From Methylococcaceae bacterium UBA975 (GTDB lineage Bacteria > Pseudomonadota > Gammaproteobacteria > Methylococcales > Cycloclasticaceae): a stretch of DNA of 64,000 bases. This document shows positions 1 to 64,000 of the stretch, piece by piece. Under the pieces are notes generated by a model, which saw nothing but the letters and a program-made list of their open reading frames with translations, did no database searches and was not told the origin of the DNA. Location: NCBI GenBank assembly GCA_002292375.1, contig DBBV01000020.1, positions 8,197 through 72,196 of the forward strand, given 5' to 3'. How positions within the stretch are numbered: the stretch's first letter is position 1; each line of letters starts with the position of its first letter. Both the position numbers and the translations under genes were made by a program.

Positions 1-141
1 AGAAACACCCAAGTTAACCGACAAGTTGGTTTTTCCCACCCCGCCTTTGCCGCTGGCAATTGCGATAACTCTGACTGGTTTATTATTTGTCATTCTTCGT
101 ATTCCAGATGCTTGATCTAGCCCTTCTTTAAACATTCGCAT
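1..141 (-). CDS. flhG: FlhG/FleN MinD-like flagellar number regulator, 5' part (runs off window)
   Basis: Manual translation MRMFKEGLDQASGIRRMTNNKPVRVIAIASGKGGVGKTNLSVNLG with deviant Walker A; overlaps the flhF stop. Confidence 0.9.
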   Translation of the reverse strand, partial: MRMFKEGLDQASGIRRMTNNKPVRVIAIASGKGGVGKTNLSVNLGVS

Positions 142-1432
142 GTGACGTCGACCCATCTAATAATACGGACAAGGCGATATCATCATCATCCGGCAAGGTC
201 GTGGGCTCAATAAATTTTGCCATTAAATCCTTGGCCGACGGGTAGTGTAAGTCTTCAGGGACACGTTGCCCATCGGTTACAAAGTTTAATGGTAACCGTT
301 GCTCAATGATGGCAGATAAAGCACTACCAGGGCAATCAGTTTCATCCAGTTTACTTAAAATACAACCAACCGGCTTGGCGTCAGCAAAGGTATTCATGAC
401 CTCGCGCATAGCTCGTGCTTCGGTCGTTGCTGAAATAACCAAATAACTCTCTATATTAAATTGTTCTTGCTGCAATAACCCAAATTGCTCTGTCATTCGA
501 ACATCGCGTTGACTCATCCCTGCGGTATCAATTAACACCAATTTTTTATCAATAAAATCTGTCAGTGCTTCTTGAAAGTCGTCTTTCGTTGAGGCAACGC
601 GCATCGGTACTCCTAAAATCCTAGCAAAATTACTCAATTGCTCGTGCGCACCAATTCTAAAGTTATCCGTGGTGATCAAACCAATACTGTCGACACCATG
701 GCGCATTCTATAGCGGGCGGCTAGTTTAGCTATGGTCGTCGTTTTACCCACACCTGTTGGCCCAACTAAGGCCACTAAGCCACCTTCATCTAAAATCTTA
801 TTATCTGTGATCGGTAAAGATTGCGCAGTGACTTGTAAACACTCAAGCCACGCATCTTCTAACTCACAGTCAACAACGATTGTTTCAGCCAATTTGAGGC
901 TTAGTTTCTTTGAAAAACCTGTGTCTAATAATCGCCGTATTACATCGATTCGTACCGGGTTTTGTTGTATTTTGTCGGCCCAAGATAGCTCATTCAATTG
1001 CGTCCTGAATTCGTGCCGCATCATGTCCAATTCGTGTTTGACGGCTTTGATCGCCGGGTCTTCAAACCATTCTGCTTTTTTAGAGGCCACTGTCTTTGTC
1101 TTTAATCGTGGTTCTTTAACGTCTATGGCTTCGCTAGGGCGTTTTACTTCGGCCGGCCTGTAATCATCGCGGTAAGATTGTTTTGGCGGTTCATTCCAAT
1201 CAATCGACACCCGGTCCTTTTTTAGTTGTTGTTCAAGCCGTTTGTTAAGTAGGTCTTCTTGTTTATCTGCAGCGTCGCGAACCGCTCGTTCGTCGTAATC
1301 TTTTGCTGCCACAACCTCCACACCGTTATCAACAGTGGTATTAGAAAGAATAACAGCATCAACACCCAGCTCTTCTTTAACCAACCTGAGTGCTTCGCGC
1401 ATATCTGGCGCAAAAAATCGTTTAATTTTCAT
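128..1432 (-). CDS. flhF: Flagellar SRP-family GTPase FlhF
   Basis: MKIKRFFA N-terminus, GPTGVGKTTT P-loop, DTAG and SKLDE motifs; follows flhA. Confidence 0.97.
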   Translation of the reverse strand: MKIKRFFAPDMREALRLVKEELGVDAVILSNTTVDNGVEVVAAKDYDERAVRDAADKQEDLLNKRLEQQLKKDRVSIDWNEPPKQSYRDDYRPAEVKRPSEAIDVKEPRLKTKTVASKKAEWFEDPAIKAVKHELDMMRHEFRTQLNELSWADKIQQNPVRIDVIRRLLDTGFSKKLSLKLAETIVVDCELEDAWLECLQVTAQSLPITDNKILDEGGLVALVGPTGVGKTTTIAKLAARYRMRHGVDSIGLITTDNFRIGAHEQLSNFARILGVPMRVASTKDDFQEALTDFIDKKLVLIDTAGMSQRDVRMTEQFGLLQQEQFNIESYLVISATTEARAMREVMNTFADAKPVGCILSKLDETDCPGSALSAIIEQRLPLNFVTDGQRVPEDLHYPSAKDLMAKFIEPTTLPDDDDIALSVLLDGSTSHANV

Positions 1433-1509
1433 TACGTATTACCTCGTAAAGTATAAACCCCCTACCGAGGGTAGTTAATGTGATTGCCATCAAGTCTTTA
1501 GTATTGAAC

Positions 1510-3600
1510 TTAGCCATTAGGCCCTACACTACCAACTACCCTCACTTGTCTATCTTCAGGGATTTCGTTGTATGACAGCACATTTAGATTGGAAATTGAG
1601 TGACGTACAAAGCGTGCAAGCCAAGGCCTTAGAAAAGACGACACCAATAACACGGCGCTTTTACCTTCCATTTCTAATTTCTGCGTACTTTCTTGCAATG
1701 CATTGATCATTCTTTCAGCGAGTCCTGGTTCAAGTCCGGCGCTACCATCCACTGACGCCTGTAAACTTTGTTGCAATAAGCGTTCCAAATCTGGGTCTAG
1801 CGTAATTACTGACAGTTCATTGTCTAAGCCACTGATTTTCTGAACAATTGAGCGGCCTAACGCAACGCGAACCGCCGCTGTTAATGCGCCAGTTTCTTGA
1901 CTCACTCGACCGTGTTCAATTAATGTTTCCGCCACGGTGCGCATATCACGTACTGGAATATTTTCCTGTAGTAAGTTTTGCAATACTTTAACCACTGAGC
2001 CAAGAGGCAAGGTATCCGGTACCAGGTCTTCAACCAACTTAGGTGCCGACTTTTTCAGGGTATCTAACATTTGTTGTACTTCTTCGTGCCCTAGCAACTC
2101 ATGCGCGTGGGTTTGTATGATTTGGCTAAGGTGCGTTGCAACCACTGTGCCTGGGTCAACCACGGTATAACCCATGGTTTGCGCTTGATCTCGTTGCGCC
2201 TTATCAATCCATACTGCGTCAAGACCAAATGCCGGATCTTTGGTTGCTATACCCTGCACATCACCAAATACTTGCCCCGGGTTAATTGCCATTTCTCTAT
2301 CTGGGTGAATCTCTACTTCACCGATATTAACGCCCATTAAGGTCAGACGATAAATATTTGGCGCCAGGTCTAAATTGTCACGAATATGCACCGCAGGAAT
2401 TAAGAAACCGAGTTCTTGTGAAAGCTTCTTTCTGACGCCTTTAATGCGTGACATCAACTCGCCCCCTTGGGTCTTATCGACTAACGGAATAAGCCGGTAA
2501 CCAACCTCTAGGCCAATCATATCGACCGGTGCAACATCATCCCAAGAAAGCTCTTTAGGCTCTTCAGGCATGGTTTGAACTTTAGGCGCTGGTTCAAGCG
2601 CCACTAATTTTTCGATGCGTTGTTTATTATGGACAGAATAGGCTAAATAGCCCAACGATAAAGCCAAAATAATAAACACCAAATTAGGCATGCCGGGTAT
2701 TAAGCCGAGTGCTCCAATAATTCCCGCACTGATAGCCAGAGCCTTAGGGTTACTTAACACTTGAACCGACACTTGCTCACCCATGTCTTGGGCGCTATTA
2801 ACACGCGTGACGATAATGGCTGTTGCTGTCGACAATAAAAGACCGGGGATCTGAGCGACAAGGCCATCACCAATCGTCAATAAGGTGTAATATTCCATCG
2901 CCTGAGAAAAGGGTAAGTCGTGCTGTAGCGTACCAACAGCTAGGCCGCCAACGATATTAATTAAAAGGATTAAAATACCTGCGACCGCATCACCACGTAC
3001 GAATTTACTCGCACCATCCATTGAGCCATAAAAGTCAGCTTCTTGACTTATTTCCGCCCGTCGGTCACGCGCTTGGTCTTGGGTTAATAAACCTGCATTT
3101 AAATCGGCATCAATCGCCATTTGTTTACCGGGCATTGCGTCCAGGGTAAATCGAGCACTCACTTCAGAAACCCGCCCAGCACCTTTGGTAACGACCACAA
3201 AGTTAATAATAATTAAAATGCTAAAAACCACCAAACCGACGGCATAGTTACCACCAATGACAAACGAACCAAACGCCTCGATAACCTTGCCCGCTGCATC
3301 ACCCCCATTATGACCTTCTAATAATACAATACGCGTAGAGGCCACGTTTAAGCTCAACCTCAGTATGGTGGCTACCAATATAAAGCTGGGGAAAACGGCA
3401 AAGTCTAATGGCCGCAGAGCATATACCACCACCAATAATACGATCAGTGACAGCGCAATATTAAAGGTGAAGAGCAAATCCAGCATGAACGGGGGTAGCG
3501 GCAATACTAACATCGCCAAAATGACCATAATTAAGATAGGCGCACCTAAGCCATTACGGGCAAAATCGAGTAGTAATTTTGAAATATCGTTAAAGCTCAT
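1510..3600 (-). CDS. flhA: Flagellar export gate protein FlhA
   Basis: 696 aa; RFTLDAMPGKQMAIDADL and FYGSMDGASKFVRGDA FHIPEP motifs. Confidence 0.98.
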   Translation of the reverse strand: MSFNDISKLLLDFARNGLGAPILIMVILAMLVLPLPPFMLDLLFTFNIALSLIVLLVVVYALRPLDFAVFPSFILVATILRLSLNVASTRIVLLEGHNGGDAAGKVIEAFGSFVIGGNYAVGLVVFSILIIINFVVVTKGAGRVSEVSARFTLDAMPGKQMAIDADLNAGLLTQDQARDRRAEISQEADFYGSMDGASKFVRGDAVAGILILLINIVGGLAVGTLQHDLPFSQAMEYYTLLTIGDGLVAQIPGLLLSTATAIIVTRVNSAQDMGEQVSVQVLSNPKALAISAGIIGALGLIPGMPNLVFIILALSLGYLAYSVHNKQRIEKLVALEPAPKVQTMPEEPKELSWDDVAPVDMIGLEVGYRLIPLVDKTQGGELMSRIKGVRKKLSQELGFLIPAVHIRDNLDLAPNIYRLTLMGVNIGEVEIHPDREMAINPGQVFGDVQGIATKDPAFGLDAVWIDKAQRDQAQTMGYTVVDPGTVVATHLSQIIQTHAHELLGHEEVQQMLDTLKKSAPKLVEDLVPDTLPLGSVVKVLQNLLQENIPVRDMRTVAETLIEHGRVSQETGALTAAVRVALGRSIVQKISGLDNELSVITLDPDLERLLQQSLQASVDGSAGLEPGLAERMINALQESTQKLEMEGKSAVLLVSSFLRPWLARFVRHSISNLNVLSYNEIPEDRQVRVVGSVGPNG

Positions 3601-3622
3601 CGTTTTAAATAGTTAATCAATT

Positions 3623-4771
3623 TTAGTGTGTCCTATTAGCGTATTTTTTATACTCATCAGGTATCGTAATACTGTCTGGTGGCGTGGGTTTTTTCCAGCG
3701 TTTTTCAGTTGCGATTCGTAGTTGGTAAACATAGGCAAGTACTTGAGCTACAGCTAAATACAGGCCTTTTGGTACCTCTTCATTTAATTCAGTTGTGTAA
3801 AATAACGCCCTGGCCAGCGGGGGTGCGGATACCAAAGTAATACCATGGCTCAATGCAATATTTCTAATTTGTGCGGCGACTAAGTCACCGCCTTTCGCCA
3901 CAACAATTGGCGCAGAGGAACCGCCGTCTTCATATTTAAGTGCCACTGCAAAATGCGTCGGGTTCGTCACGATCACATCGGCCTTGGGTACTTCCTCTAA
4001 CATTCTGCCTTGAGACATTTCTTGTTGTAACTGACGCACTTTGCTTTTAACTTCCGGCCGCCCCTCAGTTTGCTTCATTTCATCTTTGACCTCCTGCAAG
4101 GTCATTTTTAATTTCTTTTTATACTCCCAAAGACTAAAAGGAACGTCGATAGCGACCACAAGCAGTAATGATGCACATAAAATGACAAACGATAGTGTCA
4201 TCATTTCACTCGCCCGTATCAGCGCAGCTTGCAAGGTAAGCTGACTTAAATTAATAAATTCTGTTAAGTAAATATCACTGACGAAAAACATGACACCTAA
4301 GACCAATAAAAACTTAAGTAAGGATTTGACCAATTCAACCAAGCTGCGAACAGCAAACATACGTTTTAAACCAGCCAAAGGATTCATTTTGCTGGCTTTT
4401 GGGCTAAAGGCGTCCGCACTAAACGCCCAGCCGCCCATCGCAATAGGCCCTGCCAATGCAGCAAACATCATCGCCGCCAAAAACGGCGCTACAAATACTA
4501 AGGCTTGCTGCATGAATAACTCCAGCGTTGTCACCGTTGCCATGGGGTCAAATAAGGTCGCACGATCAATGGAAAAAGCATTTTCCATCACCGACCAAAG
4601 ACCAAGAAAAATTCGATCACCGGTCATCCAAATCATCACCGAACCCATCATCAAAACGACCACCGTGTTAAGCTCTTTTGACCGCGCGATGTCACCCTTT
4701 TTTCGCGCGTCTTCCTCCCGCTTGGCGGTGGGTTCCTCGGTTTTTTCTTGGTCGCTTTCTTGCTCTGCCAC
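3623..4771 (-). CDS. flhB: Flagellar export switch protein FlhB
   Basis: KTEEPT N-terminus and TNPTH autocleavage motif; GTG start. Confidence 0.98.
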   Translation of the reverse strand: MAEQESDQEKTEEPTAKREEDARKKGDIARSKELNTVVVLMMGSVMIWMTGDRIFLGLWSVMENAFSIDRATLFDPMATVTTLELFMQQALVFVAPFLAAMMFAALAGPIAMGGWAFSADAFSPKASKMNPLAGLKRMFAVRSLVELVKSLLKFLLVLGVMFFVSDIYLTEFINLSQLTLQAALIRASEMMTLSFVILCASLLLVVAIDVPFSLWEYKKKLKMTLQEVKDEMKQTEGRPEVKSKVRQLQQEMSQGRMLEEVPKADVIVTNPTHFAVALKYEDGGSSAPIVVAKGGDLVAAQIRNIALSHGITLVSAPPLARALFYTTELNEEVPKGLYLAVAQVLAYVYQLRIATEKRWKKPTPPDSITIPDEYKKYANRTH

Positions 4772-4772
4772 G

Positions 4773-5552
4773 TTAGGTCCTTATCCGTAAAAAATCACCA
4801 ATCACGCCATAACTTTCGACGAGCAAATTAGTGAAATTATTCAATACAGACGGCAGTGTTAACCACATTAACAAGGCACCTAGTACTAGGGTAATAGGAA
4901 AACCCACGGCAAAAATATTCAACTGTGGCGCGGCACGGGTAACCACGCCAAAAGCAACGTTAACCATCAATAAGGAGGCAATTGCTGGCATGGCCATTAA
5001 CAGCCCTGCCGAAAACAAACGACTAGACCATGCAATGACTGACCATAGGTCAGAGCGTTCAATGCCATTAACCCCAATCGGTAAGCTCTGGAAACTATCA
5101 ATCAACATTTCAATTAACAACAAATGCCCACCTAGGGTTAAAAATAATAAGGTTGATAACACTAAATAAAATTGACTAATCACCGGTACGCTAACACCCG
5201 TTGCTGGATCGACCATCGACGCGAAACCAAGCCCCATACTATAAGCAATGCCCTGCCCGGCAAATATCACCGCGCTAAACACCAGTTGCAAAACAAACCC
5301 CATCAATAAGCCGATTAAGATTTGTTGTAAACCAGTGACCAGCCCTTGATGACTCATCACCTCAATCGCAGGGGCTTGCGGTAACAGGGGTATCGTGAAA
5401 AAGGTAATTAATAGCGCCGCTCCAACAATAATTTTTGAATCAACAAATCGTCCACTGAATACCGGTATAGAAACGAACATGGCGCTGATTCTTAATAAAG
5501 GCCAAAAAAAACTAGACGCCCATAGCATGATTTGTTGCTCACTAAAAACCAT
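4773..5552 (-). CDS. fliR: Flagellar export protein FliR
   Basis: Hydrophobic; GLGFASMVDP and APQLNIFAVGFP motifs; position between fliQ and flhB. Confidence 0.97.
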   Translation of the reverse strand: MVFSEQQIMLWASSFFWPLLRISAMFVSIPVFSGRFVDSKIIVGAALLITFFTIPLLPQAPAIEVMSHQGLVTGLQQILIGLLMGFVLQLVFSAVIFAGQGIAYSMGLGFASMVDPATGVSVPVISQFYLVLSTLLFLTLGGHLLLIEMLIDSFQSLPIGVNGIERSDLWSVIAWSSRLFSAGLLMAMPAIASLLMVNVAFGVVTRAAPQLNIFAVGFPITLVLGALLMWLTLPSVLNNFTNLLVESYGVIGDFLRIRT

Positions 5553-5579
5553 GATGAAAAAGCGGTCTATTATTCATGA

Positions 5580-5849
5580 TCAGCCGATTAGTTCAGGAAT
5601 TTGCAAATACGTTTGCCGTGTAAAATTAATAATTAAACGTAACATCCAGGGGCCGGCAACCGATAACACAATGACCGTGACCAGAAGCTTAGGTACAAAA
5701 CTTAAGGTCATTTCATTAATCTGGGTTGCCGCTTGAAACATTGCCACTAGCAAACCAATCGCCAGCGCAGACAATAAAATAGGCGCCGACAACAAAACGG
5801 TCAGTTGTAGAGCTCTTTCACCTAAATCCATTACGCTATCTGGGGTCAT
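5580..5849 (-). CDS. fliQ: Flagellar export protein FliQ
   Basis: FQAATQINEMTLSFVPK motif, 89 aa. Confidence 0.97.
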   Translation of the reverse strand: MTPDSVMDLGERALQLTVLLSAPILLSALAIGLLVAMFQAATQINEMTLSFVPKLLVTVIVLSVAGPWMLRLIINFTRQTYLQIPELIG

Positions 5850-5861
5850 ATTTTTACTCTG

Positions 5862-6587
5862 TTAGATAAAGAAACTAGCCGCAAGCGTTTCCATAATCAG
5901 TGCCCAGCCATCCACTAAAACAAACAACATTAATTTAAATGGTAATGAAATAATCAATGGTGACAGCATCATCATACCCATCGACATCAGCACACTGGCG
6001 ACCACCATATCAATGATCAAAAACGGTATGAAAATCATAAATCCAATTTGAAATGCTGTTTTTAATTCGCTGGTTACAAAGGCAGGCAATAAAAGCGACA
6101 GGGGCACTTCGCTACTGTCATTGATGGGCTCGGCACCAGAAATTCGGGCGAACATATCCAGATCATCACTTCTAGTTTGACGCAGCATAAACTCACGGAA
6201 AGGCAAGATAGCCTTAGTGATAGCGATGTCGGCCGATATGTGATCATTTAGGTAGGGTTGCAAGGCCTCATCATTCGCACGCTCAAACACCGGTGACATG
6301 ATGAAAAAAGTTAGAAACAGCGCCAAACCCAAAAGAATTTGGTTGCTGGGCGTTTGTGGGGTGCCCATCGCCTGACGTAAAATAGAAAAAACAATAATAA
6401 TTCGGGTAAACGAAGTCATCATAACAAGCAAACTGGGTAAGACCGTTAACACGGTCATTACCGCTAAAATTTGCAGCGTTACGGAATAACTTTTGCCGTC
6501 ACCGGCAATGGTAATTGCTTCGATACCTCCGGCCGCAAAAGCCAAGTTCGGCATAAGCAATAACAACGCCATGATTAATATTTTCAT
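5862..6587 (-). CDS. fliP: Flagellar export protein FliP
   Basis: [42 protein letters not shown]. Confidence 0.98.
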
Positions 6588-7009
6588 TCGGCGCCTTTTT
6601 TACTCATCATGCTTTGCAAGTTCTGCTGAAAGCTTCCGCTCGGGCGCGAATCGCTTTCGTTGATCTCCCCTTCATCAAAGGTGTGTAGCTTAACCACCCG
6701 ACCGGGGGCTACACCAAGTAACAAATACTGTTTTCCTGCGCGTATTAACACAGCTTTTTCGCGTGTACCTAAAGAGATCCCTGAAACGACTTTTAATGCG
6801 CCGACTTGGCCCAGCCCAAATCCCGTTAATCGTTTTGCTAACCACGCGACGATCACAATCACTAGCAACACAAACATAAGCCCAACACTCCACTGTGTGA
6901 GATTGGCTGTCGATAAAGGGTCGACACTTTGTGAACCGACGGTTACAGGCTCAGATGCTAATAACATGCTGGGCATGGCCATCAAGATAAACGAGGTTAG
7001 CTTAAGCAT
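6584..7009 (-). CDS. fliO: Flagellar biosynthesis protein FliO
   Basis: One TM segment followed by [11 protein letters not shown]...LLGVAPG; between fliN and fliP. Confidence 0.92.
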
Positions 7010-7503
7010 TATTTTAATTTTTTAACCCGTTCTGCAGGGCTAATAATGTCCGTCAAGCGTAAACCAAACTTATCATTTACAACCACTACCTCACCACGTG
7101 CAATTAAGGTTTTATTCACCAACACATCCATCGGCTCGCCTGCTAAACGGTCTAACTCAATCACTGAGCCTTGATTTAATTGCAACAAATTACGAATACT
7201 AATTCGCGTGCTGCCCACTTCCATTGAAATGGTAACGGGCACGTCCAAGATAACGTCAAGGTTGACCTCGCCACCCATACCCATCAAGCCACCGGTGTCT
7301 GCGAGCGCGTCAAACGATGCCGCCTCTGCACTAGCTTGCTCACTTAATGCATCACCCCAATCAGCTTCGCCTGATGCCTGTTCGTCTAACGCATCGCCCC
7401 AATCCGCTCCATCAGATTCCTTTTCACCTGCTGCCTGTTCCTCAAGGGCATCGCCCCAGTCCGCACCGTCATTGTCATTGTCATTATTGTCATCATCACT
7501 CAT
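7009..7503 (-). CDS. fliN: Flagellar motor switch protein FliN
   Basis: LDVILDVPVTISMEVG...IARGEVVVVNDKFGLRLTDI SpoA domain; three DWGDALxEQA repeats at the N-terminus. Confidence 0.96.
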   Translation of the reverse strand: MSDDDNNDNDNDGADWGDALEEQAAGEKESDGADWGDALDEQASGEADWGDALSEQASAEAASFDALADTGGLMGMGGEVNLDVILDVPVTISMEVGSTRISIRNLLQLNQGSVIELDRLAGEPMDVLVNKTLIARGEVVVVNDKFGLRLTDIISPAERVKKLK

Positions 7504-7505
7504 CG

Positions 7506-8513
7506 TTAAGCCTCATTTTTAATCACATTTTTAAACTCATCACGCTCTGTTTTTTCCAGCAATTGCACGGCAAAATTACCATTGCTGACACCCAGCTTGC
7601 ACCTAAATAGCGGCATATCGCCCGATTCCAGCAAGACGTGTTCAGGTAAATCTAAAGGTAAAATGTCACCCACTTTAAAATTCAGCACATCACCCAAGGT
7701 TTTTTCCTGTTTTATCAAGGTACTCACTAAATCCACTTCGGCGGTGGTGATGTCTTTTCTTAAGGTCGATTTCCATCGTTCATCGGTATCACCACGGTCA
7801 CTTTGAATACCCGCGTCAAGCAATTCACGAATTGGTTCTAGCATGGTATAGGGCAAACTAAATTGAACATCCCCACCGCCCCCTTCAAGTTCAAGGTGAA
7901 TGGTTGAAACAATCATGATTTCAGTTGGGCTCACTATATTGGCAAATTGTGGATTGACCTCTGAGTTTACGTATTCGAAATTAAGTTTTAAAACGGGTTC
8001 CCACGCTTTGATTAAGTCTTTAAAAATAATATCCAAAACGATTCTGACTACTCGCATTTCGGTGGCTGTAAATTCACGGCCTTCGACTTTATTATGAAAA
8101 CGTCCCGAACCACCAAAATACGTATCGACAATGGTAAACACCAGGCTAGGGTCTAGTACAAACAACGCCGACCCTCTTAATGGTTTGATTTTGACGATGT
8201 TTAAATTAGTTGGTACAAATAAGCTGTGCACATATTCCGAAAACTTAAGCATCTGAATGCCAGAAATGGAAATTTCAGTTGATCGCCTTAACAGGTTAAA
8301 CAAGCTAATTCGAAAATACCGTGCAAAACGCTCATTAACCATTTCAAGCGTCGGCATACGGCCGCGTATGATTCTATCTTGACTTTGGAAATCATACTGA
8401 CGCGCCTCGCCAGAGGACGCATCAACGCCGGTTTCGGTTTCAACACCACCGTCATCTACACCGTGCAATAAGGCGTCAATTTCGTCTTGCGATAATAAGT
8501 CCATGTCAGACAT
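7506..8513 (-). CDS. fliM: Flagellar motor switch protein FliM
   Basis: LLSQDEIDALL CheY-binding peptide; RGRMPTLEMVNERFAR. Confidence 0.98.
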   Translation of the reverse strand: MSDMDLLSQDEIDALLHGVDDGGVETETGVDASSGEARQYDFQSQDRIIRGRMPTLEMVNERFARYFRISLFNLLRRSTEISISGIQMLKFSEYVHSLFVPTNLNIVKIKPLRGSALFVLDPSLVFTIVDTYFGGSGRFHNKVEGREFTATEMRVVRIVLDIIFKDLIKAWEPVLKLNFEYVNSEVNPQFANIVSPTEIMIVSTIHLELEGGGGDVQFSLPYTMLEPIRELLDAGIQSDRGDTDERWKSTLRKDITTAEVDLVSTLIKQEKTLGDVLNFKVGDILPLDLPEHVLLESGDMPLFRCKLGVSNGNFAVQLLEKTERDEFKNVIKNEA

Positions 8514-9065
8514 TTACTGCATCACCAACTCGGTAAAAAAGATGTTCTTCACCTTAGATGCTACTTGCTTATCAGCCAGCACTTTATTAATTACACCTTT
8601 AATCGCGACTTGTAAGTTTGTTTTTCCCTCGAGCGATTTAAGGACTTCAGGGTCTTGATTAGACAACAATAATAGAATGTTATTACGAATCACCGGATCA
8701 TGCAGTTTTACCGCATCAACCACCCGATCATCGGTTGTTAATAAACTTATTTCTACCTTAAGAACCCGGATGCTACCTGCTTTAAAATTAACCAAGAAGG
8801 CTGGGCTTAACGGTAAGTAAGTTGCAGCCGACTCCACTGAGTCGTCTTCATCAGACTCAGCATTTTCTTCTTTTTCAGCAGATTCTTCTTTAGCTGGGTC
8901 GGATGATGTAGACGGCTGTTCATCGTCAAAAATCCCCATAAAATATAGTACGGCACCCGTAACTAGCAACAAGGCCATCACTCCTGCAGCAATAATAATG
9001 ATAAGTTTTTTCTTAGAACCCGCTTCCTGATCTACCGACTCGTCTTGTTGTTCTTCTTCAGCCAT
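8514..9065 (-). CDS. fliL: Flagellar basal body protein FliL
   Basis: KKKLIIII plus TM helix, FLVNF, FFTELVMQ end; start placed at ATG 9065 after a GAGGTGG RBS. Confidence 0.93.
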   Translation of the reverse strand: MAEEEQQDESVDQEAGSKKKLIIIIAAGVMALLLVTGAVLYFMGIFDDEQPSTSSDPAKEESAEKEENAESDEDDSVESAATYLPLSPAFLVNFKAGSIRVLKVEISLLTTDDRVVDAVKLHDPVIRNNILLLLSNQDPEVLKSLEGKTNLQVAIKGVINKVLADKQVASKVKNIFFTELVMQ

Positions 9066-9101
9066 CACCCACCTCAATTATTATGATTAAAATTATTCCA
9101 A

Positions 9102-9116
9102 GCAATTGCTATGCCA
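9102..9116 (-). promoter_or_regulatory. sigma-54 (-24/-12) promoter of the fliL operon
   Basis: Minus strand TGGCATAGCAATTGC is an exact GG-N10-GC, about 37 nt upstream of fliL. Confidence 0.8.
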
Positions 9117-9209
9117 TCTAATAACTAATTCAATAACAAAGACTTAGAAAACCTATTTAACACCCTGTCAAATTCAGACCTTTATTATAGGCATGTACTG
9201 CGCTAATCC

Positions 9210-9223
9210 GCCAAAAAATTGTC
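9210..9223. promoter_or_regulatory. Possible FleQ/FlrA enhancer site
   Basis: GCCAAAAAATTGTC matches 11/14 of the FleQ-type palindrome GTCAATAAATTGAC as recalled; about 95 bp upstream of the -24 box. Confidence 0.35.
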
Positions 9224-9299
9224 ACTAAAAACGCACTGCTGAAACATGCCAGAAAAGGGTATTAAATACCCTTTCAATTATCCTGTTTAGTTGAGTGTA

Positions 9300-9519
9300 G
9301 AAGAAGATCAGCCCCTAAACCACTAATGGAATAATAGTTGGACAGCTGGACTGGGTGTTGAACACCTTGTGACGACTCATTTATCCGCCCGTATTGAATA
9401 CAGATACTCAGAGTATCCGACAGAACACTTGGATGCATCAGTGGCATGGCGACGGTACGCTTGAAAAACAAGATTATGATGAAGATAGCCTGCGCATCGG
9501 TATTGCTTATTACTTCTAA
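9300..9519 (+). pseudogene. 3' remnant of an outer-membrane beta-barrel (Omp25/OmpA-like) gene
   Basis: Frame 3 gives WTAGLGVEHLVTTHLSARIEYRYSEY, then a frameshift to GDGTLEKQDYDEDSLRIGIAYYF* (C-terminal Phe, BAM-type signal); no 5' part or start. Confidence 0.7.
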
Positions 9520-9539
9520 ACACCTGTAGCCGCATGAAG

Positions 9540-9567
9540 AGGGCTGCCATAGAGCGGCCCTTTTTTT
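9540..9567 (+). terminator. Rho-independent terminator
   Basis: AGGGCTGC-CATAGA-GCGGCCCT stem with one G-U pair, followed by a T run. Confidence 0.7.
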
Positions 9568-9646
9568 CGTTTTCAAAGGCCGTTAGCCCACAAAAAACCC
9601 AGTAAAAACGGCACGCCAGTTTTTTTATTGGTGGTTCTTAAACATA

Positions 9647-10423
9647 CTATTTCGGCTTGCTCGCTTTAATTAAAATTCGATCAGTGTTGTAACGCAAGCC
9701 GTCCGTATAGATAGATTGGCTGTGGTCATCCGATGGGTTAGCCAACAGGTCAGACGTTGCTTCAATAGTAAACCCCGCCTTTTCTACCATCTGTTTAATG
9801 ATCCTTGGTTCGATGCGATGCAAGTTCGCATTATCGTAAGCCGCCTCCCCGACATGATCACTGACACCTAAAGTACCTCCCGGCTTAAGAGCCCTATAAA
9901 TTGCCTGAAGGAAGGTTTGAACCCCAGGCTCGCCATCACCTGGCTTTTCAGAATTATAGATATCGTGCATATTGAACCCCCAATAGGCCATATCAATCGA
10001 GTTTTCAAATGGCATATCCTCGGCATCAACCACCATGTACCTTACATTTGGCAATCGTTCATTTTGCAACCTATTCAACATGGTTTTATGGTGCGCACCG
10101 TCAATCAACTGTAAGACATAGTGATAATTATGTGCGTAAACAATGCCGCTAGCACCCACTGCGGCAGAAAAAACCTCTGTGTTATAGCCACCACCGGTGG
10201 TCATATCAAGCACCGTCATACCCTCTTGTAAATCGTAAAACTGTGCCATTTCTACAGGTTTTCTACCAGGGTCTTTTAGCGCGTCGTATTGATCACGCCC
10301 GGGGGATTTTAACTGCAGTTTAATGCGCTCGACCATCGCCTTGTCGCCCTCATCGGCAATGACGTAACCCATCGTAATAACAAAGGCCAATACACAGGTA
10401 AAAATAAGTCCTTCTTTGATCAT
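9647..10423 (-). CDS. Predicted class I SAM-dependent methyltransferase with signal-peptide-like N-terminus (COG4798-like)
   Basis: VLDMTTGGGY SAM motif, ALKPGG motif, RDQYDALKDPGRKP and HRI segments. Confidence 0.8.
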   Translation of the reverse strand: MIKEGLIFTCVLAFVITMGYVIADEGDKAMVERIKLQLKSPGRDQYDALKDPGRKPVEMAQFYDLQEGMTVLDMTTGGGYNTEVFSAAVGASGIVYAHNYHYVLQLIDGAHHKTMLNRLQNERLPNVRYMVVDAEDMPFENSIDMAYWGFNMHDIYNSEKPGDGEPGVQTFLQAIYRALKPGGTLGVSDHVGEAAYDNANLHRIEPRIIKQMVEKAGFTIEATSDLLANPSDDHSQSIYTDGLRYNTDRILIKASKPK

Positions 10424-10453
10424 GGTATACGCTCCAATAAGGTAATGTGGTGT

Positions 10454-10885
10454 CTATAAAATAATGATGGCAAAACGGAAAACCATAGCCCACAGAACTA
10501 AGCACGAAAATAAATAAGATGCGAAACGTAATGGAACATTATTTACCACGCAATGTATGCTTGAGTGCACTAACCGTAGCCCAACAAAGGCCCATGCTAA
10601 AGCAATGAATAGTTGATCAACTAAATTCAAAACATACAGAAAGACGCAAAGCGCATAGAAAATAATCGGGAGCTCACATAGGTTTTTAAAATTATTTGAT
10701 GGCCGATTGATTCGCTCAGGAACAACTGCATTTAATTTTTCTGGTGTATTTAAGTGTTCTGCTGACTCATCGTTTTGTGCAATCCATTTCAATCTAAGTA
10801 TGTACATGTAGACCCATACAACAAATGTAAGTAGCATTAAGGCTACTGAGGGTTGGAGTATTGAGTCTTGCATGGGTATCTCCAT
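10454..10885 (-). CDS. MAPEG family membrane protein
   Basis: NFKNLCELPIIF and LAWAFVGLRLVHS motifs. Confidence 0.85.
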   Translation of the reverse strand: MEIPMQDSILQPSVALMLLTFVVWVYMYILRLKWIAQNDESAEHLNTPEKLNAVVPERINRPSNNFKNLCELPIIFYALCVFLYVLNLVDQLFIALAWAFVGLRLVHSSIHCVVNNVPLRFASYLFSCLVLWAMVFRFAIIIL

Positions 10886-11122
10886 AGTGTTTATGGTTTA
10901 AGGCACACTGCAACTGTCATCTGCCTATAAAAAGCTAAGGTACTGGCTTCTTCTATTCTGGCCTTAACTATCATTATATGAATAATCATGGTCAAAACAA
11001 CGTGCCCCGTCTATTTTAAGTTACTGCCTAAAACAAGAACGTGTAGATAAAATACAAACTCTTATCTCTGCTTAAAATACGCACCTTCTTCGCGCCCTTA
11101 ATGACCTAGATAAGAAAGGACT

Positions 11123-12229
11123 TTATTTGGCTTTTTTTAACAGCCAAAAATCAAAGAAACCCGATACAAGAAAGACCATTGGAAAGGTCACCCCCAACAT
11201 CGCTGTAGCAATCCATAGCTCTAATTCCCAACCACCTATCGGGCCAGAAATCAGCTCATGACCTACGAATAAATAAGCGGCATAACTGTAGAGTCTGTAC
11301 ATGAGTAGGCCCGCTATAACTGAGCAGGCTAATAGCGCAAAACCACGGTAAGGCTGTTTTAAATTAGGGAATAGGCTAAATTGCATCATATTGTTAACCA
11401 AAAAGGCACCAAAAAGCATGCAAACGGGTACTTGAATCATATAATTGACCTGCTCCATACCTATAAAGTCAGTAAAAAACCAACGAACTATCAAGGCAAA
11501 TAACAGAATATAAACCGTTCCAATAAGACCTCGAATAGGCTGTGGACGCCCCATGGACAGTTTACTTATAGGCCAGAAATCAAATAAAGAATGTATGACG
11601 ATAACCCCTGCCGTTGTCACGGCAAACGTCATAGCAACCCATGAATCAAACAAGCCTTTTGGATCAATTTCAACGTGGTAAAGCGGGTGAACAATTTCAC
11701 CGTTAGGGGTGGGTATATGCGCTAATGCGGAGTAGTCAAAAAAGACAAACCAAACGATGTAAGCTAAGACATATGTTGCCATCAGGGTCACTAACCCAAT
11801 AATGACAGGGTTTTTACTTAGTAAGGAAAAGGGCCACGCGTGCCAAATCGGAATAAGCCATAAAACAGTCACTACAGTAAGAATCGTATACTGGATAAAC
11901 ATGGGGGTGTCGCCATAATTTAGGCCAACCAAAGTGGACAATAACAGGGTAAAGAATGCACCTGCCCCTACAGTAATAAGGGTTAAGCTAATGCCCTTTA
12001 GGGGCTGAGACATATTGCCGATTCGTTTCGGTAAGTTGTTTTGCCAAAACAAATTTAATATCACTTGTGTAGGCGTTGCACACATAAAAGCGATGCCAAC
12101 CCAGCCAGTAAAAAAGTGTTGCTCAAAAGGAAGAATACAAACTGCGGCTAGTGTTAACACGACAATGATACCCATACACCCCGTTAATAATATGGATGAA
12201 AGTGGCTGATTTTCTGTTTGACTGGTCAT
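11123..12229 (-). CDS. Uncharacterised multipass membrane protein (possible transporter)
   Basis: 368 aa, about 10 hydrophobic segments, internal repeats WP and QPxxG. Confidence 0.7.
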   Translation of the reverse strand: MTSQTENQPLSSILLTGCMGIIVVLTLAAVCILPFEQHFFTGWVGIAFMCATPTQVILNLFWQNNLPKRIGNMSQPLKGISLTLITVGAGAFFTLLLSTLVGLNYGDTPMFIQYTILTVVTVLWLIPIWHAWPFSLLSKNPVIIGLVTLMATYVLAYIVWFVFFDYSALAHIPTPNGEIVHPLYHVEIDPKGLFDSWVAMTFAVTTAGVIVIHSLFDFWPISKLSMGRPQPIRGLIGTVYILLFALIVRWFFTDFIGMEQVNYMIQVPVCMLFGAFLVNNMMQFSLFPNLKQPYRGFALLACSVIAGLLMYRLYSYAAYLFVGHELISGPIGGWELELWIATAMLGVTFPMVFLVSGFFDFWLLKKAK

Positions 12230-12428
12230 GGGTATCCTTTAATATTATTTTTATAATTCAACCGTAAACTAACAATGCCTTTTATTAAAGTCTGGGTTAT
12301 AGATAAATTATTAAACCCACCGTCGATTACGCTCAAAAAACCGCACTATTAACCAAGGGCCTTGACGCTAGTAAAGGAATAGTTTAGCTTAAGCTAATAT
12401 AAGAAGCTAGCCAAAAAAAGAGGTCCGT

Positions 12429-13757
12429 ATGAGTGCAAAAAAACAACTACATTTTGGCGCTTTCATGCGACCAGCTAGCATTCATAGCTGCAGTTGGCGT
12501 TACCCCGGTGCCTTTTCAGATGCTAATTTTAACTTTAAACATCATATTCGTTTTGCGCAAAAATTAGAAAAGGGACTTTTTGATGCCATCTTTATGGCTG
12601 ATCATGTTGCCTTATTAAATATGCCAGAGGACGCTTTAAAGCGAAGCGCCACCGTTGTTTCGCTTGAGCCACTCACTTTACTACCGGCTCTTGCTGCCGT
12701 AACAGAACATATCGGGCTTATTGCGACAGCATCGACGACATACACGGAGCCTTACCATATTGCTCGTAAGTTTGCTTCACTCGACCATATCAGTGACGGC
12801 CGAGCTGGTTGGAATGTTGTTACGTCAGCCAATCCGCTAGAAGCACTAAATTTTGGATTAACAGAAGCCGTTGAGCACGATGTCCGTTATAGGCGAGGTA
12901 GAGAGTGCTATGAAGTCGTCACAAAATTATGGGATAGCTGGGAGGACGACGCGATTATCCAAGATACTAACAATGGTATATTTTCAGACCTAAGTAAGTT
13001 ACACCCTCCAAAACACAAGGGTGAATTTTATTCTGTTGAAGGCGCACTAAATGTTGCACGCCCAGTTCAAGGCTGGCCCCTTATTGTTCAGGCAGGTGCG
13101 TCTGAAGCTGGACGACAATTCGCATCTGAAGTGGCTGAAATGGTCTTCTCAGCGGCCAGCACACTATCAGCAGCTCAAGAATACTATGCAGATATAAAAG
13201 CTCGAGCAAAGGCCTATGGCAGAGAACCCGAGCACCTTGTAGTCTTTCCTGGCTGCTTTGTTATTATTGGCAACACACTAGAAGAAGCAAAAAGTAAAAA
13301 ACGGCTGCTAGATAGTATGGTTGACCCCAGTACTGGTATGGGCTCTTTATCTGTTTTATTAGGGTGTGATGCGAGCCAATTCGAACTCGATGCAGCACTA
13401 CCTGAAATACCTGAAACAAACGCAAGCCAAACTGGAAGGCAAAAAATCATTGATATGGCAAAAGAAGATAACATGACCGTCCGTGAGTTAGCCCAACATT
13501 TTGGCGGCTCTTTTGGCTGCCTAGAAATGGTTGGCACCGTTGCAATGATTGCTGATCAAATGGAAGAATGGTTAGAGTCAGAAGCCTGCGACGGATTTAA
13601 TATTATGTTTCCTTTTTTACCGCAAGGCATTGATGATTTTGTTGACAAGTTAGTACCTGAGTTACAAAAACGCGGTCTTTACCGCACGCGCTATGAAGGC
13701 AAAACATTACGTGAGAATTTAGGGTTACCAAGACCTAAAAACCGCTACTGCAGCTAA
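12429..13757 (+). CDS. LLM-class flavin-dependent monooxygenase (NtaA/DszA/SnaA family)
   Basis: FDAIFMAD, LEPLTLL, SLDHISDGRAGWNVVTS, QAGASEAGR, YEGKTLRENLGL. Confidence 0.92.
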   Translation: MSAKKQLHFGAFMRPASIHSCSWRYPGAFSDANFNFKHHIRFAQKLEKGLFDAIFMADHVALLNMPEDALKRSATVVSLEPLTLLPALAAVTEHIGLIATASTTYTEPYHIARKFASLDHISDGRAGWNVVTSANPLEALNFGLTEAVEHDVRYRRGRECYEVVTKLWDSWEDDAIIQDTNNGIFSDLSKLHPPKHKGEFYSVEGALNVARPVQGWPLIVQAGASEAGRQFASEVAEMVFSAASTLSAAQEYYADIKARAKAYGREPEHLVVFPGCFVIIGNTLEEAKSKKRLLDSMVDPSTGMGSLSVLLGCDASQFELDAALPEIPETNASQTGRQKIIDMAKEDNMTVRELAQHFGGSFGCLEMVGTVAMIADQMEEWLESEACDGFNIMFPFLPQGIDDFVDKLVPELQKRGLYRTRYEGKTLRENLGLPRPKNRYCS

Positions 13758-13935
13758 AACCTTAAGCTCAAATAAAACAACCTCAAGCTTCGTAGCTCAA
13801 GCGTTTAGTCTAAAAACCTAAACGGCTGCCAACTGCTCTGATTAAAGTCAATCTGACTGCATTATTCCTTTTCATTTGTTAGCGATATGTCCTTGCTAAG
13901 GAACGTTGAAAAGAGCGCTAGTTTCACGACCCTTT

Positions 13936-14358
13936 TTACTTTACGTGTGCAACATACGCCACGGTAAATGCGGTCTCTTGAAATGCTTTTAAACCGGTAT
14001 CAGTAAAACTAATGGGTAGGCGATTTTCCGACAACACTAATTTACTATCCTGTGGCGACACCATTAATACATCAATGTCTGCCATCAATTGAATAGCGGC
14101 CTCTAACTTAAAACCGACGGCACCACCGGCAAATTTACCCTTTAGAGGTCGTTCTTTAATCGCGACCTTTTCAACCCCGTAGTCACTCATCAGTTGTGCA
14201 AATGCTTTTTGAAACTGCTGTAAATCGGCCCGAGTATGGGCTTTTGGTAAGCTTAATTTCCGTACTCTACAGTCGGGTAAATTAAAGCTTTGATGCTCTA
14301 GATAAAGCAAACAAATAACCGCATCATTACCGGACAGTTCTACACCACAAATTTTCAT
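13936..14358 (-). CDS. DUF3010-like protein
   Basis: MKICGVELSGNDAVICLL and GKFAGGAVGFKLEAAIQL recalled as the DUF3010 pattern. Confidence 0.75.
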   Translation of the reverse strand: MKICGVELSGNDAVICLLYLEHQSFNLPDCRVRKLSLPKAHTRADLQQFQKAFAQLMSDYGVEKVAIKERPLKGKFAGGAVGFKLEAAIQLMADIDVLMVSPQDSKLVLSENRLPISFTDTGLKAFQETAFTVAYVAHVK

Positions 14359-14567
14359 TTATATTCTTTACTCGATTAAAATAATGGAAAGGCGGATTAA
14401 TAGTATTAACGTGAACAACAACTTACCATAAGTCTTGCCTTGCTCTTAAATGCCTACAATAAGAACAGCTGTATTGCCTAGGATGGGAGCTCTTCAATTA
14501 AAACGTATTGACTAAACGCCTTTAATCAAACACGCTCTTTTGTATAACGGCTTTTGGCTGCTAGCTG

Positions 14568-16316
14568 TCATTTAAAATAAATATCTGCCAATAAATAGCC
14601 ACCCAAAATAACACCAATCCACAACACCATACTGCCAGTTGGCCAACTGCTGGCTAGGTGGTATTGCGATAAGCGGCTTGCCTGAAAGACCGATTGAAAC
14701 CCTTGCCAGCTTTGTTGGGCAGCATTTGCTACCGCACAATTAAAACGTTGCAACACGGTATAACTCGCGCGCGCTGTAGCGGGTAGTAGTTTTCGATAGG
14801 TCCATTCAAAATCGATGTTCACCGAACGAAGTTCAGGTGGGTATAAGCCTTGTTTGTTTAACCAAACAAACGCTAACGCAGAGAAGAATAAGATCTGTAA
14901 CTGTGCCAACACGTGCGTCATATCATAAGGCCAGTAGTCCACTTTCCATGGTAATAAGGCGTAAAGGTATTGTGGCTGTGTACCAATAAAAATACATAGC
15001 ACGGCAGCAATGCTCATAGCAATCAGCATGTTAGTCGGCGCTTCTTTAACGCGAATGCCTGAGTCATGATGGAAAAAAGCAAAGTAAGGAATTTTAATCC
15101 CCGCGTGGTGGAATACCCCAGCTGAAGCAAACAACAGCATCAGCCATAAGTAGTTATGCCCTTCTAGTAACATCGCGGACATCACCATCGACTTACTTAC
15201 AAAACCACTAAACAGTGGGAAGGCAGAAATGGATGCCGCGCCGACAATACAAAGCATCGCGGTCTTAGGCATCGATTTATATAAGCCACCCAGGTCAGAA
15301 CCATTAATATTACCCACACGATGTAACACCGCGCCCATGCTCATAAATAGCAGGCCTTTAAAGATCACATCATTAAAAGCATGCGCCACCGCACCATTTA
15401 AGGCCAGTGCCGTACCAATACCAATACCGCAGACCATAAAGCCAACCTGATTGATCATGCTATAGGCCAGCACTCGGCGCAGATCGTTCTCAATCACGGC
15501 GTAAAAAATTGGGAAGCACGTCATCGCCGCACCGACGTAAACCAGTAGATCCGTGCCCGGGTAACCACGCGCTAAAGCGTATACGGCCACCTTAGTGGTA
15601 AAAGCAGACAAAAATACCGTACCGGTAGGTGTGGCTTCCGGATACCCTTCGGTTAACCATGTATGTAAAAAAGGAAAGGCCGATTTAATGCCAAAAGCGA
15701 TTAAAATTAACCACCCTGCGGTACTTTCGATCCCAATAAAATTAAAGTCAGTTGATCCCGTTTGGTTGAAATACATCAAGGCACCAGCCAGCAATAACAC
15801 CCCTGACATCACCTGAAAAATTAAATAACGGGTGCCTGTTTTTATTGCCTGCTCAGAACGGCGGGCCCAAATTAAAAACACCGAGCTCAACGCCAAGCCT
15901 TCCCAAAAAATAAACAGACTGATTAAATCACCTGCAAACACGGCACCTAAGGCACTACCGGCATAAAGTAAGCTGACAACCTGCTGCGTGGTGTCACGCA
16001 CATGCAGGGCATAAATAATAGCGATGAAGCTGGCAATATGAAACAGGTAGCCAAATAATAAACTCAGTTTATCGACGCGCATAAATTCAAGTTGATAACT
16101 GAACATATTCAATGTGTATGACAGCTCTTTTGCTGTAATTAACGCATCACTTGCCACCATTGGAACAAACGGCTGTACGTCCAACCATAAATGCAAGCCG
16201 CCAAGAACAGGGGTTGCCAGTAGAATCACACTACGAAGATGCCCACGAGTGACCAGCACCAGCAAAGCGGCAATGAAAAAAGGAATAAAGGGTGGCAGAC
16301 TACTCGCCCATATCAT
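14568..16316 (-). CDS. Mrp-type Na+/H+ antiporter, MrpD/NuoL-like subunit (third)
   Basis: Proton-pumping TM domain: FLHTWLTEGYP, RRVLAYSMINQVG, HAFNDVIFKGLLF. Confidence 0.88.
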   Translation of the reverse strand: MIWASSLPPFIPFFIAALLVLVTRGHLRSVILLATPVLGGLHLWLDVQPFVPMVASDALITAKELSYTLNMFSYQLEFMRVDKLSLLFGYLFHIASFIAIIYALHVRDTTQQVVSLLYAGSALGAVFAGDLISLFIFWEGLALSSVFLIWARRSEQAIKTGTRYLIFQVMSGVLLLAGALMYFNQTGSTDFNFIGIESTAGWLILIAFGIKSAFPFLHTWLTEGYPEATPTGTVFLSAFTTKVAVYALARGYPGTDLLVYVGAAMTCFPIFYAVIENDLRRVLAYSMINQVGFMVCGIGIGTALALNGAVAHAFNDVIFKGLLFMSMGAVLHRVGNINGSDLGGLYKSMPKTAMLCIVGAASISAFPLFSGFVSKSMVMSAMLLEGHNYLWLMLLFASAGVFHHAGIKIPYFAFFHHDSGIRVKEAPTNMLIAMSIAAVLCIFIGTQPQYLYALLPWKVDYWPYDMTHVLAQLQILFFSALAFVWLNKQGLYPPELRSVNIDFEWTYRKLLPATARASYTVLQRFNCAVANAAQQSWQGFQSVFQASRLSQYHLASSWPTGSMVLWIGVILGGYLLADIYFK

Positions 16317-16587
16317 AATTTTCTTCCTTTACATCGTAATAATCTTCTTTTCGCATCAATACTTTGCGCATTTCTTTCGCAATAACAACCAACACCACGC
16401 AGGCAACAAAACCATAAATAGCATAGAAGCCAGGGAAACCTTCCCATGGGTGCACCAGATGACGGTGCACAACAAAGTCGGCAATAAACAAGCCCCCACA
16501 AATAATATAAAAACCTAATAACAGACGGGACACATTACGCGGCTTATCAAATAGGTAGGTTTTTTCATCTGTGACTTTATTTGACAT
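16300..16587 (-). CDS. Small two-TM protein within the mrp operon
   Basis: 95 aa, GFYAIYGFVACVVLV...LMRKEDYYD; overlaps the downstream gene. Confidence 0.75.
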   Translation of the reverse strand: MSNKVTDEKTYLFDKPRNVSRLLLGFYIICGGLFIADFVVHRHLVHPWEGFPGFYAIYGFVACVVLVVIAKEMRKVLMRKEDYYDVKEENYDMGE

Positions 16588-16598
16588 ATCAGCTCCCC

Positions 16599-18074
16599 TC
16601 AGCGGCCTGTCGCTGCATCAACAGCAAGGTTATAAAACGGGTCGGGGTAAAAGAATAAAACGATGCAAGCCAGCGATGTTAAGCCAATGGCAATTAACAT
16701 ACTGAGTGGCGCTTCTTTTACTTCTGTGTACACGACGCCTTCTTTTGGTTTAGCAAAAAACGCACGCACTGAAATCGGTAACAGGTAGGCAATATTGAGC
16801 AATGAACTCATCATTAATACCGCCAATAATATCCATTGTTCTGTTTGCACCATGCCCAAGGCCAAATACCATTTACTCCACATACCACCAAACGGGGGTA
16901 AGCCAATAATGCTCAAACTGCCAATGGTAAACGCAATAAACGTAAAGGGCATAGCACGACCCAAACCGCCCATGTCGCTAATGTTCTTTTTATGTGCCGC
17001 CACCAAAATTGCACCCGCGGCAAAAAACAAGGTGATTTTGGCAAACGCGTGCATCGCAATATGCATGGATGCACCGACCAAACTCATTTCTACCGCGATC
17101 AGCGCACCCAGTACGATGTAACTGAGCTGACTGATGGTTGAGTAGGCCAAACGGGCTTTAAGGTTATCCTTGGTCATTGCGATAAGCGAGGCCAGTAAAA
17201 TGGTCACCGCGACAAACCAAATTATCCAGTCGCTTGCCCCCGAGCTGGTAATAAAATCACTACCAAATATATACAGGGTCACTTTTAATATCGTAAACAC
17301 GCCCGTCTTTACCACCGCAACGGCATGTAACAAAGCACTGACCGGTGTCGGCGCTACCATAGCAGCGGGTAGCCATTTATGAAACGGCATAATGGCTGCT
17401 TTACCCACACCGAAAATAAACAGGGCGTACAGAATACCGGCGTATGCAGGGTCTAATTTACCAGCGAGGATACCCCCCTGCTGAAAGTCGAGCGTACCGG
17501 CCACTGACCAGGTAATTAAAATCGCTAATAATTGAAAGCCAATCGACGTGCCCAACAAAATACCCAAGTAAATTCGCCCACTGCGTTTGGCTTCAGCGGT
17601 ACCTGCATGGGTCACTAGGGGATACGTTGATAGGGTTAAAATTTCATAACACAGAAATAAGGTAAACATATTGCCGGAGAAAGCAGCGGCCAAGGTACTG
17701 CTAATGGCAATCGCAAAAGCGGCATAAAAACGGGTTTGATTTTTTTCATGATGACCCCGCATATACCCAATGGCATAAATAGACGTCACTAACCACAAGG
17801 TGCCTGCCACTAAGGCAAACAACATACCCAGCGGTTCAATCGAAAAACTTACGGTGATACCGGGTACCACGTCAAACACATCAAAGCTCGGGGTTTCTCC
17901 TGCATTAATCCGTGTTGCTAGGGTAATAACCAGCAGGGCAACAACCGAGGCGCTAATTAGCGTAATCGCTTCGCGTAGATTGGGGCGTTTATCTGCCAGT
18001 ACAATTAAAACCGCTGCGAGCAACGGCAATAAAATAGCCAGTATGATTAATTGTTCACTTGTTAGGCTAATCAT
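16599..18074 (-). CDS. Mrp antiporter MrpD-family subunit (second)
   Basis: PFHKWLPAAMVAPTPVSALLH, KARLAYSTISQLSY. Confidence 0.9.
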   Translation of the reverse strand: MISLTSEQLIILAILLPLLAAVLIVLADKRPNLREAITLISASVVALLVITLATRINAGETPSFDVFDVVPGITVSFSIEPLGMLFALVAGTLWLVTSIYAIGYMRGHHEKNQTRFYAAFAIAISSTLAAAFSGNMFTLFLCYEILTLSTYPLVTHAGTAEAKRSGRIYLGILLGTSIGFQLLAILITWSVAGTLDFQQGGILAGKLDPAYAGILYALFIFGVGKAAIMPFHKWLPAAMVAPTPVSALLHAVAVVKTGVFTILKVTLYIFGSDFITSSGASDWIIWFVAVTILLASLIAMTKDNLKARLAYSTISQLSYIVLGALIAVEMSLVGASMHIAMHAFAKITLFFAAGAILVAAHKKNISDMGGLGRAMPFTFIAFTIGSLSIIGLPPFGGMWSKWYLALGMVQTEQWILLAVLMMSSLLNIAYLLPISVRAFFAKPKEGVVYTEVKEAPLSMLIAIGLTSLACIVLFFYPDPFYNLAVDAATGR

Positions 18075-18087
18075 TTATTCAGTCTCA

Positions 18088-19575
18088 TTAGTTCGCACCT
18101 GGCATTAAAAGTTTGACCGCCTGCTCTGCCGTACCAACGGTCAGTTCCGTATTAAAGCCAAAATAGATATTGGCTAACACCAATACCCACATAGGGATAA
18201 GCATCATTAACGGCGCTTCTTTTACTGCGGTATTCTGCTGTTCCCTTTCATCCGTTGCATTAAAGTACAACACCTCAATTATTTTCCAGACGTAAGCAAC
18301 GGCCAACAACGAGCCCATCAAAATCACACCGACAATCAGCCAGTGTTGTTGTTCAATCGCCGCAAGCACCAGATACCATTTGGATATAAACCCGGCTGTC
18401 CCCGGCACACCAATTAAACTAAGCCCGCCAATTACAATGGCTGCAAACGTCCACGGCATTTGTTTACCTAAGCCGGAGAAATGCTCCAGGCGGCTTGAAC
18501 CCACCCGATAAATCAAGGCACCAATCGCCATAAACAAGGCCCCTTTCATTAAGGCATGATTGAACAAATGCACTAAGGTCGCGGTAACACCTAACACGCT
18601 GCCTAGGCCGATGCCGAGCATCATATACGCGATTTGAGCCACGCTGGAATAAGCCAGCAACCGTTTGCTGTCTTTTTGGTAAATGGCATAAAACGACATG
18701 GATAAAATGGCCGTTACGCATAATAGTAGGAACAATTCGTCCGTTGGTGTGTTTTCAATAAATGAAAAGCCAAACACCGTAAACACCATGCGTAACATCA
18801 CATACACCGCAACCTTGGTTGCCGTTGCAGCGAGAAAAATCGTTACCACCGTTGGTGCATAGGTATACGCATTCGGTAGCCACAGGTGTAACGGGAACAA
18901 CGCCAGTTTTAACGCAAAACCCACCATAATAAAGGCAAAAGCCGTATGAATAGTACGATGCTCATAGAGCTCAGGTAAGCGTTGCGCCAGGTCTGCCATA
19001 TTGAGTGTGCCGGTCATGGCATATAACAAACCTACCCCAATAATAAAGAACGTTGCGCCAATCGTACCCATAATCAAGTATTGGTAAGCCGCCGTCAGTG
19101 CCTGACGTTGTTTACCTAAACTAATGAGCGCATAAGAGGATAAGGATGAGATTTCTAAAAACACAAACAGGTTAAAAATATCCCCAGTTTGCGCGATACC
19201 TAACAAGCCGGTTAGGCACAGCATAAAGGCGGCATAAAAAAGTGCGTGCTGTTGATGCGGGATTTCTTTAATCACACTTTTCAGTGCATACGGCAAGGTC
19301 AACGCAGCAATCCCCGAGACAATTAAAGCCACTAAGGCATTGGCTGCATCAATGCGATATTCAATGCCCCAAGGCGGTGCCCAACCACCGAGTTCATAAC
19401 TGATAACCTGACCGCTGCTGACATTGATTAATTGCCACGCAGCCAGGTAACAAACTGACCAACTAACGAGCGTACTCAGCGCCCAAGGCAGGCGTCCATT
19501 CGGTAGCACCGCAACGATAGGTGCCGCGAGCAAAGGTAACGCAACCAACAATAGGCTTAAATGGTTTTCTATCAC
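18088..19575 (-). CDS. mrpD: Mrp antiporter subunit D
   Basis: DIFNLFVFLEISSLSSY, PLHLWLPNAY, KRLLAYSSVAQ. Confidence 0.9.
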   Translation of the reverse strand: MIENHLSLLLVALPLLAAPIVAVLPNGRLPWALSTLVSWSVCYLAAWQLINVSSGQVISYELGGWAPPWGIEYRIDAANALVALIVSGIAALTLPYALKSVIKEIPHQQHALFYAAFMLCLTGLLGIAQTGDIFNLFVFLEISSLSSYALISLGKQRQALTAAYQYLIMGTIGATFFIIGVGLLYAMTGTLNMADLAQRLPELYEHRTIHTAFAFIMVGFALKLALFPLHLWLPNAYTYAPTVVTIFLAATATKVAVYVMLRMVFTVFGFSFIENTPTDELFLLLCVTAILSMSFYAIYQKDSKRLLAYSSVAQIAYMMLGIGLGSVLGVTATLVHLFNHALMKGALFMAIGALIYRVGSSRLEHFSGLGKQMPWTFAAIVIGGLSLIGVPGTAGFISKWYLVLAAIEQQHWLIVGVILMGSLLAVAYVWKIIEVLYFNATDEREQQNTAVKEAPLMMLIPMWVLVLANIYFGFNTELTVGTAEQAVKLLMPGAN

Positions 19576-19928
19576 AGCGATTGATCCTGATTATGAATAT
19601 CGTCTTCTTCAATGGTGCCGTAGGCTTCTTTAATACGCACCACTAACGCTAAACCCAGTGCCGTGGTTGCCACACCCACCACAATAGCGGTCAGGATCAA
19701 CACATGCGGTAACGGGTTTGAATACAGATCAACCCCTTTTTCTATAATGGGTGTTGCGCCGCCTTTTACATTGCCGATGCTGATATAAAGCAAAAAAACA
19801 GATACCTGAAAAATATTCAAACCGACAATTTTTTTCACCAGATTGCCACGGCTAATAACCGTATAAAATCCTGCCATCATAATAATGATAACCATCCAAT
19901 AATTGTAATGTCCCAGAATCATGTCCAT
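19572..19928 (-). CDS. mrpC: Mrp antiporter subunit C
   Basis: NPLPHVLILTAIVVGVA motif. Confidence 0.93.
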   Translation of the reverse strand: MDMILGHYNYWMVIIIMMAGFYTVISRGNLVKKIVGLNIFQVSVFLLYISIGNVKGGATPIIEKGVDLYSNPLPHVLILTAIVVGVATTALGLALVVRIKEAYGTIEEDDIHNQDQSL

Positions 19929-19933
19929 ATAAT

Positions 19934-20398
19934 TTACTCCTGCTCCGATTCGGCGTTGCTACTTAGAACAGCTTGCCCACGTTCCGCAAAGGCAAAGAAA
20001 ATAATCAACATCACTGACATCACTGTAATCCCCACACCCAACTCAATTACTAAAATACCCAGGTGCTGACCGGCCACTTGTGACGAAGCCAGCACACCGT
20101 ACTCTAAAAAATTACCGCCCAATACTATCGTCGCAACACCTGTACCGGCATAAATCAGCACCCCTAGGCTTGCAAGTAGACGTAATACATACGGTGTAAT
20201 CACTCTTTTGGCCTTATCAGCGCCAAAGACTAGTGCATACAAAATAATCGCCGCACTAAAAATCACACCGGCTTGAAAACCACCACCGGGTCCAAAGTCG
20301 CCATGAAACTGTACATACAGTGCAAACAGAAAAATGAGTGGGATAATGAATTTTGCAACGACACGTAAAATTAAATTATGCTTCACGATCACCGCCAT
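19934..20398 (-). CDS. mrpB: Mrp antiporter subunit B (MnhB domain)
   Basis: HGDFGPGGGFQAG motif. Confidence 0.9.
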   Translation of the reverse strand: MAVIVKHNLILRVVAKFIIPLIFLFALYVQFHGDFGPGGGFQAGVIFSAAIILYALVFGADKAKRVITPYVLRLLASLGVLIYAGTGVATIVLGGNFLEYGVLASSQVAGQHLGILVIELGVGITVMSVMLIIFFAFAERGQAVLSSNAESEQE

Positions 20399-20963
20399 TC
20401 TTTTTAACGTTAGGTTTTACACGACGACGGCCACCAATCAGTAACAATACCGCAATCCCCGCTGTAAAAATCACGGTCACTTCGCCTAATGTATCGAAGC
20501 CACGGTAACTGGCCAAAACCGCAGTCACCACATTCGGCACACCAGTCTCTGGCATGCTGTTTTCCAAATAATACGGTGCCACGTGTAACTGAGAAGGCGC
20601 CTCAGGGTCACCAAAGGACGGTAAATCATAGGTGCCATAAATTAACAGCGCCCCCGTTATGACAACCACACTTAAAGGAAGCCAGGGTTTATGTGTTGTC
20701 GGCTTCTCTTCTTTATCAGCGTTTTTAGAGGAATACGTTAGCGCCAGTGTGGCTAACATCAGAACGCTTGATATACCGGCGCCCACCGCCGCTTCGGTAA
20801 AAGCCACATCGGCTGCGTCCATCACCACAAACAACCCTGCTGATAAAAAACTAAAGCCACTGAATAACATCACCACAGCGAATAAACTTCGCATACGAAT
20901 AATAGCCAGCGCAAGAATCACAAGAAAACTTAACAGCGTAATATCAACAATATTATCAATCAT
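20376..20963 (-). CDS. Mrp antiporter B-related subunit (DUF4040 plus MnhB N-terminal part)
   Basis: AADVAFTEAAVGAG, NVVTAVLASYRGFDTLGE. Confidence 0.88.
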   Translation of the reverse strand: MIDNIVDITLLSFLVILALAIIRMRSLFAVVMLFSGFSFLSAGLFVVMDAADVAFTEAAVGAGISSVLMLATLALTYSSKNADKEEKPTTHKPWLPLSVVVITGALLIYGTYDLPSFGDPEAPSQLHVAPYYLENSMPETGVPNVVTAVLASYRGFDTLGEVTVIFTAGIAVLLLIGGRRRVKPNVKKNGGDREA

Positions 20964-21295
20964 GGCTTATCCAACTGTTCAGAATTAGCCACATCATCAT
21001 CTGACAGCACCGGCTTAAGCCCACCTAACATGGCGGCATTAGCGAGTAGGTGTGAAGCCGTTGGGCTGGTGAAGAAGATAAATGCAAAAATTAAAAATAA
21101 TTTAAAACTGGCTATTGTTAAGCCCGCCTGAAAAGCCAGCCCGATTAAAAAAAGCGCCGCGCATAAGGTATCGGTAATGCCAATGGCGTGCAGTCGGGTA
21201 TAAAAATCCGGAAAACGGTGCATGCCAATACCACCGATAACCCCCAATAACCCTCCTAAAACCAGGCACAGCCAACTCAGTGTTTCCAGAATCAT
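20960..21295 (-). CDS. mrpG: Mrp antiporter subunit G
   Basis: RFPDFYTRLHA, SPTASH. Confidence 0.92.
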   Translation of the reverse strand: MILETLSWLCLVLGGLLGVIGGIGMHRFPDFYTRLHAIGITDTLCAALFLIGLAFQAGLTIASFKLFLIFAFIFFTSPTASHLLANAAMLGGLKPVLSDDDVANSEQLDKP

Positions 21296-21594
21296 TTGTC
21301 GTTTACCTCTGGTTGATTATCCTCTGGGCTTTCACCATCTGTATAAAGATTACCCTGCTCGATTAGTTTTAAAACGGCAACAACGCCAATAAAATTAATG
21401 AGGGTATAGACCAGCGCAATATCAAGCAGGTCATGCCGGTCAGTAAAAAAGGCATACACGGCAATCAGCAAAATTGTTTTAGTGCCGACCATATTCATCG
21501 CGGCAATACGGTCGTAAACCGTTGGCCCCGACAAGGCACGCGCTAGTGCCAGCAAAATAGTAATCAAAATGGCAATTATCGCGACGGTATACAT
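21292..21594 (-). CDS. mrpF: Mrp antiporter subunit F
   Basis: GPTVYDRI, LDIALVYTLINFIG. Confidence 0.92.
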   Translation of the reverse strand: MYTVAIIAILITILLALARALSGPTVYDRIAAMNMVGTKTILLIAVYAFFTDRHDLLDIALVYTLINFIGVVAVLKLIEQGNLYTDGESPEDNQPEVNDK

Positions 21595-22073
21595 TATGAA
21601 GACAGCTCCACATTATCAGGCACTGCTCTTGCCATTTCACCTGTTTGTAAGTCTGCTGCGCCTTTTTTGCTTAAGGCGTGCACTATGATTTTATCGTTTG
21701 ACAGTTCCAAGGTTACGGTTCCCGGCGTCAGTGTTATTGAGTTGGCATAAATCATTTGGCTTAAATCCGTTTTTTTAGCCGCTGGAAGCGTAATTACTTG
21801 CGGACTTATATCAACGGGACCCAGGGTAAGGATTCGTTTGATGACGTCCACGTTAGAGATAAGAATTTCTTTGCCAAGGTATAAAAAATACCTTAGAAGA
21901 CGCACACTCAAATCAAAGGGGTAACCTTCATGGTCAATGATGTTCATCCGTTTTGCGAGATAAACGCTAAGCAGCGTTGAGAGCACACCCAGTGCAATCA
22001 ATAAGGCACCCGTATGTCCTGATAACATAAACCAGAATAAAAAAATCAAAGACGCCGCGGTGATTGTTCTCAT
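21594..22073 (-). CDS. mrpE: Mrp antiporter subunit E
   Basis: ANSITLTPGTVT motif. Confidence 0.92.
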   Translation of the reverse strand: MRTITAASLIFLFWFMLSGHTGALLIALGVLSTLLSVYLAKRMNIIDHEGYPFDLSVRLLRYFLYLGKEILISNVDVIKRILTLGPVDISPQVITLPAAKKTDLSQMIYANSITLTPGTVTLELSNDKIIVHALSKKGAADLQTGEMARAVPDNVELSS

Positions 22074-22137
22074 TATTTTTAACTTTCCTCAGTGCCTTAG
22101 CTTAGTGCCTTAGCTTAATAAGCGGGTATTCGCATTC

Positions 22138-22165
22138 AGTATAGCAACGCATTTTTAAAATACAA
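22138..22165 (-). promoter_or_regulatory. Candidate sigma-70 promoter of the mrp operon
   Basis: TTGTAT-N16-TATACT with an extended -10 TG. Confidence 0.45.
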
Positions 22166-22264
22166 ATAAGATAAACCACAAAAATCTTGCGGCCTGCCAG
22201 CACATTAAAAATCGAAACCGAGCGTCCGACTCAAAGCCCTGCCTCGATTGATCTTATTCGGTTA

Positions 22265-23053
22265 TTAAGAGGTAGCTGCCCCTGCTAACCACGGCCTTTC
22301 CTCATCAATCATTTCGTATACCTGTTTTAACAACGCCCCTTCTGTGCCATTCAGTGCAACCCACTCTTTTTTATTGCCTCGATGAATCGCTGTTAATTCG
22401 TCAGGGGCATCATTCGGTGCGGGGGTGTCATGGTGGTAAGCGCATAAGGGCAGTACTTTTGCATGCGCCCATTGTTTTGTTCTGCCTTCAACATGGTGTA
22501 GTGAAACAAACTTGATGCCCTCTTGTTCTGCCATGTCTGTGGTGTACCACTTTTTATTCAAACAGCAGATACACCCTATATCGCCTATTTTATTGCCCAG
22601 TTTTTTTTCCAGTGCGGTTGGCGCCCTGCCTTTTAAACCGTTAGATTTGATTGGTTTTGATCTTTTTACATCAACGGCTGAAATCGCTTGAGTTTTAGCT
22701 GTCTTTTTTCTTAGTTTATCTGGCCGCGTATTGAGCAACTGTGTGTTTTGTAGTGCATAACCCGCTGGCGTTTCTTTTACTTGCTGGCGCGCCCGTTGTT
22801 TTTCGGCGGCTTTTATTTGGCTTTCACGTTGTTTGTGCTGCTGCTCTTGTCGATAGGCGGGGTCATCTAATCGTGCTTTCATTTTTTCAAAGGCACGTTG
22901 TTGTGATTTAACTTGTGAGGCTTGTTGTTTTTCTTGTTGTGCCTTTTTATATTCGGGCGAGGCTTGCTTTTGTTTTTGCTTATCGAATTGGCGTTGCCGC
23001 GCAGCATTTGCTTTGGCGATTTTTTTCGCAAAATCTAACTGACTTTCTGACAT
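22265..23053 (-). CDS. Ref-like (recombination enhancement function) HNH nuclease with a long Q/K-rich N-terminus
   Basis: C-terminal GCICC...SLHHVEGR...VLPLCAYHH zinc/HNH pattern typical of the phage P1 Ref family. Confidence 0.75.
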   Translation of the reverse strand: MSESQLDFAKKIAKANAARQRQFDKQKQKQASPEYKKAQQEKQQASQVKSQQRAFEKMKARLDDPAYRQEQQHKQRESQIKAAEKQRARQQVKETPAGYALQNTQLLNTRPDKLRKKTAKTQAISAVDVKRSKPIKSNGLKGRAPTALEKKLGNKIGDIGCICCLNKKWYTTDMAEQEGIKFVSLHHVEGRTKQWAHAKVLPLCAYHHDTPAPNDAPDELTAIHRGNKKEWVALNGTEGALLKQVYEMIDEERPWLAGAATS

Positions 23054-23156
23054 CTGTACTACAACCTTTTAATTAGTTTTATTACCTCCCTATTGATGAG
23101 TGACATAAAGAAGATCCATCATTATCCCCTTTAATTTTAGAAACGGTAGCAAAAAG

Positions 23157-23243
23157 GAAAAACGCCCGCTGTAACGGCAGGAATGACAACTTTAGCAGCA
23201 CGCCTTTGCCTGCTGTCAAACTGTATTGAACGACTTATTAGCT
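23157..23243 (-). other. Degenerate attC-like site after the truncated haemoglobin gene
   Basis: Minus strand AGCTAAT-AAGTCGTTCAA...central hairpin TGACAGCAG/CTGCTAAAGTTGTCA...GCCGTTACAGCGGGC-GTT; the left core has TAAT instead of TAAC. Confidence 0.45.
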
Positions 23244-23651
23244 ACTGCAGGCAAGCCGTATTCTCTCAGCAGGAACACGCAGCTGCTTAATTAAGTAGTG
23301 TTTAAATGAGTCTTCGTAAGACTGCTCATCAACGGCTTTTTGCATACAAAGCATCCAGGCGTCGCTTTCCTCTACACCAATCGACAAATGCTTGTGCGCC
23401 GCAGGAATGTTAATACCACCAAAGTTTTCTGAATATAATTTTGGGCCACCTAGCCAACCCGACAAAAAGTAAGTCAGTTTTTTTCTCGATTCGGATAAGT
23501 CATGCTGGTGCATGGCGCGTATCTTCGCTGCCTCTGGCAGACTTTCCATAAAACCATAGAACGAATCGACCAATGTAGTTAAACCTGCTAACTCACCTGC
23601 TGCTTTATAGGAACCATCACTAACACCATAGTGACTACTGTCAACATTCAT
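23238..23651 (-). CDS. Group II truncated haemoglobin
   Basis: LVDSFYGFM, KLTYFLSGWLGGPKLY, IPAAHKHL, AWMLCM. Confidence 0.9.
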   Translation of the reverse strand: MNVDSSHYGVSDGSYKAAGELAGLTTLVDSFYGFMESLPEAAKIRAMHQHDLSESRKKLTYFLSGWLGGPKLYSENFGGINIPAAHKHLSIGVEESDAWMLCMQKAVDEQSYEDSFKHYLIKQLRVPAERIRLACSS

Positions 23652-23676
23652 ACAATCTCCAATCTTTATATACTGT

Positions 23677-23731
23677 AGTTAATACCTGAATTCAGCGGTA
23701 TCTATGCCGCTACGCTCAATTAAAGTTAAGC
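23677..23731 (-). other. Degenerate attC-like site between the ykgJ-like gene and the globin
   Basis: Minus strand GCTTAAC...AGCGG-loop-CCGCTGAATTCAGGT-ATTAACT, 55 bp; the right core has ATT instead of GTT. Confidence 0.45.
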
Positions 23732-23745
23732 GCCTTATCAAAAAA

Positions 23746-24099
23746 TTACACCAATACTTGCCGTGTATTAGCAATGTAAAAATGTACTTGATCCTCAACA
23801 TCGGCATCAATCATCACCTCTGGCCGCCGACCATTTGGGCAGGCCATACGCGGTGTTGTGCCAAACAAGCGGCAAATTAACGGGCGCTCCTCGTACACGG
23901 TGCACCCCTTAGGCCCTAGGTGCACACAATTAAGGTCATTTAGTGCAGCGTCATGTTCGGCGTCAGTTTTTACCGGTAGGCGTGACATTTCTTCCGAGGA
24001 CGTCGTCACCGGACCACAGCAATCGTGACAACCTGCCACACAGTCAAACGACGGAATGCGCTCGCGCAGTCGTTCGACGGTATCTCGGTTATTGTTCAT
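23746..24099 (-). CDS. YkgJ-family cysteine cluster protein
   Basis: CVAGCHDCC...CVHL...CTVYEERPLICRLFG. Confidence 0.88.
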   Translation of the reverse strand: MNNNRDTVERLRERIPSFDCVAGCHDCCGPVTTSSEEMSRLPVKTDAEHDAALNDLNCVHLGPKGCTVYEERPLICRLFGTTPRMACPNGRRPEVMIDADVEDQVHFYIANTRQVLV

Positions 24100-24116
24100 T
24101 TATACCCACCCTGTAT

Positions 24117-25187
24117 TCAACTCGCTTTATCTTTGTTTTCAATGAACGGGTAATCGGTATAACCTTTACTAGTAAAGGCGTAAAAAGTTGTCGCATCCGG
24201 TTCATTTAATGGTGCATCGGTCTCAAACCTATAAGGCAAATCTGGGTTTGCAATATACAGCTGCCCAAAAGCCACCGCATCGGCTTGTTTTGCGTTTAAT
24301 ACCACGTTCGCTCTTTCCTTTGTAAGCCCCTGGTTGGCAATGTAAACACCACCAAAAGCCGCTTTCAATTTAGGCCCAAACCAGCCGTCAACAGCTGATT
24401 CACGTGCGAAAATAAACGCAATGTTGCGTTTACCCAGCTCTGTTGCAACGTAGGTAAATGTAGCCAATAAATCAGAATCTCCCATATCGTGAGCATCGCC
24501 CTGTGGTGCTAAGTGCATACCTACCCTGTCCGCACCCCATACAGAAATAACAGCGTCTGTAATTTCCAGCATAAATCGGGCGCGATTTTCTAAACTGCCG
24601 CCGTAATTATCTGTTCTATGGTTGGTACTGTCCTGCAAGAACTGGTCGGGTAAATAGCCATTCGCACCGTGAATTTCTACCCCGTCAAAGCCTGCTTTTT
24701 TAGCATTTTCGGCCCCTTTACGGAACTGTTCTATCACGGTTTTAATTTCACTAAGCGTCATTGCACGTGGTGTAACATACGGTTTATGAGGCCGGACTAG
24801 GCTAACGTTTCCTTTAAGAGCAACGGCACTGGGTGCGATGGGTTGCTTACCATCAAGAAACATCGGGTCAGAAATGCGCCCTACATGCCATAATTGCATC
24901 AGTATTCTGCCACCGGCTTTATGCACAGCATCCGTAATTTTTTTCCAGCCTTCAACCTGTTCATCAGACCAAATACCCGGCGTATCCGCATAGCCAACCC
25001 CCATCGGAGATACCGCAGTGGCTTCACTGATAATTAAGCCTGCTGTGCTTCGTTGCGTATAGTACTCAAGCATTAACTCATTAGGCACACGGCTACTGCC
25101 TGAACGACAACGGGTTAAGGGTGCCATGATAATGCGGTTGGGCAAATTAAGTGCGCCGATTTTTATTGGGTCAAACAAGCTGGTCAT
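24117..25187 (-). CDS. nemA: Old yellow enzyme / alkene reductase (NemA-like)
   Basis: NRIIMAPLTRCR, QLWHVGR, GVEIHGANGYL. Confidence 0.9.
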   Translation of the reverse strand: MTSLFDPIKIGALNLPNRIIMAPLTRCRSGSSRVPNELMLEYYTQRSTAGLIISEATAVSPMGVGYADTPGIWSDEQVEGWKKITDAVHKAGGRILMQLWHVGRISDPMFLDGKQPIAPSAVALKGNVSLVRPHKPYVTPRAMTLSEIKTVIEQFRKGAENAKKAGFDGVEIHGANGYLPDQFLQDSTNHRTDNYGGSLENRARFMLEITDAVISVWGADRVGMHLAPQGDAHDMGDSDLLATFTYVATELGKRNIAFIFARESAVDGWFGPKLKAAFGGVYIANQGLTKERANVVLNAKQADAVAFGQLYIANPDLPYRFETDAPLNEPDATTFYAFTSKGYTDYPFIENKDKAS

Positions 25188-25198
25188 GATTATTTTCC

Positions 25199-26086
25199 TT
25201 AAATTGGTCGTTCGATAGTTACTTGATTATATCGTTGTTTTTTTAAAATACAACCCAAAGCAAATCCAGTCATAAACATTAAAATACTATACGTTACCGC
25301 CGGTATCATCATGGCATTATTCCCAATGAGTGTACCCGTAACAAATAAAGCCAGCGTCCCATTTTGAATACCCACTTCATAAGAAATGGATACAGCTTGT
25401 GCTTGTGACAGTTTAAAAAACTTAGCCAACAAATAACCCAAGCCCAGCACTAAAACATTTAACGTTAGTGTCACGGCCCCTGCTTGCACAAAGAACCCGA
25501 CGATTTGAGGTTTATTTTTTAAAATAATCGCAACGATAATTAAAAACAAAAAAATCACTGAAAATACTCGAATAACCGGTTCAGTTTTATTCGCTGCCCC
25601 TTTCCACTTGAACAATATAAACATGCCCAACAACACCGGTATGACCGTAATAAGCAGTAATTGTAGAATGGTTTTTAGCAACGGCAGCTCAAACCCCTCT
25701 GCTGGCCCTATAAAATGATTCATCGCTAATAAGGTGAACAGCGGTAGAGTAAACGGCGTAATAAGGCTGACAACCGCTGTTAGGCTAATGGACAGTGCAA
25801 CATCACCCTTCGCCAAATTGGCAAACATATTTGACGTCGCCCCACCGGGCGCAAATGAAATAATCATCAGCCCAACGGCCAACTCAGGTGCTAATTTAAA
25901 AACCGTGGCCAGCAAGAAGGCAATGAGGGGTAAGGCAATAAGTTGCGCAGACAGCCCAATCACCGCCGCTTTGGGTTGGGTTATAACACGAGTAAAGTCA
26001 GTTCGTCTTAAAGACAGCCCCATACCCAACATAATAATAAATAATGAGACCGGTAAAACAACCGTAGTCAGCAAGTCAGCTTGCAT
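25199..26086 (-). CDS. Bile acid:sodium symporter family transporter
   Basis: APGGATSN, GDVALS, EVGIQNGTLA. Confidence 0.9.
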   Translation of the reverse strand: MQADLLTTVVLPVSLFIIMLGMGLSLRRTDFTRVITQPKAAVIGLSAQLIALPLIAFLLATVFKLAPELAVGLMIISFAPGGATSNMFANLAKGDVALSISLTAVVSLITPFTLPLFTLLAMNHFIGPAEGFELPLLKTILQLLLITVIPVLLGMFILFKWKGAANKTEPVIRVFSVIFLFLIIVAIILKNKPQIVGFFVQAGAVTLTLNVLVLGLGYLLAKFFKLSQAQAVSISYEVGIQNGTLALFVTGTLIGNNAMMIPAVTYSILMFMTGFALGCILKKQRYNQVTIERPI

Positions 26087-26165
26087 AATAAATCCTTTGA
26101 TTTCGATACTTATAATTGATATTGAGGTTTTTTGCTCAGGTGCTAACTACATTGGAATAATCGGC

Positions 26166-26684
26166 TTAACGAACTTTTAAACGGTTATTGGTATCCCTGT
26201 TTTCACTGATCAGCGCATTGCTGTCATGATACTCAGCCGATTTGGCCAGACGATCATACAGCACCACATTCACCGAGGCCGATAAGTTCATGCACCCCAC
26301 GGTGGGGACATAAACAACCGCATCCGCTTGATCGATAATAGCCTGATCAATCGAGCCATCTTCAGGACCAAAAATATACAACGCATTATCAGGGTGCTGA
26401 TACGTCGGCAAAGAAATGGCATCAATGGCAAATTCAATACACACGATTTTCATAGTGTCGGTGACGACATCTAGGAGACGTTCAGTGGCAGACAACAGCA
26501 CGTCTTTACTCACTTTACGGCTCATATCGACCACTCTGGCTTTACGCTCAATAGCCCGTGGGTAACGATCGCCGGTGTAAAAAACCTTCTCCACGCGATA
26601 ATTAGCCGCTGCACGTAAAACAGCCCCCACATTGTCTGGGCTTTTTGGGTTAATTAAGCCGATACTCACCTGTGATTGTTTCAT
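26166..26684 (-). CDS. SpoU/TrmH-family RNA methyltransferase
   Basis: NVGAVLRAA, YIFGPEDG, CMNLSASVNVVLYDR SPOUT motifs. Confidence 0.9.
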   Translation of the reverse strand: MKQSQVSIGLINPKSPDNVGAVLRAAANYRVEKVFYTGDRYPRAIERKARVVDMSRKVSKDVLLSATERLLDVVTDTMKIVCIEFAIDAISLPTYQHPDNALYIFGPEDGSIDQAIIDQADAVVYVPTVGCMNLSASVNVVLYDRLAKSAEYHDSNALISENRDTNNRLKVR

Positions 26685-26730
26685 TTTTTCCTTAATAGCG
26701 CCTGTTGTTTCTTAATATAGCTTTTTAGAC

Positions 26731-26799
26731 AAGCAAAAGGAATAAATGCCTTTGCGGCAGTAGGTAGTTTTAACCTATTAAGTCAATCAAACCTGACAC
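26731..26799 (+). repeat. Degenerate copy of 31210-31278 (right arm of the palindromic element plus type A TCTGACCC repeat)
   Basis: Ungapped manual alignment 51/69 identical. Confidence 0.75.
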
Positions 26800-26876
26800 G
26801 CCGTATTCTTTGTAATGTGCAGAAGAAAGTCATGGAAATGAGTCGCATTTGTCATCGACCCTTTAATTATTGGGAG

Positions 26877-26894
26877 TTTTACTCTGACCCCAAA
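26877..26894 (+). repeat. TCTGACCC repeat, type B (TTTTACTCTGACCCCAAA)
   Basis: Identical 18-mer to the copies at 31285 and 31912. Confidence 0.85.
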
Positions 26895-26921
26895 AAATAT
26901 CAAATATCATACCTAGCCTAC

Positions 26922-29339
26922 CTACTTTATTTTCGTTTCAATGGCGTCTCGCGGGAACTCATCTACCTGAATCACCTTACTGACAAGCCCCATCGCATCT
27001 TGCAATAACTGCCCTTCTTCTGCACTGATGATACCCTGAGACACGCCCTGGACTACAAGCGGCTCAAAATCATTCAGTCCCGGGGTCACGCCTAGCCCCT
27101 GTTTAAGCTTTTTCTCAACAGGTGCTGCATCAAGTACCTTTTCGAACGCTCGGTGCAAAAGACCGGTCGCATCATCGCCATCAGAGCGATAAATTCCACT
27201 CAACAGCCGTTCCCTTGCCGGATTGCGCGTAATCAACACCTGCGCCACATGTTTACCCAATGTATCAGAGGGAACTTTATAGGGGTGACCCAGTGGAAAT
27301 ATCAGCCATTTAACGACCTGCCCAAGCCAAGGAACAGGAAAATTGCGCAAGGTATTGATCAATGCGTCTTGAATCCGCACCAGACTGTCGCGCATGGCCC
27401 AATGCACCAGCGCATGGTCGTCCTTGGGGCAGCCATCATCTTCAAATTGCTTAAGCACTGCTGAGGCAATATACAAGTGACTCAACGCATCAGCCAGACG
27501 CCCTGAAATTTTTTCCTTAAACTTAAAGGAGCCCCCAAATAGCAGTAAAACAAGATCCGATACAAAGGCAAACGCTGCGCTCATTCTGGTTAATTGACGA
27601 TAATAGTGCGCTGTACGCCCATCGACCGGCGCCTTTACAAGCCGAGCACCGGTTAGTCCCATTACCCATGCGCGAACAAAATTGCTGGTGGTATAACCAA
27701 TATGGGAAAAAAAGGCTTCATCAAAGGCTCTGCTATTGGCATCTGAAGGTTCCGCCTGCGCAGCTTGCATTTCCTTCAATAGCCACGGGTGATTACGGAT
27801 GGCTCCCTGACCAAAAACAATCAGGCTACGGGTTAATATATTCGCCCCCTCCACTGTAATGGCTATGGGTAACGCCTGATAGAAGGAGGCCAGATAATTA
27901 TTCGGCCCTTGCATAATACCCTTGCCACCATGAATATCCATTGCATCATTAATGCATTGGCGGTTGCCCTCGGTCATTTGATACTTGAGTATGGCCGACA
28001 ACACGCTCGGCTTTTCTCCCATTTTTAACGCCGACATCGTAAGCAGCCGCGCGGCTTCCATTCGATACGTATTACCAGCAATACGGGCCAGCGGTTCTTC
28101 TATGCCTTCAAAGTATGCGATCGGCAGGCCGAATTGTTTGCGTATCCGAGCATACTCACCGCTCACCTGAGAAGCCAACTTGCTACCCGAAACACCCAGC
28201 GCCGGTAAAGAAATAGCCCGCCCAGCCGCCAGACTATGCATCAACATCAACCAGCCTTCACCGATGCCAGCCTTAGCCCCTATCACATAATCAAGAGGCA
28301 CAAACACCTGATCACCACGGGTTGGGCCATTCATAAACGCACTACCCAAAGGACGATGCCGGGTGCCCGTTGACACCCCTGGCGTGCTCACTGGAATCAA
28401 TGCACAGCTGATGCCGAGGTCTTCTTTTTCACTCAACAAATGATCTGGATCAAGGGTTCGGAAGGCCAGCCCAATGACTGTAGCAACAGGTGCCAGCGTG
28501 ATATACCGCTTGTTCCAATTTAGGCGCAGCCCAATAATTTCTTGCCCCTGCCACTGCCCTTTGCAAATCACTCCGGTATCCGGCATTGCCGATGCATCCG
28601 AGCCGGCGGTCGGCGAAGTGAGGGCAAAACAGGGGATCTCATCACCGCTTGCCAGACGCGGCAGGTAACTATCCCGTTGTTGTTGGGTTCCATAGTGCGC
28701 CAAAAGCTCGCCCGGGCCCAACGAATTTGGCACCATCACCGTTACTGCGGCAGTCAGGTTATGGCTGGCCAGCTTCATTACCACGGCAGCATTACCCAAT
28801 GCGCTAAATTCAAGTCCGCCGTATTCCTTACTGATAATCATACCGAAAAAGCGCAGTTCCTTAAGGAACTGCCACACCGGTGCCGGCAAATCACCTTGCG
28901 ATTCAATCTGCCAGGTATCGAGCATCTTGCACACCGTTTCGACAGGCCCATCCAAAAAGGCCTGCTCCTCTTTAGACAGTTCTGGTTTGGGCACATCGAG
29001 TAATTTTTTCCACTCAGGCTGGCCAGAAAAAAGCTCGGCATCCCACCAGACCGTACCGGCTTCCAAGGCTTCTTGCTCTGTCTGGGATAAGGCAGGCAAC
29101 AGTTTTCGAAACCAGCTGAGTATTGGTTCACTCACATAGTTTTGTCGCAAGGTCCGCAGACTCAGCAGGCCAAACAACACCACCAGAAACCAGCTAAGTA
29201 TCTGTACGGGTAAAGCCGCCAAGTCGGTAACACTGAACAACAAAGCAACCACCACCATTGACACCAATGCGGGTAGTAAACCTGCCCTAAAATACGCAAG
29301 CGCCACTAATACTGAGAATAAAAAAATTAGCTCTACCAT
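26922..29339 (-). CDS. fadE: Acyl-CoA dehydrogenase FadE
   Basis: 805 aa; ALEAGTVWWD, MVPNSLGPGELL, PIAITVEGANILTR. Confidence 0.93.
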   Translation of the reverse strand: MVELIFLFSVLVALAYFRAGLLPALVSMVVVALLFSVTDLAALPVQILSWFLVVLFGLLSLRTLRQNYVSEPILSWFRKLLPALSQTEQEALEAGTVWWDAELFSGQPEWKKLLDVPKPELSKEEQAFLDGPVETVCKMLDTWQIESQGDLPAPVWQFLKELRFFGMIISKEYGGLEFSALGNAAVVMKLASHNLTAAVTVMVPNSLGPGELLAHYGTQQQRDSYLPRLASGDEIPCFALTSPTAGSDASAMPDTGVICKGQWQGQEIIGLRLNWNKRYITLAPVATVIGLAFRTLDPDHLLSEKEDLGISCALIPVSTPGVSTGTRHRPLGSAFMNGPTRGDQVFVPLDYVIGAKAGIGEGWLMLMHSLAAGRAISLPALGVSGSKLASQVSGEYARIRKQFGLPIAYFEGIEEPLARIAGNTYRMEAARLLTMSALKMGEKPSVLSAILKYQMTEGNRQCINDAMDIHGGKGIMQGPNNYLASFYQALPIAITVEGANILTRSLIVFGQGAIRNHPWLLKEMQAAQAEPSDANSRAFDEAFFSHIGYTTSNFVRAWVMGLTGARLVKAPVDGRTAHYYRQLTRMSAAFAFVSDLVLLLFGGSFKFKEKISGRLADALSHLYIASAVLKQFEDDGCPKDDHALVHWAMRDSLVRIQDALINTLRNFPVPWLGQVVKWLIFPLGHPYKVPSDTLGKHVAQVLITRNPARERLLSGIYRSDGDDATGLLHRAFEKVLDAAPVEKKLKQGLGVTPGLNDFEPLVVQGVSQGIISAEEGQLLQDAMGLVSKVIQVDEFPRDAIETKIK

Positions 29340-29550
29340 ATCCTTATACCTCTATATTAATCAATCACATGGCGTTACCAACAACCCTGTGTCCATCCCG
29401 GTACGAATTGTATGAACAACGATTTTAAGGTCAACGTAAAAGCCACTTTAAGCCTTTATCACTGTCTGTCCACGTTTTTCTTTCCCCATTCAGCCGGCAG
29501 CTAAATCAGTGATGGAGCCCGTAAACTAATCGTTACCTATGATTAGGCTT

Positions 29551-29568
29551 TTTTACTCTGATCCCAAA
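29551..29568 (+). repeat. TCTGACCC repeat, type B variant
   Basis: TTTTACTCTGATCCCAAA, one mismatch to the type B consensus. Confidence 0.75.
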
Positions 29569-29587
29569 GGCTTTTGAGGCATTAAAT

Positions 29588-29613
29588 CAATTGATTCTGA
29601 CCCTATTGATTTT
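29588..29613 (+). repeat. TCTGACCC repeat, type A hairpin
   Basis: AAATCAAT-TGATTCTGACCCT-ATTGATTT; directly abuts the truncated attC. Confidence 0.85.
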
Positions 29614-29695
29614 AACAGGCAAAATTTGTTTGGCTAAAATAGAGCGGAGCGAGATAGCCAGCCGTATTTTGGCCTTGTTGATTAACGTGTTATCT
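29614..29695 (-). other. attC site truncated at its right end
   Basis: AGATAAC-ACGTTAATCAACAAGGCCAAAATACGGCTGGCT...TAGCCAAACAAATTTTGCCTGTT, then the type A repeat; the terminal spacer and R' core are missing. Confidence 0.75.
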
Positions 29696-30184
29696 CTTGG
29701 TTGCAACTTTATTGCAGGCGTAAATTCTACCATTTGATTGCGATTTAACTTCTAGGCTACTTTTAGTTAATTTGAGTATGTTTGATGACTCATTGATCCG
29801 CTTTGGAATAAATTGTTTTACATTTAAAAGTTGATCTAATTCTGGATGACTAACATTTACAGACTTAATTTCTGTAGATGATAAAAGAAAATGTCCCTCT
29901 TTTATTTTCCAAATAGAGTTGCCTGTAAGGCTATATTTTAATTCAGGAAAGTTTGGCAATTTAAATAACAGGGTACCAAATCCATTTGATTTTCCAGTGC
30001 GAAAAAAATTAACGTTATAGTTAATCTTTGCTTTCATTTTAGTATTTGAATTATTGACTTCATGTTTACAATGCCAGTTCCCATACAAATCACTTTCATT
30101 GATAGCTTTTTGTCCCGTCGCGAAAGCTGACATAGAACAGACCAACGTAAACAGAGGTAAAACATTAATTAGATTCATTCTCAT
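29690..30184 (-). CDS. Cassette-encoded hypothetical exported protein (beta-barrel/lipocalin-like)
   Basis: Signal peptide, LYGNWHC motif; stop codon lies within the attC inverse core. Confidence 0.7.
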   Translation of the reverse strand: MRMNLINVLPLFTLVCSMSAFATGQKAINESDLYGNWHCKHEVNNSNTKMKAKINYNVNFFRTGKSNGFGTLLFKLPNFPELKYSLTGNSIWKIKEGHFLLSSTEIKSVNVSHPELDQLLNVKQFIPKRINESSNILKLTKSSLEVKSQSNGRIYACNKVATKR

Positions 30185-30200
30185 CCTTATAGCGATTAAA

Positions 30201-30260
30201 AGCTGACGTTTTGAATATGCCGCCGCGCTTTTTGCGGTCGGATTTATTTTTTTGTTAGGT
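30201..30260 (-). other. attC site (60 bp) with a mutated core (GTC instead of GTT)
   Basis: ACCTAAC-AAAAAAATAAATCCGACCGCAAAAAGCGCGGCGGCATATTCAAAAC-GTCAGCT; near-identical to the attC at 34023. Confidence 0.85.
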
Positions 30261-30278
30261 TTTTGGTTTGACGGAAAT

Positions 30279-30303
30279 CAATCGAGTCTGACCCCATTGA
30301 TTT
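30279..30303 (+). repeat. TCTGACCC repeat, type A
   Basis: CAATCGAGTCTGACCCCATTGATTT, 24/25 identical to 31263-31287. Confidence 0.88.
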
Positions 30304-30345
30304 GCGATTAACCCGATACTTACATGTGATTGTTTCATTTTTTCT

Positions 30346-30618
30346 TTAAGCAATCGCTTGAATATCCTCAATATGCTTGGGTTGGCATTTACTTAGGTCG
30401 TAGCTGCTTTGCAGACTTACCCAATAGTCAGGCGTTGTATTGAAGTATTTAGCCAGCCTTAAAGCTGTATCAGGCGTGATTGAACGCCTCTCTTTTATAA
30501 TGTCACCTACCCTTGTCGCAGGCATAAAAGTGTCTTTTGCTAAGCGGTATGGGGTGATGCTCATTTCTTCAAGCAATTCTTGCAAAAAAACACCGGGGTG
30601 AAATGGGTTATTAATCAT
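30346..30618 (-). CDS. higA: HigA antitoxin (HTH XRE)
   Basis: HPGVFLQE, RSITPDTALRLAKYFNTTPDYWVSLQSSYDL. Confidence 0.95.
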   Translation of the reverse strand: MINNPFHPGVFLQELLEEMSITPYRLAKDTFMPATRVGDIIKERRSITPDTALRLAKYFNTTPDYWVSLQSSYDLSKCQPKHIEDIQAIA

Positions 30619-30627
30619 AATTTACTC

Positions 30628-30909
30628 CTAGTGGTAATCAGTTATTTCTACATTGAAAGCATGGCCATTTTCAAACTCAAAACATAGCCTCCATTGTTGA
30701 TTAATTCGTATGCTGTATTGACCCTTTCTATTACCACTAAGTTTTTCCAAGTGATTCGAGGGTGGCAGACGTAAATCTTCAATGACCGCTGCATTATCTA
30801 TCTGTACTAACCGCATCAATGCGCGAGTTTTTAAATTAACAGGCAGTTTTTTAGGAAACTTACCATTAGCGGCTTGCTCAGTTAACTTGTCAGCAAAACT
30901 TTTAATCAT
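30628..30909 (-). CDS. higB: HigB RelE-family toxin
   Basis: MIKSF, DLRLPPSNHLEKL, SIRINQQWRLCF, EITDYH. Confidence 0.95.
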   Translation of the reverse strand: MIKSFADKLTEQAANGKFPKKLPVNLKTRALMRLVQIDNAAVIEDLRLPPSNHLEKLSGNRKGQYSIRINQQWRLCFEFENGHAFNVEITDYH

Positions 30910-30917
30910 AAAAATAT

Positions 30918-30952
30918 AATAACGTCTTTCGTTAATAATGCAAGGCGTTATT
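30918..30952 (-). promoter_or_regulatory. higBA promoter/operator
   Basis: TTGCAT-N16-TATTAT overlapped by TAACG/CGTTA inverted repeats. Confidence 0.55.
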
Positions 30953-30975
30953 GTTTTGCATTGAGCTTAATCATT

Positions 30976-31253
30976 GTTAAAGGAAGGTTTACTGCTTCGG
31001 CAATGTGGGTAGAGCGTTGCACGCCTACAAAGATGTAGGCGGTAGAACGACTCAGGAGACAAAGTCGAGGAGCAATTGCAGAGCACGAACCCGAAAAACA
31101 ACTGATTGTTGCGATTGAGCGCCCTTTTCTTTGGTTCGTAGCTTTTAGTCTCACTTGGCGGTTGTTTTTTTTAACCGCTTAGTGAGACTTATACCTTTAG
31201 GTGATGGGAAAGCAAAAGAAATGAACGCCCTAGCGGCAGCAATAGCCTTTAAC
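30976..31253. repeat. 278-bp structured palindromic element (MITE/REPIN-like)
   Basis: Ends GTTAAAGG...CCTTTAAC; internal hairpins GCCTACA/TGTAGGC and AGTCTCACT...AGTGAGACT; TTTTCTTT/AAAAGAAA arms. Confidence 0.6.
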
Positions 31254-31262
31254 CTATTAAAC

Positions 31263-31306
31263 CAATCGAGTCTGACCCTATTGATTTTACTCTGACCCCA
31301 AATACT
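31263..31306 (+). repeat. Fused type A plus type B TCTGACCC repeats
   Basis: CAATCGAGTCTGACCCTATTGATTTTACTCTGACCCCAAATACT. Confidence 0.88.
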
Positions 31307-31312
31307 TATTAC

Positions 31313-31804
31313 CTATTTAAATCGTTGATAGTCGTCACAAGCTTCATTTTTATTTTTGCGTAAGCTCACATCGTTCGAACCTAATGCAATGGCCGTGGCT
31401 ACATTGCATTTTTTTCTAGCTAGTTGCACCTCACTTTCCACTGTACCTTCAGCAATACTGGCAATAGTTGGTTTAAACGATGCCGCCGCGTAACAGTACA
31501 TGTTTTTTGTTTTCTTATATCGCCAACCAAGTTCAGGTTTTTGTTGTAATTCAAAGCATAGGTCGGCAAACAACTGCTTTGCTGCAATCGTGCATTTAGA
31601 AAAATCTTGAATGTTATTTGTATAGGTATAACAAACACTTTGGTCTCTCACCCGCCATAACTGATGATGAAAAGGCACAACCAAACCTTTATGCTGAATT
31701 GAGACTGCCGTTACTTCTGTGCCAATCAAGTCGGTTATTTCTTCATGCACGCTTACAGAGACATAATTAATATATGCACCAAAAGCCATTGATAGTGGGT
31801 CCAC
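31313..31804 (-). CDS. Hypothetical Cys-containing protein flanked by 23-bp direct repeats
   Basis: 163 aa, GTG start after an AGGAG RBS; no family recognised. Confidence 0.65.
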   Translation of the reverse strand: MDPLSMAFGAYINYVSVSVHEEITDLIGTEVTAVSIQHKGLVVPFHHQLWRVRDQSVCYTYTNNIQDFSKCTIAAKQLFADLCFELQQKPELGWRYKKTKNMYCYAAASFKPTIASIAEGTVESEVQLARKKCNVATAIALGSNDVSLRKNKNEACDDYQRFK

Positions 31805-31910
31805 TGTATTCTCCTTGTGAAAGCCTTAGTCCTTTAAGCCCGATTAAAACCAAATAAAAGTAATTTGGCAACACCGTATTGTTAACCCGACGGAAGATAC
31901 CCGTTAATTA

Positions 31911-31933
31911 ATTTTACTCTGACCCCAAATACT
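31911..31933 (+). repeat. TCTGACCC repeat, type B
   Basis: ATTTTACTCTGACCCCAAATACT, identical to 31284-31306. Confidence 0.9.
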
Positions 31934-31935
31934 CT

Positions 31936-32066
31936 ATATCGTTGTGTCGGTTTTATCTTTAACCAAATCGACCCACTGTTCATACCCTGCCAAAGATTGG
32001 GTGTTATGAACCACATGACCATGTATTTTTGATGTTTCTTTAATGAGCATCATCTACGTCCTTGAG
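31936..32066 (-). pseudogene. 5' fragment of a cassette (about 40-codon ORF) ending at a type B repeat
   Basis: After core GTTAGGG: MLIKETSKIHGHVVHNTQSLAGYEQWVDLVKDKTDTTI*, whose stop abuts the repeat; no attC follows. Confidence 0.55.
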
Positions 32067-32170
32067 CCCTAACGCAGCCATTTGCGGGCTGAGTGAGATG
32101 GCGGTTTTTTTGCGTGTTTTTGCAAAAAAACTGACAGCTCACGGAGATCCGCAAGATGGCCTTGTTATAG
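32067..32170 (-). other. attC site (104 bp)
   Basis: CTATAAC-AAGGCCATCTTGCGG...CCGCAAATGGCTGC-GTTAGGG long imperfect palindrome. Confidence 0.9.
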
Positions 32171-32212
32171 CTGTATTACAATGCATTCGATAAAACCTAA
32201 GTAAGTGATGGG

Positions 32213-32827
32213 TCAATTTGTTATCTTTATCGCTTTCTCTAGGCGCACACCTCCATCGGCAACAATAGCCATAAAAGCTTTACAAACAGCTTCATCATAA
32301 AGGTGTGAATTATTAGTTAGCTCACTTATAACTCTTTCTATTCCAAGCGCCTTTCTATAAGGTCTCGCATTCATCATTGCATCGGTTACATCAGCGACTG
32401 CTAAAATTCTACCACCTAAGCAGATTTTATTACCCATCAATCCATTTGGGTAACCGCTTCCATTCATTCTTTCGTGATGCTGCAAAACCATTTCACGTAC
32501 TGGCCATGGAAAATCAATGCCTGATAATAATTGATCAGCCCTTGCTGCATGGGTTTTGATTAGAGCAAATTCCTCATCAATGAGATCGCCATACTTAGAT
32601 AGCAGCTCATTAGGTATAGCAGATTTACCAATATCGTGTAACTGACCAGCAACACGAATTCCTTCTACTTCAAAAGAACTTAGTTTCATTTCCTGCCCAA
32701 TTAGGCGAGCAATGACGGAGACATTATTTTGGTGTTGTGCAGTGTATACATCACTCGAAGCCATTACAGATGATATGCTGCTAATAAGTTGATATAAAAA
32801 CAAATCACTTCGCTTATTATTTTTCAT
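32213..32827 (-). CDS. Cassette-encoded stand-alone HD-GYP protein (c-di-GMP phosphodiesterase-like)
   Basis: LHDIGK, HHERMNGSGYPNGL, ILAVADV...RPYR. Confidence 0.9.
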   Translation of the reverse strand: MKNNKRSDLFLYQLISSISSVMASSDVYTAQHQNNVSVIARLIGQEMKLSSFEVEGIRVAGQLHDIGKSAIPNELLSKYGDLIDEEFALIKTHAARADQLLSGIDFPWPVREMVLQHHERMNGSGYPNGLMGNKICLGGRILAVADVTDAMMNARPYRKALGIERVISELTNNSHLYDEAVCKAFMAIVADGGVRLEKAIKITN

Positions 32828-32887
32828 TTCCTTCCTTTAGAACCTAAACATATAATTTTCGGTTACAAATCTAAACCCGCTTGATGC

Positions 32888-32977
32888 CTATAACGTTTTA
32901 ATAACTTGCGACTTTGAGGTTCGGCCTGCTTTTTAGGCCGTAGCTCAAAGTTGTCAATGTTGATTTACTTGTTATGT
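32888..32977 (-). other. attC site (90 bp)
   Basis: ACATAAC...GACAACTTTGAGCTACGGCC/GGCCGAACCTCAAAGTCGC...GTTATAG. Confidence 0.9.
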
Positions 32978-32979
32978 GC

Positions 32980-33531
32980 TTATAGCCAATAACGTGGATA
33001 ATGCCTTTTAGGATTTGAAGATAAATTATTTATTACTAATGCAACGAGCAACATAATTACTGCACCTACCCCTATGGGCAATACTACATATAAATATCCG
33101 AGACCATGAATACTGTCACTACCTATAACTGCAATTAAAGCTGTTGCTCCACCTGGTGGATGTAAAGTAACCGTGTAATGCATAGCGACTATTGATAATG
33201 AAACTGCAAGCGCACTTAATAACTCGATATTAAGAGGGATATATTTATAAAGACTGATACCAATAAATGCAGAAATAATATGCCCACCTAATAAATTTCT
33301 AGGCTGTGAAAATTCTGCTTGTGGCGTGCCATAGATTAATACCGCAGAGGCACCAAATGAACCAACTAGAAATAGACTGTTGAGCGCATCTATATGTAGC
33401 CAATTATGGATAGTAGATACAATATAAATACCAATGAATGCTCCAAGCCAAGACCAGCCAATTTTATGGTGCGGCTTTCTCGAAGGTCTTTTATCGCCTC
33501 CAGTCATTTTTTTAAAATATTGTTTAATCAT
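32980..33531 (-). CDS. Cassette-encoded HPP-family membrane protein
   Basis: SFGASAVL, FSQPRNL, HPPGGATAL. Confidence 0.92.
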   Translation of the reverse strand: MIKQYFKKMTGGDKRPSRKPHHKIGWSWLGAFIGIYIVSTIHNWLHIDALNSLFLVGSFGASAVLIYGTPQAEFSQPRNLLGGHIISAFIGISLYKYIPLNIELLSALAVSLSIVAMHYTVTLHPPGGATALIAVIGSDSIHGLGYLYVVLPIGVGAVIMLLVALVINNLSSNPKRHYPRYWL

Positions 33532-33539
33532 GTTTTTTC

Positions 33540-33594
33540 ACATAACGCCAAAAGAACCCGCGCCTATGGCGTCGGGTTGCTTGCCTTGTTAAGC
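33540..33594 (-). other. attC site (55 bp)
   Basis: GCTTAAC-AAGGC-AAGCAACC...GGTTCTT-TTGGC-GTTATGT, canonical R''/L''/L'/R' layout. Confidence 0.92.
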
Positions 33595-34013
33595 AAATTT
33601 TCACCACCACGATAATGCTTAGGTGACAATCGATTTATATCGTGGAACGCTTCTTTATATGAATCGACGGGCCAAGCCCATGCCTCCTGAATTTCATACT
33701 CTTTGTTATACAGCACCCAAACCAGAATATCCCAGTCGTAGTTCTTTGCTTTTGGCACCATTGTTACTTTGCTGCCAGCCTTTCCGGATGGCCGATTACC
33801 TTTAACTTGATAGCGGATATTGTTGAATATGAAATCATAGCCTTTTTGCACGGCTGTTTGTGATTGCATGAAATTTGAATATTCACTTTCACTCATACCA
33901 ACTAATAGCGCCGCATCAAGTTCAGAGAGCGCAGATGTTATTAATGGAGCGACACCAAATTTTTCTTGCCAGCTCAGGGCTACATTAACAAGATTATATC
34001 GAATTCTATTCAT
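33564..34013 (-). CDS. Cassette-encoded hypothetical protein, possible PD-(D/E)xK nuclease fold
   Basis: SELDAA...KGYDFIFNNIRYQVKG resembles an E...D-x8-QxK arrangement. Confidence 0.6.
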   Translation of the reverse strand: MNRIRYNLVNVALSWQEKFGVAPLITSALSELDAALLVGMSESEYSNFMQSQTAVQKGYDFIFNNIRYQVKGNRPSGKAGSKVTMVPKAKNYDWDILVWVLYNKEYEIQEAWAWPVDSYKEAFHDINRLSPKHYRGGENLLNKASNPTP

Positions 34014-34022
34014 GGTTTTATT

Positions 34023-34082
34023 GCTTAACGTTTTAAATAAGCCGCCGCGCTTTGCGCGGTCGGATTGATTTTTTTGTTAGGT
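34023..34082 (-). other. attC site (60 bp)
   Basis: ACCTAAC-AAAAAAATCAATCCGACCGCGCAAAGCGCGGCGGCTTATTTAAAAC-GTTAAGC. Confidence 0.92.
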
Positions 34083-34385
34083 TTTTTCATTGTCAGTTTT
34101 ATTTGCAAATTCGTTGAAGTGCTTTCCAAACGCTTCATCTTCGTAATGGTTTGGATTGTACGAAAGAACGGCTGAACTTAAATGTTTTGTTTTAACTAGG
34201 AGAAGTACGCATGTGGTGGAAAGAATTACTGTTGCAGCTGCCAATAACGCTATTGCTGTGGCTAGCTTATCTACGCTTAAAGGAGATAGGGCAGATACTA
34301 CCCAGTCATGGATTAGCCAGAAAGCAGCGCCCTCTATCAGAACGAGAGAGGCATATTTCACTATTGATAATAGGCTTTTTGACAT
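34077..34385 (-). CDS. Cassette-encoded small two-TM hypothetical protein
   Basis: 102 aa with two hydrophobic segments; stop within the attC core. Confidence 0.7.
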   Translation of the reverse strand: MSKSLLSIVKYASLVLIEGAAFWLIHDWVVSALSPLSVDKLATAIALLAAATVILSTTCVLLLVKTKHLSSAVLSYNPNHYEDEAFGKHFNEFANKTDNEKT

Positions 34386-34425
34386 TTATTGCGCTCCTTG
34401 CTCATCGCTTAGTAGTGACTTAGAA

Positions 34426-34513
34426 ACCTAACGCCCGCCTTCAGCCGGCCGCTTGGAGCGGATGACCGAAGGGAAGTAGCGGAAAGTGGGTCGGCTGCAA
34501 GGCATTGTTATAA
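34426..34513 (-). other. attC site (88 bp)
   Basis: TTATAAC-AATGCCTTGCAGCCGACC...GGCCGGCTGAAGGCGGGC-GTTAGGT. Confidence 0.92.
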
Positions 34514-35437
34514 GCCAGCTTTATTGGCTTCGTTTTCCATCGAATCCCAAAACTCACTATCCAATTTTTTAATTTGGATTGTTTGCTCCACTTGTAGCCC
34601 AACTCCATATTCATACAGGTAGGTAGCGAGCTGCTGGCCGTCAATGAGAATTAAGGTAGTAGCACCGTTTAAACTCTCGGCATAAGAAACCGCGCCCTGC
34701 GAAAATGTAGATGTAGTAATGAATACGCCTTTATTGGATTGAGCCACCGCCAATGCACCAACAAATTTTTGTATTTCTTCTCTACCAACACTATTTGCCT
34801 GAGCGTAGCGTTTTGCCTGAATATGAATACGGCCAAGACCTAGGACATCTTCTTTGATGATGCCGTCTATGCCACCATCGTTAGTGTACGAGGTGACGAC
34901 CCCTGAGCCTTTTATTTCACCGCCATATCCCATCTTTTGCAGCAGAAGTACCACGAGTTTTTCAAACTCTCGTGGTGTTTTACTAAGAACGGTATCAATA
35001 ATTTCCTGATACCTCGATCCCCGAATTTTCTCCGCAGAAGCATACAACTCTTCTTGCGGTGTGAGGCTATCTTGGTTTGTTGCCAACTGTGACGGCTTAG
35101 AGGGTTTCGATTTTTGCTTCTTGGCAAATTCGGCCACCACAAAATCATTTATACCATCGGGCGACGCAAGCTTTTCAGTGCCAAGAGAGCTAATTTCATA
35201 AACGCCACGCTTAGGCTTTTTCAGTAAGCCCGCCATATTCATGTAACTAAGCGCCCAGCTTATGCGGTCATAGAATATCTTTCCGTTCCCGGATTCATAT
35301 TCTTCGTGGAGTTCGTCTTCGGATAAGGCGAAATGCTTTGCTAGTGGCGCTTCGAATTCGCTGAGTTTCAGTTGCCCGCGCTCAGAGAGCAAAGACAGCG
35401 CTGGGACGCGAATTTCATCGTGTTTTGGGATTGTCAC
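34508..35437 (-). CDS. mrr: Cassette-encoded Mrr-family type IV restriction endonuclease
   Basis: N-terminal winged helix (FYDRISWALSYM) and catalytic DGGIDG...HIQAKRY. Confidence 0.92.
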   Translation of the reverse strand: MTIPKHDEIRVPALSLLSERGQLKLSEFEAPLAKHFALSEDELHEEYESGNGKIFYDRISWALSYMNMAGLLKKPKRGVYEISSLGTEKLASPDGINDFVVAEFAKKQKSKPSKPSQLATNQDSLTPQEELYASAEKIRGSRYQEIIDTVLSKTPREFEKLVVLLLQKMGYGGEIKGSGVVTSYTNDGGIDGIIKEDVLGLGRIHIQAKRYAQANSVGREEIQKFVGALAVAQSNKGVFITTSTFSQGAVSYAESLNGATTLILIDGQQLATYLYEYGVGLQVEQTIQIKKLDSEFWDSMENEANKAGL

Positions 35438-35452
35438 GAACTCTCCTCTGAC

Positions 35453-35534
35453 TTATAACGCTTACATAAGGGGCGCGCAGCTTTTGGCGCGTCCCAGTGA
35501 GCGATAGCGAACGAGCTTGATGTTTTTGTTAGGT
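35453..35534 (-). other. attC site (82 bp)
   Basis: ACCTAAC-AAAAACATCAAG...GGGACGCGCCAAAAGCTGCGCGCCCCTTATGTAAGC-GTTATAA. Confidence 0.92.
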
Positions 35535-35556
35535 ATTGCGAGATATAAACCGACAC

Positions 35557-35859
35557 TTAAGATATGCGCTCATAAGTTTGGATTGAAAATTCTACTCCCT
35601 GAGATTGGAACAATGAACTGGACTTACCCATGATGTTGGCCCAAGCGGCGCTTTCCATGCAAGCCTCATGATCGGATTTGGATTCCCACTCCCAATACAT
35701 CATTGTCTCACTCGAATCCGTAGATAGATGAAAAGCGACCGAGACAAACCCCGGCTGTCTTTTTGCTATAGGGATCATTTCCAAACCAACATTTTGTATT
35801 TGTTCCTTAAAAGAAGGTGGAAATCTAACTTTTGAAATCGCTACATAGCTCATTGGCAT
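35557..35859 (-). CDS. Cassette-encoded ABM-family (antibiotic biosynthesis monooxygenase-like) protein
   Basis: RQPGFVS...YWEWESKSDHEA dimeric alpha-beta barrel pattern; first cassette of the array. Confidence 0.8.
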   Translation of the reverse strand: MPMSYVAISKVRFPPSFKEQIQNVGLEMIPIAKRQPGFVSVAFHLSTDSSETMMYWEWESKSDHEACMESAAWANIMGKSSSLFQSQGVEFSIQTYERIS

Positions 35860-35884
35860 TACCTTTGGCAGTTTTCGTTTTGAT

Positions 35885-35960
35885 ACCTAACTTGTTATTA
35901 AGGGGAACAAAAAGTCCCTGTAATTCCTTTACATAGCTGGACAATAATACCCTGTAATCT
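35885..35960 (-). other. Candidate attI site
   Basis: CCCCTTAATAACAA-GTTAGGT resembles attI1 CCCTAAAACAAA-GTT; no complementary attC left arm; two ATTACAGGG direct repeats upstream (35916-35924, 35950-35958). Confidence 0.65.
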
Positions 35961-35969
35961 GATAATCAA
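35941..35969 (-). promoter_or_regulatory. Candidate Pc cassette promoter
   Basis: TTGATT-N17-TATTGT pointing into the array. Confidence 0.4.
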
Positions 35970-36027
35970 GCTCAAAGCATGCCTGTTAACATGAAACAAG
36001 AGGTCAGCCAGCTTGATTTAATTTTGC

Positions 36028-36165
36028 TGTGGGTTACACCATAAGCTGCGACTAGCAACCCTTACATTTACTGGGCTCATGGACTTCATTAACCGTTTGT
36101 TTGCGACTAAATAGAAGCATAAGGTGCGACTTTACCCGTGAAAAGCGGCATAAGGTGCGACTTTA
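36028..36165 (+). mobile_element. Tn7-like transposon end (tns-distal, left-type) with TnsB-type binding sites
   Basis: TGTGGGTTACACC-ATAAGCTGCGACT has the same TGT-to-ATAA spacing as the Tn6677 end (TGTTGATGCAACC-ATAAAGTG, recalled). Further copies at about 36102 (weak), 36117-36134 and 36148-36165 (identical GCATAAGGTGCGACTTTA). Confidence 0.72.
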
Positions 36166-36421
36166 TTATTCTCATGCTGCTTTTAGCTATTTTTAAGTTT
36201 CAAACGATATGGGGGGAGCAATGACAACTGACTGCAAATGCTAGAGAACTTGAACCTTGAACCTCCAACCACCAGTACCACAAACTGGTATCTCTCACGC
36301 CTAACTAATTGATTTTTATAATATATAAAAAAACCATCTAACCTTTTACTGTAGATCACCCTATATGAATCAATAATTTGAACCGTTTGGTTAGACGTTA
36401 TTGGTAATTATCATAAACTCC

Positions 36422-37438
36422 TTATTTATAGTTTTGACACCACGATGCCAACGTATCAACCCATGCTGGATGCTCATTGAGGCAAGGGATTAAATTTAGT
36501 TCACTGCCCCCTGCTTCTTTAAACATTTCGTCTGCGCGAATAGCAATTTCTTCTAACGTTTCTAAACAATCAGTAACAAAAGCTGGGCAAATAACCAATA
36601 CGTTTTTTACGCCTGATTGGGCCAGTTCACGCAAGCGATCTTCCGTATTGGGCCCAAGCCATTTAGCGCGGCCTAGCCTAGATTGGAAGGCGATAGAGTA
36701 TTTATCTGAAGGGATGCCGGCCTGATCAACGAAACATTGCGTGGTACGCATAATTTGGTGGCGGTAACAGGTTTTATGTGCCTCATTGGTTTGTTGGCAA
36801 CAATCTGGACGTTGTAAGCAATGCTGGCCTGTTGGGTCGCGTTTTGTAATGTGCGATTCCGGTAAGCCGTGGTAACTAAAGACGATGTGATCGTACTCTT
36901 CCTCCAAGTATGGCTTGGCACTGAGCACTAGAGCATCAATGTAGTCTGGCTGGTCATAAAACGGTTCAACCACGTTCAGTATAATGTTTAACTGATGTTT
37001 TTTTATAACACGTTCTGCTTCCTCAATTGAAGTGGTGACGGTGCTATCAGCAAAGTGTGGGTAGAGCGGGATGTAAACCACTTCTTCGATACCGGGCTGT
37101 TGACTGAGCGTTAATAATTCACTTTCTATACTTGGTTTGCCATACCGCATAGCCATTGCAACGGGCATATCCAATTTAGCCTGTAGTGCGTTTTTAAGGT
37201 GATCAGATAAGACAACCAATGGCGAACCCTCATCCGTCCAGACGCTTTGATACGCCTGCGCTGAAGCTTTGGGCCTTGTTGGCAACACAAACAGACTAAC
37301 GATCATTCGGCGTAGTAACCACGGTAACTGAATGACGTGGTGGTCCATTAAAAACTGATTGAGATAACGTCGAACTGATGCTGTGTCTGGATTATCTGGT
37401 GAACCCAAATTGGCCAGTAGTACCGCTTTATTAGTCAT
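36422..37438 (-). CDS. hemH: Ferrochelatase
   Basis: LLANLGSP, MRYGKPS, FSYHGLP, FQSRLG, FVTDCLETLEE. Confidence 0.96.
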   Translation of the reverse strand: MTNKAVLLANLGSPDNPDTASVRRYLNQFLMDHHVIQLPWLLRRMIVSLFVLPTRPKASAQAYQSVWTDEGSPLVVLSDHLKNALQAKLDMPVAMAMRYGKPSIESELLTLSQQPGIEEVVYIPLYPHFADSTVTTSIEEAERVIKKHQLNIILNVVEPFYDQPDYIDALVLSAKPYLEEEYDHIVFSYHGLPESHITKRDPTGQHCLQRPDCCQQTNEAHKTCYRHQIMRTTQCFVDQAGIPSDKYSIAFQSRLGRAKWLGPNTEDRLRELAQSGVKNVLVICPAFVTDCLETLEEIAIRADEMFKEAGGSELNLIPCLNEHPAWVDTLASWCQNYK

Positions 37439-37445
37439 ATTGAGT

Positions 37446-38354
37446 TTAATTTTTGGTGGTTAAAACGTCTGTTAACGCTAGTTTTAGGTCGGGATAATAG
37501 AAATGAAAACCCATTGCTTGTGCTTTCTCGGGAATTGTTCTTTGGCCGGTTAACAATAAACCAGACATTTCGCCTAACAGGGCTTTAAGTAACCACGCAG
37601 GTACCGGAATAAACGCATAGCGATGGAGAACGTCGGCCAATGTCTTCGTAAATAGTTTATTCGACACAGGGTTTGGTGAGTTAGCATTAAACGGCCCTTC
37701 TGCCTGATTATTGTTCGCTAGAAATGCGAGCAAGTTGACCATATCCTTAATATGTACCCAAGGCATGTATTGCTGACCAGAACCGAGCCGGCCCCCAACA
37801 CCTAATTTGAATGGCAACAACATTTTGTGCAAAAAACCACCGTTCGATGCTAAGACTAGCCCTGTTCGTACCGTGCAGACACGAACACCGGATTGTGAAG
37901 CGCGCAAGGCTTGTTGTTCCCATGCCTCGCACAATTGATGCGTGTATTCATCGGTAAAGTCACTTTGCTCTGTTAAAACGGTGTCTCCGCCATCGCCATA
38001 CCACCCGACGGCCGAACCGCTGATTAAACACTCCGGAACGTGTCTACGTTCCACTATCCAATCCACTAGATTTCTTGTTAAGCCTATTCGGCTGTCTTCT
38101 AACGCGGCTTTACGTTTTTTTGTCCACGGTTTGTCGGCAATAGGCTCGCCGGCCAAGTTGATGACCCAATCAATACTCATGTCGTCATCAATCTCAGTTA
38201 ATGACCGAATGCCTTTAACCCGCTTGCCGCATTTATCTTTAACCGTTTCTGGGTTTCTACTTAATACGGTAACGTGGTGATTTTGGCCTAGCAATTGTTC
38301 ACACAACGCCGAACCAATTAAGCCTGTTCCACCTGTTATAAGAATATTTTTCAT
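37446..38354 (-). CDS. TIGR01777-family NAD-dependent epimerase-like oxidoreductase (YfcH-like)
   Basis: ITGGTGLIG, NLAGEPIA, GSGQQYMPWVH. Confidence 0.9.
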   Translation of the reverse strand: MKNILITGGTGLIGSALCEQLLGQNHHVTVLSRNPETVKDKCGKRVKGIRSLTEIDDDMSIDWVINLAGEPIADKPWTKKRKAALEDSRIGLTRNLVDWIVERRHVPECLISGSAVGWYGDGGDTVLTEQSDFTDEYTHQLCEAWEQQALRASQSGVRVCTVRTGLVLASNGGFLHKMLLPFKLGVGGRLGSGQQYMPWVHIKDMVNLLAFLANNNQAEGPFNANSPNPVSNKLFTKTLADVLHRYAFIPVPAWLLKALLGEMSGLLLTGQRTIPEKAQAMGFHFYYPDLKLALTDVLTTKN

Positions 38355-38395
38355 CGCAACGATATTTAATTTATTGATTCATAATGACACACATC

Positions 38396-38419
38396 TATAC
38401 AAAATAATATTCTTGTATA
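38396..38419. promoter_or_regulatory. Palindromic operator between the divergent operons, possibly for the MerR-family regulator
   Basis: TATACAA-N10-TTGTATA. Confidence 0.5.
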
Positions 38420-38469
38420 AGTATTTGTAAATTGGTAATCTAAAGTAACGTTGATAAGGGGTATTAGCA

Positions 38470-39414
38470 GTGAAAATAAAAGTAGGCATCAGTAGTTGTT
38501 TGCTGGGCAATGAAGTACGTTTTGATGGTGGACATAAACATTCTCGCTTGTGCAGTGACAACTTATCTCGCTATTTTGACTTTATACCCGAGTGCCCAGA
38601 AGTTGCTAGCGGCATGTCAATCCCTCGCAAACCCATACGCCAAATTGGCGACATTAACTCGCCTAGCGTTGTTGCTGTTCACGACAACAGCTTAGATTAT
38701 ACCGACCAACTGAATACGTTTAGCAAAAACAAGGCCAAGCAATTAGATCATCTATGTGGCTATGTTTTTATGCAAAAATCACCCAGTTGCGGTGTTTTTC
38801 GGGTCAAGGTATTTCAAGAAAGCGGTTATCCAGCCGCCGAACCAGGGCGTGGGGTTTATGCAAAAGCCGTTATGGATGCCAACCCATTATTACCCGTTGA
38901 AGAATCGGGCCGATTAGAAGATGCCGTCTTGCGGGAAAACTTTATCACCCGGGTTTATGCATACCACAACTGGCAACAATTAAATAAACAAGGGCTTAGC
39001 CACCACAGCATTATTGAATTTCACGCCAGTTATAAATATTGCCTTATGGCGCGCTCTCCGACTCATTATGTTGAACTGGGGCGACTATTAGCCGATGCTG
39101 GGAAGCATGATATTGATGAATTAGCTAAGCGTTATTTTAGCTTATTGATGGAAAAACTGAGTATTCTAGCCACCCGTAAAACCCATACTAATGTGTTGAT
39201 GCATTTACAAGGCTATTTGAAAAAGGTCTTGTCCGCTAAAGAAAAACAAGAGCTTGGCAACATCATTGACCAATACCGCACCAATCAAGTGCCATTAATT
39301 GTTCCGATTACCCTACTTAAACACCACTTTAGTAACCACCCTGACCCCTACATTGCTAAACAGGCTTATTTGCAACCCTACCCCGACGATTTGAGTTTAC
39401 GAAATGCCATCTGA
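38470..39414 (+). CDS. DUF523/DUF1722 (YbgA-like) protein
   Basis: GISSCLLGNEVRFDGGH, KSPSCG, EEsGRL, YLQPYP. Confidence 0.92.
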   Translation: MKIKVGISSCLLGNEVRFDGGHKHSRLCSDNLSRYFDFIPECPEVASGMSIPRKPIRQIGDINSPSVVAVHDNSLDYTDQLNTFSKNKAKQLDHLCGYVFMQKSPSCGVFRVKVFQESGYPAAEPGRGVYAKAVMDANPLLPVEESGRLEDAVLRENFITRVYAYHNWQQLNKQGLSHHSIIEFHASYKYCLMARSPTHYVELGRLLADAGKHDIDELAKRYFSLLMEKLSILATRKTHTNVLMHLQGYLKKVLSAKEKQELGNIIDQYRTNQVPLIVPITLLKHHFSNHPDPYIAKQAYLQPYPDDLSLRNAI

Positions 39415-40306
39415 ACAAGCATTTACTATTGGTGATGTTAGCCAGCAAACTGGCGTTGCATCTGTCACCTTACGTGCATGGGAACGTCGATATGGATTAA
39501 TTAAGCCGCAAAGAACACCAAAAGGCCACCGCGTTTATAACCAAAACAATATTCAGCAAATTCAACACATTTTGTCGTGGCTTAACCGCGGCGTAGCAAT
39601 TAGCAAAGTGCCCGCATTGCTTGCCAGTGGCAAGTCATCCAACGATATAGCTTCAACTGATGAACAATGGGTAAAGCAACAAAACGGATTTCTAGCGGCA
39701 CTAACACAGCTTAAGCAGCGCGGCTTAGACCAACTGCTTGACGAATTGAACAAGGCGACGCCCTTTGTCACGTTATGTGAGCAGGTATACCAACCTTTAC
39801 ACGCGCTATTGATACAGCGCTGGCAACAGCAACCGTTAGGCTACCAACTGGAACAACAATTGTGGGAACAGGGTTGGCAACGCCAAGTGATGATTGTGAC
39901 GTTACGTACCGACAAACAAAAAGCACAAGGGACGTGCTACTTAGTGAGTCTGGACGCTGTTGGACCGTCGCTAAATTACTACTTGCTACATATCCAGCTA
40001 TTGCAAAGCGGCATTCGCGTGAATGCCTTTAATACAGTTGATGATTTAGCTGGCTTAAAACGCCTGAATAATAATGCGGAATTGCCATTAATGATTTTTG
40101 CAGATCAACGCGTAGAGCAAACAACATTTAATCAATTATCTAAGTTAAGCAACTTATGGCAAGAAGACATCATCTGCGTAGGCCGTATGGCAGATATTCA
40201 CGATAAACAACTAGCTGATATACCCCTTAATTCGGTTGGCGGCAACATGAGTGAATGTTGGCACTCAACCGTTATGCAAGCTTGGTTCGCTAAATTAAAA
40301 AAATAA
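39404..40306 (+). CDS. MerR-family transcriptional regulator (LitR/CarH-like position)
   Basis: TLRAWERRYGLIKPQRTPKGHRVY; immediately upstream of the photolyase. Confidence 0.88.
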   Translation: MPSEQAFTIGDVSQQTGVASVTLRAWERRYGLIKPQRTPKGHRVYNQNNIQQIQHILSWLNRGVAISKVPALLASGKSSNDIASTDEQWVKQQNGFLAALTQLKQRGLDQLLDELNKATPFVTLCEQVYQPLHALLIQRWQQQPLGYQLEQQLWEQGWQRQVMIVTLRTDKQKAQGTCYLVSLDAVGPSLNYYLLHIQLLQSGIRVNAFNTVDDLAGLKRLNNNAELPLMIFADQRVEQTTFNQLSKLSNLWQEDIICVGRMADIHDKQLADIPLNSVGGNMSECWHSTVMQAWFAKLKK

Positions 40307-41721
40307 TGTCACAGCAATTAGTTTGGTTTCGCAATGATTTGCGCATAAAAGATAACCCGGCGCTTTTTCATGCTTGCCAAGCAGAGCAAGCTGTAACTGC
40401 CATTTACATCGCAACCCCACATCAATGGCAAAAACACGATGATGCTGCAGTTAAAATAGATTTCTGGCGCCGCAATCTTTTTGAACTACAACAAGATTTG
40501 GCTAAACTTAATATTCAACTGCATTTTTTTGAGGAGGACAGCTATCAGCAAATACCGGATTTAATTGCCACTATTTTCCAACAATGGCAAATCAATCAAC
40601 TGTATTTTAACCAAGAGTACCAAGCCAACGAACAGCAAAGAGATCAGGCCGTTATGGAGCGTTGTCAAAAAATTGGACTGTCATATCAACACTATCATGA
40701 CCAGTTACTCTTACCACCAGCGAGTTTAAGGACGAAGGCAGGCACACCCTTTAAGGTGTTTACGCCTTTTTCAAAGCACGCTAGACGACACCTATTGAAT
40801 TCTTTTCATATTTACCCAGCACCCGAGCCTTGTAAAAAAACGACTGTCGATAAGTTGAAACATCAATGCGACTTAAGAGAAATATCGTGGCCAACGGTGT
40901 CAAAAAGTTTGTACAACTTTTGGCCCGCAGGTGAGCAAAAAGCCATAGCGAGACTAGCCGAATTTTTCCAACAACCTATTCGCAGTTACCAAAATAACCG
41001 CAATCTACCTGCAGTACTCGGTACCAGTCGCCTATCGCCTTATTTGGCGAGCGGCATTATTTCAATCCGCCAATGTTGGCAAGCTTCTGAACAATACGGA
41101 GAAGTTAATACAGACATACATATTTGGCAAAATGAATTGCTATGGCGAGAATTTTACAAACATACACTGATTGATTACCCACAAGTTTCTAGGCATAAAC
41201 CGTGGAAAATACAAACTGAACAAATTGAATGGCGACATGATGGCGAACAATTAAGTGCATGGCAGCAAGGTAAAACTGGATTCCCTCTTATTGATGCAGC
41301 CATGCGACAATTACTGACGCAGGGTTGGATGCACAATCGTTTACGCATGATAGTGGCGATGTTTTTAACTAAACATTTATTAATTGATTGGCGCTTAGGT
41401 GAGCGATGGTTTATGCAACATTTGATCGATGGTGATTTGGCAGCAAACAATGGGGGCTGGCAATGGTGTGCATCAACAGGAACTGATGCCGTTCCCTACT
41501 TCAGAATTTTCAATCCCGTCACTCAATCACAACGGTTTGATCCGAAAGGCACCTTTATTCGCCATTATTTACCCGAGTTGGCTCACTTGTCCGATAAAGA
41601 GATTCACTTACCGAACGTTAAAAATAAGCCTGAGAATTACCCAGAACCCATTGTCGATTTAAAGGTCTGCCGGATTAGAGCTCTTTCAGCCTTTAAGAAG
41701 CTAAAACAAAACGTTAATTAA
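40306..41721 (+). CDS. phrB: Class I CPD DNA photolyase
   Basis: WFRNDLR, TSRLSPYL, GWMHNRLRM, NNGGWQW, FRIFNP. Confidence 0.95.
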   Translation: MSQQLVWFRNDLRIKDNPALFHACQAEQAVTAIYIATPHQWQKHDDAAVKIDFWRRNLFELQQDLAKLNIQLHFFEEDSYQQIPDLIATIFQQWQINQLYFNQEYQANEQQRDQAVMERCQKIGLSYQHYHDQLLLPPASLRTKAGTPFKVFTPFSKHARRHLLNSFHIYPAPEPCKKTTVDKLKHQCDLREISWPTVSKSLYNFWPAGEQKAIARLAEFFQQPIRSYQNNRNLPAVLGTSRLSPYLASGIISIRQCWQASEQYGEVNTDIHIWQNELLWREFYKHTLIDYPQVSRHKPWKIQTEQIEWRHDGEQLSAWQQGKTGFPLIDAAMRQLLTQGWMHNRLRMIVAMFLTKHLLIDWRLGERWFMQHLIDGDLAANNGGWQWCASTGTDAVPYFRIFNPVTQSQRFDPKGTFIRHYLPELAHLSDKEIHLPNVKNKPENYPEPIVDLKVCRIRALSAFKKLKQNVN

Positions 41722-41732
41722 AGGATAAAACA

Positions 41733-42242
41733 ATGCGTTATTTTTTATATGGTTTTCTTTTCATTCTATCGGGTTGTGTTGGCATCCCCGAGGGCGTTCA
41801 ACCCGTTTCAAACTTTGAGCTTAATAAGTATTTAGGCAAATGGTATGAAGTTGCTCGACTAGATCATTCGTTTGAAAGAGGCTTAAACCAAGTAAGCGCA
41901 GAGTACAGCTTGAGAAAAGACGGTGGTGTAAACGTTATTAACCGCGGGTTTTCGTCTGAAAATAATGAGTGGAAAGAAGCGTTAGGTAAAGCCTATTTTG
42001 TTAACGAACCAAACGAAGGTTATTTAAAGGTTTCTTTTTTTTGGCCGTTTTATGGTTCTTATATTGTTTTTGAGTTGGACAAAGAACGTTACCAATATGC
42101 CTTCATATCCGGGCCGGATACGGATTATTTATGGTTGTTATCAAGAACTCCCACCGTTGAACCTGAAGTTATGGAAAAGTTTATCTCAATGTCTGAAGCA
42201 CGCGGATTTGATACATCACAATTGATTGTCGTTGAACATTAA
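41733..42242 (+). CDS. blc: Outer-membrane lipocalin lipoprotein Blc
   Basis: LSGC lipobox, YLGKWYEVARL, YLWLLSR. Confidence 0.93.
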   Translation: MRYFLYGFLFILSGCVGIPEGVQPVSNFELNKYLGKWYEVARLDHSFERGLNQVSAEYSLRKDGGVNVINRGFSSENNEWKEALGKAYFVNEPNEGYLKVSFFWPFYGSYIVFELDKERYQYAFISGPDTDYLWLLSRTPTVEPEVMEKFISMSEARGFDTSQLIVVEH

Positions 42243-42291
42243 TAACACTTAAACTGTATCGACGATAAGTTGAAAAAACATAGGAGCTAGC

Positions 42292-42672
42292 ATGGCAAAG
42301 CTTTTTGATTACTTTCAGATAAGGGGCTTCACACTGAAAAATCATGTGTGCGTTTCACCTATGAGCCAATACAGAGCAAAAGATGGCGCGGCCAATCATT
42401 GGCCCGGCTTTTCAAGCCGATTTTGCCAAAGAAAAACGCCAACATTGCATCAATGGCGGTTGGTTATATGGGATGCGCGTGTTGTAAATACGGTTATCGA
42501 ATCGGGGCAAGCCGACCTTATCGCCATTGGAAGAGAGTTGTTGAACAACCCTAATTGGGCTTTACAGGCAGCCAAAAAAATTGCAGCGGATGGTAATTAT
42601 TCCCTGTGGGACCCAGCCTTTGGTTGGTGGTTAAGCAAACGCGAACGCGTTATGCGTAAATTGGGACTTTGA
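42292..42672 (+). pseudogene. Internally deleted and frameshifted NADH:flavin oxidoreductase (YqjM/XenA-like)
   Basis: N-terminus LKNHVCVSPMSQY and C-terminus GQADLIAIGRELL remain; only 126 codons; NIASMAVGY lies in another frame. Confidence 0.8.
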
Positions 42673-42743
42673 TAAGCCTGTAAACAAACCCTAACTTAAT
42701 ACTACACTAGGCCACATTACTTAAATTTATAATGAGAGCAAAA

Positions 42744-43202
42744 ATGAACAAACATGATGAATTACCTACCGAGCATCACGACCCTTTAATTTCTGTTCTA
42801 CATAAGGCAATTTAATTTGCCATTAGAATATTAGCTGTGTTGATGGTACTGGTTATTTTTTGGGGCGTAGCCGATGTTTTGTACGTCATGTACAACCAGC
42901 TTATTGCGCCTCCTTTTTTACTGTTAAGCCTGTCCGATATCTTTAAAACGTTCGCAGCATTTTTAGCTGTTTTAATTGCAATTGAAATTTTTCAAAATAT
43001 TGTTTTGTACCTAAGAACAGATGTATTCCCATTAAGATTAGTTATCGCAACCGCTATGATGGCAATGGCAAGAAAAGTCATTATTATTGACTTTAAGTTT
43101 GTGGTTCCTATGCATATGTTTGCCCTGGCTAGCATCATTTTGGCATTAGGCATCACTTATTACTTGTTAGGAAAAAATAAAGAGGACGTTGTTAAATTAT
43201 GA
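42744..43202 (+). pseudogene. PsiE-family membrane protein gene with an in-frame nonsense codon
   Basis: ATG 42744 MNKHDELPTEHHDPLISVLHKAI*FAIRILAVLM; TAA at 42813-42815; the rest has IAIEIFQNI...MARKVII. Confidence 0.75.
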
Positions 43203-43579
43203 AGGCATTGTTACTCGTCGCACACGGGAGCCGACGCAAACAATCGAACGACGAAGTTGAGACCTTAGCTGAAAAACTTAAAAACAACTGTGGCGAGCAG
43301 TACGGCATTGTTAAGTCTGCTTTTTTAGAGCTTGCCGATGTGTTGATTCCTGATGGTATCGAACAATGTATTGAGGATGGCGCAACGTCTATTACTATCC
43401 TACCCTACTTCCTTAATTCTGGACGTCACGTGGTGACAGACATACCCAACATCATCAACACCTGCACCATCCAACACCCAAACATCAATATAAGCCTTGC
43501 ACCTCATTTGGGAGCTTCCGATTTAATGATTGATTTATTGATTACATCCGCCGTTAATGCGAAATCAGTTGAGGCTTAA
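43199..43579 (+). CDS. Short CbiX/SirB-type chelatase
   Basis: LLVAHGSR, AFLEL, PYFLNSGRHV..DIP, HLG. Confidence 0.9.
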   Translation: MKALLLVAHGSRRKQSNDEVETLAEKLKNNCGEQYGIVKSAFLELADVLIPDGIEQCIEDGATSITILPYFLNSGRHVVTDIPNIINTCTIQHPNINISLAPHLGASDLMIDLLITSAVNAKSVEA

Positions 43580-44070
43580 ATTTCTAAGCGCGGTTTTCGT
43601 AAAAATGTAACGAACAAAACAGCCCAAAATACTGTGCTAAACATAGTAAATTCAATCGGCATCTGTATGACGACAGAAGACAGTTTGCTTGCAGCCCAAT
43701 ACGAAGCCGGGCCAAATATGCCCCCCAGTATAACCGCAACCCATAGCTTGCCATTTATCCAGCTATAACACGTTTCAAACGTAATAGAAAAAAGCAACCA
43801 AAGTAGTAGTAACCAGAATGGTAAGGCCGATCCGTTACTAGCAAACTCGATTATTTGGAGTTTGGCTAAGCTCCAGTCTGTAATGCAGCCAATACTGAAC
43901 ATCAATAGTTTCGGCGAAAAGTACGCTAAATAAGAAATCGGTTTTGTCTTATATAAATCTACCACCAGATACAACAAAATCAAAGCGATTGCACCTAAGT
44001 AAAGCAGGTTCTCATGCCCTAAAACCAACACTAACCAACCGGCTTGAAATAATAAAACTGTTTGCCACAT
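43576..44070 (-). CDS. DUF2878-like membrane protein
   Basis: PFWLLLLWLLF, GGIFGPASYWAA; typical member of RpoE-ChrR clusters. Confidence 0.8.
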   Translation of the reverse strand: MWQTVLLFQAGWLVLVLGHENLLYLGAIALILLYLVVDLYKTKPISYLAYFSPKLLMFSIGCITDWSLAKLQIIEFASNGSALPFWLLLLWLLFSITFETCYSWINGKLWVAVILGGIFGPASYWAASKLSSVVIQMPIEFTMFSTVFWAVLFVTFLRKPRLEI

Positions 44071-44078
44071 GTTGATAG

Positions 44079-45374
44079 TTATTTCTCCAAGGGTGCTAGT
44101 GACATTGGAACACGCGCCAATGGCTTGACTAAGTGCAGTTGAGATACGCTGATGACCTGTTCTTTAAAGCCACCTTCACAGTAGCTGAAGTAGTATTCCC
44201 ACATTCGTATGAACGCGTCACTGAAGCCTTGTACTTTTATTTCTTCAATACGCTCTTTAAACGACTTTTTCCATTCATTTAACGTTCTCGCGTAATGCGT
44301 ACCGATGTCATCCATATTCGTCATTCGCAGGTCACCGGATTTAGTCAAACTGTGGCTAATGGCGTTAACAGACGGTATGCAACTACCAGGAAAAATATAG
44401 CGCTTTATGAAATCCACTTCACTTTTCGCGCTATTAAAACGCTGATCGCTAATCGTGATGGCTTGAAGTAACATTTCGCCATCGTCTTTTAAAAGATCAC
44501 TGCACTTAGCAAAGAAGGTATCAAAGTATTGATGCCCAACCGCTTCGATCATTTCTATAGACACCAACTTATCGTACTGTCCAGTGAGCTCACGGTAGTC
44601 ATGTTTTAATAAGGTGATTTTATCGCTTAAGCCTGCGTCTTCAACTTGTTCTTGCGTGTGTGCGTATTGCTCTTCAGAAATTGTAGTAGTGGTGACGTGA
44701 CAGCCATAATTCTTAGCAGCGTACATTGCAAAACCACCCCACCCTGTTCCAATTTCGATTACGTGATCTTCTGGCTTCAAATTTAAACGTGTACAAATCC
44801 TTTCTAATTTGTTGATCGATGCTTGCTCCATTGTGTCATCAGGGTGGTAGAAAATACCCGATGAATACATCATCGTTGGATCGAGAAATAACTTAAAAAA
44901 GTCATTACCTAGGTCGTAATGAGCAACAATATTGCTTTTACTTCCCGCGTGCGTATTTTTATTCAGCCAGTGAAACGCTTTTTTAATGGGGGTTGTGAAG
45001 CTTGCAAGCCCTGATTCCATTGAGTCCATAACAGATTGGTTTAGCGCAAATAGTTGAATAACCTTGGTCAGGTCTGGCGTGCGCCAGTAATCGCTTATAT
45101 AAGCTTCAGCAGCACCTACACTACCACCTAATGCTATATACCAATAAAACTCGCTATTCAAAACGTTCATTTCAACGACTAAATCGCTACGCTTATTGCC
45201 GACAAACGTTTGCGTTTCTCTATTGTCTGTCAAGGTTAATTGGCCGTACTGAAGGTGACTTAAGTGTTTAAACACGGCTTTTTTTAAGGCCTTAGTAAAA
45301 GAGGTATTTCTACTATTACTTGTTTTGTTTTCTAAGTGTTCCGTTAGTTTTTTTACTGATGCTGAATTACTCAT
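44079..45374 (-). CDS. cfa: Cyclopropane-fatty-acyl-phospholipid synthase family methyltransferase (UfaM-like)
   Basis: HYDLGNDFF, MMYSS, EIGTGWG, VSIEMIEAVG. Confidence 0.92.
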   Translation of the reverse strand: MSNSASVKKLTEHLENKTSNSRNTSFTKALKKAVFKHLSHLQYGQLTLTDNRETQTFVGNKRSDLVVEMNVLNSEFYWYIALGGSVGAAEAYISDYWRTPDLTKVIQLFALNQSVMDSMESGLASFTTPIKKAFHWLNKNTHAGSKSNIVAHYDLGNDFFKLFLDPTMMYSSGIFYHPDDTMEQASINKLERICTRLNLKPEDHVIEIGTGWGGFAMYAAKNYGCHVTTTTISEEQYAHTQEQVEDAGLSDKITLLKHDYRELTGQYDKLVSIEMIEAVGHQYFDTFFAKCSDLLKDDGEMLLQAITISDQRFNSAKSEVDFIKRYIFPGSCIPSVNAISHSLTKSGDLRMTNMDDIGTHYARTLNEWKKSFKERIEEIKVQGFSDAFIRMWEYYFSYCEGGFKEQVISVSQLHLVKPLARVPMSLAPLEK

Positions 45375-45428
45375 ATAAATCCTTTAAATTAGCTTTAAAC
45401 GTTATTACGTTTCTATCCTATTTGTCAG

Positions 45429-46202
45429 TTACTTGGCGCTGTGGCTATCTGGGTGGTCATAAAAAGGTATTTTTCTTAACCATAATTTTAATGATTGCCA
45501 ATAAATACCGAACACCACTTGCCACGTCATCAGGGGGAATCTTACGAGGGCAGCGCACAGGTTTAAGGAATTAATCTCTTTGCGCTTTAAGGACAAATTA
45601 ACGTCAAAACACGTCACTTCTTCTTGCGTGTTTTTCATGTAAACGGCCAACTTGTCACCCGGTGTGTTAAAGCGCCATAAATAGCGCATATCCATTGGCA
45701 AAAATGGCGACACGTGAAATTTCTTTTCAAATTCGCTTCTAACCACTTTGCTTGTTTTGTGGTTTGTGCCTGATGATCTATTGTCTAAAACATAACAATA
45801 CCTTTCATTCCACGGCGTGTTATTTATTTGGGCCACAATAAAATCGAGCGTTTCGTTATTTTCTTTGTTAAAGCAATAGTAAAAGGAAACGGGATTAAAG
45901 CAGTATCCAAAATAGCTTAAATGCGTCAGTAATCTAATCGGGCCTTCTGGAATAACGCCCAATTGAGATTCGACTTCATTCTTAACGCCGGTTTTTATAC
46001 AACCGTTTTCATCGGCCAAATATTTTTTTGTATGGAAACTAGCCACGTTACGTTTGTTTAAGGACCAGAGCCAAAAACGATCAAACAACGTCGGCAGTTC
46101 ATCAAGGTCCAAGTACAACATAAATATATTGTATTGAAATTCGTTTTCTTTAGGCTTAAAACGCCTATGCCTAACGCGACCTGAGAATATTTTACTTTTC
46201 AC
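45429..46202 (-). CDS. DUF1365 protein (UfaO-like)
   Basis: [31 protein letters not shown]. Confidence 0.9.
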
Positions 46203-47448
46203 TTAGTAGGTCCCTATCGAAGTCCTCGAGTGCTTGTAAAGTGCTGACAACGCCATCTTCATGAAAGCCGTAACGCCAATAAGCACCGCAATAATAGGTA
46301 CGATTTTGTCCATTCAACTCACTATGCTTTTGTTGTGCTTTTACACCCTCGATACTAAAAAATGGGTGCGTATATTGAAGCACCTTAATAATTTTATTGG
46401 GGTCAATTGCCGCTGTATTGTTAAGCGTTACACTAAATGTGTAATCGCTTTTAAGTGACTGCAAGATGTTCATATTGTAAGTCAGCGCAACGCGGTCTTT
46501 TTTTTCTTTCAACAAGTGATAATTCCAAGCACCCCATGCTAGTTTGTGTTTAGGTAATACGCTTTCGTCGTAATGTAATACGGCTTCATTATCGGTATAA
46601 GGTATTGCACCCAATACTTCGTTTTCTAGTGTCGAAGGTTCAGCCAACACACTTAACGCTTGGTCACTGTGCGAGGCGATAAAAACATAATCAAAACGTT
46701 CTTCTTCATGTCCTGCTGCTTTTACAAAAACGTCGTTCTCTGTCCTACGCACGTTTTCAACGGGCGCAGATAAAAGAATTTTATCTTTATGCCCAGCAAT
46801 AAGTGGTTTTAAATATTCGGAAGAACCGCCCTTAATAACGAACCACTCGGGCCGAACATCGACCGATAACATGCCGTGATTATGGAAAAACTGGACGAAA
46901 AAACGGGCCGGGAATGCAAACATACTATCGTGGTCGGTAGACCAAATTGCGGCACCCATAGGGATAATATAATCATGGATAAATTCTTTACCGTATTTAT
47001 TATCAGATAAATAATTACCCATTGATATTGAATGCGTATCGTCAGATAGCAAACTAAGACTTTCTTCATTAAAGCGTAGTATTTGTTTTATCATCCGATA
47101 AAAACGAGGTCTGAACAAGTTTCTACGTTGCGCGAATAATGTATTTAGATTTGTACCATTATACTCAAGACCCGTGCGTTCATTTTGGACGCTAAAACTC
47201 ATATCACTTGATTGATAATCGACATCCAATTCTTTTAATAACTTAATAAAGTTAGGGTACGTTTTTTTATTAAAGACGATAAAGCCTGTATCGATAATTT
47301 GTTTTTCACGACCCAACTCAATCGTATGGGTGTGCGTGTGTCCACCAACATAATTTTCGGCTTCGAAAACGGTAATATCGTGCTTTTTATTTAGGTGGTA
47401 CGCGGCTAAACTACCCGCTATGCCTGTGCCAACGACTGCGACCTTCAT
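46192..47448 (-). CDS. FAD-dependent amine-oxidase-family oxidoreductase (UfaD-like)
   Basis: [28 protein letters not shown]. Confidence 0.9.
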
Positions 47449-48212
47449 CGGTTAGATTCTGGCACTGTTTTACTTAATATTTTTGCCGCCAACCCAGCCG
47501 GCAAATAAGAAACTAATTTTAAGAAATACGTGAAGCGCTTAGGGAAATGGATTTCTGTGGTTTGTTTTTCTAGGTGCTTAACGATTGTGTTGGTTGCTTC
47601 ATCAATGCTCACCCTAAAAGGCATATCGAAGGTATTTTTATCGGTTAGCGGGGTTTTAACAAACCCGGGGCATATCCAACTAACGGCTATATTTTTTGGT
47701 GCCAGCTCAATTTTCAAACCTTGAAATAAATTCCTTATCGCGGCTTTACTTGCTGAATAGGCCTGCCCAGAAGGAAGGCCTTGCCATCCAACACTAGAAC
47801 TCATGCCAACCAAATAAGCAGCATCAGACTCTTTTAATAACGGCATGGCAGCTTCAATTCCCCTTACCATAGAGAAGTAGTTGGCTTCTATCATTCGTTC
47901 AAATGGCGCCGCAGAGAAATTATAAACATCAACATATTCAGCGGTGCCTGCATTAAAAATAACGCAGTCCAATCCGCCAGCTAAGGTTCTAATTTGTTCC
48001 ACTATTTCTTTATTAACATCAACAGATGTTAAGTCGCCAGACAATATGCTTATAGATTGCTTATCGGCAAAACTTTCATTTAATTTTTCCACATTTCTTG
48101 CACTAACAAACACATTGGCGCCTTTTTCAGCCAACTCATTAGCCAATCCCATACCTATGCCGCTGGAAGCCCCAGTGATCCAAACATGCTTACCTTTAAA
48201 ATCATATGCCAT
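47445..48212 (-). CDS. Short-chain dehydrogenase/reductase
   Basis: TGASSGIG, YSASK, PGFVKT. Confidence 0.9.
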   Translation of the reverse strand: MAYDFKGKHVWITGASSGIGMGLANELAEKGANVFVSARNVEKLNESFADKQSISILSGDLTSVDVNKEIVEQIRTLAGGLDCVIFNAGTAEYVDVYNFSAAPFERMIEANYFSMVRGIEAAMPLLKESDAAYLVGMSSSVGWQGLPSGQAYSASKAAIRNLFQGLKIELAPKNIAVSWICPGFVKTPLTDKNTFDMPFRVSIDEATNTIVKHLEKQTTEIHFPKRFTYFLKLVSYLPAGLAAKILSKTVPESNR

Positions 48213-48628
48213 TAGAGTTTCCGTTTAATCCAGGCGATTATTGTCCCTAGCACCGGTATTTGCTCATACAACATCTTCCCCGCATCAAAGTAGTCTCGGT
48301 GATAGTTTATTTTATCGTTTTCATCTGTTTGTAAATGCGTAACGCCAGGAACAACATAACTTTTCCCTTGATTAAGTTTTGAATGGGCTAAGTTCATATT
48401 CCAGGTCACGAAATGGCTATTTTCTAAAGACTTTATTTCTATAAAATCAAAACTAATTGAAGAGACGTTTTCATATAAATCAGCAAAATAAACCGTTAAA
48501 TCATCCAGTCCTTCAATTTTATTCAAGGGGTCGATAAACGTGACGTCTTCACTGTAAAGCTCCCCCAGTAGCTCGAGATTATCTTTGTTCAGTTGTTGGT
48601 AAATTTGAGTGAATTTTTCAGTGCTCAT
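48212..48628 (-). CDS. SnoaL/NTF2-like protein
   Basis: YSEDVTFIDP, HRDYFD. Confidence 0.88.
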   Translation of the reverse strand: MSTEKFTQIYQQLNKDNLELLGELYSEDVTFIDPLNKIEGLDDLTVYFADLYENVSSISFDFIEIKSLENSHFVTWNMNLAHSKLNQGKSYVVPGVTHLQTDENDKINYHRDYFDAGKMLYEQIPVLGTIIAWIKRKL

Positions 48629-48630
48629 GG

Positions 48631-49563
48631 CTATTTCCTTGCGATCTCTTTTTGCACTTCAATTGGTATCGGTTTTAAGTCCCAAACTAGCCCGCACCAA
48701 CTCATGATTTTTAACACATAAAAAGTAATATCAAGTTCCCACCACACAAAACCCTGTCTCGCGCTTCCAGGATAATAGTGGTGGTTATTATGCCAACCTT
48801 CGCCTAGTGTAATAATAGCTAACAGCGCGTTGTTACGGCTGTCATCAGGGGTATCAAAGCGTCGGCTGCCGTACCGATGCGCAAGAGAATTTATCGTGTA
48901 GGTTCCGTGATACAAAGCGACTGTTGATATAAAAAATCCCCATACAATCATTTGCGCACCTGTAGTTTCCAAATGAGGGTAATAAGCAGCCATTAGCGAG
49001 CCCACGCAATAGAGGACAATTATCAGCACTAACGGTGCCGTTATATCGAACCGATCAAGCCACCTTAATTCTGGGAATTTATTAAAATCTTTTATCTTAT
49101 CCGTTCGCGTAAGGAGATTTTTGGGTGATAAGAACCAAAGACAATGGCTCCAAATGAAACCTTGTAATCTAGGTGAATGCGGATCTTCTTCTTTATCAGA
49201 AGCATGATGATGAGTTCTATGATGTGCCGCCCACCATAACGGGCCTCTTTGTGCAGAACTTGCCCCCATAAAAGCAAAAAAGAACTGCATAAAACGCGAT
49301 GTTTTAAACAGTTTATGTGAAAAATATCGGTGATAAAAACCGGTGATAGCAAACATCCTTATAAAATATAAAGCAACTGCGGTCCACATGGCTATCCAGC
49401 TAAAACCCACCCAAATAACGGCCAATACCATTAAATGCATAAAAACAAATGGCGTTACCTGGCTCCAGCCCAGTTTATTTGGATTTTCAGTTTCATCTTG
49501 ATTGACACTTGATTTAGCATCAAACCATAAAAGCATGGGTTTTAATCTATTTAGCAAACGCAT
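48631..49563 (-). CDS. Membrane acyl-CoA (delta-9-like) fatty acid desaturase
   Basis: Three His boxes HRYFSH, HRTHH, HNNHH. Confidence 0.92.
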   Translation of the reverse strand: MRLLNRLKPMLLWFDAKSSVNQDETENPNKLGWSQVTPFVFMHLMVLAVIWVGFSWIAMWTAVALYFIRMFAITGFYHRYFSHKLFKTSRFMQFFFAFMGASSAQRGPLWWAAHHRTHHHASDKEEDPHSPRLQGFIWSHCLWFLSPKNLLTRTDKIKDFNKFPELRWLDRFDITAPLVLIIVLYCVGSLMAAYYPHLETTGAQMIVWGFFISTVALYHGTYTINSLAHRYGSRRFDTPDDSRNNALLAIITLGEGWHNNHHYYPGSARQGFVWWELDITFYVLKIMSWCGLVWDLKPIPIEVQKEIARK

Positions 49564-50151
49564 TTACAACACTCTATCTTCTATACAAGTTCTTACGTTA
49601 TTTATATCACTTTGGATCATAGCTTCTTTTTGAATCACGATATCGATACGTCCCAAATTAACACCCCATTTACTGATTTCTGTTGAGCCCATAAGCGTCG
49701 AGCTATCTACTAACGTTAACCAGTCATCCATAGCCACAATGTATTCAGTGTTATCAACGCTAATCTTTAACTCATAATTTAAATTTAAACTATCGCCAAA
49801 CACCTCACCGTTAGCAACTCCTACTACGTCACCTGCCGTACCTAACCAACCTTCAGGTGTTCTGTCAAAGATCCAGTCACGGTTTTGACGTTCCCCATCA
49901 TCAAATAGAAAAACTTCTTCTAGCCTAACTTTATCCTCAGAACTAAAGGCGACAATGTCAGCCGCAAACTTCCGATTAATTTGACCATTTCTTGATTTCA
50001 CTAGGCCTTTTGCACATAGGTTTCCTTGAAAAAAGGATTCGAACTGAAAACCAGGTGCTTTATTACGGTATTTATTAGCGTCTATTGCACAACCGCTTAA
50101 TATGAAAACACCCAACACCATACAAAATAATTTCATCATTGCCTCAATCAA
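49564..50151 (-). CDS. DUF3833-like lipoprotein
   Basis: LSGC lipobox, GTAGDVVG, DDWL. Confidence 0.8.
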   Translation of the reverse strand: MIEAMMKLFCMVLGVFILSGCAIDANKYRNKAPGFQFESFFQGNLCAKGLVKSRNGQINRKFAADIVAFSSEDKVRLEEVFLFDDGERQNRDWIFDRTPEGWLGTAGDVVGVANGEVFGDSLNLNYELKISVDNTEYIVAMDDWLTLVDSSTLMGSTEISKWGVNLGRIDIVIQKEAMIQSDINNVRTCIEDRVL

Positions 50152-50168
50152 ATTGACTTAATAAGTTA

Positions 50169-50232
50169 TACGTAAAATAACGCGGATTGGATTAAAATTA
50201 TTTTTTTGATCCAATCCGCGTTATTTGTCGTA
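50169..50232. promoter_or_regulatory. Back-to-back RpoE(ECF)-type promoters
   Basis: Plus strand TGATCC-N16-CGTA (50207-50232); minus strand TAATCC-N16-CGTA (50194-50169); 18-bp perfect inverted repeat. Confidence 0.7.
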
Positions 50233-50288
50233 AAACCTAATAGAGACTAAAAAAGGCACGTTGCCTTTACTAACGGTTTTTATTAAAT

Positions 50289-50954
50289 ATGAATATGCAA
50301 GCGCAAAGACAAGTAAACGAAAACTTAGTATATTGGTCAGCTCATACTATTCTTCGGCAACCAATTTATTCCTTTATGGGCGAGCCATCACCAAGCAAGG
50401 CGGAACAAGCAAGTCTGTGCAAACAATACATCCATGCGATTGCCTTTGAACAAGATAAGAACGCGTACAAAGCTTTGTATATTTACTTTGCTCCCAAGGT
50501 CAAAACATTTTTCAAACAACATGCTAGCGCAAGTCATGCCGAAGAGATGACTCATGAAGTCTTTATACGTGTTTGGCAAAAGGCCAAGACATATCAGGCA
50601 GACAAGGCAAATGTTTCAACTTGGATTTTCACCATAGCTAGAAATTTAAAAATTGATTTGCTTAGGCAAAAGAGAATTGTTGAAGTCAAACTTGAGGACT
50701 CTCAGTCAGATCTCCACATAGCTGAAGATGACGTTCATGAAGAGCTTGTTAGTGCCTACGACAAAATTAAATTGACTAATAATTTTAAGTATTTAAGCAA
50801 CGAACAAAAAAACGTTATTTTAAAAGTCTATTACGAGGATAAAAGCCACCAATTAGCAGCTCAAGAACTTGGCTTAACATTAGGTGTCATCAAGTCTCGA
50901 ATTAGAAGCTCATTGAAGGTTTTACGTCACCATTTACGGAATCAAAGCGAATGA
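50289..50954 (+). CDS. rpoE: ECF sigma factor RpoE (ChrR partner)
   Basis: VSTWIFTIARNLKIDLLR region 2 and LGVIKSRIR region 4; overlaps chrR. Confidence 0.88.
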   Translation: MNMQAQRQVNENLVYWSAHTILRQPIYSFMGEPSPSKAEQASLCKQYIHAIAFEQDKNAYKALYIYFAPKVKTFFKQHASASHAEEMTHEVFIRVWQKAKTYQADKANVSTWIFTIARNLKIDLLRQKRIVEVKLEDSQSDLHIAEDDVHEELVSAYDKIKLTNNFKYLSNEQKNVILKVYYEDKSHQLAAQELGLTLGVIKSRIRSSLKVLRHHLRNQSE

Positions 50955-51658
50955 ACAGCCATATAGACACCGAGTTATTATTAAACTATTCAAATGGAAA
51001 TGTAGAACCCGCATTGAGTTTGGCCATCGCTCTGCATCAAAAACAATGCAAACCTTGCCGACAAAAAATTGCAGCTATAGAGTCTTCTTACGGCCAGAAT
51101 CTCGAATTATCAGAAGCTTCTCGCATTGAAAATAATAGCTTTGAGCGTTTAACAGCTGATTTAGATAAATTACCAACATCAGACAATGGTGTTTCAAAAA
51201 CTTCTAAAAGCCTTTATAAGAAAAATATCGATATCGTTGATTTTGGCGAAGATGACACCTTAAGTTATGCCATTGCCGCAATAAATAGGCCTTTATTTAA
51301 CCAATTATCCGATTTTAATTACGATGATTTCGAGTGGCAAAAACTCTCATCCAAAATATCATCTGTTGCACTTGAGTTATACGATCCTAGCTTTAAAGTT
51401 AATTTGTTACGTTTTTCACCCCATACCAAAATCCCTAAGCATACTCATTTAGGCAAAGAGTTCACGTATGTTATTAAAGGTGATTTTAAAGACCACAAAG
51501 GTAAACATAACGCAGGTGATTTTATTGCGTGTGACGGTTCTGATGAACATAAACCTATCGTCGGCACCTCAGGTTGTGTTTGTTTAGCAATAACAGATGC
51601 ACCCTTACATTTTACCGGTGTACTCGGTCCAATTTTTAATAGGTATGCTAGCTATTAA
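50951..51658 (+). CDS. chrR: Anti-sigma factor ChrR
   Basis: HQKQCKPC ZAS motif plus cupin HTHLGKEFTYVIKGDF...HKP. Confidence 0.9.
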   Translation: MNSHIDTELLLNYSNGNVEPALSLAIALHQKQCKPCRQKIAAIESSYGQNLELSEASRIENNSFERLTADLDKLPTSDNGVSKTSKSLYKKNIDIVDFGEDDTLSYAIAAINRPLFNQLSDFNYDDFEWQKLSSKISSVALELYDPSFKVNLLRFSPHTKIPKHTHLGKEFTYVIKGDFKDHKGKHNAGDFIACDGSDEHKPIVGTSGCVCLAITDAPLHFTGVLGPIFNRYASY

Positions 51659-51727
51659 GTTGGCTGTCTTATTTCAACATCTAACATTTCCTCTATTAAG
51701 GCTACAATCAAATTACTTGAAGAACTT

Positions 51728-52228
51728 ATGAGAAAAATTTTTATACTGCTATTTTTGGTACAAATAGGCATCGTAAGTGCAAACGAAATACCTCTAAAAG
51801 AACTAAACGTTGTTGGCCGTTCCAGTTTCAGTGTTTGGTTTTGGGATATCTACGATATTGAATTAAGAACCCCGAGCGGCACTTACAAGGCAGGAAATTT
51901 TCCGTTGTCACTTGAATTAACCTACAAAAGAGAAATATCTAACATTGAGCTTGTGGATGAAACGGTCAACCAATGGGAACGTTTCAATATTGGCGAAGAC
52001 CAGAAAAAAAACTGGGCGAAACAATTATTAGTGATATGGCCTAGTGTTAAACCTGCAGATAAGATTACGTTTTACATTGATAATGAGAAAGTTACCTACT
52101 TCTACTTTAACAATCAATTTATAGGAGAAATAGGTCTGGCAGGCTTTTCAGATGCTTTTGCTTCTATTTGGTTAGGCTTAGATGGCCCGTATCCCAAGAT
52201 GACCAAAAAATTAATTGGTTCCCATTAA
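51728..52228 (+). CDS. Chalcone-isomerase-like protein
   Basis: WFWDIYDI, IWPSVKPADKIT, FASIWLG. Confidence 0.82.
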   Translation: MRKIFILLFLVQIGIVSANEIPLKELNVVGRSSFSVWFWDIYDIELRTPSGTYKAGNFPLSLELTYKREISNIELVDETVNQWERFNIGEDQKKNWAKQLLVIWPSVKPADKITFYIDNEKVTYFYFNNQFIGEIGLAGFSDAFASIWLGLDGPYPKMTKKLIGSH

Positions 52229-52903
52229 TAGCAATGATTTATTGAGGAACTAGATTACAACTTATATGCGACAAAAAAGGTCGCACTTGCTATTAAACAA
52301 CCTACCTTGTGAGCTCACTCTCCTGAAATCTAGCAACATAACCGAAACCTAGCGATTCGTCTTTTCCAACTGTGACAAATAAAGTGGATATTACTGAAAT
52401 TATAGACATTTACTAGAGTGCTACTTCTCGCTGGATAAAAGCTTAGGAGCAAGGCGTAAAACAGACTATAAAACAGAGTAAACGAGGCCATCGACCAGAA
52501 GAGCAAAGACGTCTAACAGACTCATGCAATATCAGCTTTATGACTAATAAGTCAGGCCTTTGATATGGCGGATGATAAAACCGTCAAACGAATCGGAGCT
52601 AACCACCTCACCATCAAAATTGATAACACTGTAGTTGCTACAGTGATCGAAAAAGGCAGTACCGCCTGTAACCCAAGATAAAGAATTTTCCACTTAAAAT
52701 TCAAAAGACCGACTGTAAATGAGCGACTTTTTTGACATCATGAGGCGAGGCTCATTCAAACAGGTAGCCCACTACTACGCCGTCTTTGTTCTGATACCAA
52801 TCAACCGAAGCTTTAAGCAGCTCTCGAATTATTTTTTCTTCCTTTTACAGGTATAGTTTGAGCGAACATTTCTACGGTACTTCGTAATAGATAACTGCTT
52901 CAT

Positions 52904-55003
52904 TTAATTACCATCATTAAGAAATTCATTCATTAGTTTAATGACCGATGGGTATGTGTAGATCACATGCCGGCTAAAACCACAGGCTTTGGCTATAGCC
53001 ATTTTGTTTGGTTTACCTGCACGCATTGGGATTGAAGCTGATGTCTCTTTTAGTATCTTGAAATACCTACGCACTGCCTTTTCATATTTCAACGTGAGGT
53101 CTTTTCTTTGCCTTTTTCTAGCTCGCTTTAACTCGTCTTCTCTAGCTAAAACCAACTTTTCTTTATGCGTTGTTAGAATGATCGGTTGACTACCTCTGGT
53201 GCCATGCTTACTGTTGCGTTTTAAAGCAATCACTTCAATATCATTAGACTTACATAACCTTAAAAGAAGTCTAGTATTGGTGTTAAGTAAGTGCGCTACG
53301 CCCGATAATACGACATAATTTCCACAAAAATAATCAACAGATTCTGCCGTTATTCGTACATGTCCCTCGACAGTTGTTGCAACCAAAATATTTTGTGTAA
53401 TAGCATCGTTAATAACTGATGAATCTAAGCCCGTTTTATCCACAACCTCAGTAAATCCGAGTGTACTTATTTCAACTAGTGATGTATGCCTTTTAATCAA
53501 CCTGTCTACTTGAGATTTGTCTAACATAAAGCCCGATAAATTTGAGTCAATCGAACATTCAGATTGAATCACCCCGTCAATCACTGCTGAAACTATATCT
53601 GATTTCAATTCAGTAGACTTAAGCTTCTTATTCATAATGTTTTTCAAACAAACCATTTCTTGTTTATAAAACCCCAATGGCTTTGCATGTTCCCTAGCTG
53701 ACTGCATTAACAGTTTTATCTCTTCAACAAACCAGGTTTCCTTTCGCCCCCGATGCAACGACTCAGTCGACACGGTACCTTCTTTTAAATATTTCAAAAC
53801 GCTAACGGGCACACCCAAGCTTGCACCCGCCTCTCGAATCGGAACCGTTTTAAAAAAAACTTCAGGTATAAGCGTACCTCTCATATCTATGATGACTCGA
53901 GAACCGCCATTACTTGATGGGATGGTTTTTTTATTGATATAACGGCTGTCAATGATCATATTCAACACACGCGGCGACATGCCTGTCCTTTCACAAAACT
54001 GAGATTTTGTGAGGTACCTCATACCACTCGTTAATGACTGGTTATCTAGGAGCTTTTTATCAATATACCCTTTGCCCCAAACACCTTTTCCAAACTCAAT
54101 AAATTCACTTTTTAGATAAACGGCTTCTTTTTTGAAGGAGCTGTTTTTAAACAAGGCTAAGTAAAAAAGCTCGAACTGCTTTCGTAAAGCGGACTCTGGT
54201 GGCCGTGTTGTTTCATAATATTCACCCAGGTTGTTCAAAAACGCATGGTATCCATGCGGCCAGTTCTTAAAAATATTAACCGATGAATCGATCTCTCTAG
54301 AATGCGTATTAGAATGGGGCTCATGACACTTGTAGTACTGCTTTTGCAATACATTCATTATCAACAACAAAGAGCTCAATGATAATTCATCGAAATATTT
54401 AATCGGGTATCCGCTCTTATTCTTAAGTCCGCCTAAATTAAAACCATACACTTTTAACGCAATGATTTTCATAAACTCATTAACGTCCTCATCAAGCGTT
54501 TCTAAACTCTGATCAGAAAAATTAGCGCCGCAACGACAGGTTAATAACCCGGGCCTGAACCAACTGACTTTTTCGCCGCATTCAACACAGTGCGTTATTG
54601 GCACACACCCATGTTTTGGGCAACCAACGGCATAACTTAAACTCCAAAATGCTTCTATGTAACCGTCGTCTTCCGCACAATGGGGACAAAAGAATGCTCG
54701 CCTCAAATCAAACTGTGACGTCGATGCACTACGCTGTAAATTTTCATTTAATATTTTTGAATGATAAGCGGCATCATTTGCTATATTTGAGATGGCCTTT
54801 AACTTTTCAAAATCACATCCTGTTATATCAACAAGGCTACCCAAAGGGACATCTATGCCATGCATGCTATGAGCCGTCATACCCGCCACCTGTAATATGT
54901 GAACCGGCGTGTCGTACCCATTTCTCTCAGACAACCTTAGAATGTAACTTTGTAGGCTCTCAATTGCATAAGGTGCTGGTGTTCTTACTAGTAAACTCAT
55001 CAC
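52904..55003 (-). CDS. tniQ: TniQ/TnsD-family target selector with a long C-terminal extension
   Basis: ESLQSYILRLSERNGY start, CPHC...CPKH and CVECG...CRCG zinc motifs; last gene of the tns operon; 699 aa. Confidence 0.85.
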   Translation of the reverse strand: MMSLLVRTPAPYAIESLQSYILRLSERNGYDTPVHILQVAGMTAHSMHGIDVPLGSLVDITGCDFEKLKAISNIANDAAYHSKILNENLQRSASTSQFDLRRAFFCPHCAEDDGYIEAFWSLSYAVGCPKHGCVPITHCVECGEKVSWFRPGLLTCRCGANFSDQSLETLDEDVNEFMKIIALKVYGFNLGGLKNKSGYPIKYFDELSLSSLLLIMNVLQKQYYKCHEPHSNTHSREIDSSVNIFKNWPHGYHAFLNNLGEYYETTRPPESALRKQFELFYLALFKNSSFKKEAVYLKSEFIEFGKGVWGKGYIDKKLLDNQSLTSGMRYLTKSQFCERTGMSPRVLNMIIDSRYINKKTIPSSNGGSRVIIDMRGTLIPEVFFKTVPIREAGASLGVPVSVLKYLKEGTVSTESLHRGRKETWFVEEIKLLMQSAREHAKPLGFYKQEMVCLKNIMNKKLKSTELKSDIVSAVIDGVIQSECSIDSNLSGFMLDKSQVDRLIKRHTSLVEISTLGFTEVVDKTGLDSSVINDAITQNILVATTVEGHVRITAESVDYFCGNYVVLSGVAHLLNTNTRLLLRLCKSNDIEVIALKRNSKHGTRGSQPIILTTHKEKLVLAREDELKRARKRQRKDLTLKYEKAVRRYFKILKETSASIPMRAGKPNKMAIAKACGFSRHVIYTYPSVIKLMNEFLNDGN

Positions 55004-55020
55004 TCAAATAACCCGCCCAA

Positions 55021-56007
55021 TTAAGCGCTGGTTTTGATTTTACGTGCACCGCTACCGGCTATCGACATACCGCCATTTGCAGAGCCTATTTGGCTTACTT
55101 TCTGCAAAATACTTATCGTCGGTTGCACGTTAAAATCAGGGTGAAAAGGAGCTATTTCAGCTGAAACAAATTCCTTGTTAAACGTTGATTCTAGATGTGC
55201 AACAGCTAAGTCCTCCAGCGTAATCACTGAGGTTTTCTGATCGATCGCATTCCAAACTGCACACTGAAGAAGCTTTACTAAGTAACCAAAAAGGCCGCCC
55301 GTCGCACAATAAAATCGAAATGCCATGCTTTCATTAGTCAAGCACGGCAAATCATAGTGTTCTTGCATCGACTCATTATAAGCACCTAAAATCGCAATAA
55401 AATCGGTCCTCAAGTCATTATTCAGCCACTCAAACCTCTGCATTTTTATAGGAGCTGAAAAACGACCCATCAATTGCTCATTTTGCTCTAATACTGCCTG
55501 ACAACTATGTAGCCCACCTACAACTAAAGCCACGTTGGTATCATCCACCAATATTTTTAGCCAATCAGCGACATGATGCATGACCTTACGTGACCCTTTG
55601 TCCCAAAAATGCTGGAACTCATCAATCATGACCATTTGCGTACCGCAATCTTTCATCAACTTTTTCAAGCGTGATGTTTTTATATTCTCCGTTCCAGTAC
55701 AGCACTTGGGGTCCCCAATTGATTCCAATAATAGCTCAACAAGCCCCTTTACTGTCGGTTTAGACGGCGTTCTAACTTTCAAGATTGGCACATTCAAACC
55801 ATCTTCAGTTCTTGTGCGCGGGTGATGCATTAAACACTCGTCAAGAACCCTGCTTTTACCGGTCCTAGACTCACCAATCAATGCAATGCAAATGGGATTA
55901 GCTGAGCCTTTAGCGTATTTAAAGCCTTGTTCGATTCTCTCAACCGCCCTAACAAAGCCAGAGTGCTCTACCAAGGTCTCTTGTATTAGGTATGGGTTTT
56001 CAATCAT
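55021..56007 (-). CDS. tnsC: TnsC/TniB AAA+ ATPase
   Basis: Walker A GESRTGKS, Walker B MVMIDEFQH. Confidence 0.9.
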   Translation of the reverse strand: MIENPYLIQETLVEHSGFVRAVERIEQGFKYAKGSANPICIALIGESRTGKSRVLDECLMHHPRTRTEDGLNVPILKVRTPSKPTVKGLVELLLESIGDPKCCTGTENIKTSRLKKLMKDCGTQMVMIDEFQHFWDKGSRKVMHHVADWLKILVDDTNVALVVGGLHSCQAVLEQNEQLMGRFSAPIKMQRFEWLNNDLRTDFIAILGAYNESMQEHYDLPCLTNESMAFRFYCATGGLFGYLVKLLQCAVWNAIDQKTSVITLEDLAVAHLESTFNKEFVSAEIAPFHPDFNVQPTISILQKVSQIGSANGGMSIAGSGARKIKTSA

Positions 56008-57983
56008 GAGTCACCCTTCTTTAGAGTAAGCGAGTCACTCCCCCTTGGCCTATGAATTGGTTTTATATATTTAACCGGCGTTGACGCATCCACTACAAAC
56101 ACTTTATCTATATGCTTATCATCATCCAGCAGGGCTGTTTTTTTCTTTTTATCTAATTTTGTTTTCGAACCTTTAAGCAATTCCTTATCACCGATGAAAC
56201 GTGCTTTTTTAACAGACCTTTTACCTGTTGTTGCCCAGTTCAACAATTTAGCTTTCGCCTTCAACAAGGACGCTTCATTAACAACAACACCGTTTTCTTT
56301 CGCCCACTTTTTTATCTGCTTGTGCTGCCAACGTGTCAACCCAACAGCATATTCTTTTGACACTGCAGGAACGATATAAGAATGGTTGTCACCTTTAACG
56401 AAAACGACAACTTCACCTATGTCATCATCGTTGTATAAAATATCAACCTTACAAGTATCACCGTACCTATAACGAAGGTCATTTAACTCAATTGAGTTGT
56501 AATGAAGTAAATCATGCACTATCCCTTTATGACTTAACGATTTGTCGTTTTTAGGCGTCCCAAATGAGATATCTAACTCTTCAGGCGAACTGATCAGTCG
56601 AATATCCTCTTGACAAACTGATTCCTCCCACATGTTAGCCGGTGTCATACCAATTCCTCGATGCTCCTCCTGGTGGTACACATCAACAAGCCACTTATAA
56701 ATACCTTCGTGCAACTTCTTATACGTCGTGAGCGCATGTTTTTTTGGATCGTAGTCATCTTTCTCAAAAATGTTAGAAAAACTTGTACCCGGAAGTTTAT
56801 GAATATACCCCGAATTTAACGTACCAAAGAAACGTTCAACCTTTCCTTTGAACCAACCGGTTCTACGCGGCGCCCGATGGATCTCTATACCGTATTTAAA
56901 GCAAGTGTTTCTTAAAGCGTGCGAGTGAAACTCCACCCCATTATCAACAACTAGTTGAGACATGACACCGTGTGCAGCCCAATCATTATCTATATCAGGG
57001 TAATTTTTGAGTAATTCAGTTTTGGGTAAAAAAGCTTGTTTTAAGCAACGTTGAACGGTCAAATTACTGGGTGGTTCAAAGCTAATTGAAAATCCGAGAA
57101 CACATCGTGTGTAATCATCAATACAAACTGTCAGCCAAGGGCGTCCTAAAGGCAGTCCAGTCTTATCATCAAGTACAAAAAGATCAAGCCTAGTATGATC
57201 GATCTCCGCACGCTCAAGCGGTGAATACGTAGTACGGTTTTGAATGACCGACCGGAATGCCTTTCTAGCATACTCACGCCCATGCCTTGCCACACAAACA
57301 TCATAAGCATTTATGTCTCCAATCATTCGCTTAACCAAAGCCATGCTCGGTAATTCCAGTTTGTTTAGCTCTCCACGCAACTCATTCTTTGTGATGACAA
57401 GGTATTTAGCGCACTCAAGAGCATCACTGATTGTCCCTCTTTCACGCCGCATATACGTTTCATCAATTGCGTCTCCGACCAGGTTTTCAACCTCAAGGCA
57501 ATATCGTCCACGACGATTACCTTTGTCCAAATTCTTATCTAACAGTGCAACCGAAGCATTGCCGTTCATTTCATATTTATTTTTCCACCTAATAACTGTT
57601 GATGGATCAGGAGCCCTACCTTTGCTACCCAGCTTAACCCAAGTTTCTTCTATGACCGGTATTAATCTAGAACGTGTGTTGGGTATGTCGAGCGTCGCTG
57701 ACACATATTCGAAGCGCTCAATTGCTTTTTCATAGCCTTTATCATTTACTGATAAAGCCAGACGTTTGTCACTTTTTAATTTTCTTTCTTCGGGAAAATG
57801 CTCAAAAATATTCATTGCATTTTGACTGATAAGACTCAGTATTTCACTTTCAGAAAACTCTTTGATTCGTTTTGTTTTCTGGCATTCTAATTGCCAAATA
57901 TCACCTTCAAACTTACGTATTAAGTTAAGTTTTTCGCCATCATATTCTACATACGACCCAACCATTATCCTCGCAGTACTCAT
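56004..57983 (-). CDS. tnsB: TnsB DDE transposase
   Basis: RAEIDHT, VVDNGVEF, KGKVERFFGT catalytic D/D/E. Confidence 0.92.
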   Translation of the reverse strand: MSTARIMVGSYVEYDGEKLNLIRKFEGDIWQLECQKTKRIKEFSESEILSLISQNAMNIFEHFPEERKLKSDKRLALSVNDKGYEKAIERFEYVSATLDIPNTRSRLIPVIEETWVKLGSKGRAPDPSTVIRWKNKYEMNGNASVALLDKNLDKGNRRGRYCLEVENLVGDAIDETYMRRERGTISDALECAKYLVITKNELRGELNKLELPSMALVKRMIGDINAYDVCVARHGREYARKAFRSVIQNRTTYSPLERAEIDHTRLDLFVLDDKTGLPLGRPWLTVCIDDYTRCVLGFSISFEPPSNLTVQRCLKQAFLPKTELLKNYPDIDNDWAAHGVMSQLVVDNGVEFHSHALRNTCFKYGIEIHRAPRRTGWFKGKVERFFGTLNSGYIHKLPGTSFSNIFEKDDYDPKKHALTTYKKLHEGIYKWLVDVYHQEEHRGIGMTPANMWEESVCQEDIRLISSPEELDISFGTPKNDKSLSHKGIVHDLLHYNSIELNDLRYRYGDTCKVDILYNDDDIGEVVVFVKGDNHSYIVPAVSKEYAVGLTRWQHKQIKKWAKENGVVVNEASLLKAKAKLLNWATTGKRSVKKARFIGDKELLKGSKTKLDKKKKTALLDDDKHIDKVFVVDASTPVKYIKPIHRPRGSDSLTLKKGDS

Positions 57984-58717
57984 GATATTGCCCCCTTTGT
58001 TCCATTTGCTTTCAACCTAAACAAAGAGCCCTTGCCTATTTTTTCACTACCATCTAGGACTAACACTCCCTCTAAAGTAAGCCGGGACAAAACACACCGG
58101 ATATCAACATCTGAGCTTGTGTAAATACCGTCAAGCCAAGATATTGAATCGTTAGAAAGAAAGTAGACCCTCAGTATTTCTCGAGACGTACCATCAATAG
58201 GATCACGACCGAACTTAAGAATCGTTCGTGCATTGTGTAGCCGTAATTTGTTGGATAATTGCTCACCAGTAACAACATGGTATGAATAGCCGATTTTTGG
58301 TAAGTATTCGGTTAAAAAATCGGTTCTAATTCGCACATCATCTTTTTTGGCTTCCCTTTCAGGCTTAATTTCCCACACTTGTAGCTCGCCATTTTTAGCA
58401 ACCAAGATGTCCGGATAATGCTTAGCTACCAGCCCCTCAATGCAATATTCAATTAACATCGGTTGTTCAGCAAAGGCTTGAATACTGGGACTCGCATCTA
58501 ATAGAACAAAGGCATTCAGTTCATTGTGGGACTCCCACTCCAACATCCGACTCATCTTCCACGATGGATATTCACCAGTTGGTCTAGCTCGTGATCGAGT
58601 ACTTACTTTGCGCATTCTGACTTTGCCCTTTTTAGGGAAAGTCAGCTTGATGTGATTGTTCTTATGCTGAAAGAACAGCGGTTTATTCTGTGATTCAAGG
58701 TTCGTTAAATTATTCAT
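57980..58717 (-). CDS. tnsA: TnsA endonuclease
   Basis: WESHNE, EQPM, HYPDILV, VWEIKP. Confidence 0.88.
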   Translation of the reverse strand: MNNLTNLESQNKPLFFQHKNNHIKLTFPKKGKVRMRKVSTRSRARPTGEYPSWKMSRMLEWESHNELNAFVLLDASPSIQAFAEQPMLIEYCIEGLVAKHYPDILVAKNGELQVWEIKPEREAKKDDVRIRTDFLTEYLPKIGYSYHVVTGEQLSNKLRLHNARTILKFGRDPIDGTSREILRVYFLSNDSISWLDGIYTSSDVDIRCVLSRLTLEGVLVLDGSEKIGKGSLFRLKANGTKGAIS

Positions 58718-59007
58718 AGTTCATCATTCCTTTCTTATTGAGTTAAATAAAAAATTCTTGATCAACGCTTTATTCAAACTTTGAAGGCAACTCCCCTTGC
58801 GATAAACTTCAAATATCTTGTAATTAGCATCATTCAATTACTGCATAATTATAGGAATGGCAGTAAGTCTTGTCAAGTATTTATCAGCAGTATTTTATTA
58901 CTGCATATTATAATTGACATCAACTACTCTTTTAAGTACATTAATATCCAGTTAATTAATATTTTATTAACGGTAAATTAATTGCCTTAAATAAAGCAAA
59001 GACCACC

Positions 59008-59595
59008 ATGAAAAGCACCGCACTCATTGACATTGCCGATATAAAGCCAGGCCACCCTTTCCGAGGCTCGATTAACCCAAGTGATGACGCAGATACCTTT
59101 GTCATTCAGATAAGGGACATTAATCAGTACGGGGAAGTAGACAAGCAAAAAATTGTAAAAACAGCTCTCACCAGCAAAAAGAAACCTGTTTATCTAAAAG
59201 AAAACGACATTTTGTTCGCTATAAAGGGCGCCAGACACTTTGCAACATTGATGCAAAACATTCCAGATAACTCTGTTTGCTCCCCTCACTTTTTTGTCAT
59301 CCAAGTAAATAACAAAAATGCAGGGCATGTCATTCCTGCATTTATTAGCTGGCAACTAAACCAAGTGATTGCACAACAATACTTCAAAAATTCGGCCGAA
59401 GGCACTCACTACGTCAGCATTCGCAGGAAAGTACTTGAGGATACACCACTGGTCATACCGCCTATAGCCGAACAGAAACAAATTGTAGCGTTTAACAATG
59501 CCGCCATAAAAGAACAAAAGCTATTTCATCAGCTCATTAAAAATAGGCAACAACAAATCGACGCCCTAGCAATTAACCTACATCAATCAAGTTAA
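59008..59595 (+). CDS. Half-size HsdS-like subunit (single TRD)
   Basis: PAFISWQLN, IPPIAEQKQI; upstream of hsdM. Confidence 0.8.
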   Translation: MKSTALIDIADIKPGHPFRGSINPSDDADTFVIQIRDINQYGEVDKQKIVKTALTSKKKPVYLKENDILFAIKGARHFATLMQNIPDNSVCSPHFFVIQVNNKNAGHVIPAFISWQLNQVIAQQYFKNSAEGTHYVSIRRKVLEDTPLVIPPIAEQKQIVAFNNAAIKEQKLFHQLIKNRQQQIDALAINLHQSS

Positions 59596-59634
59596 TCAGC
59601 TACCCTCAATCAACTTTATATAAAAGGAATTTCC

Positions 59635-61152
59635 ATGCCACATACCCAACTCAACCAAGACGATATAAATAAAGCCGTCTGGTCAGCCTGCGATACCTTT
59701 AGAGGCGTTATTAGCTCAGACACCTACAAAGACTTTATCTTGACGATGCTGTTTTTAAAATACATTTCCGATGTCTATAAAGATGATCATGGAAAGTTAG
59801 TCGAACAACATGGGGATAACCCGGCGCTTATCAACGCCATGATGGCAAAGCAACGTTTCGTACTGCCAGAAGGCGCAAGCTTTTGGGATTTGTACGAAGC
59901 TCGCCACCAACCAGGAAATGGCGAACGAATTGATAAAGCACTCCATACTATAGAAGAATCAAACGGCTCCAAGCTACGCAATGTTTTCCAAGACATTACC
60001 TTCGGTACCGACAAATTAGGCCCAGAAAAACAAAAGAATGATTTATTGCGCCATCTATTAGAAGACTTTGGTAAAGATATTCTAGATTTAAGTCCTAGCC
60101 GCGTGGGATCACTCGATATTATCGGAAACGCTTATGAATACCTCATCAAGCACTTTGCAGCGGGCAGCGGCAAAACCGCGGGCGAGTTCTACACACCACC
60201 TGAAGTGTCAGACCTGCTCGCCACCATATTAGAACCTCAAGAAGGCGATCAAATATGTGACCCTGCTTGTGGTTCAGGCTCATTACTTATGAAGTGTGGC
60301 GCGATGGTACGTAAAAACTCGGGTTCAAAGAAATACGCACTGTTTGGTCAAGAAGCCATTGGCTCTACCTGGGCGCTAGCAAAAATGAACATGTTCCTAC
60401 ACGGTGAAGACAACCACCGTGTTGAATGGGGCGACACTATTCGTAACCCCTTACTAAAAGACAAAGACGGTACCGGCCTATTACACTTTGATGTCGTCAC
60501 CGCCAACCCACCCTTCTCGCTTGATAAATGGGGGCATGAAGATGCGGCGAATGATCCATACGGACGATTCCGCCGCGGTATCCCGCCAAAAACCAAAGGT
60601 GACTACGCCTTTATCAGCCACATGATAGAAACCCTCAAGCCAAACTCTGGCCGAATGGGTGTTGTTGTCCCTCATGGGGTGTTATTCCGTGGTTCATCAG
60701 AGGGCAAAATCAGGCAGCAACTCATAGAAGAAAACCTGCTCGATACCGTGATTGGCCTTCCGGAAAAACTCTTCTTTGGCACAGGCATCCCCGCCGCTAT
60801 TTTAATCTTTAAAAAACAAAAAATGGATAAGGACGTTCTATTCATTGATGCAAGCCGCGAGTTCAAGTCAGGTAAAAACCAAAACCAACTCACGCCCGAT
60901 AATATTCAAAAGATTATCGAAACCTACAAAGCGCGTGAGACGACGGATAAATATTCTTACTTAGCCAGTTTTGATGAAATACAAGAAAACGACTTTAACC
61001 TCAATATTCCGCGTTATGTCGATACCTTTGAAGAAGAAGCTGAAATAGATTTAATGGCCGTACGTAAGGAACGCGTGCAGTTACAAAGCGAACTAAAAAC
61101 CCTTGAAGCAGAAATGGAAGGCTACTTAAAGGAGCTGGGTTATGGTGCCTAG
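59635..61152 (+). CDS. hsdM: Type I RM methyltransferase subunit
   Basis: GEFYTPPEVS, DPACGSG, ANPPF, FNLNIPRYVD. Confidence 0.96.
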   Translation: MPHTQLNQDDINKAVWSACDTFRGVISSDTYKDFILTMLFLKYISDVYKDDHGKLVEQHGDNPALINAMMAKQRFVLPEGASFWDLYEARHQPGNGERIDKALHTIEESNGSKLRNVFQDITFGTDKLGPEKQKNDLLRHLLEDFGKDILDLSPSRVGSLDIIGNAYEYLIKHFAAGSGKTAGEFYTPPEVSDLLATILEPQEGDQICDPACGSGSLLMKCGAMVRKNSGSKKYALFGQEAIGSTWALAKMNMFLHGEDNHRVEWGDTIRNPLLKDKDGTGLLHFDVVTANPPFSLDKWGHEDAANDPYGRFRRGIPPKTKGDYAFISHMIETLKPNSGRMGVVVPHGVLFRGSSEGKIRQQLIEENLLDTVIGLPEKLFFGTGIPAAILIFKKQKMDKDVLFIDASREFKSGKNQNQLTPDNIQKIIETYKARETTDKYSYLASFDEIQENDFNLNIPRYVDTFEEEAEIDLMAVRKERVQLQSELKTLEAEMEGYLKELGYGA

Positions 61153-62000
61153 TGGTTGGAGCATTACAAGCTTATCTGATATTGCATCCGTAGAGCGGGG
61201 GAAGTTTTCAGCTCGTCCACGAAACGATCCACAATATTATGGAGGCGCCATACCATTCGTTCAAACTGGTGATATTGCCGCTGCAGATACTTACCTCAGA
61301 ACTTTTAGCCAAACATTAAATGCAGAAGGATTAAAAGTAAGTAAATTATTCCCTGAAAACACTATATTAATAACAATAGCCGCAAATATTGGTGACACAG
61401 CCATCACAACTTTTGACGTTGCTTGCCCTGACAGCTTGGTAGCAATTCAGCCTAAGAAGAACACATCTGACACATATTGGCTTAAAAACGCTTTAGAGAC
61501 ACTCAAGACTGAGCTTGATTCAAAAGCCACTCAAAACGCACAAAAAAACATTAATCTACAAGTCCTAAAGCCTCTAAAAATACTAACTCCTCCACTCCCT
61601 GAACAACGAAAAATCGCCAAAATCCTATCCACATGGGATAAAGCTATTAGCACCACCGAGCGCCTAATCGACAACAGCAAACAGCAGAAAAAAGCCCTCA
61701 TGCAACAACTGCTCACGGGTAAAAAGCGCCTGCTAGATGAATCAGGCAAACCATTTGAGGGTGAGTGGGAAAAAGCAGAGCTGGGTAACCTTTTAGATTA
61801 CAAGCAACCGACCCCTTATTTGGTGAAGTCCACCGATTATTCAAATAAATACCAGATACCGGTATTAACTGCCGGAAAGACATTTGTATTAGGTTACTCA
61901 AATGAAGAGTTCGGCATCTTCAGCGAGAACCTACCTGTGATCATATTTGACGACTTCACCACAGCTACTAAGTTTGTAGATTTGAATCGCCTTGAGATTA

Positions 62001-62876
62001 CTAGACACTCATTAGCTCCCTAAAGTACCTTTTTTCATACTCAACTGGCGACAACATATCGTTGTTGCCATGCTTCCGAACTGGATTATAGAACATCTCA
62101 ATATAATCAAAAATATCCTGCTTGGCTAAATCACGAGTTGCATATACTTTTCGTTTGATACGTTCGCGTTTTAGCAGTTGAAAGAAGCTCTCAGCAACCG
62201 CATTATCATGGCAATTACCTCGACGGCTCATGCTGCTCTGCAAATTATGCGCTTTCAAAAAGTCTTGCCATTCATAACTGGTATATTGACTACCTTGGTC
62301 AGAATGAACAACGACCTCCGTCGTCGGCTTTCTTTTCCATACGGCCATCAGTAATGCGTTCATAACAAGATCTGTTTCCATTCTTGAGTGCATTGACCAA
62401 CCAATAATTTGGCGTGAGAATAAATCCAACACGACAGCTAAGTACAACCAACCTTCATAAGTTCTGATATAAGTAATATCCGTCACCCATGATTGATTAG
62501 GCTCATTGACCTCAAATTGTCGCTGTAAAATATTCTGGGCAACGGATGAGGGTAAGCTACCTTTCATATAACGTCGCTTTTTGTATCCAGTTTGTGATTT
62601 AAGCTTGTTTTGATGCATTAAACGTTCAACGCGGCTCATGCCGCAAGTTTCACCTAGTTCGCGTAGATCGTGGTACACCTTGCGATAACCATATACGCAA
62701 CCACTTTCCAGCCAGGACTGTTTTATAATGCCTAGCAGGCGTTGATCTTCTATCGTGCGTTTAGACTTGGGCTGTTTTAGCCAAGCGTAATAACCGCTTC
62801 GATGAACATTGGCTGCTTTACACAGTAATTTAACCCCATGCTGGGGATGATGAGCCTTGATAAACGCATACCTCAC
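62001..62876 (-). CDS. IS3 transposase OrfB (DDE)
   Basis: WVTDITY, HSDQGSQY, DNAVAESFF. Confidence 0.95.
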   Translation of the reverse strand: MRYAFIKAHHPQHGVKLLCKAANVHRSGYYAWLKQPKSKRTIEDQRLLGIIKQSWLESGCVYGYRKVYHDLRELGETCGMSRVERLMHQNKLKSQTGYKKRRYMKGSLPSSVAQNILQRQFEVNEPNQSWVTDITYIRTYEGWLYLAVVLDLFSRQIIGWSMHSRMETDLVMNALLMAVWKRKPTTEVVVHSDQGSQYTSYEWQDFLKAHNLQSSMSRRGNCHDNAVAESFFQLLKRERIKRKVYATRDLAKQDIFDYIEMFYNPVRKHGNNDMLSPVEYEKRYFRELMSV

Positions 62877-63151
62877 AGTGACTCTTTGGCAAAATATGCG
62901 GCGGCCTTTTTTAATATGTCTCGTTCTTCTTCAGTGCGCCTAAGTTGCGCTTTCAGATCACGGATTTCTTTTTGCTGGTCGGTGATTTGATTGTACTTGG
63001 AACTTTCGTTGCCATAACGCTCAACCCAAGCATAAAGGCTTTTGGTGGTGCAACCTAACCGTTTCGCCACTTCATAAACTGAATAGTTGCGTTCAGTAAT
63101 TTGTTTAACGGCTTCAATCTTAAATTCGTCTGTGTATCTCTTGCTTGTCAT
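62873..63151 (-). CDS. IS3 OrfA
   Basis: RYTDEFKIEAV HTH, EERDILKKAAAYFAKE; ATG 63151 after a GGAG RBS. Confidence 0.92.
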   Translation of the reverse strand: MTSKRYTDEFKIEAVKQITERNYSVYEVAKRLGCTTKSLYAWVERYGNESSKYNQITDQQKEIRDLKAQLRRTEEERDILKKAAAYFAKESL

Positions 63152-63551
63152 CTGTTTCTCCAATATTGCTATTATCATATAGCTTTGGAGTGTCTATAGT
63201 TCTCATGGCGATTCAATTTTCCATTTAAGGCTAAGTCTAGCGCAATGAAAATTCTAGTCGCAAAAGAAGGTGCTTCTATCAAGTACATATTCGAAGCTAT
63301 GCAAATACTTAATTATCCTATTGGCGGACACCAACGACACTGGATTTCTATATTTTCCTACCTTGTTATTGCGCTACCTTCTCGAGAAGAACAACAAAAA
63401 ATCATAAGCACTCTCACCAATGTAGACAAAGAAACTAAACTATTCGAACGACAACTCGCTGACCTAAAGCAAGAGAAAAAAGCATTAATGCAGCAGTTGT
63501 TGACGGGTAAGCGTCGAGTAAAAACTAATAATTTCGAAAAGGATTGTCAAA

Positions 63552-64000
63552 ATGTCTAATGAAGATTATAAATTCACGGCATTGAATAAAGCCGTTTCGA
63601 CCGATGATGAGCTCCAAAAAATTAAAAAAGAGTTGAGTGTCAATGGCACTAGCAGCACCTTACGGGATGCGTTAATGACCGCTTGTAGAGAAGGCTATTT
63701 TTTAGAACTTATTGCCGATATGTATGCGCTGGTTGGAGATGATGAGCTAAATTTTAAGAAGCAGTTGCTAGCACTACATAATAACGGATTAATTAATGTT
63801 GTTGATGAGTTTTTGCGACTGACTAAATCTGGGGAACAAGACTTCTTCTTTATACGTCATGTGTTTGAAATGATTCTCCCTGATATAGATGCGCCTACTC
63901 ATATTGTGATGACTTGTGTGAAGCATTTAACGGTTCAAGCTGGAAATGATTTAGCGGCAGGAATGCTTTTGGTACCTTTTAAGAGGTTTTGCGAGGCAAG
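63552..64000 (+). CDS. Hypothetical protein, 5' part (runs off window), overlapping the hsdS stop
   Basis: Open frame from ATG 63552: MSNEDYKFTALNKAVSTDDELQKIKKELS... to the window end. Confidence 0.7.
   Translation, partial: MSNEDYKFTALNKAVSTDDELQKIKKELSVNGTSSTLRDALMTACREGYFLELIADMYALVGDDELNFKKQLLALHNNGLINVVDEFLRLTKSGEQDFFFIRHVFEMILPDIDAPTHIVMTCVKHLTVQAGNDLAAGMLLVPFKRFCEA

Follow-up and report, generated by a model that had tools for sequence, protein, structure and literature searches.

Repeats that fit the TIRtron class mark the junctions of a mosaic gene island in a Cycloclasticus genome

Two types of short repeat, A and B, mark the junctions between gene blocks of different origin in an island of this Cycloclasticus genome. 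With a probability that we put at about 85%, they derive from the terminal inverted repeats of two TIRYT ("TIRtron") lineages, as solo copies that were spread in trans and are now left at frozen seams. TIRtrons and their TIR-associated tyrosine transposases, or TIRYT, were described by Di Nocera et al. 2013 (PMC3733652); the same enzymes constitute TnpA_Y1 subclass 2.1 (Quentin et al. 2018, PMC6006769) and RAYT group 1 (Bertels et al. 2017, PMC5581495). A preliminary description of the locus had treated the repeats as an unnamed family and as the sites of a working gene-shuffling system. The evidence laid out below fits them instead, by sequence, to the end-repeats of this known and little-studied family of single-strand DNA transposases, an outcome that the preliminary description had itself named as refuting its reading, and points to the island from spoU to hemH as a fixed mosaic of acquired blocks rather than an active shuffling site. 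The window analyzed is a stretch of 64,000 nucleotides from contig DBBV01000020.1 (positions 8,197 to 72,196).

Repeat types and organization of the island

The two repeat types share a TCTGACCC core that occurs seven times in the window, versus 0.72 expected, a count attained in 0 of 100 shuffles; six of the seven occurrences lie on the + strand inside 26883-31925. Type A is a 29-nt hairpin, AAATCAAT-N13-ATTGATTT, with perfect arms at 29584 and 30275 and with the left arm altered to AAACCAAT in the copy at 31259. Type B is the 18-nt sequence TTTTACTCTGACCCCAAA, present exactly at 26877, 31285 and 31912 and with one mismatch at 29551, against an expectation of 0.06. All eight A/B copies are on the + strand, and the two co-oriented types with a common core that had been described earlier were thus recovered far above chance. 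Rfam searches with the repeats and with the adjacent M element returned no family, and a literature search with the motif strings returned nothing relevant. The features of the island are as follows.

26731-26765: M-element tail remnant, preceding the degenerate type A copy
26779..26800, + strand: degenerate type A (left arm and part of the loop kept, right arm lost)
26877..26894, + strand: type B solo, exact; fadE stop codon 27 nt away
26922..29339, - strand: fadE, acyl-CoA dehydrogenase of 805 aa with an ACDH_C domain
29551..29568, + strand: type B solo, one mismatch, upstream of fadE
29584..29612, + strand: type A hairpin, perfect 8-bp arms, variant loop
29690-30184, - strand: ORF164 cassette (whole unit 29690..30264)
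30206-30264, + strand: attC of the cassette preceding ORF164 in array order, 92% identical to the attC at 34028-34086
30275..30303, + strand: canonical type A hairpin; attC 10 nt off one side, spoU stub 3 nt off the other
30307..30349, - strand: second copy of the spoU 5' end, 43 nt, 91% identical to 26653-26695
30346..30909, - strand: higA-higB toxin-antitoxin pair
30990..31240, + strand: M element, a multi-hairpin multicopy repeat with 28 matches in the congener G004
31259..31287, + strand: type A hairpin, one mismatch in the left arm
31285..31302, + strand: type B, exact; 3-nt overlap with A; ORF163 stop codon 10 nt away
31912..31929, + strand: type B, exact, inside a short cassette, directly 3' of a 38-codon ORF
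35993..36019, - strand: A'-type hairpin (AAATCAAG-CTGGCTGACC-TCTTGTTT)

Several of these blocks have distinct histories. The GC content of fadE is 50.9%, versus 42.3% for the window, and no ortholog of the gene was found among 21 congeners. The short stub noted earlier, which abuts a type A copy, proved to be the 43-nt second spoU 5' end. It runs on into higA just as it does in the congeners G004 and G012, and the block it opens (30307-31240) shares 94% identity with the block next to spoU in G004. The unit at 26731-26797 is repeated at 31210-31276 with 75% identity; the M element stands outside the TCTGACCC family, yet recurs beside family copies. The terminal attC (29613-29690), which had been regarded as truncated by type A, retains an intact R' GTT, and the A copy at 29584 starts 2 nt past the G|TT crossover. 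At the far end of the array, the A'-type hairpin lies between an attI copy lacking intI (35872-35990) and a Tn7-like end (TGTGGG at 36028), and in each of the three attI-like copies without intI (window, contig C16 of this genome, and G016) an A-type hairpin occupies the expected intI start. A BLAST search with the window attC sites detected no other arrays in the genome, attC sites being too heterogeneous for it.

The repeats flank Y1/HUH transposase genes in relatives

Inverted pairs of type A, 776-779 bp apart, enclose a Y1/HUH gene in G001, G007, G019 and G029, and an inverted pair of type B, 786 bp apart, does so in G006, the enzymes being 229-248 aa overall. The gene of G029 lies at C18:86064-86777 and that of G006 at C323:1072-1746. 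The enclosed ORFs match PF01797 (E 1e-12 to 1e-17), and the earlier guess of a link to a RAYT-like HUH enzyme was therefore right. All nine Y1 genes with 57% identity or more to the enzyme P0001, from four genera, present A(-) upstream and either A(+) or at least the TCTGACCC core downstream, while the G006 gene (50% identical) is flanked by B(-)/B(+) and the G024 gene (49% identical) has two B(+) copies, both on one side. The exact type A 23-mer was retrieved from more than 120 stretches of Gamma-, Beta-, Zeta- and Alphaproteobacteria, Electrothrix, Entotheonella and Salibacteraceae; within this cross-phylum set, every (-,+) pair spaced 650-950 bp apart (14/14) encloses an ORF with HuH and Y motifs, and 23 short dimers were found. 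Besides flanking the enzyme gene, A and B are found as solo copies and as dimers joined head to head.

The enzymes and the repeats agree with published marks of the class. Subclass 2.1 is characterized by NHVH, W[EQ] and YIELNP and by a median length of 238 aa (PMC6006769), and the motifs and lengths of P0001 (NHVH, WE, YIEMNP, 238 aa) and P0002 (NHVH, WE, YIELNP, 229 aa) agree with Table 1 of that work. P0001 also passes NF047646, "REP-associated tyrosine transposase", and its search against PDB sequences gave no match. The reverse complement of the core, GGGGTCAG, lies outermost in the repeats that flank the enzyme gene in relatives and agrees with the TIRYT terminal-repeat consensus GGGGWSAS (PMC3733652), and, when reverse-complemented, A (AATGGGGTCAGACTCG) and B (TTTGGGGTCAGAGTAAAA) alike give GGGG-T-C-A-G. 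The repeats share with TIRtrons a Y1/HUH gene of ~238 aa with NHVH and YIELNP set between inverted GGGGWSAS repeats, the additional dispersal of these repeats, about a dozen per genome, either singly or in dimers and groups, and a wide, patchy distribution. They differ in that this genome holds repeats without the enzyme gene, in that type A forms a hairpin of its own, unlike most published TIRs, and in their siting at cassette/attI boundaries and gene-module seams, which is previously undescribed.

Other systems resemble the repeats in part. The REP/REPIN-RAYT systems of groups 2 and 3 (E. coli TnpA_REP, Pseudomonas fluorescens) likewise comprise short palindromic repeats inverted around a single-copy Y1 gene, with head-to-head dimers and a spread deduced to occur in trans, and one of them is present in this genome at C16:393525-394055. 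Unlike them, A and B lack a 5' GT[AG]G foot (GTAG or GTGG is absent from both ends of A and of B), number ~12 copies here versus tens to hundreds, and associate with an enzyme of another subclass that has a C-terminal extension. The IS200/IS605 elements (IS608, ISDra2; peel-and-paste) apply an HUH/Y1 core to single-stranded DNA hairpins, as is predicted for the enzymes here, and favor one strand and orientation, a bias that would account for copies facing the same way. Their own ends, however, are co-oriented subterminal hairpins around a TnpA of ~150 aa in many identical copies, whereas A/B ends are inverted, the copies are mostly solo and the enzyme has 229-248 aa, scoring below the NF033573 cut-off (29 vs 55 bits). 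Integron attC sites, like A and B, are short, fold into hairpins and lie where gene modules meet; they act as single-stranded DNA, as A and B are predicted to do, and in this array A and B lie 2-14 nt from attC boxes. The R''/R' boxes (RYYYAAC/GTTRRRY) are, however, missing from A and B, which by sequence are no IntI substrates and are found genome-wide, outside arrays.

Copy number and enzyme content of the genome

Searching the whole genome (2.33 Mb, 93% complete) with both motifs, as had been suggested, located about 11 A and 12 B copies, ~23 in total, and the family thus extends beyond this locus. The ~11-12 copies per family agree with the roughly 12 flanking 16-mers given for group 1 RAYTs in PMC5581495. 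The cognate TIRYT gene is absent from the window, as first described, and also from the 93%-complete assembly, and given that level of completeness it could sit in the missing part; G004 (99% complete, 13 B copies) has no TIRYT either. The sole Y1 gene of the genome, C16:393525-394055 (PF01797, 24.9 bits), was considered as the cognate enzyme and rejected: it is a RAYT of the E. coli type, and the REPs on its flanks, GTAGGTTGGGGTGAGG..., bear GTAGG. Most copies of the B 18-mer show no difference, either within a species or between species whose compared regions are ~70-94% identical. Such uniformity would not be expected of relics that have long been inactive; it suggests that the family was active recently or that gene conversion or selection has been at work.

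Junctions, congeners and strains

The principal alternative is that the repeats are working sites of a second, non-attC gene-shuffling system, in which a trans-acting Y1/HUH enzyme excises and inserts the bracketed modules. The siting of the copies favors it, and the placement of the repeats at breakpoints was borne out by congener comparison. Seven block junctions fall within 26.7-32 kb, each with an A or B copy. In G004 and G012 spoU directly adjoins higBA, versus 3.6 kb in between here, including the genus-unique fadE. On another contig of this genome, C17, a B dimer stands on each side of gpx, and the homology of the flanks breaks off no more than 7 nt from these dimers; the equivalent place in G012 has the same left flank and dimer, followed by a pirin gene and another B. 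A transporter gene of G004, 89% identical to 25213-26132 of the window, is flanked by B(+)/B(-). The eight co-oriented copies of the island would also suit a strand-specific mechanism on single-stranded DNA; orientation tends to follow GC skew in 16 of 20 copies, which are clustered and not independent.

Against this reading, the cognate enzyme is in neither this genome nor G004, and the arrangement does not vary. Gene order is identical in 46 of 46 public contigs read with HigB or ORF163 of this species, and likewise in the long contigs among the 20 carrying SpoU; ten aligned SpoU places are collinear at 99.5-100% identity. Presence or absence of modules at the strain level, predicted by the preliminary description, was sought in contigs carrying this species' proteins, and a single arrangement was found. 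The modules, moreover, lie between outward-facing ends, (+)...(-), or direct repeats, whereas TIRtron geometry is (-)gene(+), and by a by-eye count (+,-) brackets are not clearly commoner than other orientations across 120 cross-phylum loci. The same pattern is expected from repeats that accumulate in flexible regions as portable homology, and mobilization of passenger genes by RAYTs or TIRYTs has never been reported. We consider a working shuffling system unlikely.

Far less probable is a role as host regulatory or structural sites (an operator, a terminator or a nucleoid-protein hairpin), such as a FadR-like box in the copies flanking fadE. The copies are intergenic, a variant at C13:20860 is followed by a T-run, and GTCTGACC is loosely similar to FadR half-sites. 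Identical sequences, however, flank Y1 transposase genes across phyla, copies truncate genes (the C12 Rhs fragment, the spoU stub), and the A hairpin folds weakly (-3.8 kcal/mol, z -1.6), its T-run usually missing. The least credible reading, ends of a DDE-type IS, MITE or Tn3-family element, draws on B dimers that resemble MITEs of 66-70 bp and form a strong fold (-14.7 kcal/mol, z -6.2) and on a GGGG terminus and internal ACGCTAAG that are reminiscent of Tn3 inverted repeats, but the two C17 B dimers have no target-site duplication (flanks TAT|...|TACC) and full-length pairs enclose a Y1/HUH gene only (14/14), with no DDE gene associated. Given the Y1 linkage, the FadR-box and Tn3-inverted-repeat interpretations were dropped.

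Proposed origin of the repeats

Under the preferred reading, that of solo TIRYT terminal repeats, the source would be a TIRtron, a unit of ~780 bp whose gene product is a Y1/HUH transposase of single-strand DNA (TnpA_Y1 subclass 2.1, RAYT group 1). By analogy with E. coli TnpA_REP and IS608, the copies may have been spread in trans by the TIRYT of an ancestor or by one of transient presence, probably through a REPIN-like mechanism in which the enzyme acts on single-stranded hairpin DNA. They would have piled up in the flexible genome, among integron cassettes, toxin-antitoxin loci, Rhs fragments and acquired genes, and would now mark the seams of the mosaic island from spoU to the Tn7-like end. 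Their siting at seams could stem from insertion at hairpin-rich boundaries or from rearrangements occurring at the copies, with the arrangement since presumably frozen in this species. A search for empty sites, comparing the flanks of eight other loci with ten congeners, gave no case with both flanks contiguous, because the genomes are too rearranged, and so no clean example of a solo copy inserting by itself. A bolder version, which we hold to be improbable, is that TIRYT repeats are sites where a horizontally and transiently arriving Y1/HUH enzyme cuts and joins single-stranded DNA, landing preferentially beside attC/attI hairpins and exchanging gene modules, including attI-cassette arrays lacking intI, as a second trans-acting layer atop integrons.

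Significance

No other RAYT group is as large or as widely distributed as group 1, the TIRYTs. The locus and its relatives supply matched candidate enzyme-substrate pairs, predicted from sequence to be type A with the enzymes of G029 and G019 and type B with that of G006, together with a 23-mer conserved across phyla and concrete junctions where gene blocks differ between congeners. TIRYT activity would thereby be open to straightforward biochemical and genetic testing, and for annotation, eight puzzling repeats of this genome would be explained.

Two repeat types in the window and across the genome

The preliminary description placed two repeat types in the window, and motif counts and coordinates returned the sequence it had described at each place. 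The 64-kb window has seven copies of the core TCTGACCC, against 0.72 expected and a number reached by no shuffle, and six of the seven copies lie on the plus strand, from 26883 to 31925. Type A is a 29-nt hairpin, AAATCAAT-N13-ATTGATTT, and type B an 18-nt repeat, TTTTACTCTGACCCCAAA.

26779-26800, type A, decayed (left arm retained, loop retained in part)
26877, type B, exact
29551, type B, one mismatch
29584, type A, perfect arms
30275, type A, perfect arms
31259, type A, one mismatch in the left arm
31285, type B, exact
31912, type B, exact

When folded as single-stranded DNA, canonical A is predicted to form a weak 8-bp hairpin (-3.8 kcal/mol on the plus strand, -5.7 on the complement), solo B has no fold, and a B dimer is predicted to fold strongly (-14.7 kcal/mol, z -6.2). 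The assembly (G000; 2.33 Mb, 24 contigs, 93% complete), of which the window is C23:8197-72196, carries about 11 A and 12 B copies over seven contigs, and the eight that crowd into 5.2 kb of the window form a strong local cluster. The bare 8-mer is not over-represented genome-wide (51 seen versus 55 expected), and the signal therefore sits in the longer units.

Both types recur in further Cycloclasticus species as well as in additional families of the order; a reversed-pattern control in the same search of relatives gave no matches. More than 120 stretches contain the exact central type A 23-mer; their sources are Gamma-, Beta-, Zeta- and Alphaproteobacteria, Ca. Electrothrix, Ca. Entotheonella and one Salibacteraceae MAG. 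These stretches include 23 short head-to-head dimers and 14 (-,+) pairs 650-950 bp apart, each of these 14 surrounding an ORF that bears HuH (NHxH) and Y (YxxxNP) motifs. A non-coding repeat of about 250-300 nt, N, was also observed in G000, each copy beginning or ending with a type A hairpin; taken together, the four are suggestive of a non-autonomous unit, A(-)-N-A(+).

contig C13:20600-20880, repeat N
contig C16:4470-4740, repeat N
contig C16:77400-77700, repeat N
contig C16:212750-213000, repeat N

Probable cognate enzymes in relatives

Inverted pairs of the repeats enclose a single gene in relatives, as A(-)/A(+) 776-779 bp apart in four genomes (G001, G007, G019, G029) and as B(-)/B(+) with a spacing of 786 bp in G006. 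The enclosed ORFs (229-248 aa, MARLPRF..QHIIxRGNNR..) match PF01797 Y1_Tnp with E of 1e-12 to 1e-17, bearing out the proposed link to HUH enzymes, and one passes the NCBIfam cut-off for 'REP-associated tyrosine transposase' (RAYT). With the G029 protein as query against 61 relatives, nine homologs from four genera reach 57% identity or more; every one has A(-) upstream and, on the downstream side, A(+) or at a minimum the TCTGACCC core. The G006 homolog (50% identical) is flanked by B(-) and B(+), two B(+) copies sit on the same side of the G024 homolog (49%), and remoter homologs have different flanks, some still with the TCTGACCC core.

The enzyme motifs NHVH, WE and YIE[LM]NP, at a length of 229-238 aa, are the signature of TnpA_Y1 subclass 2.1, which corresponds to Bertels' RAYT group 1 and to the TIRYTs of Di Nocera et al. 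2013 (Quentin et al. 2018, PMC6006769). TIRYT genes lie between terminal inverted repeats, many with the common motif GGGGWSAS, which also occur single, dimeric or grouped in genomes (Di Nocera et al. 2013, PMC3733652); in reverse complement, A and B each read GGGGTCAG. Copy numbers here likewise match the count of roughly 12 per genome reported for 16-mers that flank group 1 RAYTs (Bertels et al., PMC5581495). Unlike canonical REPs, A and B have no GT[AG]G foot.

Protein searches found no cognate TIRYT in G000, extending to the whole assembly the absence first noticed in the window, nor in the relative G004 (99% complete) despite its 13 B copies. The sole Y1 gene of G000 (C16:393525-394055, 176 aa, a RAYT like E. 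coli TnpA_REP) is not the cognate, as a different REP, of GTAG type (GTAGGTTGGGGTGAGGCACGAACCCCAAC), lies on both sides of it (C16:393300-394250). Given the inverted pairs around TIRYT genes in relatives, the motif fit and the missing cognate gene, A and B are, judged by sequence, orphan terminal repeats of two TIRtron lineages. The family, initially taken to be unnamed, thus belongs to a class that is already described, if little studied.

Genes bracketed by repeats at other loci

Repeats of type B bracket genes at other loci, two of them in G000:

contig C17:164991-165056 and 165786-165856, degenerate B dimers (66-70 bp, MITE-like) with a glutathione peroxidase gene between
contig C12:31616-34185, Rhs block of 2.3 kb (tRNA-Pro(GGG), B copy, Rhs fragment, three B copies)

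The C17 left flank, glutathione peroxidase gene and right flank occur at three separate places in relatives, homology ending at most 7 nt from the dimers, and in the relative G012 the same left flank and dimer precede a pirin gene, with another B after it. B(+) and B(-) also stand on either side of a G004 transporter gene that shares 89% identity with window 25213-26132. The Rhs fragment, N-terminally truncated by the B copy next to tRNA-Pro, has a C-terminal tip and is followed by a small ORF, and three B copies in opposite orientation close the block. At these loci the GGGG ends point toward the module, which places the modules between elements and not within a TIRtron-like unit.

Seams of the mosaic island

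Further features of the island, which runs from spoU to a Tn7-like end near hemH, are:

30307-30349, duplicate of the initial 43 nt of the spoU region, 3 nt from the last A of the intervening stretch
30990-31240 (core 31082-31240), M element, a multi-hairpin non-coding repeat
35872-35990, attI-like copy, no intI
36028-36170, Tn7-like end, TGTGGG...
36110-36134 and 36141-36165, two 25-nt direct repeats in the Tn7-like end

In G004 and G012, higA-higB and then the M element directly follow the spoU start. In the window, a stretch of 3,611 bp (26696-30306) separates the spoU start from the higBA part; along it come a decayed A, B, fadE, B, A, a single cassette carrying two attC sites, and a further A. 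The 43-nt copies (30307-30349 and 26653-26695) and the G004 sequence are 39/43 identical in each pairing. The higBA-M block is closer to G004 (94% identity) than spoU is (86.5%), which hints at its gain by exchange with a G004-like donor. The FadE-type acyl-CoA dehydrogenase (26922-29339) has no ortholog in 21 congeners, its best matches being about 52% identical and from other families; since it is confined to this species within the genus and GC-rich (50.9% versus 42.3% in the window), it was probably acquired horizontally.

The breakpoint anatomy initially proposed largely holds, in that the seams carry repeats; its truncated last attC does not, since A at 29584 starts 2 nt past the G|TT of the terminal attC, which is thus only abutted. 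B at 31912 lies inside a cassette after a 38-codon ORF, and the A-B pair at 31259-31302 between the M element and ORF163. The M element, without a match in Rfam, has 28 matches in G004, 14 in G012, 9 in G003 and 10 in G014, in long (about 160 nt) and short (about 100 nt) forms with a common end ...GCGGCAGCGAA, often 20-80 nt from a hairpin of type A or its variant A'. Cassettes in 33564-35437 encode a complete Mrr-type restriction endonuclease (Mrr_N + Mrr_cat), along with several ORFs without family match (164, 163, 149 and 102 aa).

The attI-like copy that heads the array shares 93% identity with the attI at C21:16598-16715, the only one of three such copies in G000 beside an intI (C21:15590-16534, 443 bits). 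After the window copy come an A'-type hairpin (35993-36019) and then the Tn7-like end; the third copy (C16:4793-4864, no intI) has an A variant at the same relative position, so that both intI-less copies carry an A-type hairpin at the would-be intI start. G016 has the same arrangement, an attI-like segment with an A-type hairpin, next to hemH. Homology to G021 (90%) begins exactly at 36028 and extends through hemH.

Gene order and present activity

The repeats had been proposed to form a second, non-attC gene-shuffling system acting in trans. The order hemH-ABM-Mrr-ORF102-ORF149-HPP-HD-ORF163-higBA-ORF164-fadE-spoU is common to the long contigs of numerous JGI, ENA, NCBI and Logan samples. 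No rearrangement at the locus, and hence no strain-variable module, was found among the 46 contigs read for HigB or ORF163, the long contigs among the 20 for SpoU all have the same arrangement, and ten aligned SpoU places are collinear at 99.5-100%. The absence of a cognate enzyme and the fixed gene order are evidence against current activity at this locus, and speak against a working shuffling system. Within and between species, in compared regions of about 70-94% DNA identity, the sequences of most B 18-mers and of several A 27-mers are nevertheless the same, and copies tend to be oriented along the GC skew (16 of 20, clustered and not independent), as would be expected under a lagging-strand ssDNA mechanism; both observations would be compatible with present activity. 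Exchange of gene modules mediated by the repeats is improbable, though conceivable, and the repeats are orphan copies marking the seams of a mosaic island that is fixed. Their chief value lies in the ready enzyme-substrate pairs they provide for a family of no known function.

What the first reader, a model, noticed from the sequence alone, without database searches (positions are those of the whole stretch)
29614..35891. Integron array with attI but no integrase; six intact cassettes with diverse attC types
Seen: attC sites of 55, 60, 60, 82, 88, 90 and 104 bp, and six cassettes with perfectly complementary cores. The heterogeneous attC sequences suggest cassettes collected from several hosts rather than a uniform species-specific array. 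None of the ORFs is an antibiotic-resistance gene.
Basis: seen in the sequence. Interest (0 to 1): 0.65.

Follow-up and report, generated by a model that had tools for sequence, protein, structure and literature searches.

The report
Satellite integron array without its integrase
A real integron gene-cassette array in a marine Cycloclasticus genome has its own docking site (attI) but no integrase beside it, and near-identical wild strains carry different cassettes at that same site, so the single integrase encoded elsewhere in the genome probably still serves it.

Summary
On the window's minus strand an attI site (crossover G|TTAGGT, + 35885-35891) heads six intact cassettes. Their attC sites are 82, 88, 60, 55, 90 and 104 nt. 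In each, the inverse core is the exact reverse complement of the G+TTRRRY at that cassette's start. This is the longest such chain in the 2.33-Mb genome. Below attC6 the array is broken up by repeats and a chromosomal HigBA module.

No intI lies in cis. The genome's only intI (TIGR02249, 443 bits) is on another contig, with a 93%-identical attI and at least eight cassettes. The window keeps only the first few intI codons.

A 36-kb Tn7-like element later inserted 137 bp from the crossover. It did not remove intI: two independent contigs show the empty site, with attI about 170 bp from a ribonucleotide-reductase gene.

Those near-identical strains carry different cassettes at this orphan attI. 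One has three extra cassettes inserted exactly at G|TT, one of them identical to the first cassette of this genome's intI-linked array. Another has three unrelated cassettes.

attI-like modules occur in up to five copies per Cycloclasticus genome, usually with one intI.

Verdict: a CALIN-class array with its own attI, probably served in trans. It is a new variant of a known kind.

The parts
35885..35977 (-). Orphan attI. The crossover core is GTTAGGT (+ 35885-35891). Two direct repeats ATTACAGGG lie at + 35916-35924 and 35950-35958. A Pc-like promoter is inferred only: -35 TTGATT at + 35964-35969, a 17-nt spacer, and -10 TATTGT at + 35941-35946.
   Evidence: 93% identical over 119 bp to the attI beside intI on C21. 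In an alignment of 24 attI-like copies from the genus, conservation stops exactly at G|TTA. The promoter-like hexamers are my reading; the consensus scan did not list this pair.
35979..36005 (+). Remnant of the 5' end of intI (ATG CCT GTT AAC ...). Homology to the C21 intI fades after about 25-30 nt.
   Evidence: Alignment with the C21 intI-attI region. tblastn with IntI finds nothing else in 35800-36500.
35459..35890 (-). Cassette 1: ABM-fold protein (ORF 35557-35859) plus attC1 (35453-35534, 82 nt).
   Evidence: Chain rule exact. Pfam ABM. The identical cassette follows an intI-linked attI in contig L138.
34432..35458 (-). Cassette 2: Mrr-type type IV methyl-directed restriction enzyme (ORF 34508-35437) plus attC2 (34426-34513, 88 nt).
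   Evidence: Pfam Mrr_N and Mrr_cat. PADLOC mREase_IV, 2e-57.
34029..34431 (-). Cassette 3: 102-aa membrane protein of unknown function (ORF 34077-34385) plus attC3 (34023-34082, 60 nt).
   Evidence: No family hit. This attC type recurs in the genus.
33546..34028 (-). Cassette 4: 149-aa protein with a weak match to methyl-directed restriction enzymes (ORF 33564-34013) plus attC4 (33540-33594, 55 nt).
   Evidence: PADLOC mREase_II, 1.3e-6.
32894..33545 (-). Cassette 5: HPP-family membrane protein (ORF 32980-33531) plus attC5 (32888-32977, 90 nt).
   Evidence: Pfam TM_HPP, 3e-55.
32073..32893 (-). Cassette 6: HD_5 / HD-GYP-like domain protein (ORF 32213-32827) plus attC6 (32067-32170, 104 nt).
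   Evidence: Pfam HD_5, 2e-37. Fold z = -6.3.
31934..32072 (-). Truncated seventh cassette. It starts TTAGGG, but the expected R'' CCCTAAC is never found. It is cut by a 'TCTGACCCC' type-B repeat at 31907-31933.
   Evidence: Sequence reading; repeats; the chain ends here.
29546..31933 (-). Degraded, mosaic distal part. It holds: a 163-aa ORF (31313-31804); type B and type A repeats (31260-31306); a ~250-bp multicopy element (31009-31257); HigB (30628-30909) and HigA (30346-30618); a type A palindrome (30276-30302); a degenerate attC (30201-30260); a cassette for a 164-aa secreted protein (29690-30184); a truncated attC (~29640-29700); and type A and B repeats (29546-29611).
   Evidence: The HigBA module is 94% identical to a non-cassette chromosomal copy beside nrd in relative G004. 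The 164-aa cassette lies next to an attI-like site in relative G012.
36028..36165 (+). Left end of a ~36-kb Tn7-like element (TGTGGG..., three CATAAG(G/C)TGCGACT repeats), inserted 137 bp from the attI crossover. It is context, not part of the integron.
   Evidence: The other end is at C5:3224 with the same 5-bp target duplication TTTGC, and contig C23 overlaps C5 by 24 bp. The empty site is seen in L117 and L143.

Best explanation
[quoted passage not shown] Unlike the usual picture of a CALIN, it is headed by its own complete attI site.

That attI descends from an intI-linked attI. It still carries the intI start codon and a few codons. Before a Tn7-like element inserted, it sat about 170 bp from the 3' end of a ribonucleotide-reductase (nrd) gene.

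The genome's single intact integron integrase lies on another contig, with a 93%-identical attI and its own array. It most likely acts in trans on this orphan attI and on the attC sites: inserting circular cassettes at the G|TT crossover, excising them by attC x attC recombination, and exchanging cassettes between the two platforms. The first cassettes are probably transcribed from a promoter inside the attI region.

Shown:
- the anatomy of the array;
- the absence of intI in cis and its presence elsewhere in the genome;
- differences of whole cassettes, bounded exactly at G|TT, between near-identical strains at this same orphan attI.

Inferred:
- that IntI from the other locus catalysed those changes;
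- that the promoter is used.
For: Array and attI are real:
- The exact R''/R' chain holds over six cassettes and is the longest chain in the whole genome.
- Bulged bases lie on the 3' arm of the + strand, and all ORFs are on the minus strand.
- The attI is 93% identical to the intI-linked attI.
- In 24 attI-like copies from 12 Cycloclasticus genomes plus one TARA metagenome contig, conservation ends exactly at the crossover, and the sequence downstream is unrelated.

The integrase is elsewhere:
- The only TIGR02249 hit above cut-off (443 bits, full length, no stops) is at C21:15578-16609.
- It heads at least eight chain-verified or model-scored attC sites.

The Tn7-like element did not remove intI:
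- A TTTGC target duplication is present at both ends.
- The exact empty site appears in two independent contigs.

Cassette turnover at this attI:
- L143 (GCA_041633815.1) is 100% identical to this genome over the nrd flank, over the orphan attI (140 bp) and over ABM to HD (3860 bp). It carries three extra cassettes (2650 bp) inserted exactly between two GTTA cores, each obeying the chain rule. L146 (SRR29257515) is 100% identical over the segments it covers and holds the same cassette order, but it breaks off inside the first extra cassette and reaches neither the attI nor the nrd flank.
- One of the extra cassettes, HNH-HIT, is 100% identical to the first cassette of this genome's intI-linked array, but has different neighbours on both sides.
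- The TARA contig L117 has flanks 99.7-100% identical and the same orphan attI, with three quite different chain-obeying cassettes.
- The 310-aa cassette sits in yet another array in L150.

The window's own arrangement is reproduced in independent assemblies, L139-L142.
Against: - No recombination was observed directly. All evidence for activity comes from comparing metagenome or MAG contigs.
- Homologous recombination or attI x attI exchange between the two platforms could move blocks without insertion at the orphan attI. L138 may be a trace of such an exchange.
- The -10 hexamer of the presumed Pc is weaker here (TATTGT) than at the intI-linked copy (TATAGT), and the consensus scan did not list it.
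- The distal third of the array is decaying.
- The assembly is 93% complete, so a second intI cannot be strictly excluded.
- The IntegronFinder attC model could not be run. My out-of-sample model accepts only four of the six sites clearly.
Confidence: 0.78

Rival explanations
1. Dead relic. An integron lost its integrase and is simply decaying, which is the standard reading of a CALIN. The six cassettes are frozen, and nothing recombines here any more.
For: intI is reduced to a few codons. The distal part is cut up by repeats and a truncated cassette. The same six-cassette order recurs unchanged in about 20 metagenome contigs from one sample series. The literature describes CALINs as degraded integrons (PMC9024848).
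Against: Strains with 100% or 99.7-100% identical flanks and the same orphan attI differ by whole cassettes bounded at G|TT. An intact IntI with a near-identical attI is present in the genome. The attI module is conserved across orphan copies in the genus right up to the crossover.
Confidence: 0.08
2. Exchange only. Cassettes are captured solely at the intI-linked attI. The orphan array changes second-hand, by homologous recombination (or attI x attI recombination) through the ~55-bp identical attI stretch and shared cassettes, or by allelic replacement between strains.
For: L138 shows a C21-type attI with intact intI followed by the window's ABM and Mrr cassettes. The two attI copies share long identical stretches. 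The HNH-HIT cassette occurs on both platforms.
Against: In L143 the HNH-HIT cassette has different neighbours on both sides than it has on C21, and its attC carries a different R' tail (GTTATAC against GTTATAA). It therefore moved as a single cassette, not as a block. The orphan-type attI is intact to the last base before the crossover in L143. IntI needs no cis linkage to a double-stranded attI (established integron biochemistry; my knowledge). L138 is a single 2.6-kb metagenome contig and may be chimeric.
Confidence: 0.12
3. Assembly or binning artefact. The attI-array junction, or the separation from intI, arises from mis-joining at the repeated attI in a draft assembly.
For: The genome is a 24-contig draft. 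The attI region is a repeat with three copies.
Against: The same Tn7-end / attI / ABM...HD structure is assembled independently in several samples and studies. The nrd / attI / array junction without the Tn7-like element appears in a TARA contig and in an NCBI MAG. The orphan and intI-linked attI differ at diagnostic positions that stay linked to their flanks.
Confidence: 0.02

Closest known systems
CALIN (cluster of attC sites lacking an integron-integrase; Cury et al. 2016, PMC4889954)
   Same: At least two attC sites with no intI within 10 kb. About half of known CALINs lie in genomes that encode IntI elsewhere, as here. The cassettes have unknown or non-resistance functions.
   Different: CALINs are defined without reference to attI, and IntegronFinder detects attI only for classes 1-3. 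They are usually read as degraded integrons or secondary-site insertions. This one carries a full attI homologous to the intI-linked one. Strain comparison shows whole cassettes gained or lost at that attI.
Sedentary chromosomal integrons, e.g. the Vibrio cholerae superintegron
   Same: Chromosomal location, cassettes of mostly unknown function, toxin-antitoxin and anti-phage genes among them, and the integron conserved in the genus (IntI found in 25 of 28 good genomes among relatives).
   Different: Classical sedentary integrons have one attI beside intI and long arrays of near-identical attC repeats. Here the attC sites are heterogeneous (55-105 nt), the arrays are short, and one intI coexists with several attI modules.
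Xanthomonas integrons and CALINs (bioRxiv 10.1101/2025.06.18.660453)
   Same: CALINs at conserved chromosomal loci away from the intI locus. That paper also states that CALINs can be mobilised in trans.
   Different: There most intI genes are inactivated and the arrays are frozen within pathovars. No attI at the CALINs is reported. Here intI is intact and the orphan array differs between near-clonal strains.
Isolated cassettes inserted at genomic attG sites (SALIN route; bioRxiv 10.1101/2022.09.11.507474) and delta-attI-type cassettes of class 1 integrons (PMC12901181)
   Same: Both are ways in which integron parts end up away from intI.
   Different: attG insertions carry no attI, and that study found that attI sites themselves do not insert into genomes at a measurable rate. 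The present locus has a complete attI plus a piece of intI, which points to duplication or truncation of an integron platform rather than cassette insertion at a secondary site.

Membership tests
Integron gene cassette array | Each attC has an inverse core ...AAC (R'') and a core GTT... (R') at its ends. R'' is complementary to the G+TTRRRY at the start of the same cassette. | tested here: met
   Six of six cassettes match exactly, 7 of 7 bases each. This is the longest such chain in the genome; the background maximum is 3.
Integron gene cassette array | attC folds as an imperfect hairpin whose extrahelical bases lie on the R''/L'' arm of the bottom strand, which fixes the orientation relative to the ORF. 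| tested here: met
   DNA folds of the + strand put the bulged bases on the 3' arm (e.g. T and G in attC3 and attC4), and all ORFs are on the minus strand. The fold z-score is strong for only two sites (-6.1 and -6.3).
Integron gene cassette array | attC sites are recognised by the IntegronFinder covariance model. | not testable with these tools
   That model is not available, and Rfam has no attC family. As a substitute I trained a weight-matrix plus pairing model on 15 sites from outside the window. It ranks four of the six window sites in roughly the top eight untrained candidates genome-wide; two are at noise level.
Integron gene cassette array | Cassettes behave as discrete mobile units: the same cassette appears in different arrays or positions, with differences bounded at G|TT. 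| tested here: met
   Three extra cassettes lie exactly at the attI crossover in L143; L146 repeats that cassette order but does not reach the attI. The HNH-HIT cassette is on both platforms. The 310-aa cassette is in a third array, and ABM follows an intI-linked attI in L138.
attI site | Double-stranded site next to intI that ends in the crossover G|TT, with integrase-binding direct repeats upstream and variable cassette sequence downstream. | tested here: met
   93% identity to the intI-adjacent site. Two conserved ATTACAGGG repeats are present. In 24 genus copies, conservation stops at G|TTA. IntI binding to the repeats is inferred, not tested.
Complete integron (intI + attI + cassettes in cis) | An integron-integrase gene adjacent to attI. 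| tested here: not met
   Only the start codon and a few codons remain. The empty-site contigs show nrd about 170 bp from the crossover, with no intI.
CALIN | At least two attC sites and no integron-integrase within about 10 kb. | tested here: met
   Seven attC sites are present. The nearest intI is on another contig.
Integron integrase (the C21 gene proposed to act in trans) | Tyrosine recombinase with the IntI-specific extra domain, scoring above the TIGR02249 cut-off. | tested here: met
   443 bits against a cut-off of 265, covering the full model, with an open frame. Box II HxLRH, the LGH...Y motif and the RRHH insertion are visible in the sequence. Catalytic activity was not tested.

The most novel reading that the evidence does not exclude
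Cycloclasticus integrons are multi-platform systems. One integrase serves several dispersed attI modules, each heading its own short cassette array: three copies in this genome and up to five in a complete relative. In this genus, then, CALINs are working satellite platforms rather than wreckage. The ~105-bp attI module itself gets copied to new loci by a mechanism not yet described. Recombination between platforms (attI x attI, as contig L138 hints) could shuffle whole arrays and invert the chromosome between them.
Probability: 0.45. Interest if true: 0.75.

Novelty: new variant of a known kind. Interest (0 to 1): 0.6.

Why it matters
CALINs outnumber complete integrons in bacterial genomes, and their origin and activity are unsettled. 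They are usually written off as degraded integrons, and 95% have no recognisable intI pseudogene nearby (PMC4889954).

This locus offers a natural case in which:
- the integrase-less array keeps a full attI;
- its descent from an intI-linked platform is still visible;
- near-clonal wild strains differ by whole cassettes inserted exactly at that attI.

If IntI serves several attI sites in trans, then software that anchors integrons on intI under-counts active platforms. A genome's capacity to capture genes, here including anti-phage genes such as Mrr, would be larger than its integrase count suggests. Several attI sites in one chromosome would also be possible substrates for large rearrangements.

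The system is small enough to test directly: one integrase, two or three attI sites of about 100 bp, and short arrays.

Tried and rejected
- **Rfam.** At gathering thresholds on the whole window and at E<=1 on 29300-32200 it found nothing relevant. No tRNA genes were found.
- **First crude attC scans.** These required adjacent R''/R' complementarity, and they failed even on the true sites. In an array R' is a hybrid, so complementarity holds with the previous core, not the adjacent one. I replaced them with the chain-rule search.
- **Covariance model.** MAFFT misaligned the R' ends of sites of different length. A model from trimmed constructs would have paid heavily for the variable loop. I used a Python weight-matrix plus pairing model instead.
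- **'The Tn7-like element cut intI away from attI'.** Rejected: there is a 5-bp duplication at both ends, and two empty-site contigs have nrd, not intI, on the far side.
- **'hemH marks the ancestral integron site'.** Rejected: hemH lies inside the Tn7-like element.
- **Truncated cassette 7 continuing on C21** (which has a CCCTAAC inverse core). No sequence homology supports it.
- **Other genus genomes with nrd and attI adjacent.** None among 21 species representatives.
- **Literature search for 'orphan/multiple attI'.** It returned only noise.


Full report
**What is there**

All ORFs between 29.6 and 35.9 kb lie on the minus strand, so I read the region on that strand. On it, the sequence ...CCCCTTAATAACAAG|TTAGGT (core at + 35885-35891) is followed by six ORF-plus-hairpin units.

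Each hairpin starts with a 7-mer ending in TAAC and ends with GTTA. In every case the first 7-mer is the exact reverse complement of the G+TTRRRY that opens that same unit. This is the signature left when circular cassettes are inserted one after another by an integron integrase. A cassette's own R' is split by the crossover, so R'' matches the core upstream of the cassette, not the one next to it.

A seventh, degenerate 60-nt site lies at 30201-30260.

**Is it more than chance?**

I searched both strands of the whole genome for chains of this kind. The genome is 2.33 Mb in 24 contigs, and the window is C23:8197-72196. The six-site chain in the window is the longest. The array next to intI on contig C21 comes second, and background chains never exceed three sites.

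I then trained a weight-matrix plus pairing model on 15 attC sites from outside the window. It places four of the six window sites in roughly the top eight untrained candidates of about 100,000. attC5 and attC6 score at noise level because their spacers differ.

Folded as single-stranded DNA, the + strand forms hairpins with the bulged bases on its 3' arm. This fits the + strand being the recombining bottom strand. The fold energies are clearly non-random only for attC5 and attC6.

**The cassettes**

| Cassette | Product | Source |
|---|---|---|
| 1 | ABM-fold protein | |
| 2 | Mrr-type type IV restriction enzyme (PADLOC 2e-57) | |
| 3 | 102-aa membrane protein, unknown function | |
| 4 | 149-aa protein weakly like a methyl-directed nuclease | |
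| 5 | HPP membrane protein | |
| 6 | HD-GYP-like HD domain protein | |

None hits a resistance family. None has a DNA homologue in 21 other species of the genus, whereas the 82-nt and 60-nt attC types recur widely. Cassette G+C ranges from 33 to 46.5%, against 44.8% for the genome.

**The distal part**

Below attC6 the array is no longer intact. A seventh cassette is cut after 139 bp by a short 'TCTGACCCC' repeat. Then come, in order:
- a 163-aa ORF;
- a ~250-bp element that is multicopy in other Cycloclasticus genomes;
- a HigB/HigA pair;
- the degenerate attC;
- a cassette for a 164-aa secreted protein;
- a truncated attC.

A 27-bp palindrome, AATCAATGGGGTCAGACTCGATTGATT, sits at each breakpoint. 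The HigBA block is 94% identical to an ordinary chromosomal block beside nrd in relative G004, so it is not a cassette.

**attI and the missing integrase**

Window 35872-35990 is 93% identical to the stretch between intI and the first cassette on contig C21. A third, 81%-identical copy heads a one-to-two-cassette array on C16.

The C21 gene is the only integron integrase in the assembly. It scores 443 bits on TIGR02249 (cut-off 265), covers the full model and has an open frame. The other hits are XerC/D-like. Its array obeys the same chain rule for six cassettes and continues further.

The window copy keeps the intI start (ATG CCT GTT AAC, against ATG CCT GCT AAC on C21). It then loses all similarity, and tblastn finds no IntI remnant up to hemH.

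The closest IntI relatives, at 97% identity, are in Cycloclasticus MAGs, which names the genus.

**What lies beyond attI**

At 36028 a Tn7-like end begins (TGTGGG..., with three CATAAG(G/C)TGCGACT repeats). The matching end is at C5:3224. Contig C23 overlaps C5 by 24 bp, and both ends are flanked by TTTGC.

So a ~36-kb element, which carries hemH and its neighbours, inserted between the attI and the 3' end of a ribonucleotide-reductase gene.

Joining the two flanks predicts an empty site in which attI lies about 170 bp from the nrd stop codon, with no intI. That exact sequence exists in two independent contigs:
- a TARA Oceans contig (L117);
- NCBI MAG GCA_041633815.1 (L143).

**Evidence that the orphan attI is in use**

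L143 is 100% identical to this genome over the nrd flank, over 140 bp of orphan attI up to and including GTTA, and over 3860 bp from ABM to HD. Between them it holds 2650 bp made of three additional cassettes, each with an exact R''/R' match. L146, a Logan contig from a different run, is 100% identical over the segments it covers and holds the same cassette order, but it breaks off inside the first extra cassette and so reaches neither the attI nor the nrd flank.

One of the three, an HNH-HIT protein, is 100% identical to the first cassette of this genome's intI-linked array. Its neighbours differ on both sides, and its attC has a different R' tail. It therefore moved as a single cassette.

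L117 has flanks 99.7-100% identical and the same orphan attI. It carries three unrelated cassettes (PIN domain, a weak DUF2441 match, a 410-aa protein) and then the same 27-bp palindrome that lies at 30276-30302 in the window.

The 310-aa cassette of L143 also occurs in a quite different array (L150).

The window's own arrangement is reproduced in several independent assemblies (L139-L142).

Differences of whole cassettes, bounded at G|TT, at an attI with no integrase in cis are what integrase action in trans predicts.

One 2.6-kb contig (L138) shows intact intI and a C21-type attI followed by the window's ABM and Mrr cassettes. It may record exchange between the two platforms, or it may be a metagenome chimera across the ~55-bp identical stretch.

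**The genus picture**

BLAST of the attI region against 21 other Cycloclasticus species representatives finds several attI-like copies per genome. A complete genome (G010) has five and G012 has four. Most genomes have one IntI hit; two have three.

I aligned 24 copies. A ~105-bp module is conserved, containing two ATTACAGGG repeats and TTCCCCTTAA-AAC-AG|TTA. Similarity ends exactly at the crossover, and only the intI-linked copies share sequence on the other side.

At least three orphan copies have attC sites or known cassettes on the correct side and in the correct orientation: G021:C9, G010:546k and G012:C38.

**How it most likely works**

IntI made from the C21 locus binds the orphan attI, probably at the conserved repeats, and recombines it with folded attC bottom strands of excised cassettes. 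This adds cassettes at the first position. attC x attC recombination removes them. Cassettes therefore pass between the intI-linked array, the orphan array and other genomes.

Expression of the leading cassettes would come from a promoter in the attI region. TTGATT-17-TATTGT faces the cassettes here, with TATAGT at the C21 copy. This is my reading of the sequence, not a scan hit.

Rivals:
- a frozen relic;
- change only by homologous or attI x attI exchange with the intI-linked platform;
- an assembly artefact.

The strain comparisons argue against the first and third. The second remains possible as a contributor.

**Comparison with what is known**

By definition this is a CALIN (PMC4889954). 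Half of all CALINs lie in genomes that encode IntI elsewhere, and the literature already states that CALIN cassettes can be mobilised in trans.

Three things are not in the papers I could read:
- a CALIN headed by a full attI homologous to the intI-linked one;
- natural evidence that such an attI gains and loses cassettes;
- a genus in which attI modules outnumber integrases several-fold.

IntegronFinder does not detect attI outside classes 1-3, so such cases would go unnoticed.

I therefore class the locus as a new variant of a known kind. It is of moderate to good interest to integron specialists and ordinary in its gene content.

Noticed in passing
window 29585-29611, 30276-30302, 31260-31286; also C16:4715-4741 and 6106-6132, C17:158598-158624, L117 6677-6707: A 27-bp palindrome, AATCAATGGGGTCAGACTCGATTGATT, has about 12 copies in the genome. 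About half sit at the borders of cassette arrays. These include both flanks of the C16 mini-array, the distal end of the TARA strain's array, and a spot ~100 bp from a solitary attC on C17. It looks like a rearrangement breakpoint or a recombination site of another system.
   Followed up: partly
window 31009-31257: A ~250-bp non-coding element is present in many copies in other Cycloclasticus genomes (at least 12 in G004). It has no Rfam match. In G013 a copy directly precedes an attI-like module.
   Followed up: partly
window 36028 to the end of contig C23, continuing into contig C5 (reverse) to C5:3224: A ~36-kb Tn7-like element with TTTGC target duplication is inserted about 35 bp downstream of a ribonucleotide-reductase gene. 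hemH and its neighbours are inside it. The empty site is seen in a TARA contig and an NCBI MAG.
   Followed up: partly
L138 (ENA ERZ27313077 k141_619185): Intact intI and a C21-type attI are followed by the window's ABM cassette and the start of its Mrr cassette. This is either exchange of arrays between the two attI platforms or an assembly chimera.
   Followed up: partly
G000 C16:4774-6135 (L008): A third attI-like module (81% identical) carries a Sel1-repeat lipoprotein cassette, a 60-nt attC and a second ORF. The whole unit is bracketed by inverted copies of the 27-bp palindrome, like a small mobile unit.
   Followed up: partly
G000 C17:158722-158811 and C20:309416-309499: Two solitary attC sites lie away from any attI. 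The C17 site is the best-scoring untrained site in the genome. The C20 site is 87.5% identical to window attC1 and lies beside a small toxin-antitoxin-like gene pair at a contig end.
   Followed up: no
window 30307-30349 versus G004 (L113 ~5000): The HigBA block was copied from a chromosomal context. The first ~11 codons of the neighbouring SpoU/TrmH-like methyltransferase gene are still attached and are cut off by the palindrome.
   Followed up: partly

Follow-up and report, generated by a model that had tools for sequence, protein, structure and literature searches.

Organization of the locus

The window, by which we mean the whole 64,000-nt stretch of DNA that was analysed, lies on contig C23 of a Cycloclasticus genome that is available as a draft assembly of 24 contigs. 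From left to right it holds a cassette array headed by an attI site, a Tn7-like end, a cluster of stress genes, four transposition genes, and the first part of a defence compartment that continues on contig C5. The features are listed below, with a slash in a sequence marking a crossover or junction.

29614-35890, minus strand: cassette array without an adjacent integrase, with attC sites in the intergenic stretches; the cassettes encode an ABM-like protein of 100 aa, Mrr of 309 aa, and then proteins of 102, 149, 183 (TM_HPP), 204 (HD) and 163 aa, each with an attC site behind it
35891-35978, minus strand: orphan attI, with two ATTACAGGG direct repeats and the crossover AACAAG/TTAGGT
35979-35997, plus strand: intI stub, a start codon and about 4-6 codons (ATG CCT GTT AAC ATG AAA)
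35994-36019, minus strand: nrdJb-downstream motif AAATCAAGCTGGCTGACCTCTTGTTT; the same motif directly follows the nrdJb stop codon in G006, G018 and G001
36023-36027, no strand: left copy of the target-site duplication TTTGC; it also borders the right end on C5 (CCACA/TTTGC) and is present as a single copy in L081
36028-36165, plus strand: Tn7-like left (tnsA-distal) end, with a TGTGGG terminus and three spaced TnsB-type repeats
36422-52228 (36433-52221 in a narrower delimitation), no strand: cargo 1, a photo-oxidative stress cluster (Pfam) of about 15.8-16 kb between tniQ and the left end
52904-55003, minus strand: tniQ, a 699-aa TnsD-like target selector (Pfam TniQ, 65 bits, residues 7-133)
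55021-56007, minus strand: tnsC, a TniB-type AAA+ ATPase (Pfam TniB, 100.9 bits)
56004-57983, minus strand: tnsB, a DDE transposase (Pfam rve, 31.4 bits, just under the cut-off of 32.6), of a length and position as in relatives
57980-58717, minus strand: tnsA, an endonuclease subunit (Tn7_TnsA-like_N, 24.7 bits, cut-off 26.5; NCBIfam TnsA_like, 51 bits, below cut-off)
59008-64000, continuing on C5:3414-11222, plus strand: cargo 2, a defence compartment (Pfam, PADLOC) between tnsA and the right end (C5:3224)

The domain scores of tnsA and tnsB are marginal; more than eight related contigs share the order and lengths of the genes and their synteny, and we assign the two as TnsA and TnsB, accompanied by a TnsC/TniB-type regulator and a TniQ-family selector. 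An AlphaFold model of TniQ (mean pLDDT 84, built on 18 homologues) matches over its first ~400 residues the TniQ of type I-F3 CRISPR-associated transposons and the TnsD-TnsC-DNA complex 8v32, and the remainder is predicted to form a string of small helix-turn-helix and beta-hairpin units matching Xis and MerR-type DNA binders.

The two ends of the element

The junction at 36027/36028 reads ...GATTTAATTTTGC/TGTGGGTTACACCATAAGCTGCGAC..., or AATTTTGC/TGTGGGTTACACCATAAGCTGCGAC with its longer left context, and the element begins at 36028. Three copies of the repeat CATAAG[G/C]TGCGAC lie just inside this end (36040-36052, 36118-36130 and 36149-36161), at +13, +91 and +122 and thus spaced as in the Tn7 left end, and the end is 84-88% identical to the left ends in G012, G003 and L038. 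From the attI crossover to the end (35891-36027) is exactly 137 bp, and in this respect an earlier account of the locus, made from the sequence without database searches (the sequence-only reading), was right to place a Tn7-like end at that distance. It had also taken the attI region to run up to TTTGC/TGTGGG; the end is real, but homology to attI stops about 30 nt short of it, and the final ~30 nt (35994-36027) are sequence that normally lies just downstream of nrdJb. The genes tnsA, tnsB, tnsC and tniQ are all on the minus strand and run from right to left across the window, which makes the end at 36028 the left one, distal to tnsA; a selector acting at the end next to attI, as that reading proposed, does not agree with this polarity.

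No inverted-repeat partner for the 36028 end is present within the window. Two other candidates for an end, at 58823-58907 (repeats upstream of tnsA) and at 52249-52290, were rejected as they have neither a TGTGG terminus nor the repeat motif. A scan of the whole 24-contig genome located the partner at C5:3224, where TGTGGTTGAGACCATAAGGTGCGACTTTT is followed by two further repeats with a spacing of 21-22 bp, so that the right-end repeats are at +13, +34 and +56, the packed pattern of the Tn7 right end. There are only two ends of this kind in the genome, one left and one right, and both are flanked by TTTGC as a 5-bp target-site duplication. The right end of C23 and the reverse complement of C5 share 24 nt, and the open reading frame of OloA continues in frame across the join; two independent JGI contigs span this join at 99.3% identity. 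Taken together, the overlap, the in-frame reading frame and the JGI contigs indicate that the element is one piece of 35,988 bp. Its inverted TGT termini with asymmetric repeat arrays, and a 5-bp duplication that is a single copy in L081, are those of a Tn7-like element. We are highly confident that it is a single 35,988-bp Tn7-like transposon at an attachment site downstream of nrdJb, with its left end beside attI by accident of neighbourhood.

An attachment site downstream of nrdJb

Beyond the right end are nrdJa (717 aa, ribonucleotide reductase barrel, Pfam Ribonuc_red_lgC) and nrdJb (235 aa, Pfam TSCPD), the latter encoding the TSCPD small subunit of a B12-dependent class II ribonucleotide reductase, and 32 nt separate the nrdJb stop codon from the right-end TGTGG. 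The far flank, beyond which the sequence-only reading thought that intI might lie, is a housekeeping gene. TGTGG ends are found 28-32 nt past the nrdJb stop codon at seven further loci, from genomes of other Cycloclasticus or from metagenome contigs (G003, two contigs of G005, G012, G021, the Logan contig L038 and the JGI contig L078), giving eight loci with the element in the window. The repeat motif CATAAG[G/C]TGCGAC is present at five of these seven (G003, both G005 contigs, L038 and L078), and in L038, the TniQ of which is 78% identical, and in L078, tnsA-tnsB-tnsC-tniQ follow directly after the nrdJb-side end. The spacers between stop codon and end are unrelated in sequence among the eight loci, and the final ~50 nt of nrdJb are nearly invariant among 23 loci. 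The left flanks vary, with a histidine-kinase region in L038 and other sequence in G003 and G012, and attI is found there only in the genome of the window. The eight loci thus have a fixed distance (28-32 nt), one orientation with the right end proximal, and a conserved gene, as expected of TnsD-type targeting. As homologous elements insert at these non-integron sites after nrdJb, with non-integron left flanks, recognition of an integron platform by TniQ, a suggestion of the sequence-only reading, is refuted on the terms that this reading itself had set.

The nrdJb-downstream motif at 35994-36019 is a hairpin in congeners and is degenerate in the window; a 'terminator hairpin' beside attI was accordingly dropped as a candidate, there being no stable fold in this genome. 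L038 and G003 have no matching duplication, which indicates a history of repeated insertions and deletions at the nrdJb site, and the closed congener G010 has two tandem fossil elements after nrdJb (L028 ~8800-9100 and ~16290-16392). Small or decayed members of this element family are also present: in G003 (L008 1896-3265) a 1.4-kb element after nrdJb has an ion-channel gene and the 3' part of a tRNA as its sole contents, and in G012 (L010 501-1345) a remnant after nrdJb has a CTTAG duplication on both sides.

No TniQ homologue is present in the other 21 genomes of the genus, and a protein scan of species-representative genomes gave no relative; the relatives came from metagenome contigs. Distant TniQ homologues (L068-L072, 26-35% identity) have no nrdJ among the called genes within up to 10 kb on each side, although several of these contigs are truncated and the comparison is uninformative on the target.

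From the position and orientation of the element and the predicted helix-turn-helix array, we infer that TniQ may bind nrdJb DNA and recruit TnsC. By analogy with known selectors, the C-terminal winged-helix array would bind the strongly conserved final ~50 nt of the nrdJb coding region, and TniQ bound there would recruit TnsC much as TnsD does at glmS. TnsAB would then insert the element ~30 nt past the nrdJb stop codon in one orientation, with the right (tnsA-side) end proximal and with a 5-bp duplication.

This is an ordinary kind of element, and its link to an integron is a coincidence of neighbourhood. It shares with Tn7 and TnsD at attTn7 (glmS) the heteromeric TnsA/TnsB, TnsC and TniQ-family selector, the TGT termini, asymmetric arrays of TnsB sites and 5-bp duplication, and insertion in one orientation at a constant distance of ~30 nt downstream of the stop codon of a conserved gene with the right end proximal, and the TniQ model matches the TnsD-TnsC-DNA structure 8v32. 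It differs in targeting nrdJb, in having a 699-aa selector with a different C-terminal array of Xis/MerR-type helix-turn-helix units, in being without a TnsE-like second selector, and in the ~13 kb of defence genes by which tnsA is separated from the right end. Tn7-like elements have been described at nrdB in Acinetobacter (PMC11014353) and at nrdD in Firmicutes and archaea (bioRxiv 10.1101/2025.07.27.667033), and the authors of these studies note that targeting of ribonucleotide reductase genes evolved repeatedly (PMC11014353; bioRxiv 10.1101/2025.07.27.667033). As in the present case, a TniQ selector directs insertion beside a ribonucleotide reductase gene, but the gene here is that of the class II small subunit, nrdJb, and the likeness is in the target theme. 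No link between nrdJ and Tn7 or TniQ targeting was found in the literature searched; thus nrdB and nrdD are reported as Tn7-like attachment sites, whereas nrdJb is not found reported in that literature.

Two cargo compartments

The stress cluster comprises genes for HemH (ferrochelatase), an SDR/DUF1731 protein, DUF1722, MerR, photolyase, lipocalin, PsiE, CbiX and DUF2878, and then a CFA-synthase-like protein, DUF1365, amine oxidase, SDR, SnoaL, desaturase, DUF3833, an ECF sigma factor, ChrR and a chalcone-isomerase-like protein. ChrR is found in only three of 22 genomes of the genus, and G016 (89-92% nucleotide identity) and G018 have the cluster at different loci that lack Tn7 ends, which indicates that it is accessory in the genus and cargo here. 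A marine hydrocarbon degrader of the genus Cycloclasticus can therefore acquire a whole stress regulon in one step. In G016 the cluster, which has no Tn7 ends, adjoins a two-cassette mini-array headed by an attI-like site.

The defence compartment contains, within the window, half of an hsdS, hsdM, an hsdS broken by an IS3-family insertion sequence (61975-63223) and the start of oloA, and on C5 the genes oloA, oloB, a 133-aa open reading frame, hsdR and a YgjP peptidase gene. Its systems are type I restriction-modification and Olokun OloA/OloB (PADLOC). Tn7-like elements do not usually have such a compartment (~13 kb) between tnsA and the right end, but the layout recurs in relatives, in which it holds other contents (for example CBASS in L065) or, in L038, only a remnant of the ygjP 3' end. 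The OloA/defence module is 99% identical to that of the JGI contig L040, in which TniQ is only 75% identical, which shows an exchange of modules among elements.

An orphan attI and an integrase on another contig

The attC sites of the array were called by eye in intergenic stretches, as a heuristic attC scan gave none. At its head, the attI crossover reads AATAACAAG/TTAGGT on the minus strand and lies between 35891 and 35890. An intact intI is present at C21:15575-16609 (TIGR02249, 443 bits), the only integron integrase of the genome above the family cut-off, and window positions 35885-35994 (110 bp) are 93-96% identical to the attI between this intI and its first cassette; the two attI sequences diverge right after GTTAGGT, around the expected G/TT crossover. 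The best attI matches in congeners adjoin their intI. In the window the stub aligns with the first codons of the C21 intI (MPANVMNK), after which the homology ends, and the array, although headed by attI, has no adjacent and divergent intI as a complete integron would. The sequence-only reading was correct that no tyrosine recombinase gene is beside attI, there being no match to an integron integrase or other tyrosine recombinase on this contig. Promoter-like matches in 35938-35989 are no commoner than in shuffled sequence.

This genome has three attI copies, of which only that on C21 (C21:16598-16715) adjoins intI; the other two are that in the window (35885-35994) and one at C16:4774-4880, which is 81% identical, follows recJ and heads at least one cassette with an attC site. 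The closed congener G010 has four attI-like copies away from intI. More generally, the ~100-bp attI sequence is multi-copy in the genus, with intI single-copy in most genomes.

An empty site and the order of events

A search of the genus genome set with the joined flanks found no empty site. One was reached through the first cassette protein of C21 (HNH, 328 aa), on NCBI contig JBFJMR010000056.1 of assembly GCA_041633815.1 (locus L081). Bases 1-201 of L081 match the C5 flank (3' end of nrdJb and spacer) at 100% identity, bases 197-336 match window 36027-35888, also at 100%, and the 5 nt in which the two matches overlap are one copy of TTTGC. The order in L081 is nrdJb, the 32-nt spacer, the downstream motif, the intI stub, attI and cassettes, and no transposon is present. 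This empty site shows that the insertion was simple and recent, that the junction between the intI stub and the nrdJb-downstream sequence is older than the transposon, and that the array was without its own integrase before the transposon arrived. In this lineage, then, the DNA downstream of nrdJb was already a cassette array headed by an orphan attI and an intI stub of 4-6 codons, and it was by chance proximity that the left end came to lie 137 bp from the crossover in attI.

The nrdJb site is a hotspot, with two tandem fossils in G010, and it can be asked whether the left end at 36028 is an older fossil and the tns genes a later insertion at the same site, such that the 36 kb would not be one event. 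The lack of matching duplications in L038 and G003 is compatible with this, as is the mosaic nature of the elements, in which the defence module is 99% identical to that of L040 against only 75% for tniQ. However, left and right ends each occur just once in the genome, the two 5-bp copies of the duplication are identical, and a sister genome with 100% identical flanks is empty, for which one recent insertion is the simplest explanation, and we consider a two-step origin improbable. An assembly or binning artefact, in which the attI/Tn7 junction or the contig join would be chimeric or C21 and C23 would derive from different strains, seems more improbable still. The genome is a draft, and the joining of the canonical intI-attI to the first cassette of this array in L080 points to strain variation, but both junctions are internal to contigs, the two copies of the duplication agree, the empty site and the joined reading frame are confirmed by independent public assemblies, and orphan attI-like copies are also present in closed congener genomes. 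Lastly, insertion of a Tn7-like element between attI and intI, with intI beyond the far end and TniQ reading the integron platform, would account for the 137-bp distance and for the few intI codons left beside attI, but we give it virtually no credence in view of nrdJb at the far flank, the tnsA-distal nature of the 36028 end, the stub already fused to nrdJb-downstream sequence in L081, the relatives after nrdJb with other left flanks, and the intact intI on C21.

A single recent insertion at nrdJb therefore remains our preferred explanation. The transposon did not split the array from its integrase, since L081 has the stub and the orphan attI and no transposon, and intI is not beyond the far end, where nrdJb is found; what did prove correct is the closing alternative of the sequence-only reading, an insertion beside an already integrase-less array, for which L081 is the exact empty site. 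The attractive idea of a Tn7 selector that reads integron platforms is thereby removed, and is replaced by a clean case, complete with empty site, of a TnsD-like selector aimed at nrdJb.

Cassettes at two attI sites

We compared the positions of cassettes in the window, C21, L080, L081 and L084. Over 4860 bp the window array is 99.86% identical to that of L081. Behind the orphan attI, L081 has a TA-like cassette, an HNH cassette and a 310-aa cassette, and then ABM, Mrr and onward, whereas the window has ABM, Mrr and onward, with the junction exact at G/TTAGGT (window 35557-35891). The HNH cassette is 100% identical in the orphan array of L081 and behind the canonical attI on C21 (C21:16697-17781), and in the ENA contig L080 a canonical intI-attI, 99.8% identical to that of C21, is joined to the ABM cassette. 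Cassettes thus appear to have moved between the canonical attI and the orphan attI, and the junctions of attI and cassette are those that would be expected as footprints of IntI action at both attI sites. On the strength of these sequence comparisons, we lean towards the view that the orphan attI at nrdJb is a working second integron docking site, which would be serviced in trans by the single IntI encoded elsewhere. If so, Cycloclasticus would have an integron with several attI sites and a single integrase.

Clusters of attC sites lacking an integron integrase (CALIN) are well known (Cury et al. 2016, PMC4889954). The array in the window resembles these in having two or more attC sites and no intI adjacent to it or elsewhere on its contig, with IntI encoded elsewhere in the genome. 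It is unlike them in keeping a recognisable attI and the first intI codons, and in that sister assemblies show precise changes at attI-attC junctions and cassettes common to this array and the canonical integron. An integrase-less array that keeps its attI, with apparent exchange with the canonical integron, may be of interest to integron biologists.

A repeat family with the core TCTGACCC/GGGTCAGA and the hairpin AAATCAAT...ATTGATTT is present both within and outside the array, with copies at 26731-26898, 29546-29614, 30256-30305, 31210-31306 and 31907-31933 of the window, at C16:~4735-4765, and at G016:C1:~217900. The family also adjoins other attI-like copies, and the nrdJb-downstream motif resembles it. 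The start and upstream sequence (26653-26695) of a gene for a SpoU-type methylase (26166-26684) are duplicated with 91% identity at 30307-30349, where the copy precedes a 90-aa open reading frame inside the array.

Follow-up and report, generated by a model that had tools for sequence, protein, structure and literature searches.

A Tn7-like transposon inserted 3' of nrdJb in a marine gammaproteobacterium carries a putative photoprotection cluster as cargo

We analyzed a 64,000-nucleotide stretch of a marine gammaproteobacterial genome (the window, on contig C23), in which a cluster of about 16 kb lies between a tniQ gene and a transposon end. Its features, together with a right end located on a second contig (C5), are as follows.

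36023..36027, no strand: left copy of the target-site duplication, TTTGC in window orientation; its counterpart GCAAA abuts the right end at C5:3219-3223
36028..36164, plus strand: left end, with terminal TGTGGG and four dispersed TnsB-type sites of core (C)ATAAGNTGCGACT
36422..38354, minus strand: hemH (second ferrochelatase) and a TIGR01777 oxidoreductase gene (Pfam, NCBIfam)
38470..42242, plus strand: operon of a ybgA-like gene (DUF1722), a MerR-family regulator, a CPD photolyase, and the lipocalin Blc (Pfam, NCBIfam)
42292..42672, plus strand: C-terminal fragment of an OYE/NADH:flavin oxidoreductase gene (Pfam)
42837..43579, plus strand: psiE and cbiX-like genes (Pfam)
43576..50151, minus strand: furan-fatty-acid-like operon of DUF3833, fatty acid desaturase, SnoaL, SDR, FAD amine oxidase, DUF1365, CFA synthase, and DUF2878 (Pfam)
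50159..50242, no strand: palindromic divergent promoter region with two predicted ECF11-type promoters
50289..52228, plus strand: ECF sigma factor, ChrR anti-sigma factor, and chalcone-isomerase-like protein (Pfam, NCBIfam)
52229..52858, no strand: noncoding cargo/backbone junction; similarity to sibling elements resumes near 52858
52904..55003, minus strand: tniQ, 699 aa, TnsD-like target selector (Pfam TniQ, above cut-off)
55021..56007, minus strand: tnsC, TniB-type AAA+ protein with Walker A GESRTGKS and Walker B MVMIDE (Pfam TniB and AAA_22)
56004..57983, minus strand: tnsB, DDE transposase, 659 aa (rve core match; candidate D/D/E at 262, 347, and 383)
57980..58717, minus strand: tnsA, endonuclease subunit, 245 aa (weak matches to Pfam Tn7_TnsA-like_N and NCBIfam TnsA_like)
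59008..63559, plus strand: type I restriction-modification (R-M) genes, namely a half-size hsdS, hsdM, and an hsdS split by an IS3-family element
62001-63178, minus strand: ORFs of the IS3-family element, inside hsdS
63552..64000, plus strand: 5' part of OloA (Olokun defense), running onto C5
C5:3224-3294: right end, 32 bp past the nrdJb stop codon, with three abutting TnsB-type sites (C5:3237-3294)

Every gene that the first-pass annotation had named, from hemH to tniQ-tnsC-tnsB-tnsA, was found by Pfam or NCBIfam. The cargo also holds genes absent from that list: the truncated OYE gene, psiE, cbiX, and the DUF2878 and chalcone-isomerase-like genes. Among the transposition genes, tnsA and tnsB are adjacent and overlap, with tnsA ahead of tnsB in all sibling elements, as expected of a heteromeric TnsA-TnsB transposase, despite scores that fall under the curated family cut-offs. 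They are accompanied by an AAA+ protein of the TnsC/TniB type and a selector of the TniQ/TnsD type, as in other Tn7-like elements; this TniQ is 78% identical to that of a sibling element at the same site. All four ORFs are intact and keep their catalytic and Walker motifs. A pattern-based search of the genome contigs with TnsB revealed no relative, and in the whole genomes of 60 relatives all TnsB homologues were distant, none exceeding 35% identity.

Within the cargo, hemH is 37% identical to a housekeeping hemH found elsewhere in the genome. The photolyase scores above its NCBIfam cut-off, and it, the cfa operon, and the ECF-ChrR pair are sole copies in the assembly, a statement valid for the assembly only since the genome is 93% complete. 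The OYE gene is intact in the copy of the cluster carried by a related genome (G016), which implies that about 740 bp have been deleted here. In search of a clue to how the cluster was captured, we screened the borders of the cargo with ARAGORN and Rfam for remnants of attC sites or tRNA genes; none were found, the only signal being hairpin noise at the promoter palindrome. A candidate GCCTAAC...GTTAGAC pair adjoins hemH.

The reading frames of the ECF sigma factor and ChrR share 4 nt. ChrR matches TIGR02451 with a score of 149.5 (cut-off, 124.5) and harbors an H-x3-C-x2-C motif (HQKQCKPC) at residue 29 and a cupin H-x-H-x3-E motif (HTHLGKE) at residue 164. The pair, presumably cotranscribed, thereby has the makeup of an ECF11 system, in which ChrR combines a zinc-binding ASD with a cupin domain at its C terminus. 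In the divergent region that lies upstream of both this pair and the lipid operon, we found the motifs TGATCC-N16-CGTAAA (plus strand) and TAATCC-N16-CGTATA (minus strand) at 50169-50232, in agreement with the TGATCC / CGTA(A/T)T promoters of RpoE2-ChrR in Shewanella oneidensis (PMC4336711). The ECF11 sigma/ChrR pair would drive the furan-fatty-acid-type operon from these promoters. No ECF promoter motif was found upstream of the photolyase operon, which is therefore probably under the control of MerR. The cargo brings its own regulators, with MerR probably over the photolyase operon, as well as a second ferrochelatase.

The first-pass annotation had called this cluster a complete light/singlet-oxygen stress regulon. 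Regulators and targets are indeed there, but "complete" is generous given the truncated OYE gene, and a role in light and singlet-oxygen defense is predicted from homology. The cargo could instead be a general oxidative- or envelope-stress and lipid-remodeling module that is not specific to light. ChrR-type systems also respond to organic hydroperoxide, cadmium, and other stimuli (PMC6852236, PMC4336711, PMC11832516), and no role in light responses has been proven for psiE, cbiX, or the TIGR01777 gene. In MerR, only the N-terminal HTH is recognized: the CarH model covers residues 4 to 68, far below its cut-off, Pfam and NCBIfam revealed no recognizable B12-binding or light-sensing domain of the kind seen in LitR/CarH-type light-responsive regulators, and the C-terminal 220 residues were not assigned to a family. 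We nevertheless consider a general stress module unlikely, for a bona fide CPD photolyase lies in the MerR operon, and ybgA-phrB-cfa, hemH2, and rpoE2-chrR correspond to the light/oxidative-stress RpoE2/ChrR and MerR regulon of Shewanella and Vibrio (PMC4336711, PMC5241685). Furthermore, the families of the lipid operon, with its furan-fatty-acid genes, belong to the conserved core of the ECF11 sigmaE-ChrR singlet-oxygen regulon (PMC6852236).

We then turned to the boundaries. At 36028 the sequence reads TGTGGGTTACACCATAAGCTGCGACTA, and TGCGACT cores follow on the plus strand at 36047, 36102, 36125, and 36156, the sites spanning 36047-36162. The two strands of the whole window together contain only nine such cores, so that four in the same orientation within 116 bp far exceed what chance would give; the minus-strand copies are isolated and occur only inside genes. 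Over its terminal 64 bp, this end shares 88% identity with its counterpart, the left end, in a sibling element (L020). The TGT end reported in the first-pass annotation is thus a genuine Tn7-type left end. The range given there closes at 58717, which is only the start codon of tnsA and not the end of the element, and neither the interval from tnsA to the next gene (58718-59007) nor the rest of the window contains a right end. The inverted end and the TTTGC duplication that had been predicted lie on C5, away from tnsA. There, the right end, TGTGGTTGAGACCATAAGGTGCGAC..., is an inverted match to the left end; beside it stands GCAAA, which is TTTGC read on the opposite strand. The element therefore has inverted TGT...ACA termini with multiple TnsB repeats that are arranged differently at the two ends, and a 5-bp duplication at both. 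Its right end harbors three TnsB sites instead of the four seen in sibling elements, owing to a 22-bp deletion that could weaken its activity.

C23 and C5 share an exact 24-nt overlap across which the reading frame continues, and independent 146-kb metagenome contigs spanning both confirmed the join. Beyond the R-M genes and the end of C23, the element continues for 7,976 bp on C5, with the rest of OloA, OloB, a 133-aa ORF, hsdR, a YgjP-like peptidase gene, the right end, and then nrdJb. It totals 35,988 bp in the order right end, type I R-M genes (with the nested Olokun pair and IS3), tnsA-tnsB-tnsC-tniQ, 16-kb cluster, and left end. The first-pass assignment as Tn7-like stands, but the element is larger than was thought there, as R-M and Olokun genes separate tnsA from the right end. 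The element has a GC content of 40 to 42%, compared with 44.8% for the genome. Single metagenome contigs, 99.96 to 100% identical to the genome, cover the region from nrdJ to the cassette array at the left flank.

The organization was compared with that of sibling elements from metagenomes, whose TnsB proteins are at least 90% (L059/L060 and L061-L063) or 80 to 84% (L020-L026) identical to ours. All have the ends and the tnsABC-tniQ genes in common, and those with a visible flank (L020, L022, L023, and L025) sit at the nrdJb site. The closer group also shares the R-M backbone. In our element, the backbone from the right end to tnsA comprises roughly 13 kb of defense genes, with the Olokun pair nested in the type I R-M system. 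In sibling elements hsdS is uninterrupted (388 to 400 aa), and in same-species contigs without IS3 a 514-aa ORF replaces hsdS-IS3-OloA. The slot after tniQ is variable. Sibling cargo consists of Wadjet-like genes (DUF3584/MksE/DUF7281), HipA and TacA toxin-antitoxin pairs, or a lone metallophosphatase gene, the Wadjet-like and HipA/TacA genes occurring in siblings of the closer group; among the siblings compared, the photoprotection cluster is found in this element only. Variable cargo occupies the interval between tniQ and the left end.

The insertion site lies just 3' of nrdJb, which encodes the C-terminal part of a B12-dependent (class II) ribonucleotide reductase that is split. In this genome, G003, L020, L022, L023, L025, L046, and L048, ends of the same type begin 28 to 32 bp after the nrdJb stop codon and the right end is the proximal one; in G003 they form a pair without tns genes, 28 bp past nrdJb, and elements with 80 to 84% identical TnsB lie 31 to 32 bp past it. 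Insertion is thus site and orientation specific at a conserved gene, as for other Tn7-like elements. The sequence that TniQ most likely recognizes, presumably by binding it, is the conserved nrdJb 3' end; TniQ would direct insertion to a point 25 to 32 bp beyond the stop codon, such that the right end faces the gene and 5 bp are duplicated.

At the left flank lies a variable cassette array, and its short repeats occur across the whole genus. Since no simple synteny of this flank with relatives was found, we searched for the empty site with the predicted junction instead. The exact junction, TTGTATTTTGCAAAATTAAATCAAGC, was recovered in two Tara Oceans contigs, in which nrdJb is joined directly to the cassette-array flank with a single copy of the duplicated pentamer; across nrdJ-nrdJb, these contigs match this genome at 99.7% and 98.1% identity. 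Furthermore, in genomes that are 99.96 to 100% identical to this one, the element occupies two registers that differ by 3 bp, and each register has a matching duplication. In nrdJb orientation, and with junctions marked by a slash, type A reads ...TTTTGCAAA/TGTGG ... CCCACA/GCAAAATT and type B reads ...TTTTGC/TGTGG ... CCCACA/TTTGCAAAATT. Both collapse to one common target, and the duplications covary on the same contigs. Two registers with matching duplications suggest that the unit as a whole inserted two or more times in an almost clonal population, and together with the empty site they indicate that the whole element moved recently.

These findings bear on whether the cluster is cargo at all. 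ChrR, as a marker of the cluster, was found in 3 of the 22 species representatives of the genus. The cluster is 89 to 92% identical to the G016 copy, compared with 74% for purL and 80% for nrdJb, so that in pairwise identity, as in its patchy distribution, it departs from these core genes, in favor of the first-pass interpretation. Like the GC content of the element, these differences are a sign of horizontal transfer. In G016-like species the cluster, stably located on the chromosome and lacking tns genes, lies beside DUF3010. As this locus is not the nrdJb site, it does not refute the first-pass interpretation. Its stability would nevertheless count against the transposon reading as far as capture of the cluster is concerned. 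A native chromosomal cluster lying between unrelated or fossil Tn7 ends, brought together by tandem elements or rearrangement, would account for the atypical distance of 13 kb between tnsA and the right end and for the G016 copy, whose hemH side abuts an attC cassette array. A homologue of the DUF3010 neighbor is also present 22 kb to the left in the window, but synteny around DUF3010 is otherwise not conserved. We therefore rejected a native origin based on the G016 attC cassettes and DUF3010: the other neighbors differ, and the empty site decides. That the cluster was never cargo is very improbable, as nrdJb is joined directly to the cassette flank in near-identical genomes, the duplications match in both registers, no additional transposon ends were seen within the element, and the R-M block is conserved backbone in siblings.

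The element could also have arrived by Tn7-type transposition and since become a domesticated, immobile chromosomal island, retained for its R-M, Olokun, and photoprotection genes. In agreement with this, it was present in all of the 22 to 25 contigs with exact NrdJ, TnsB, or HemH proteins, and may be close to fixed in that lineage; moreover, IS3 has accumulated inside, and one of four right-end TnsB sites has been lost. This seems improbable to us, because the tns ORFs are intact, empty sites persist in near-identical genomes, and the two registers imply very recent movement. The registers and the empty site rather suggest that the transposition machinery may still be active.

Overall, the locus is very probably a single 35,988-bp Tn7-like cut-and-paste transposon that targets nrdJb, carries photoprotection cargo, and moved as a whole at least twice. 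This upholds the first-pass observation and supports its reading of a photoprotection module as Tn7 cargo. For evidence drawn from sequence, the matched ends, empty site, and two registers are unusually clean. More tentatively, in this marine hydrocarbon degrader (probably Cycloclasticus) a currently active nrdJ-targeting transposon might turn photoprotection into a mobile trait that varies between strains. If so, photolyase, ChrR-controlled singlet-oxygen defense, and furan-type lipid protection would be gained or lost in one step, and selection may act where sunlight and photosensitizing aromatic hydrocarbons coincide. The empty site and registers A and B, found in almost identical genomes, would then be a natural trio for measuring the fitness effect of a transposon-borne regulon directly.

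Cargo described in Tn7-like elements consists mostly of defense genes, resistance genes, and other mobile elements. We compared the element with Tn7 at glmS, Tn6230, Tn6022, and the cargo survey of Benler et al. 2021 (PMC8649781). Like these, it has TnsA and TnsB, an AAA+ TnsC, a TniQ-family selector, TGT...ACA termini, and a 5-bp duplication; its TnsB sites are asymmetric, close together at the right end but spread out at the left, and it lies at a fixed short distance past a housekeeping gene, right end proximal, with cargo between the selector and the left end. It differs in its attachment site, its short, TniB-like TnsC, and the roughly 13 kb of defense genes kept as backbone between the right end and tnsA. 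The ribonucleotide reductase targets named in the literature that we searched are nrdB and nrdD (bioRxiv 2025.07.27.667033), and nrdJ is not among them; nrdJb is a probable Tn7-family attachment site and the likely target of the 699-aa TniQ. R-M systems are the commonest class of Tn7-like cargo, self-regulated photo-oxidative stress cargo does not appear in the main text of the survey (PMC8649781), and we found no literature linking Tn7-like cargo with photolyase. The element adds a new member to the Tn7-like family, one whose cargo is unusual and self-regulated: a stress-response module travels with its sigma/anti-sigma pair, a second regulator, and target operons in the slot that close siblings fill with Wadjet-like or toxin-antitoxin genes. 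This suggests that tolerance to light and photosensitizers can be a horizontally mobile, strain-level marine trait.

The cargo itself resembles the ECF11 sigmaE-ChrR systems of Rhodobacter sphaeroides, S. oneidensis (RpoE2-ChrR), and Vibrio cholerae (MerR/ChrR, blue light) in its sigma/ChrR pair with zinc motif and cupin, in TGATCC-N16-CGTA motifs at the sigma and divergent lipid operons, and in the linked cfa/DUF1365/FAD-oxidase genes, ybgA-MerR-photolyase operon, and second ferrochelatase. In those three species, however, the genes are chromosomal and partly scattered, whereas here they form one 16-kb block within a transposon.

The left end of the transposon lies at position 36028 of the window, where the + strand reads TGTGGGTTACACCATAAGCTGCGACTA. 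This terminus is followed by four TGCGACT cores, all on the + strand (36047, 36102, 36125, and 36156). Because the whole window holds only nine such cores on both strands, the cluster at 36028 is not due to chance, and the left end with four sites proposed in the first-pass annotation was borne out. No transposon end was found between tnsA and the next gene, and the window stops 39 nt before the end of its contig (C23). When the terminal sequence was looked for in all contigs of the assembly, one other copy turned up, at position 3224 of a second contig (C5). It reads TGTGGTTGAGACCATAAGGTGCGACTTTTGAGTGATAAGGTGCGACTTTTGGCGGCATAAGATGCGACC and harbors three abutting sites, as a right end should. 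The five bases preceding it, GCAAA, are the reverse complement of the TTTGC preceding 36028; the inverted end and the TTTGC duplication that had been predicted are thus both present.

C23 ends in 24 nt that overlap exactly with C5 read in reverse complement, and a single reading frame crosses the join, giving an element of 35,988 bp. One 146-kb metagenome contig covers nrdJ, the restriction-modification (R-M) genes, the tns genes, the photoprotection cluster, and the cassette array in this order at 99.97 to 99.99% identity, and further independent metagenome contigs are 100% identical. These assemblies confirm both the join and the extent of the element. All the structural features of a Tn7-like element that can be checked from sequence were found. 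Searches against Pfam and NCBIfam recovered every gene named in the first-pass annotation, together with the others listed below.

Features of the element
C5:3224: right end, starting 32 bp past the nrdJb stop codon (terminal-sequence search of the assembly)
Cluster, behind the left end: hemH and a TIGR01777 oxidoreductase gene (Pfam/NCBIfam)
Cluster, one operon: ybgA-like gene, MerR regulator, CPD photolyase (above the NCBIfam cut-off), and lipocalin
Cluster: truncated OYE gene, psiE, and cbiX (Pfam/NCBIfam)
Minus strand, operon: DUF3833, fatty-acid desaturase, SnoaL, SDR, FAD amine oxidase, DUF1365, CFA synthase, and DUF2878
ECF sigma gene, overlapping ChrR gene (above the TIGR02451 cut-off), then a chalcone-isomerase-like gene
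Minus strand: tniQ (699 aa), TniB-type tnsC, tnsB, and tnsA (Pfam/NCBIfam)
Right of tnsA: type I R-M genes, namely a half-size hsdS, hsdM, and an hsdS broken by an IS3 element

The only photolyase, cfa-type operon, and ECF-ChrR pair of this assembly lie inside the element. Elsewhere there are paralogues of ybgA and blc and a hemH copy of the housekeeping type. Another contig (C16:133327-135300) has a further ybgA-like gene, 48% identical, and, some 540 bp from it, a further lipocalin gene, 67% identical; the gap holds no photolyase, and the pair may be left over from a native photolyase operon. Two large ORFs without a Pfam match (63552-64000, continuing on C5 as L001:8149-11222) are nested between hsdS and hsdR. 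They hit the PADLOC models of the Olokun defence system, OloA at E 2e-100 and OloB at E 6e-198, and a 133-aa ORF follows. An SMC/AAA_15-type ATPase fills the Olokun position in one sibling element. The IS3 in hsdS (62001-63178; loci L043/L047) is polymorphic: some contigs of the same species lack IS3 and OloA and carry instead a 514-aa ORF, which looks like an IS-adjacent deletion joining hsdS to the OloA end. In sibling elements, hsdS is unbroken (388 to 400 aa).

The gene next to the right end, nrdJb, encodes a TSCPD domain, follows the class II ribonucleotide reductase gene, and matches the B12-dependent enzyme in its C-terminal part; upstream of nrdJ are genes for ring-hydroxylating dioxygenases. 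With the two flanks joined, the empty target should read ...GTATTTTGCAAAATTAAATCAAGC.... This junction, an empty site of the kind that the first-pass annotation had proposed to look for in related genomes, was matched exactly in two Tara Oceans scaffolds among the metagenome contigs searched. Their nrdJ-nrdJb region is 99.7% and 98.1% identical to that of this genome over 3,223 bp, and in both of them nrdJb leads directly, with a single copy of the pentamer, into the sequence found left of 36028; the cassettes beyond differ. In this left flank (29600-36027), small cassettes (HigBA, HD-domain, HPP, Mrr, and ABM monooxygenase) form an integron-like array; the attC-like repeats that part them are found again throughout the genus. 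Since nrdJb directly adjoins the array on the empty-site contigs, with no integrase between, the transposon is not what parted the array from an intI gene.

Occupied sites fell into two types, with both ends taken from the same records. With both types read in the direction of nrdJb, type A has ...TTTTGCAAA followed by TGTGG at its right end and CCCACA followed by GCAAAATT at its left; it comprises this genome and three contigs of 100% identity. Type B (several contigs, 99.93 to 99.99% identity) reads ...TTTTGC followed by TGTGG and CCCACA followed by TTTGCAAAATT. Each type has its own perfect 5-bp duplication, and the two, offset by 3 bp, reduce to one empty target. Two paired 3-bp indels 36 kb apart would also give this pattern, but they are far less likely than two separate insertions. 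Because of this, we read the two registers as the result of at least two transpositions of the whole unit, cargo included, within an almost clonal population. The empty target for the second insertion could have arisen by loss and re-entry or been met by transfer into a naive sibling cell. One type A strain also carries a tyrosine-integrase island (integrase, AlpA, DUF3987 primase-like, and DUF5681 genes) directly upstream of nrdJ (L048 3048-9545; ena:ERZ1896707 NODE_61), which the other contigs lack; the nrdJ locus therefore has mobile elements on both sides.

The nearest TnsB relatives, 84% and 80% identical, belong to elements with the canonical order nrdJ-nrdJb-right end-tnsA-tnsB-tnsC-tniQ, whose ends start 31 to 32 bp past the nrdJb stop codon and are nearly identical to those of this element. 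The backbone matches the 84% relative in three stretches: the right end and some 250 bp more, the genes from tnsA to tniQ with a further 46 bp, and the last 64 bp of the left end. Elements with TnsB at least 90% identical have in common a YgjP-hsdR-...-hsdS-hsdM-hsdS' block between the right end and tnsA, which is therefore backbone of this sub-lineage. After tniQ, they hold Wadjet-like genes or HipA and TacA toxin-antitoxin pairs. Since contents differ there among siblings, the stretch from tniQ to the left end is a swappable cargo position, and in this element it is occupied by the photoprotection cluster. In a close sister species (G003; nrdJb 90% identical), right and left ends of this type surround a single ion-channel gene without tns genes (L003, G003:C160, 1895-3263). 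Their flanking pentamers mismatch, and at this shared attachment site the pair may represent a derivative that has decayed or is non-autonomous.

ChrR was found in only 3 of the 22 species representatives of the genus, whose genomes measure 2.3 to 2.6 Mb. The entire cluster is colinear with, and 89 to 92% identical to, the copy of a related genome, G016, whose core genes purL and nrdJb are 74% and 80% identical to those of this genome; the copy of another relative, G018, is 75 to 78% identical. In the G016-like species the cluster is chromosomal and sits at a different locus, with an attC cassette array on one side and a DUF3010 gene on the other; within 60 kb there are no tns genes. The GC content of the element is 40 to 42%, versus 44.8% for the genome. 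These comparisons provide evidence that the cargo was acquired horizontally; the cluster may have moved either way between a G016-type chromosome and the transposon.

The intergenic palindrome at 50159-50242 carries TGATCC-N16-CGTAAA toward the sigma gene and TAATCC-N16-CGTATA toward the lipid operon, matching the TGATCC / CGTA(A/T)T promoters of Shewanella oneidensis RpoE2-ChrR, whose regulon includes rpoE2-chrR, ybgA-phrB-cfa, and hemH2 (PMC4336711). Divergent ECF11-type promoters would serve the two operons, and ChrR retains both its zinc anti-sigma motif and its cupin metal motif. In the singlet-oxygen regulon the cfa/DUF1365/FAD-oxidase genes form the conserved core, and in Rhodobacter their products make furan fatty acids (PMC6852236). 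No TGATCC-type promoter was found upstream of the photolyase operon, whose regulator is probably the MerR-family protein encoded beside it, on the model of the Vibrio cholerae MerR/ChrR blue-light response (PMC5241685). This protein has no recognisable light-sensing domain. A palindrome, TATACAA-N10-TTGTATA, at 38370-38430 in the divergent region between TIGR01777-hemH and the ybgA-MerR-photolyase operon is a candidate operator for it.

Among known Tn7-like elements, neither R-M cargo nor a 36-kb length is unusual (PMC8649781). In the literature searched, nrdB and nrdD are reported as attachment sites, and we found no description of nrdJb in this role, of a defence block fixed between the right end and tnsA, or of a self-regulated photo-oxidative stress module as cargo. 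Overall, this cargo is uncommon and well supported, and the natural evidence of its recent movement is unusually direct.
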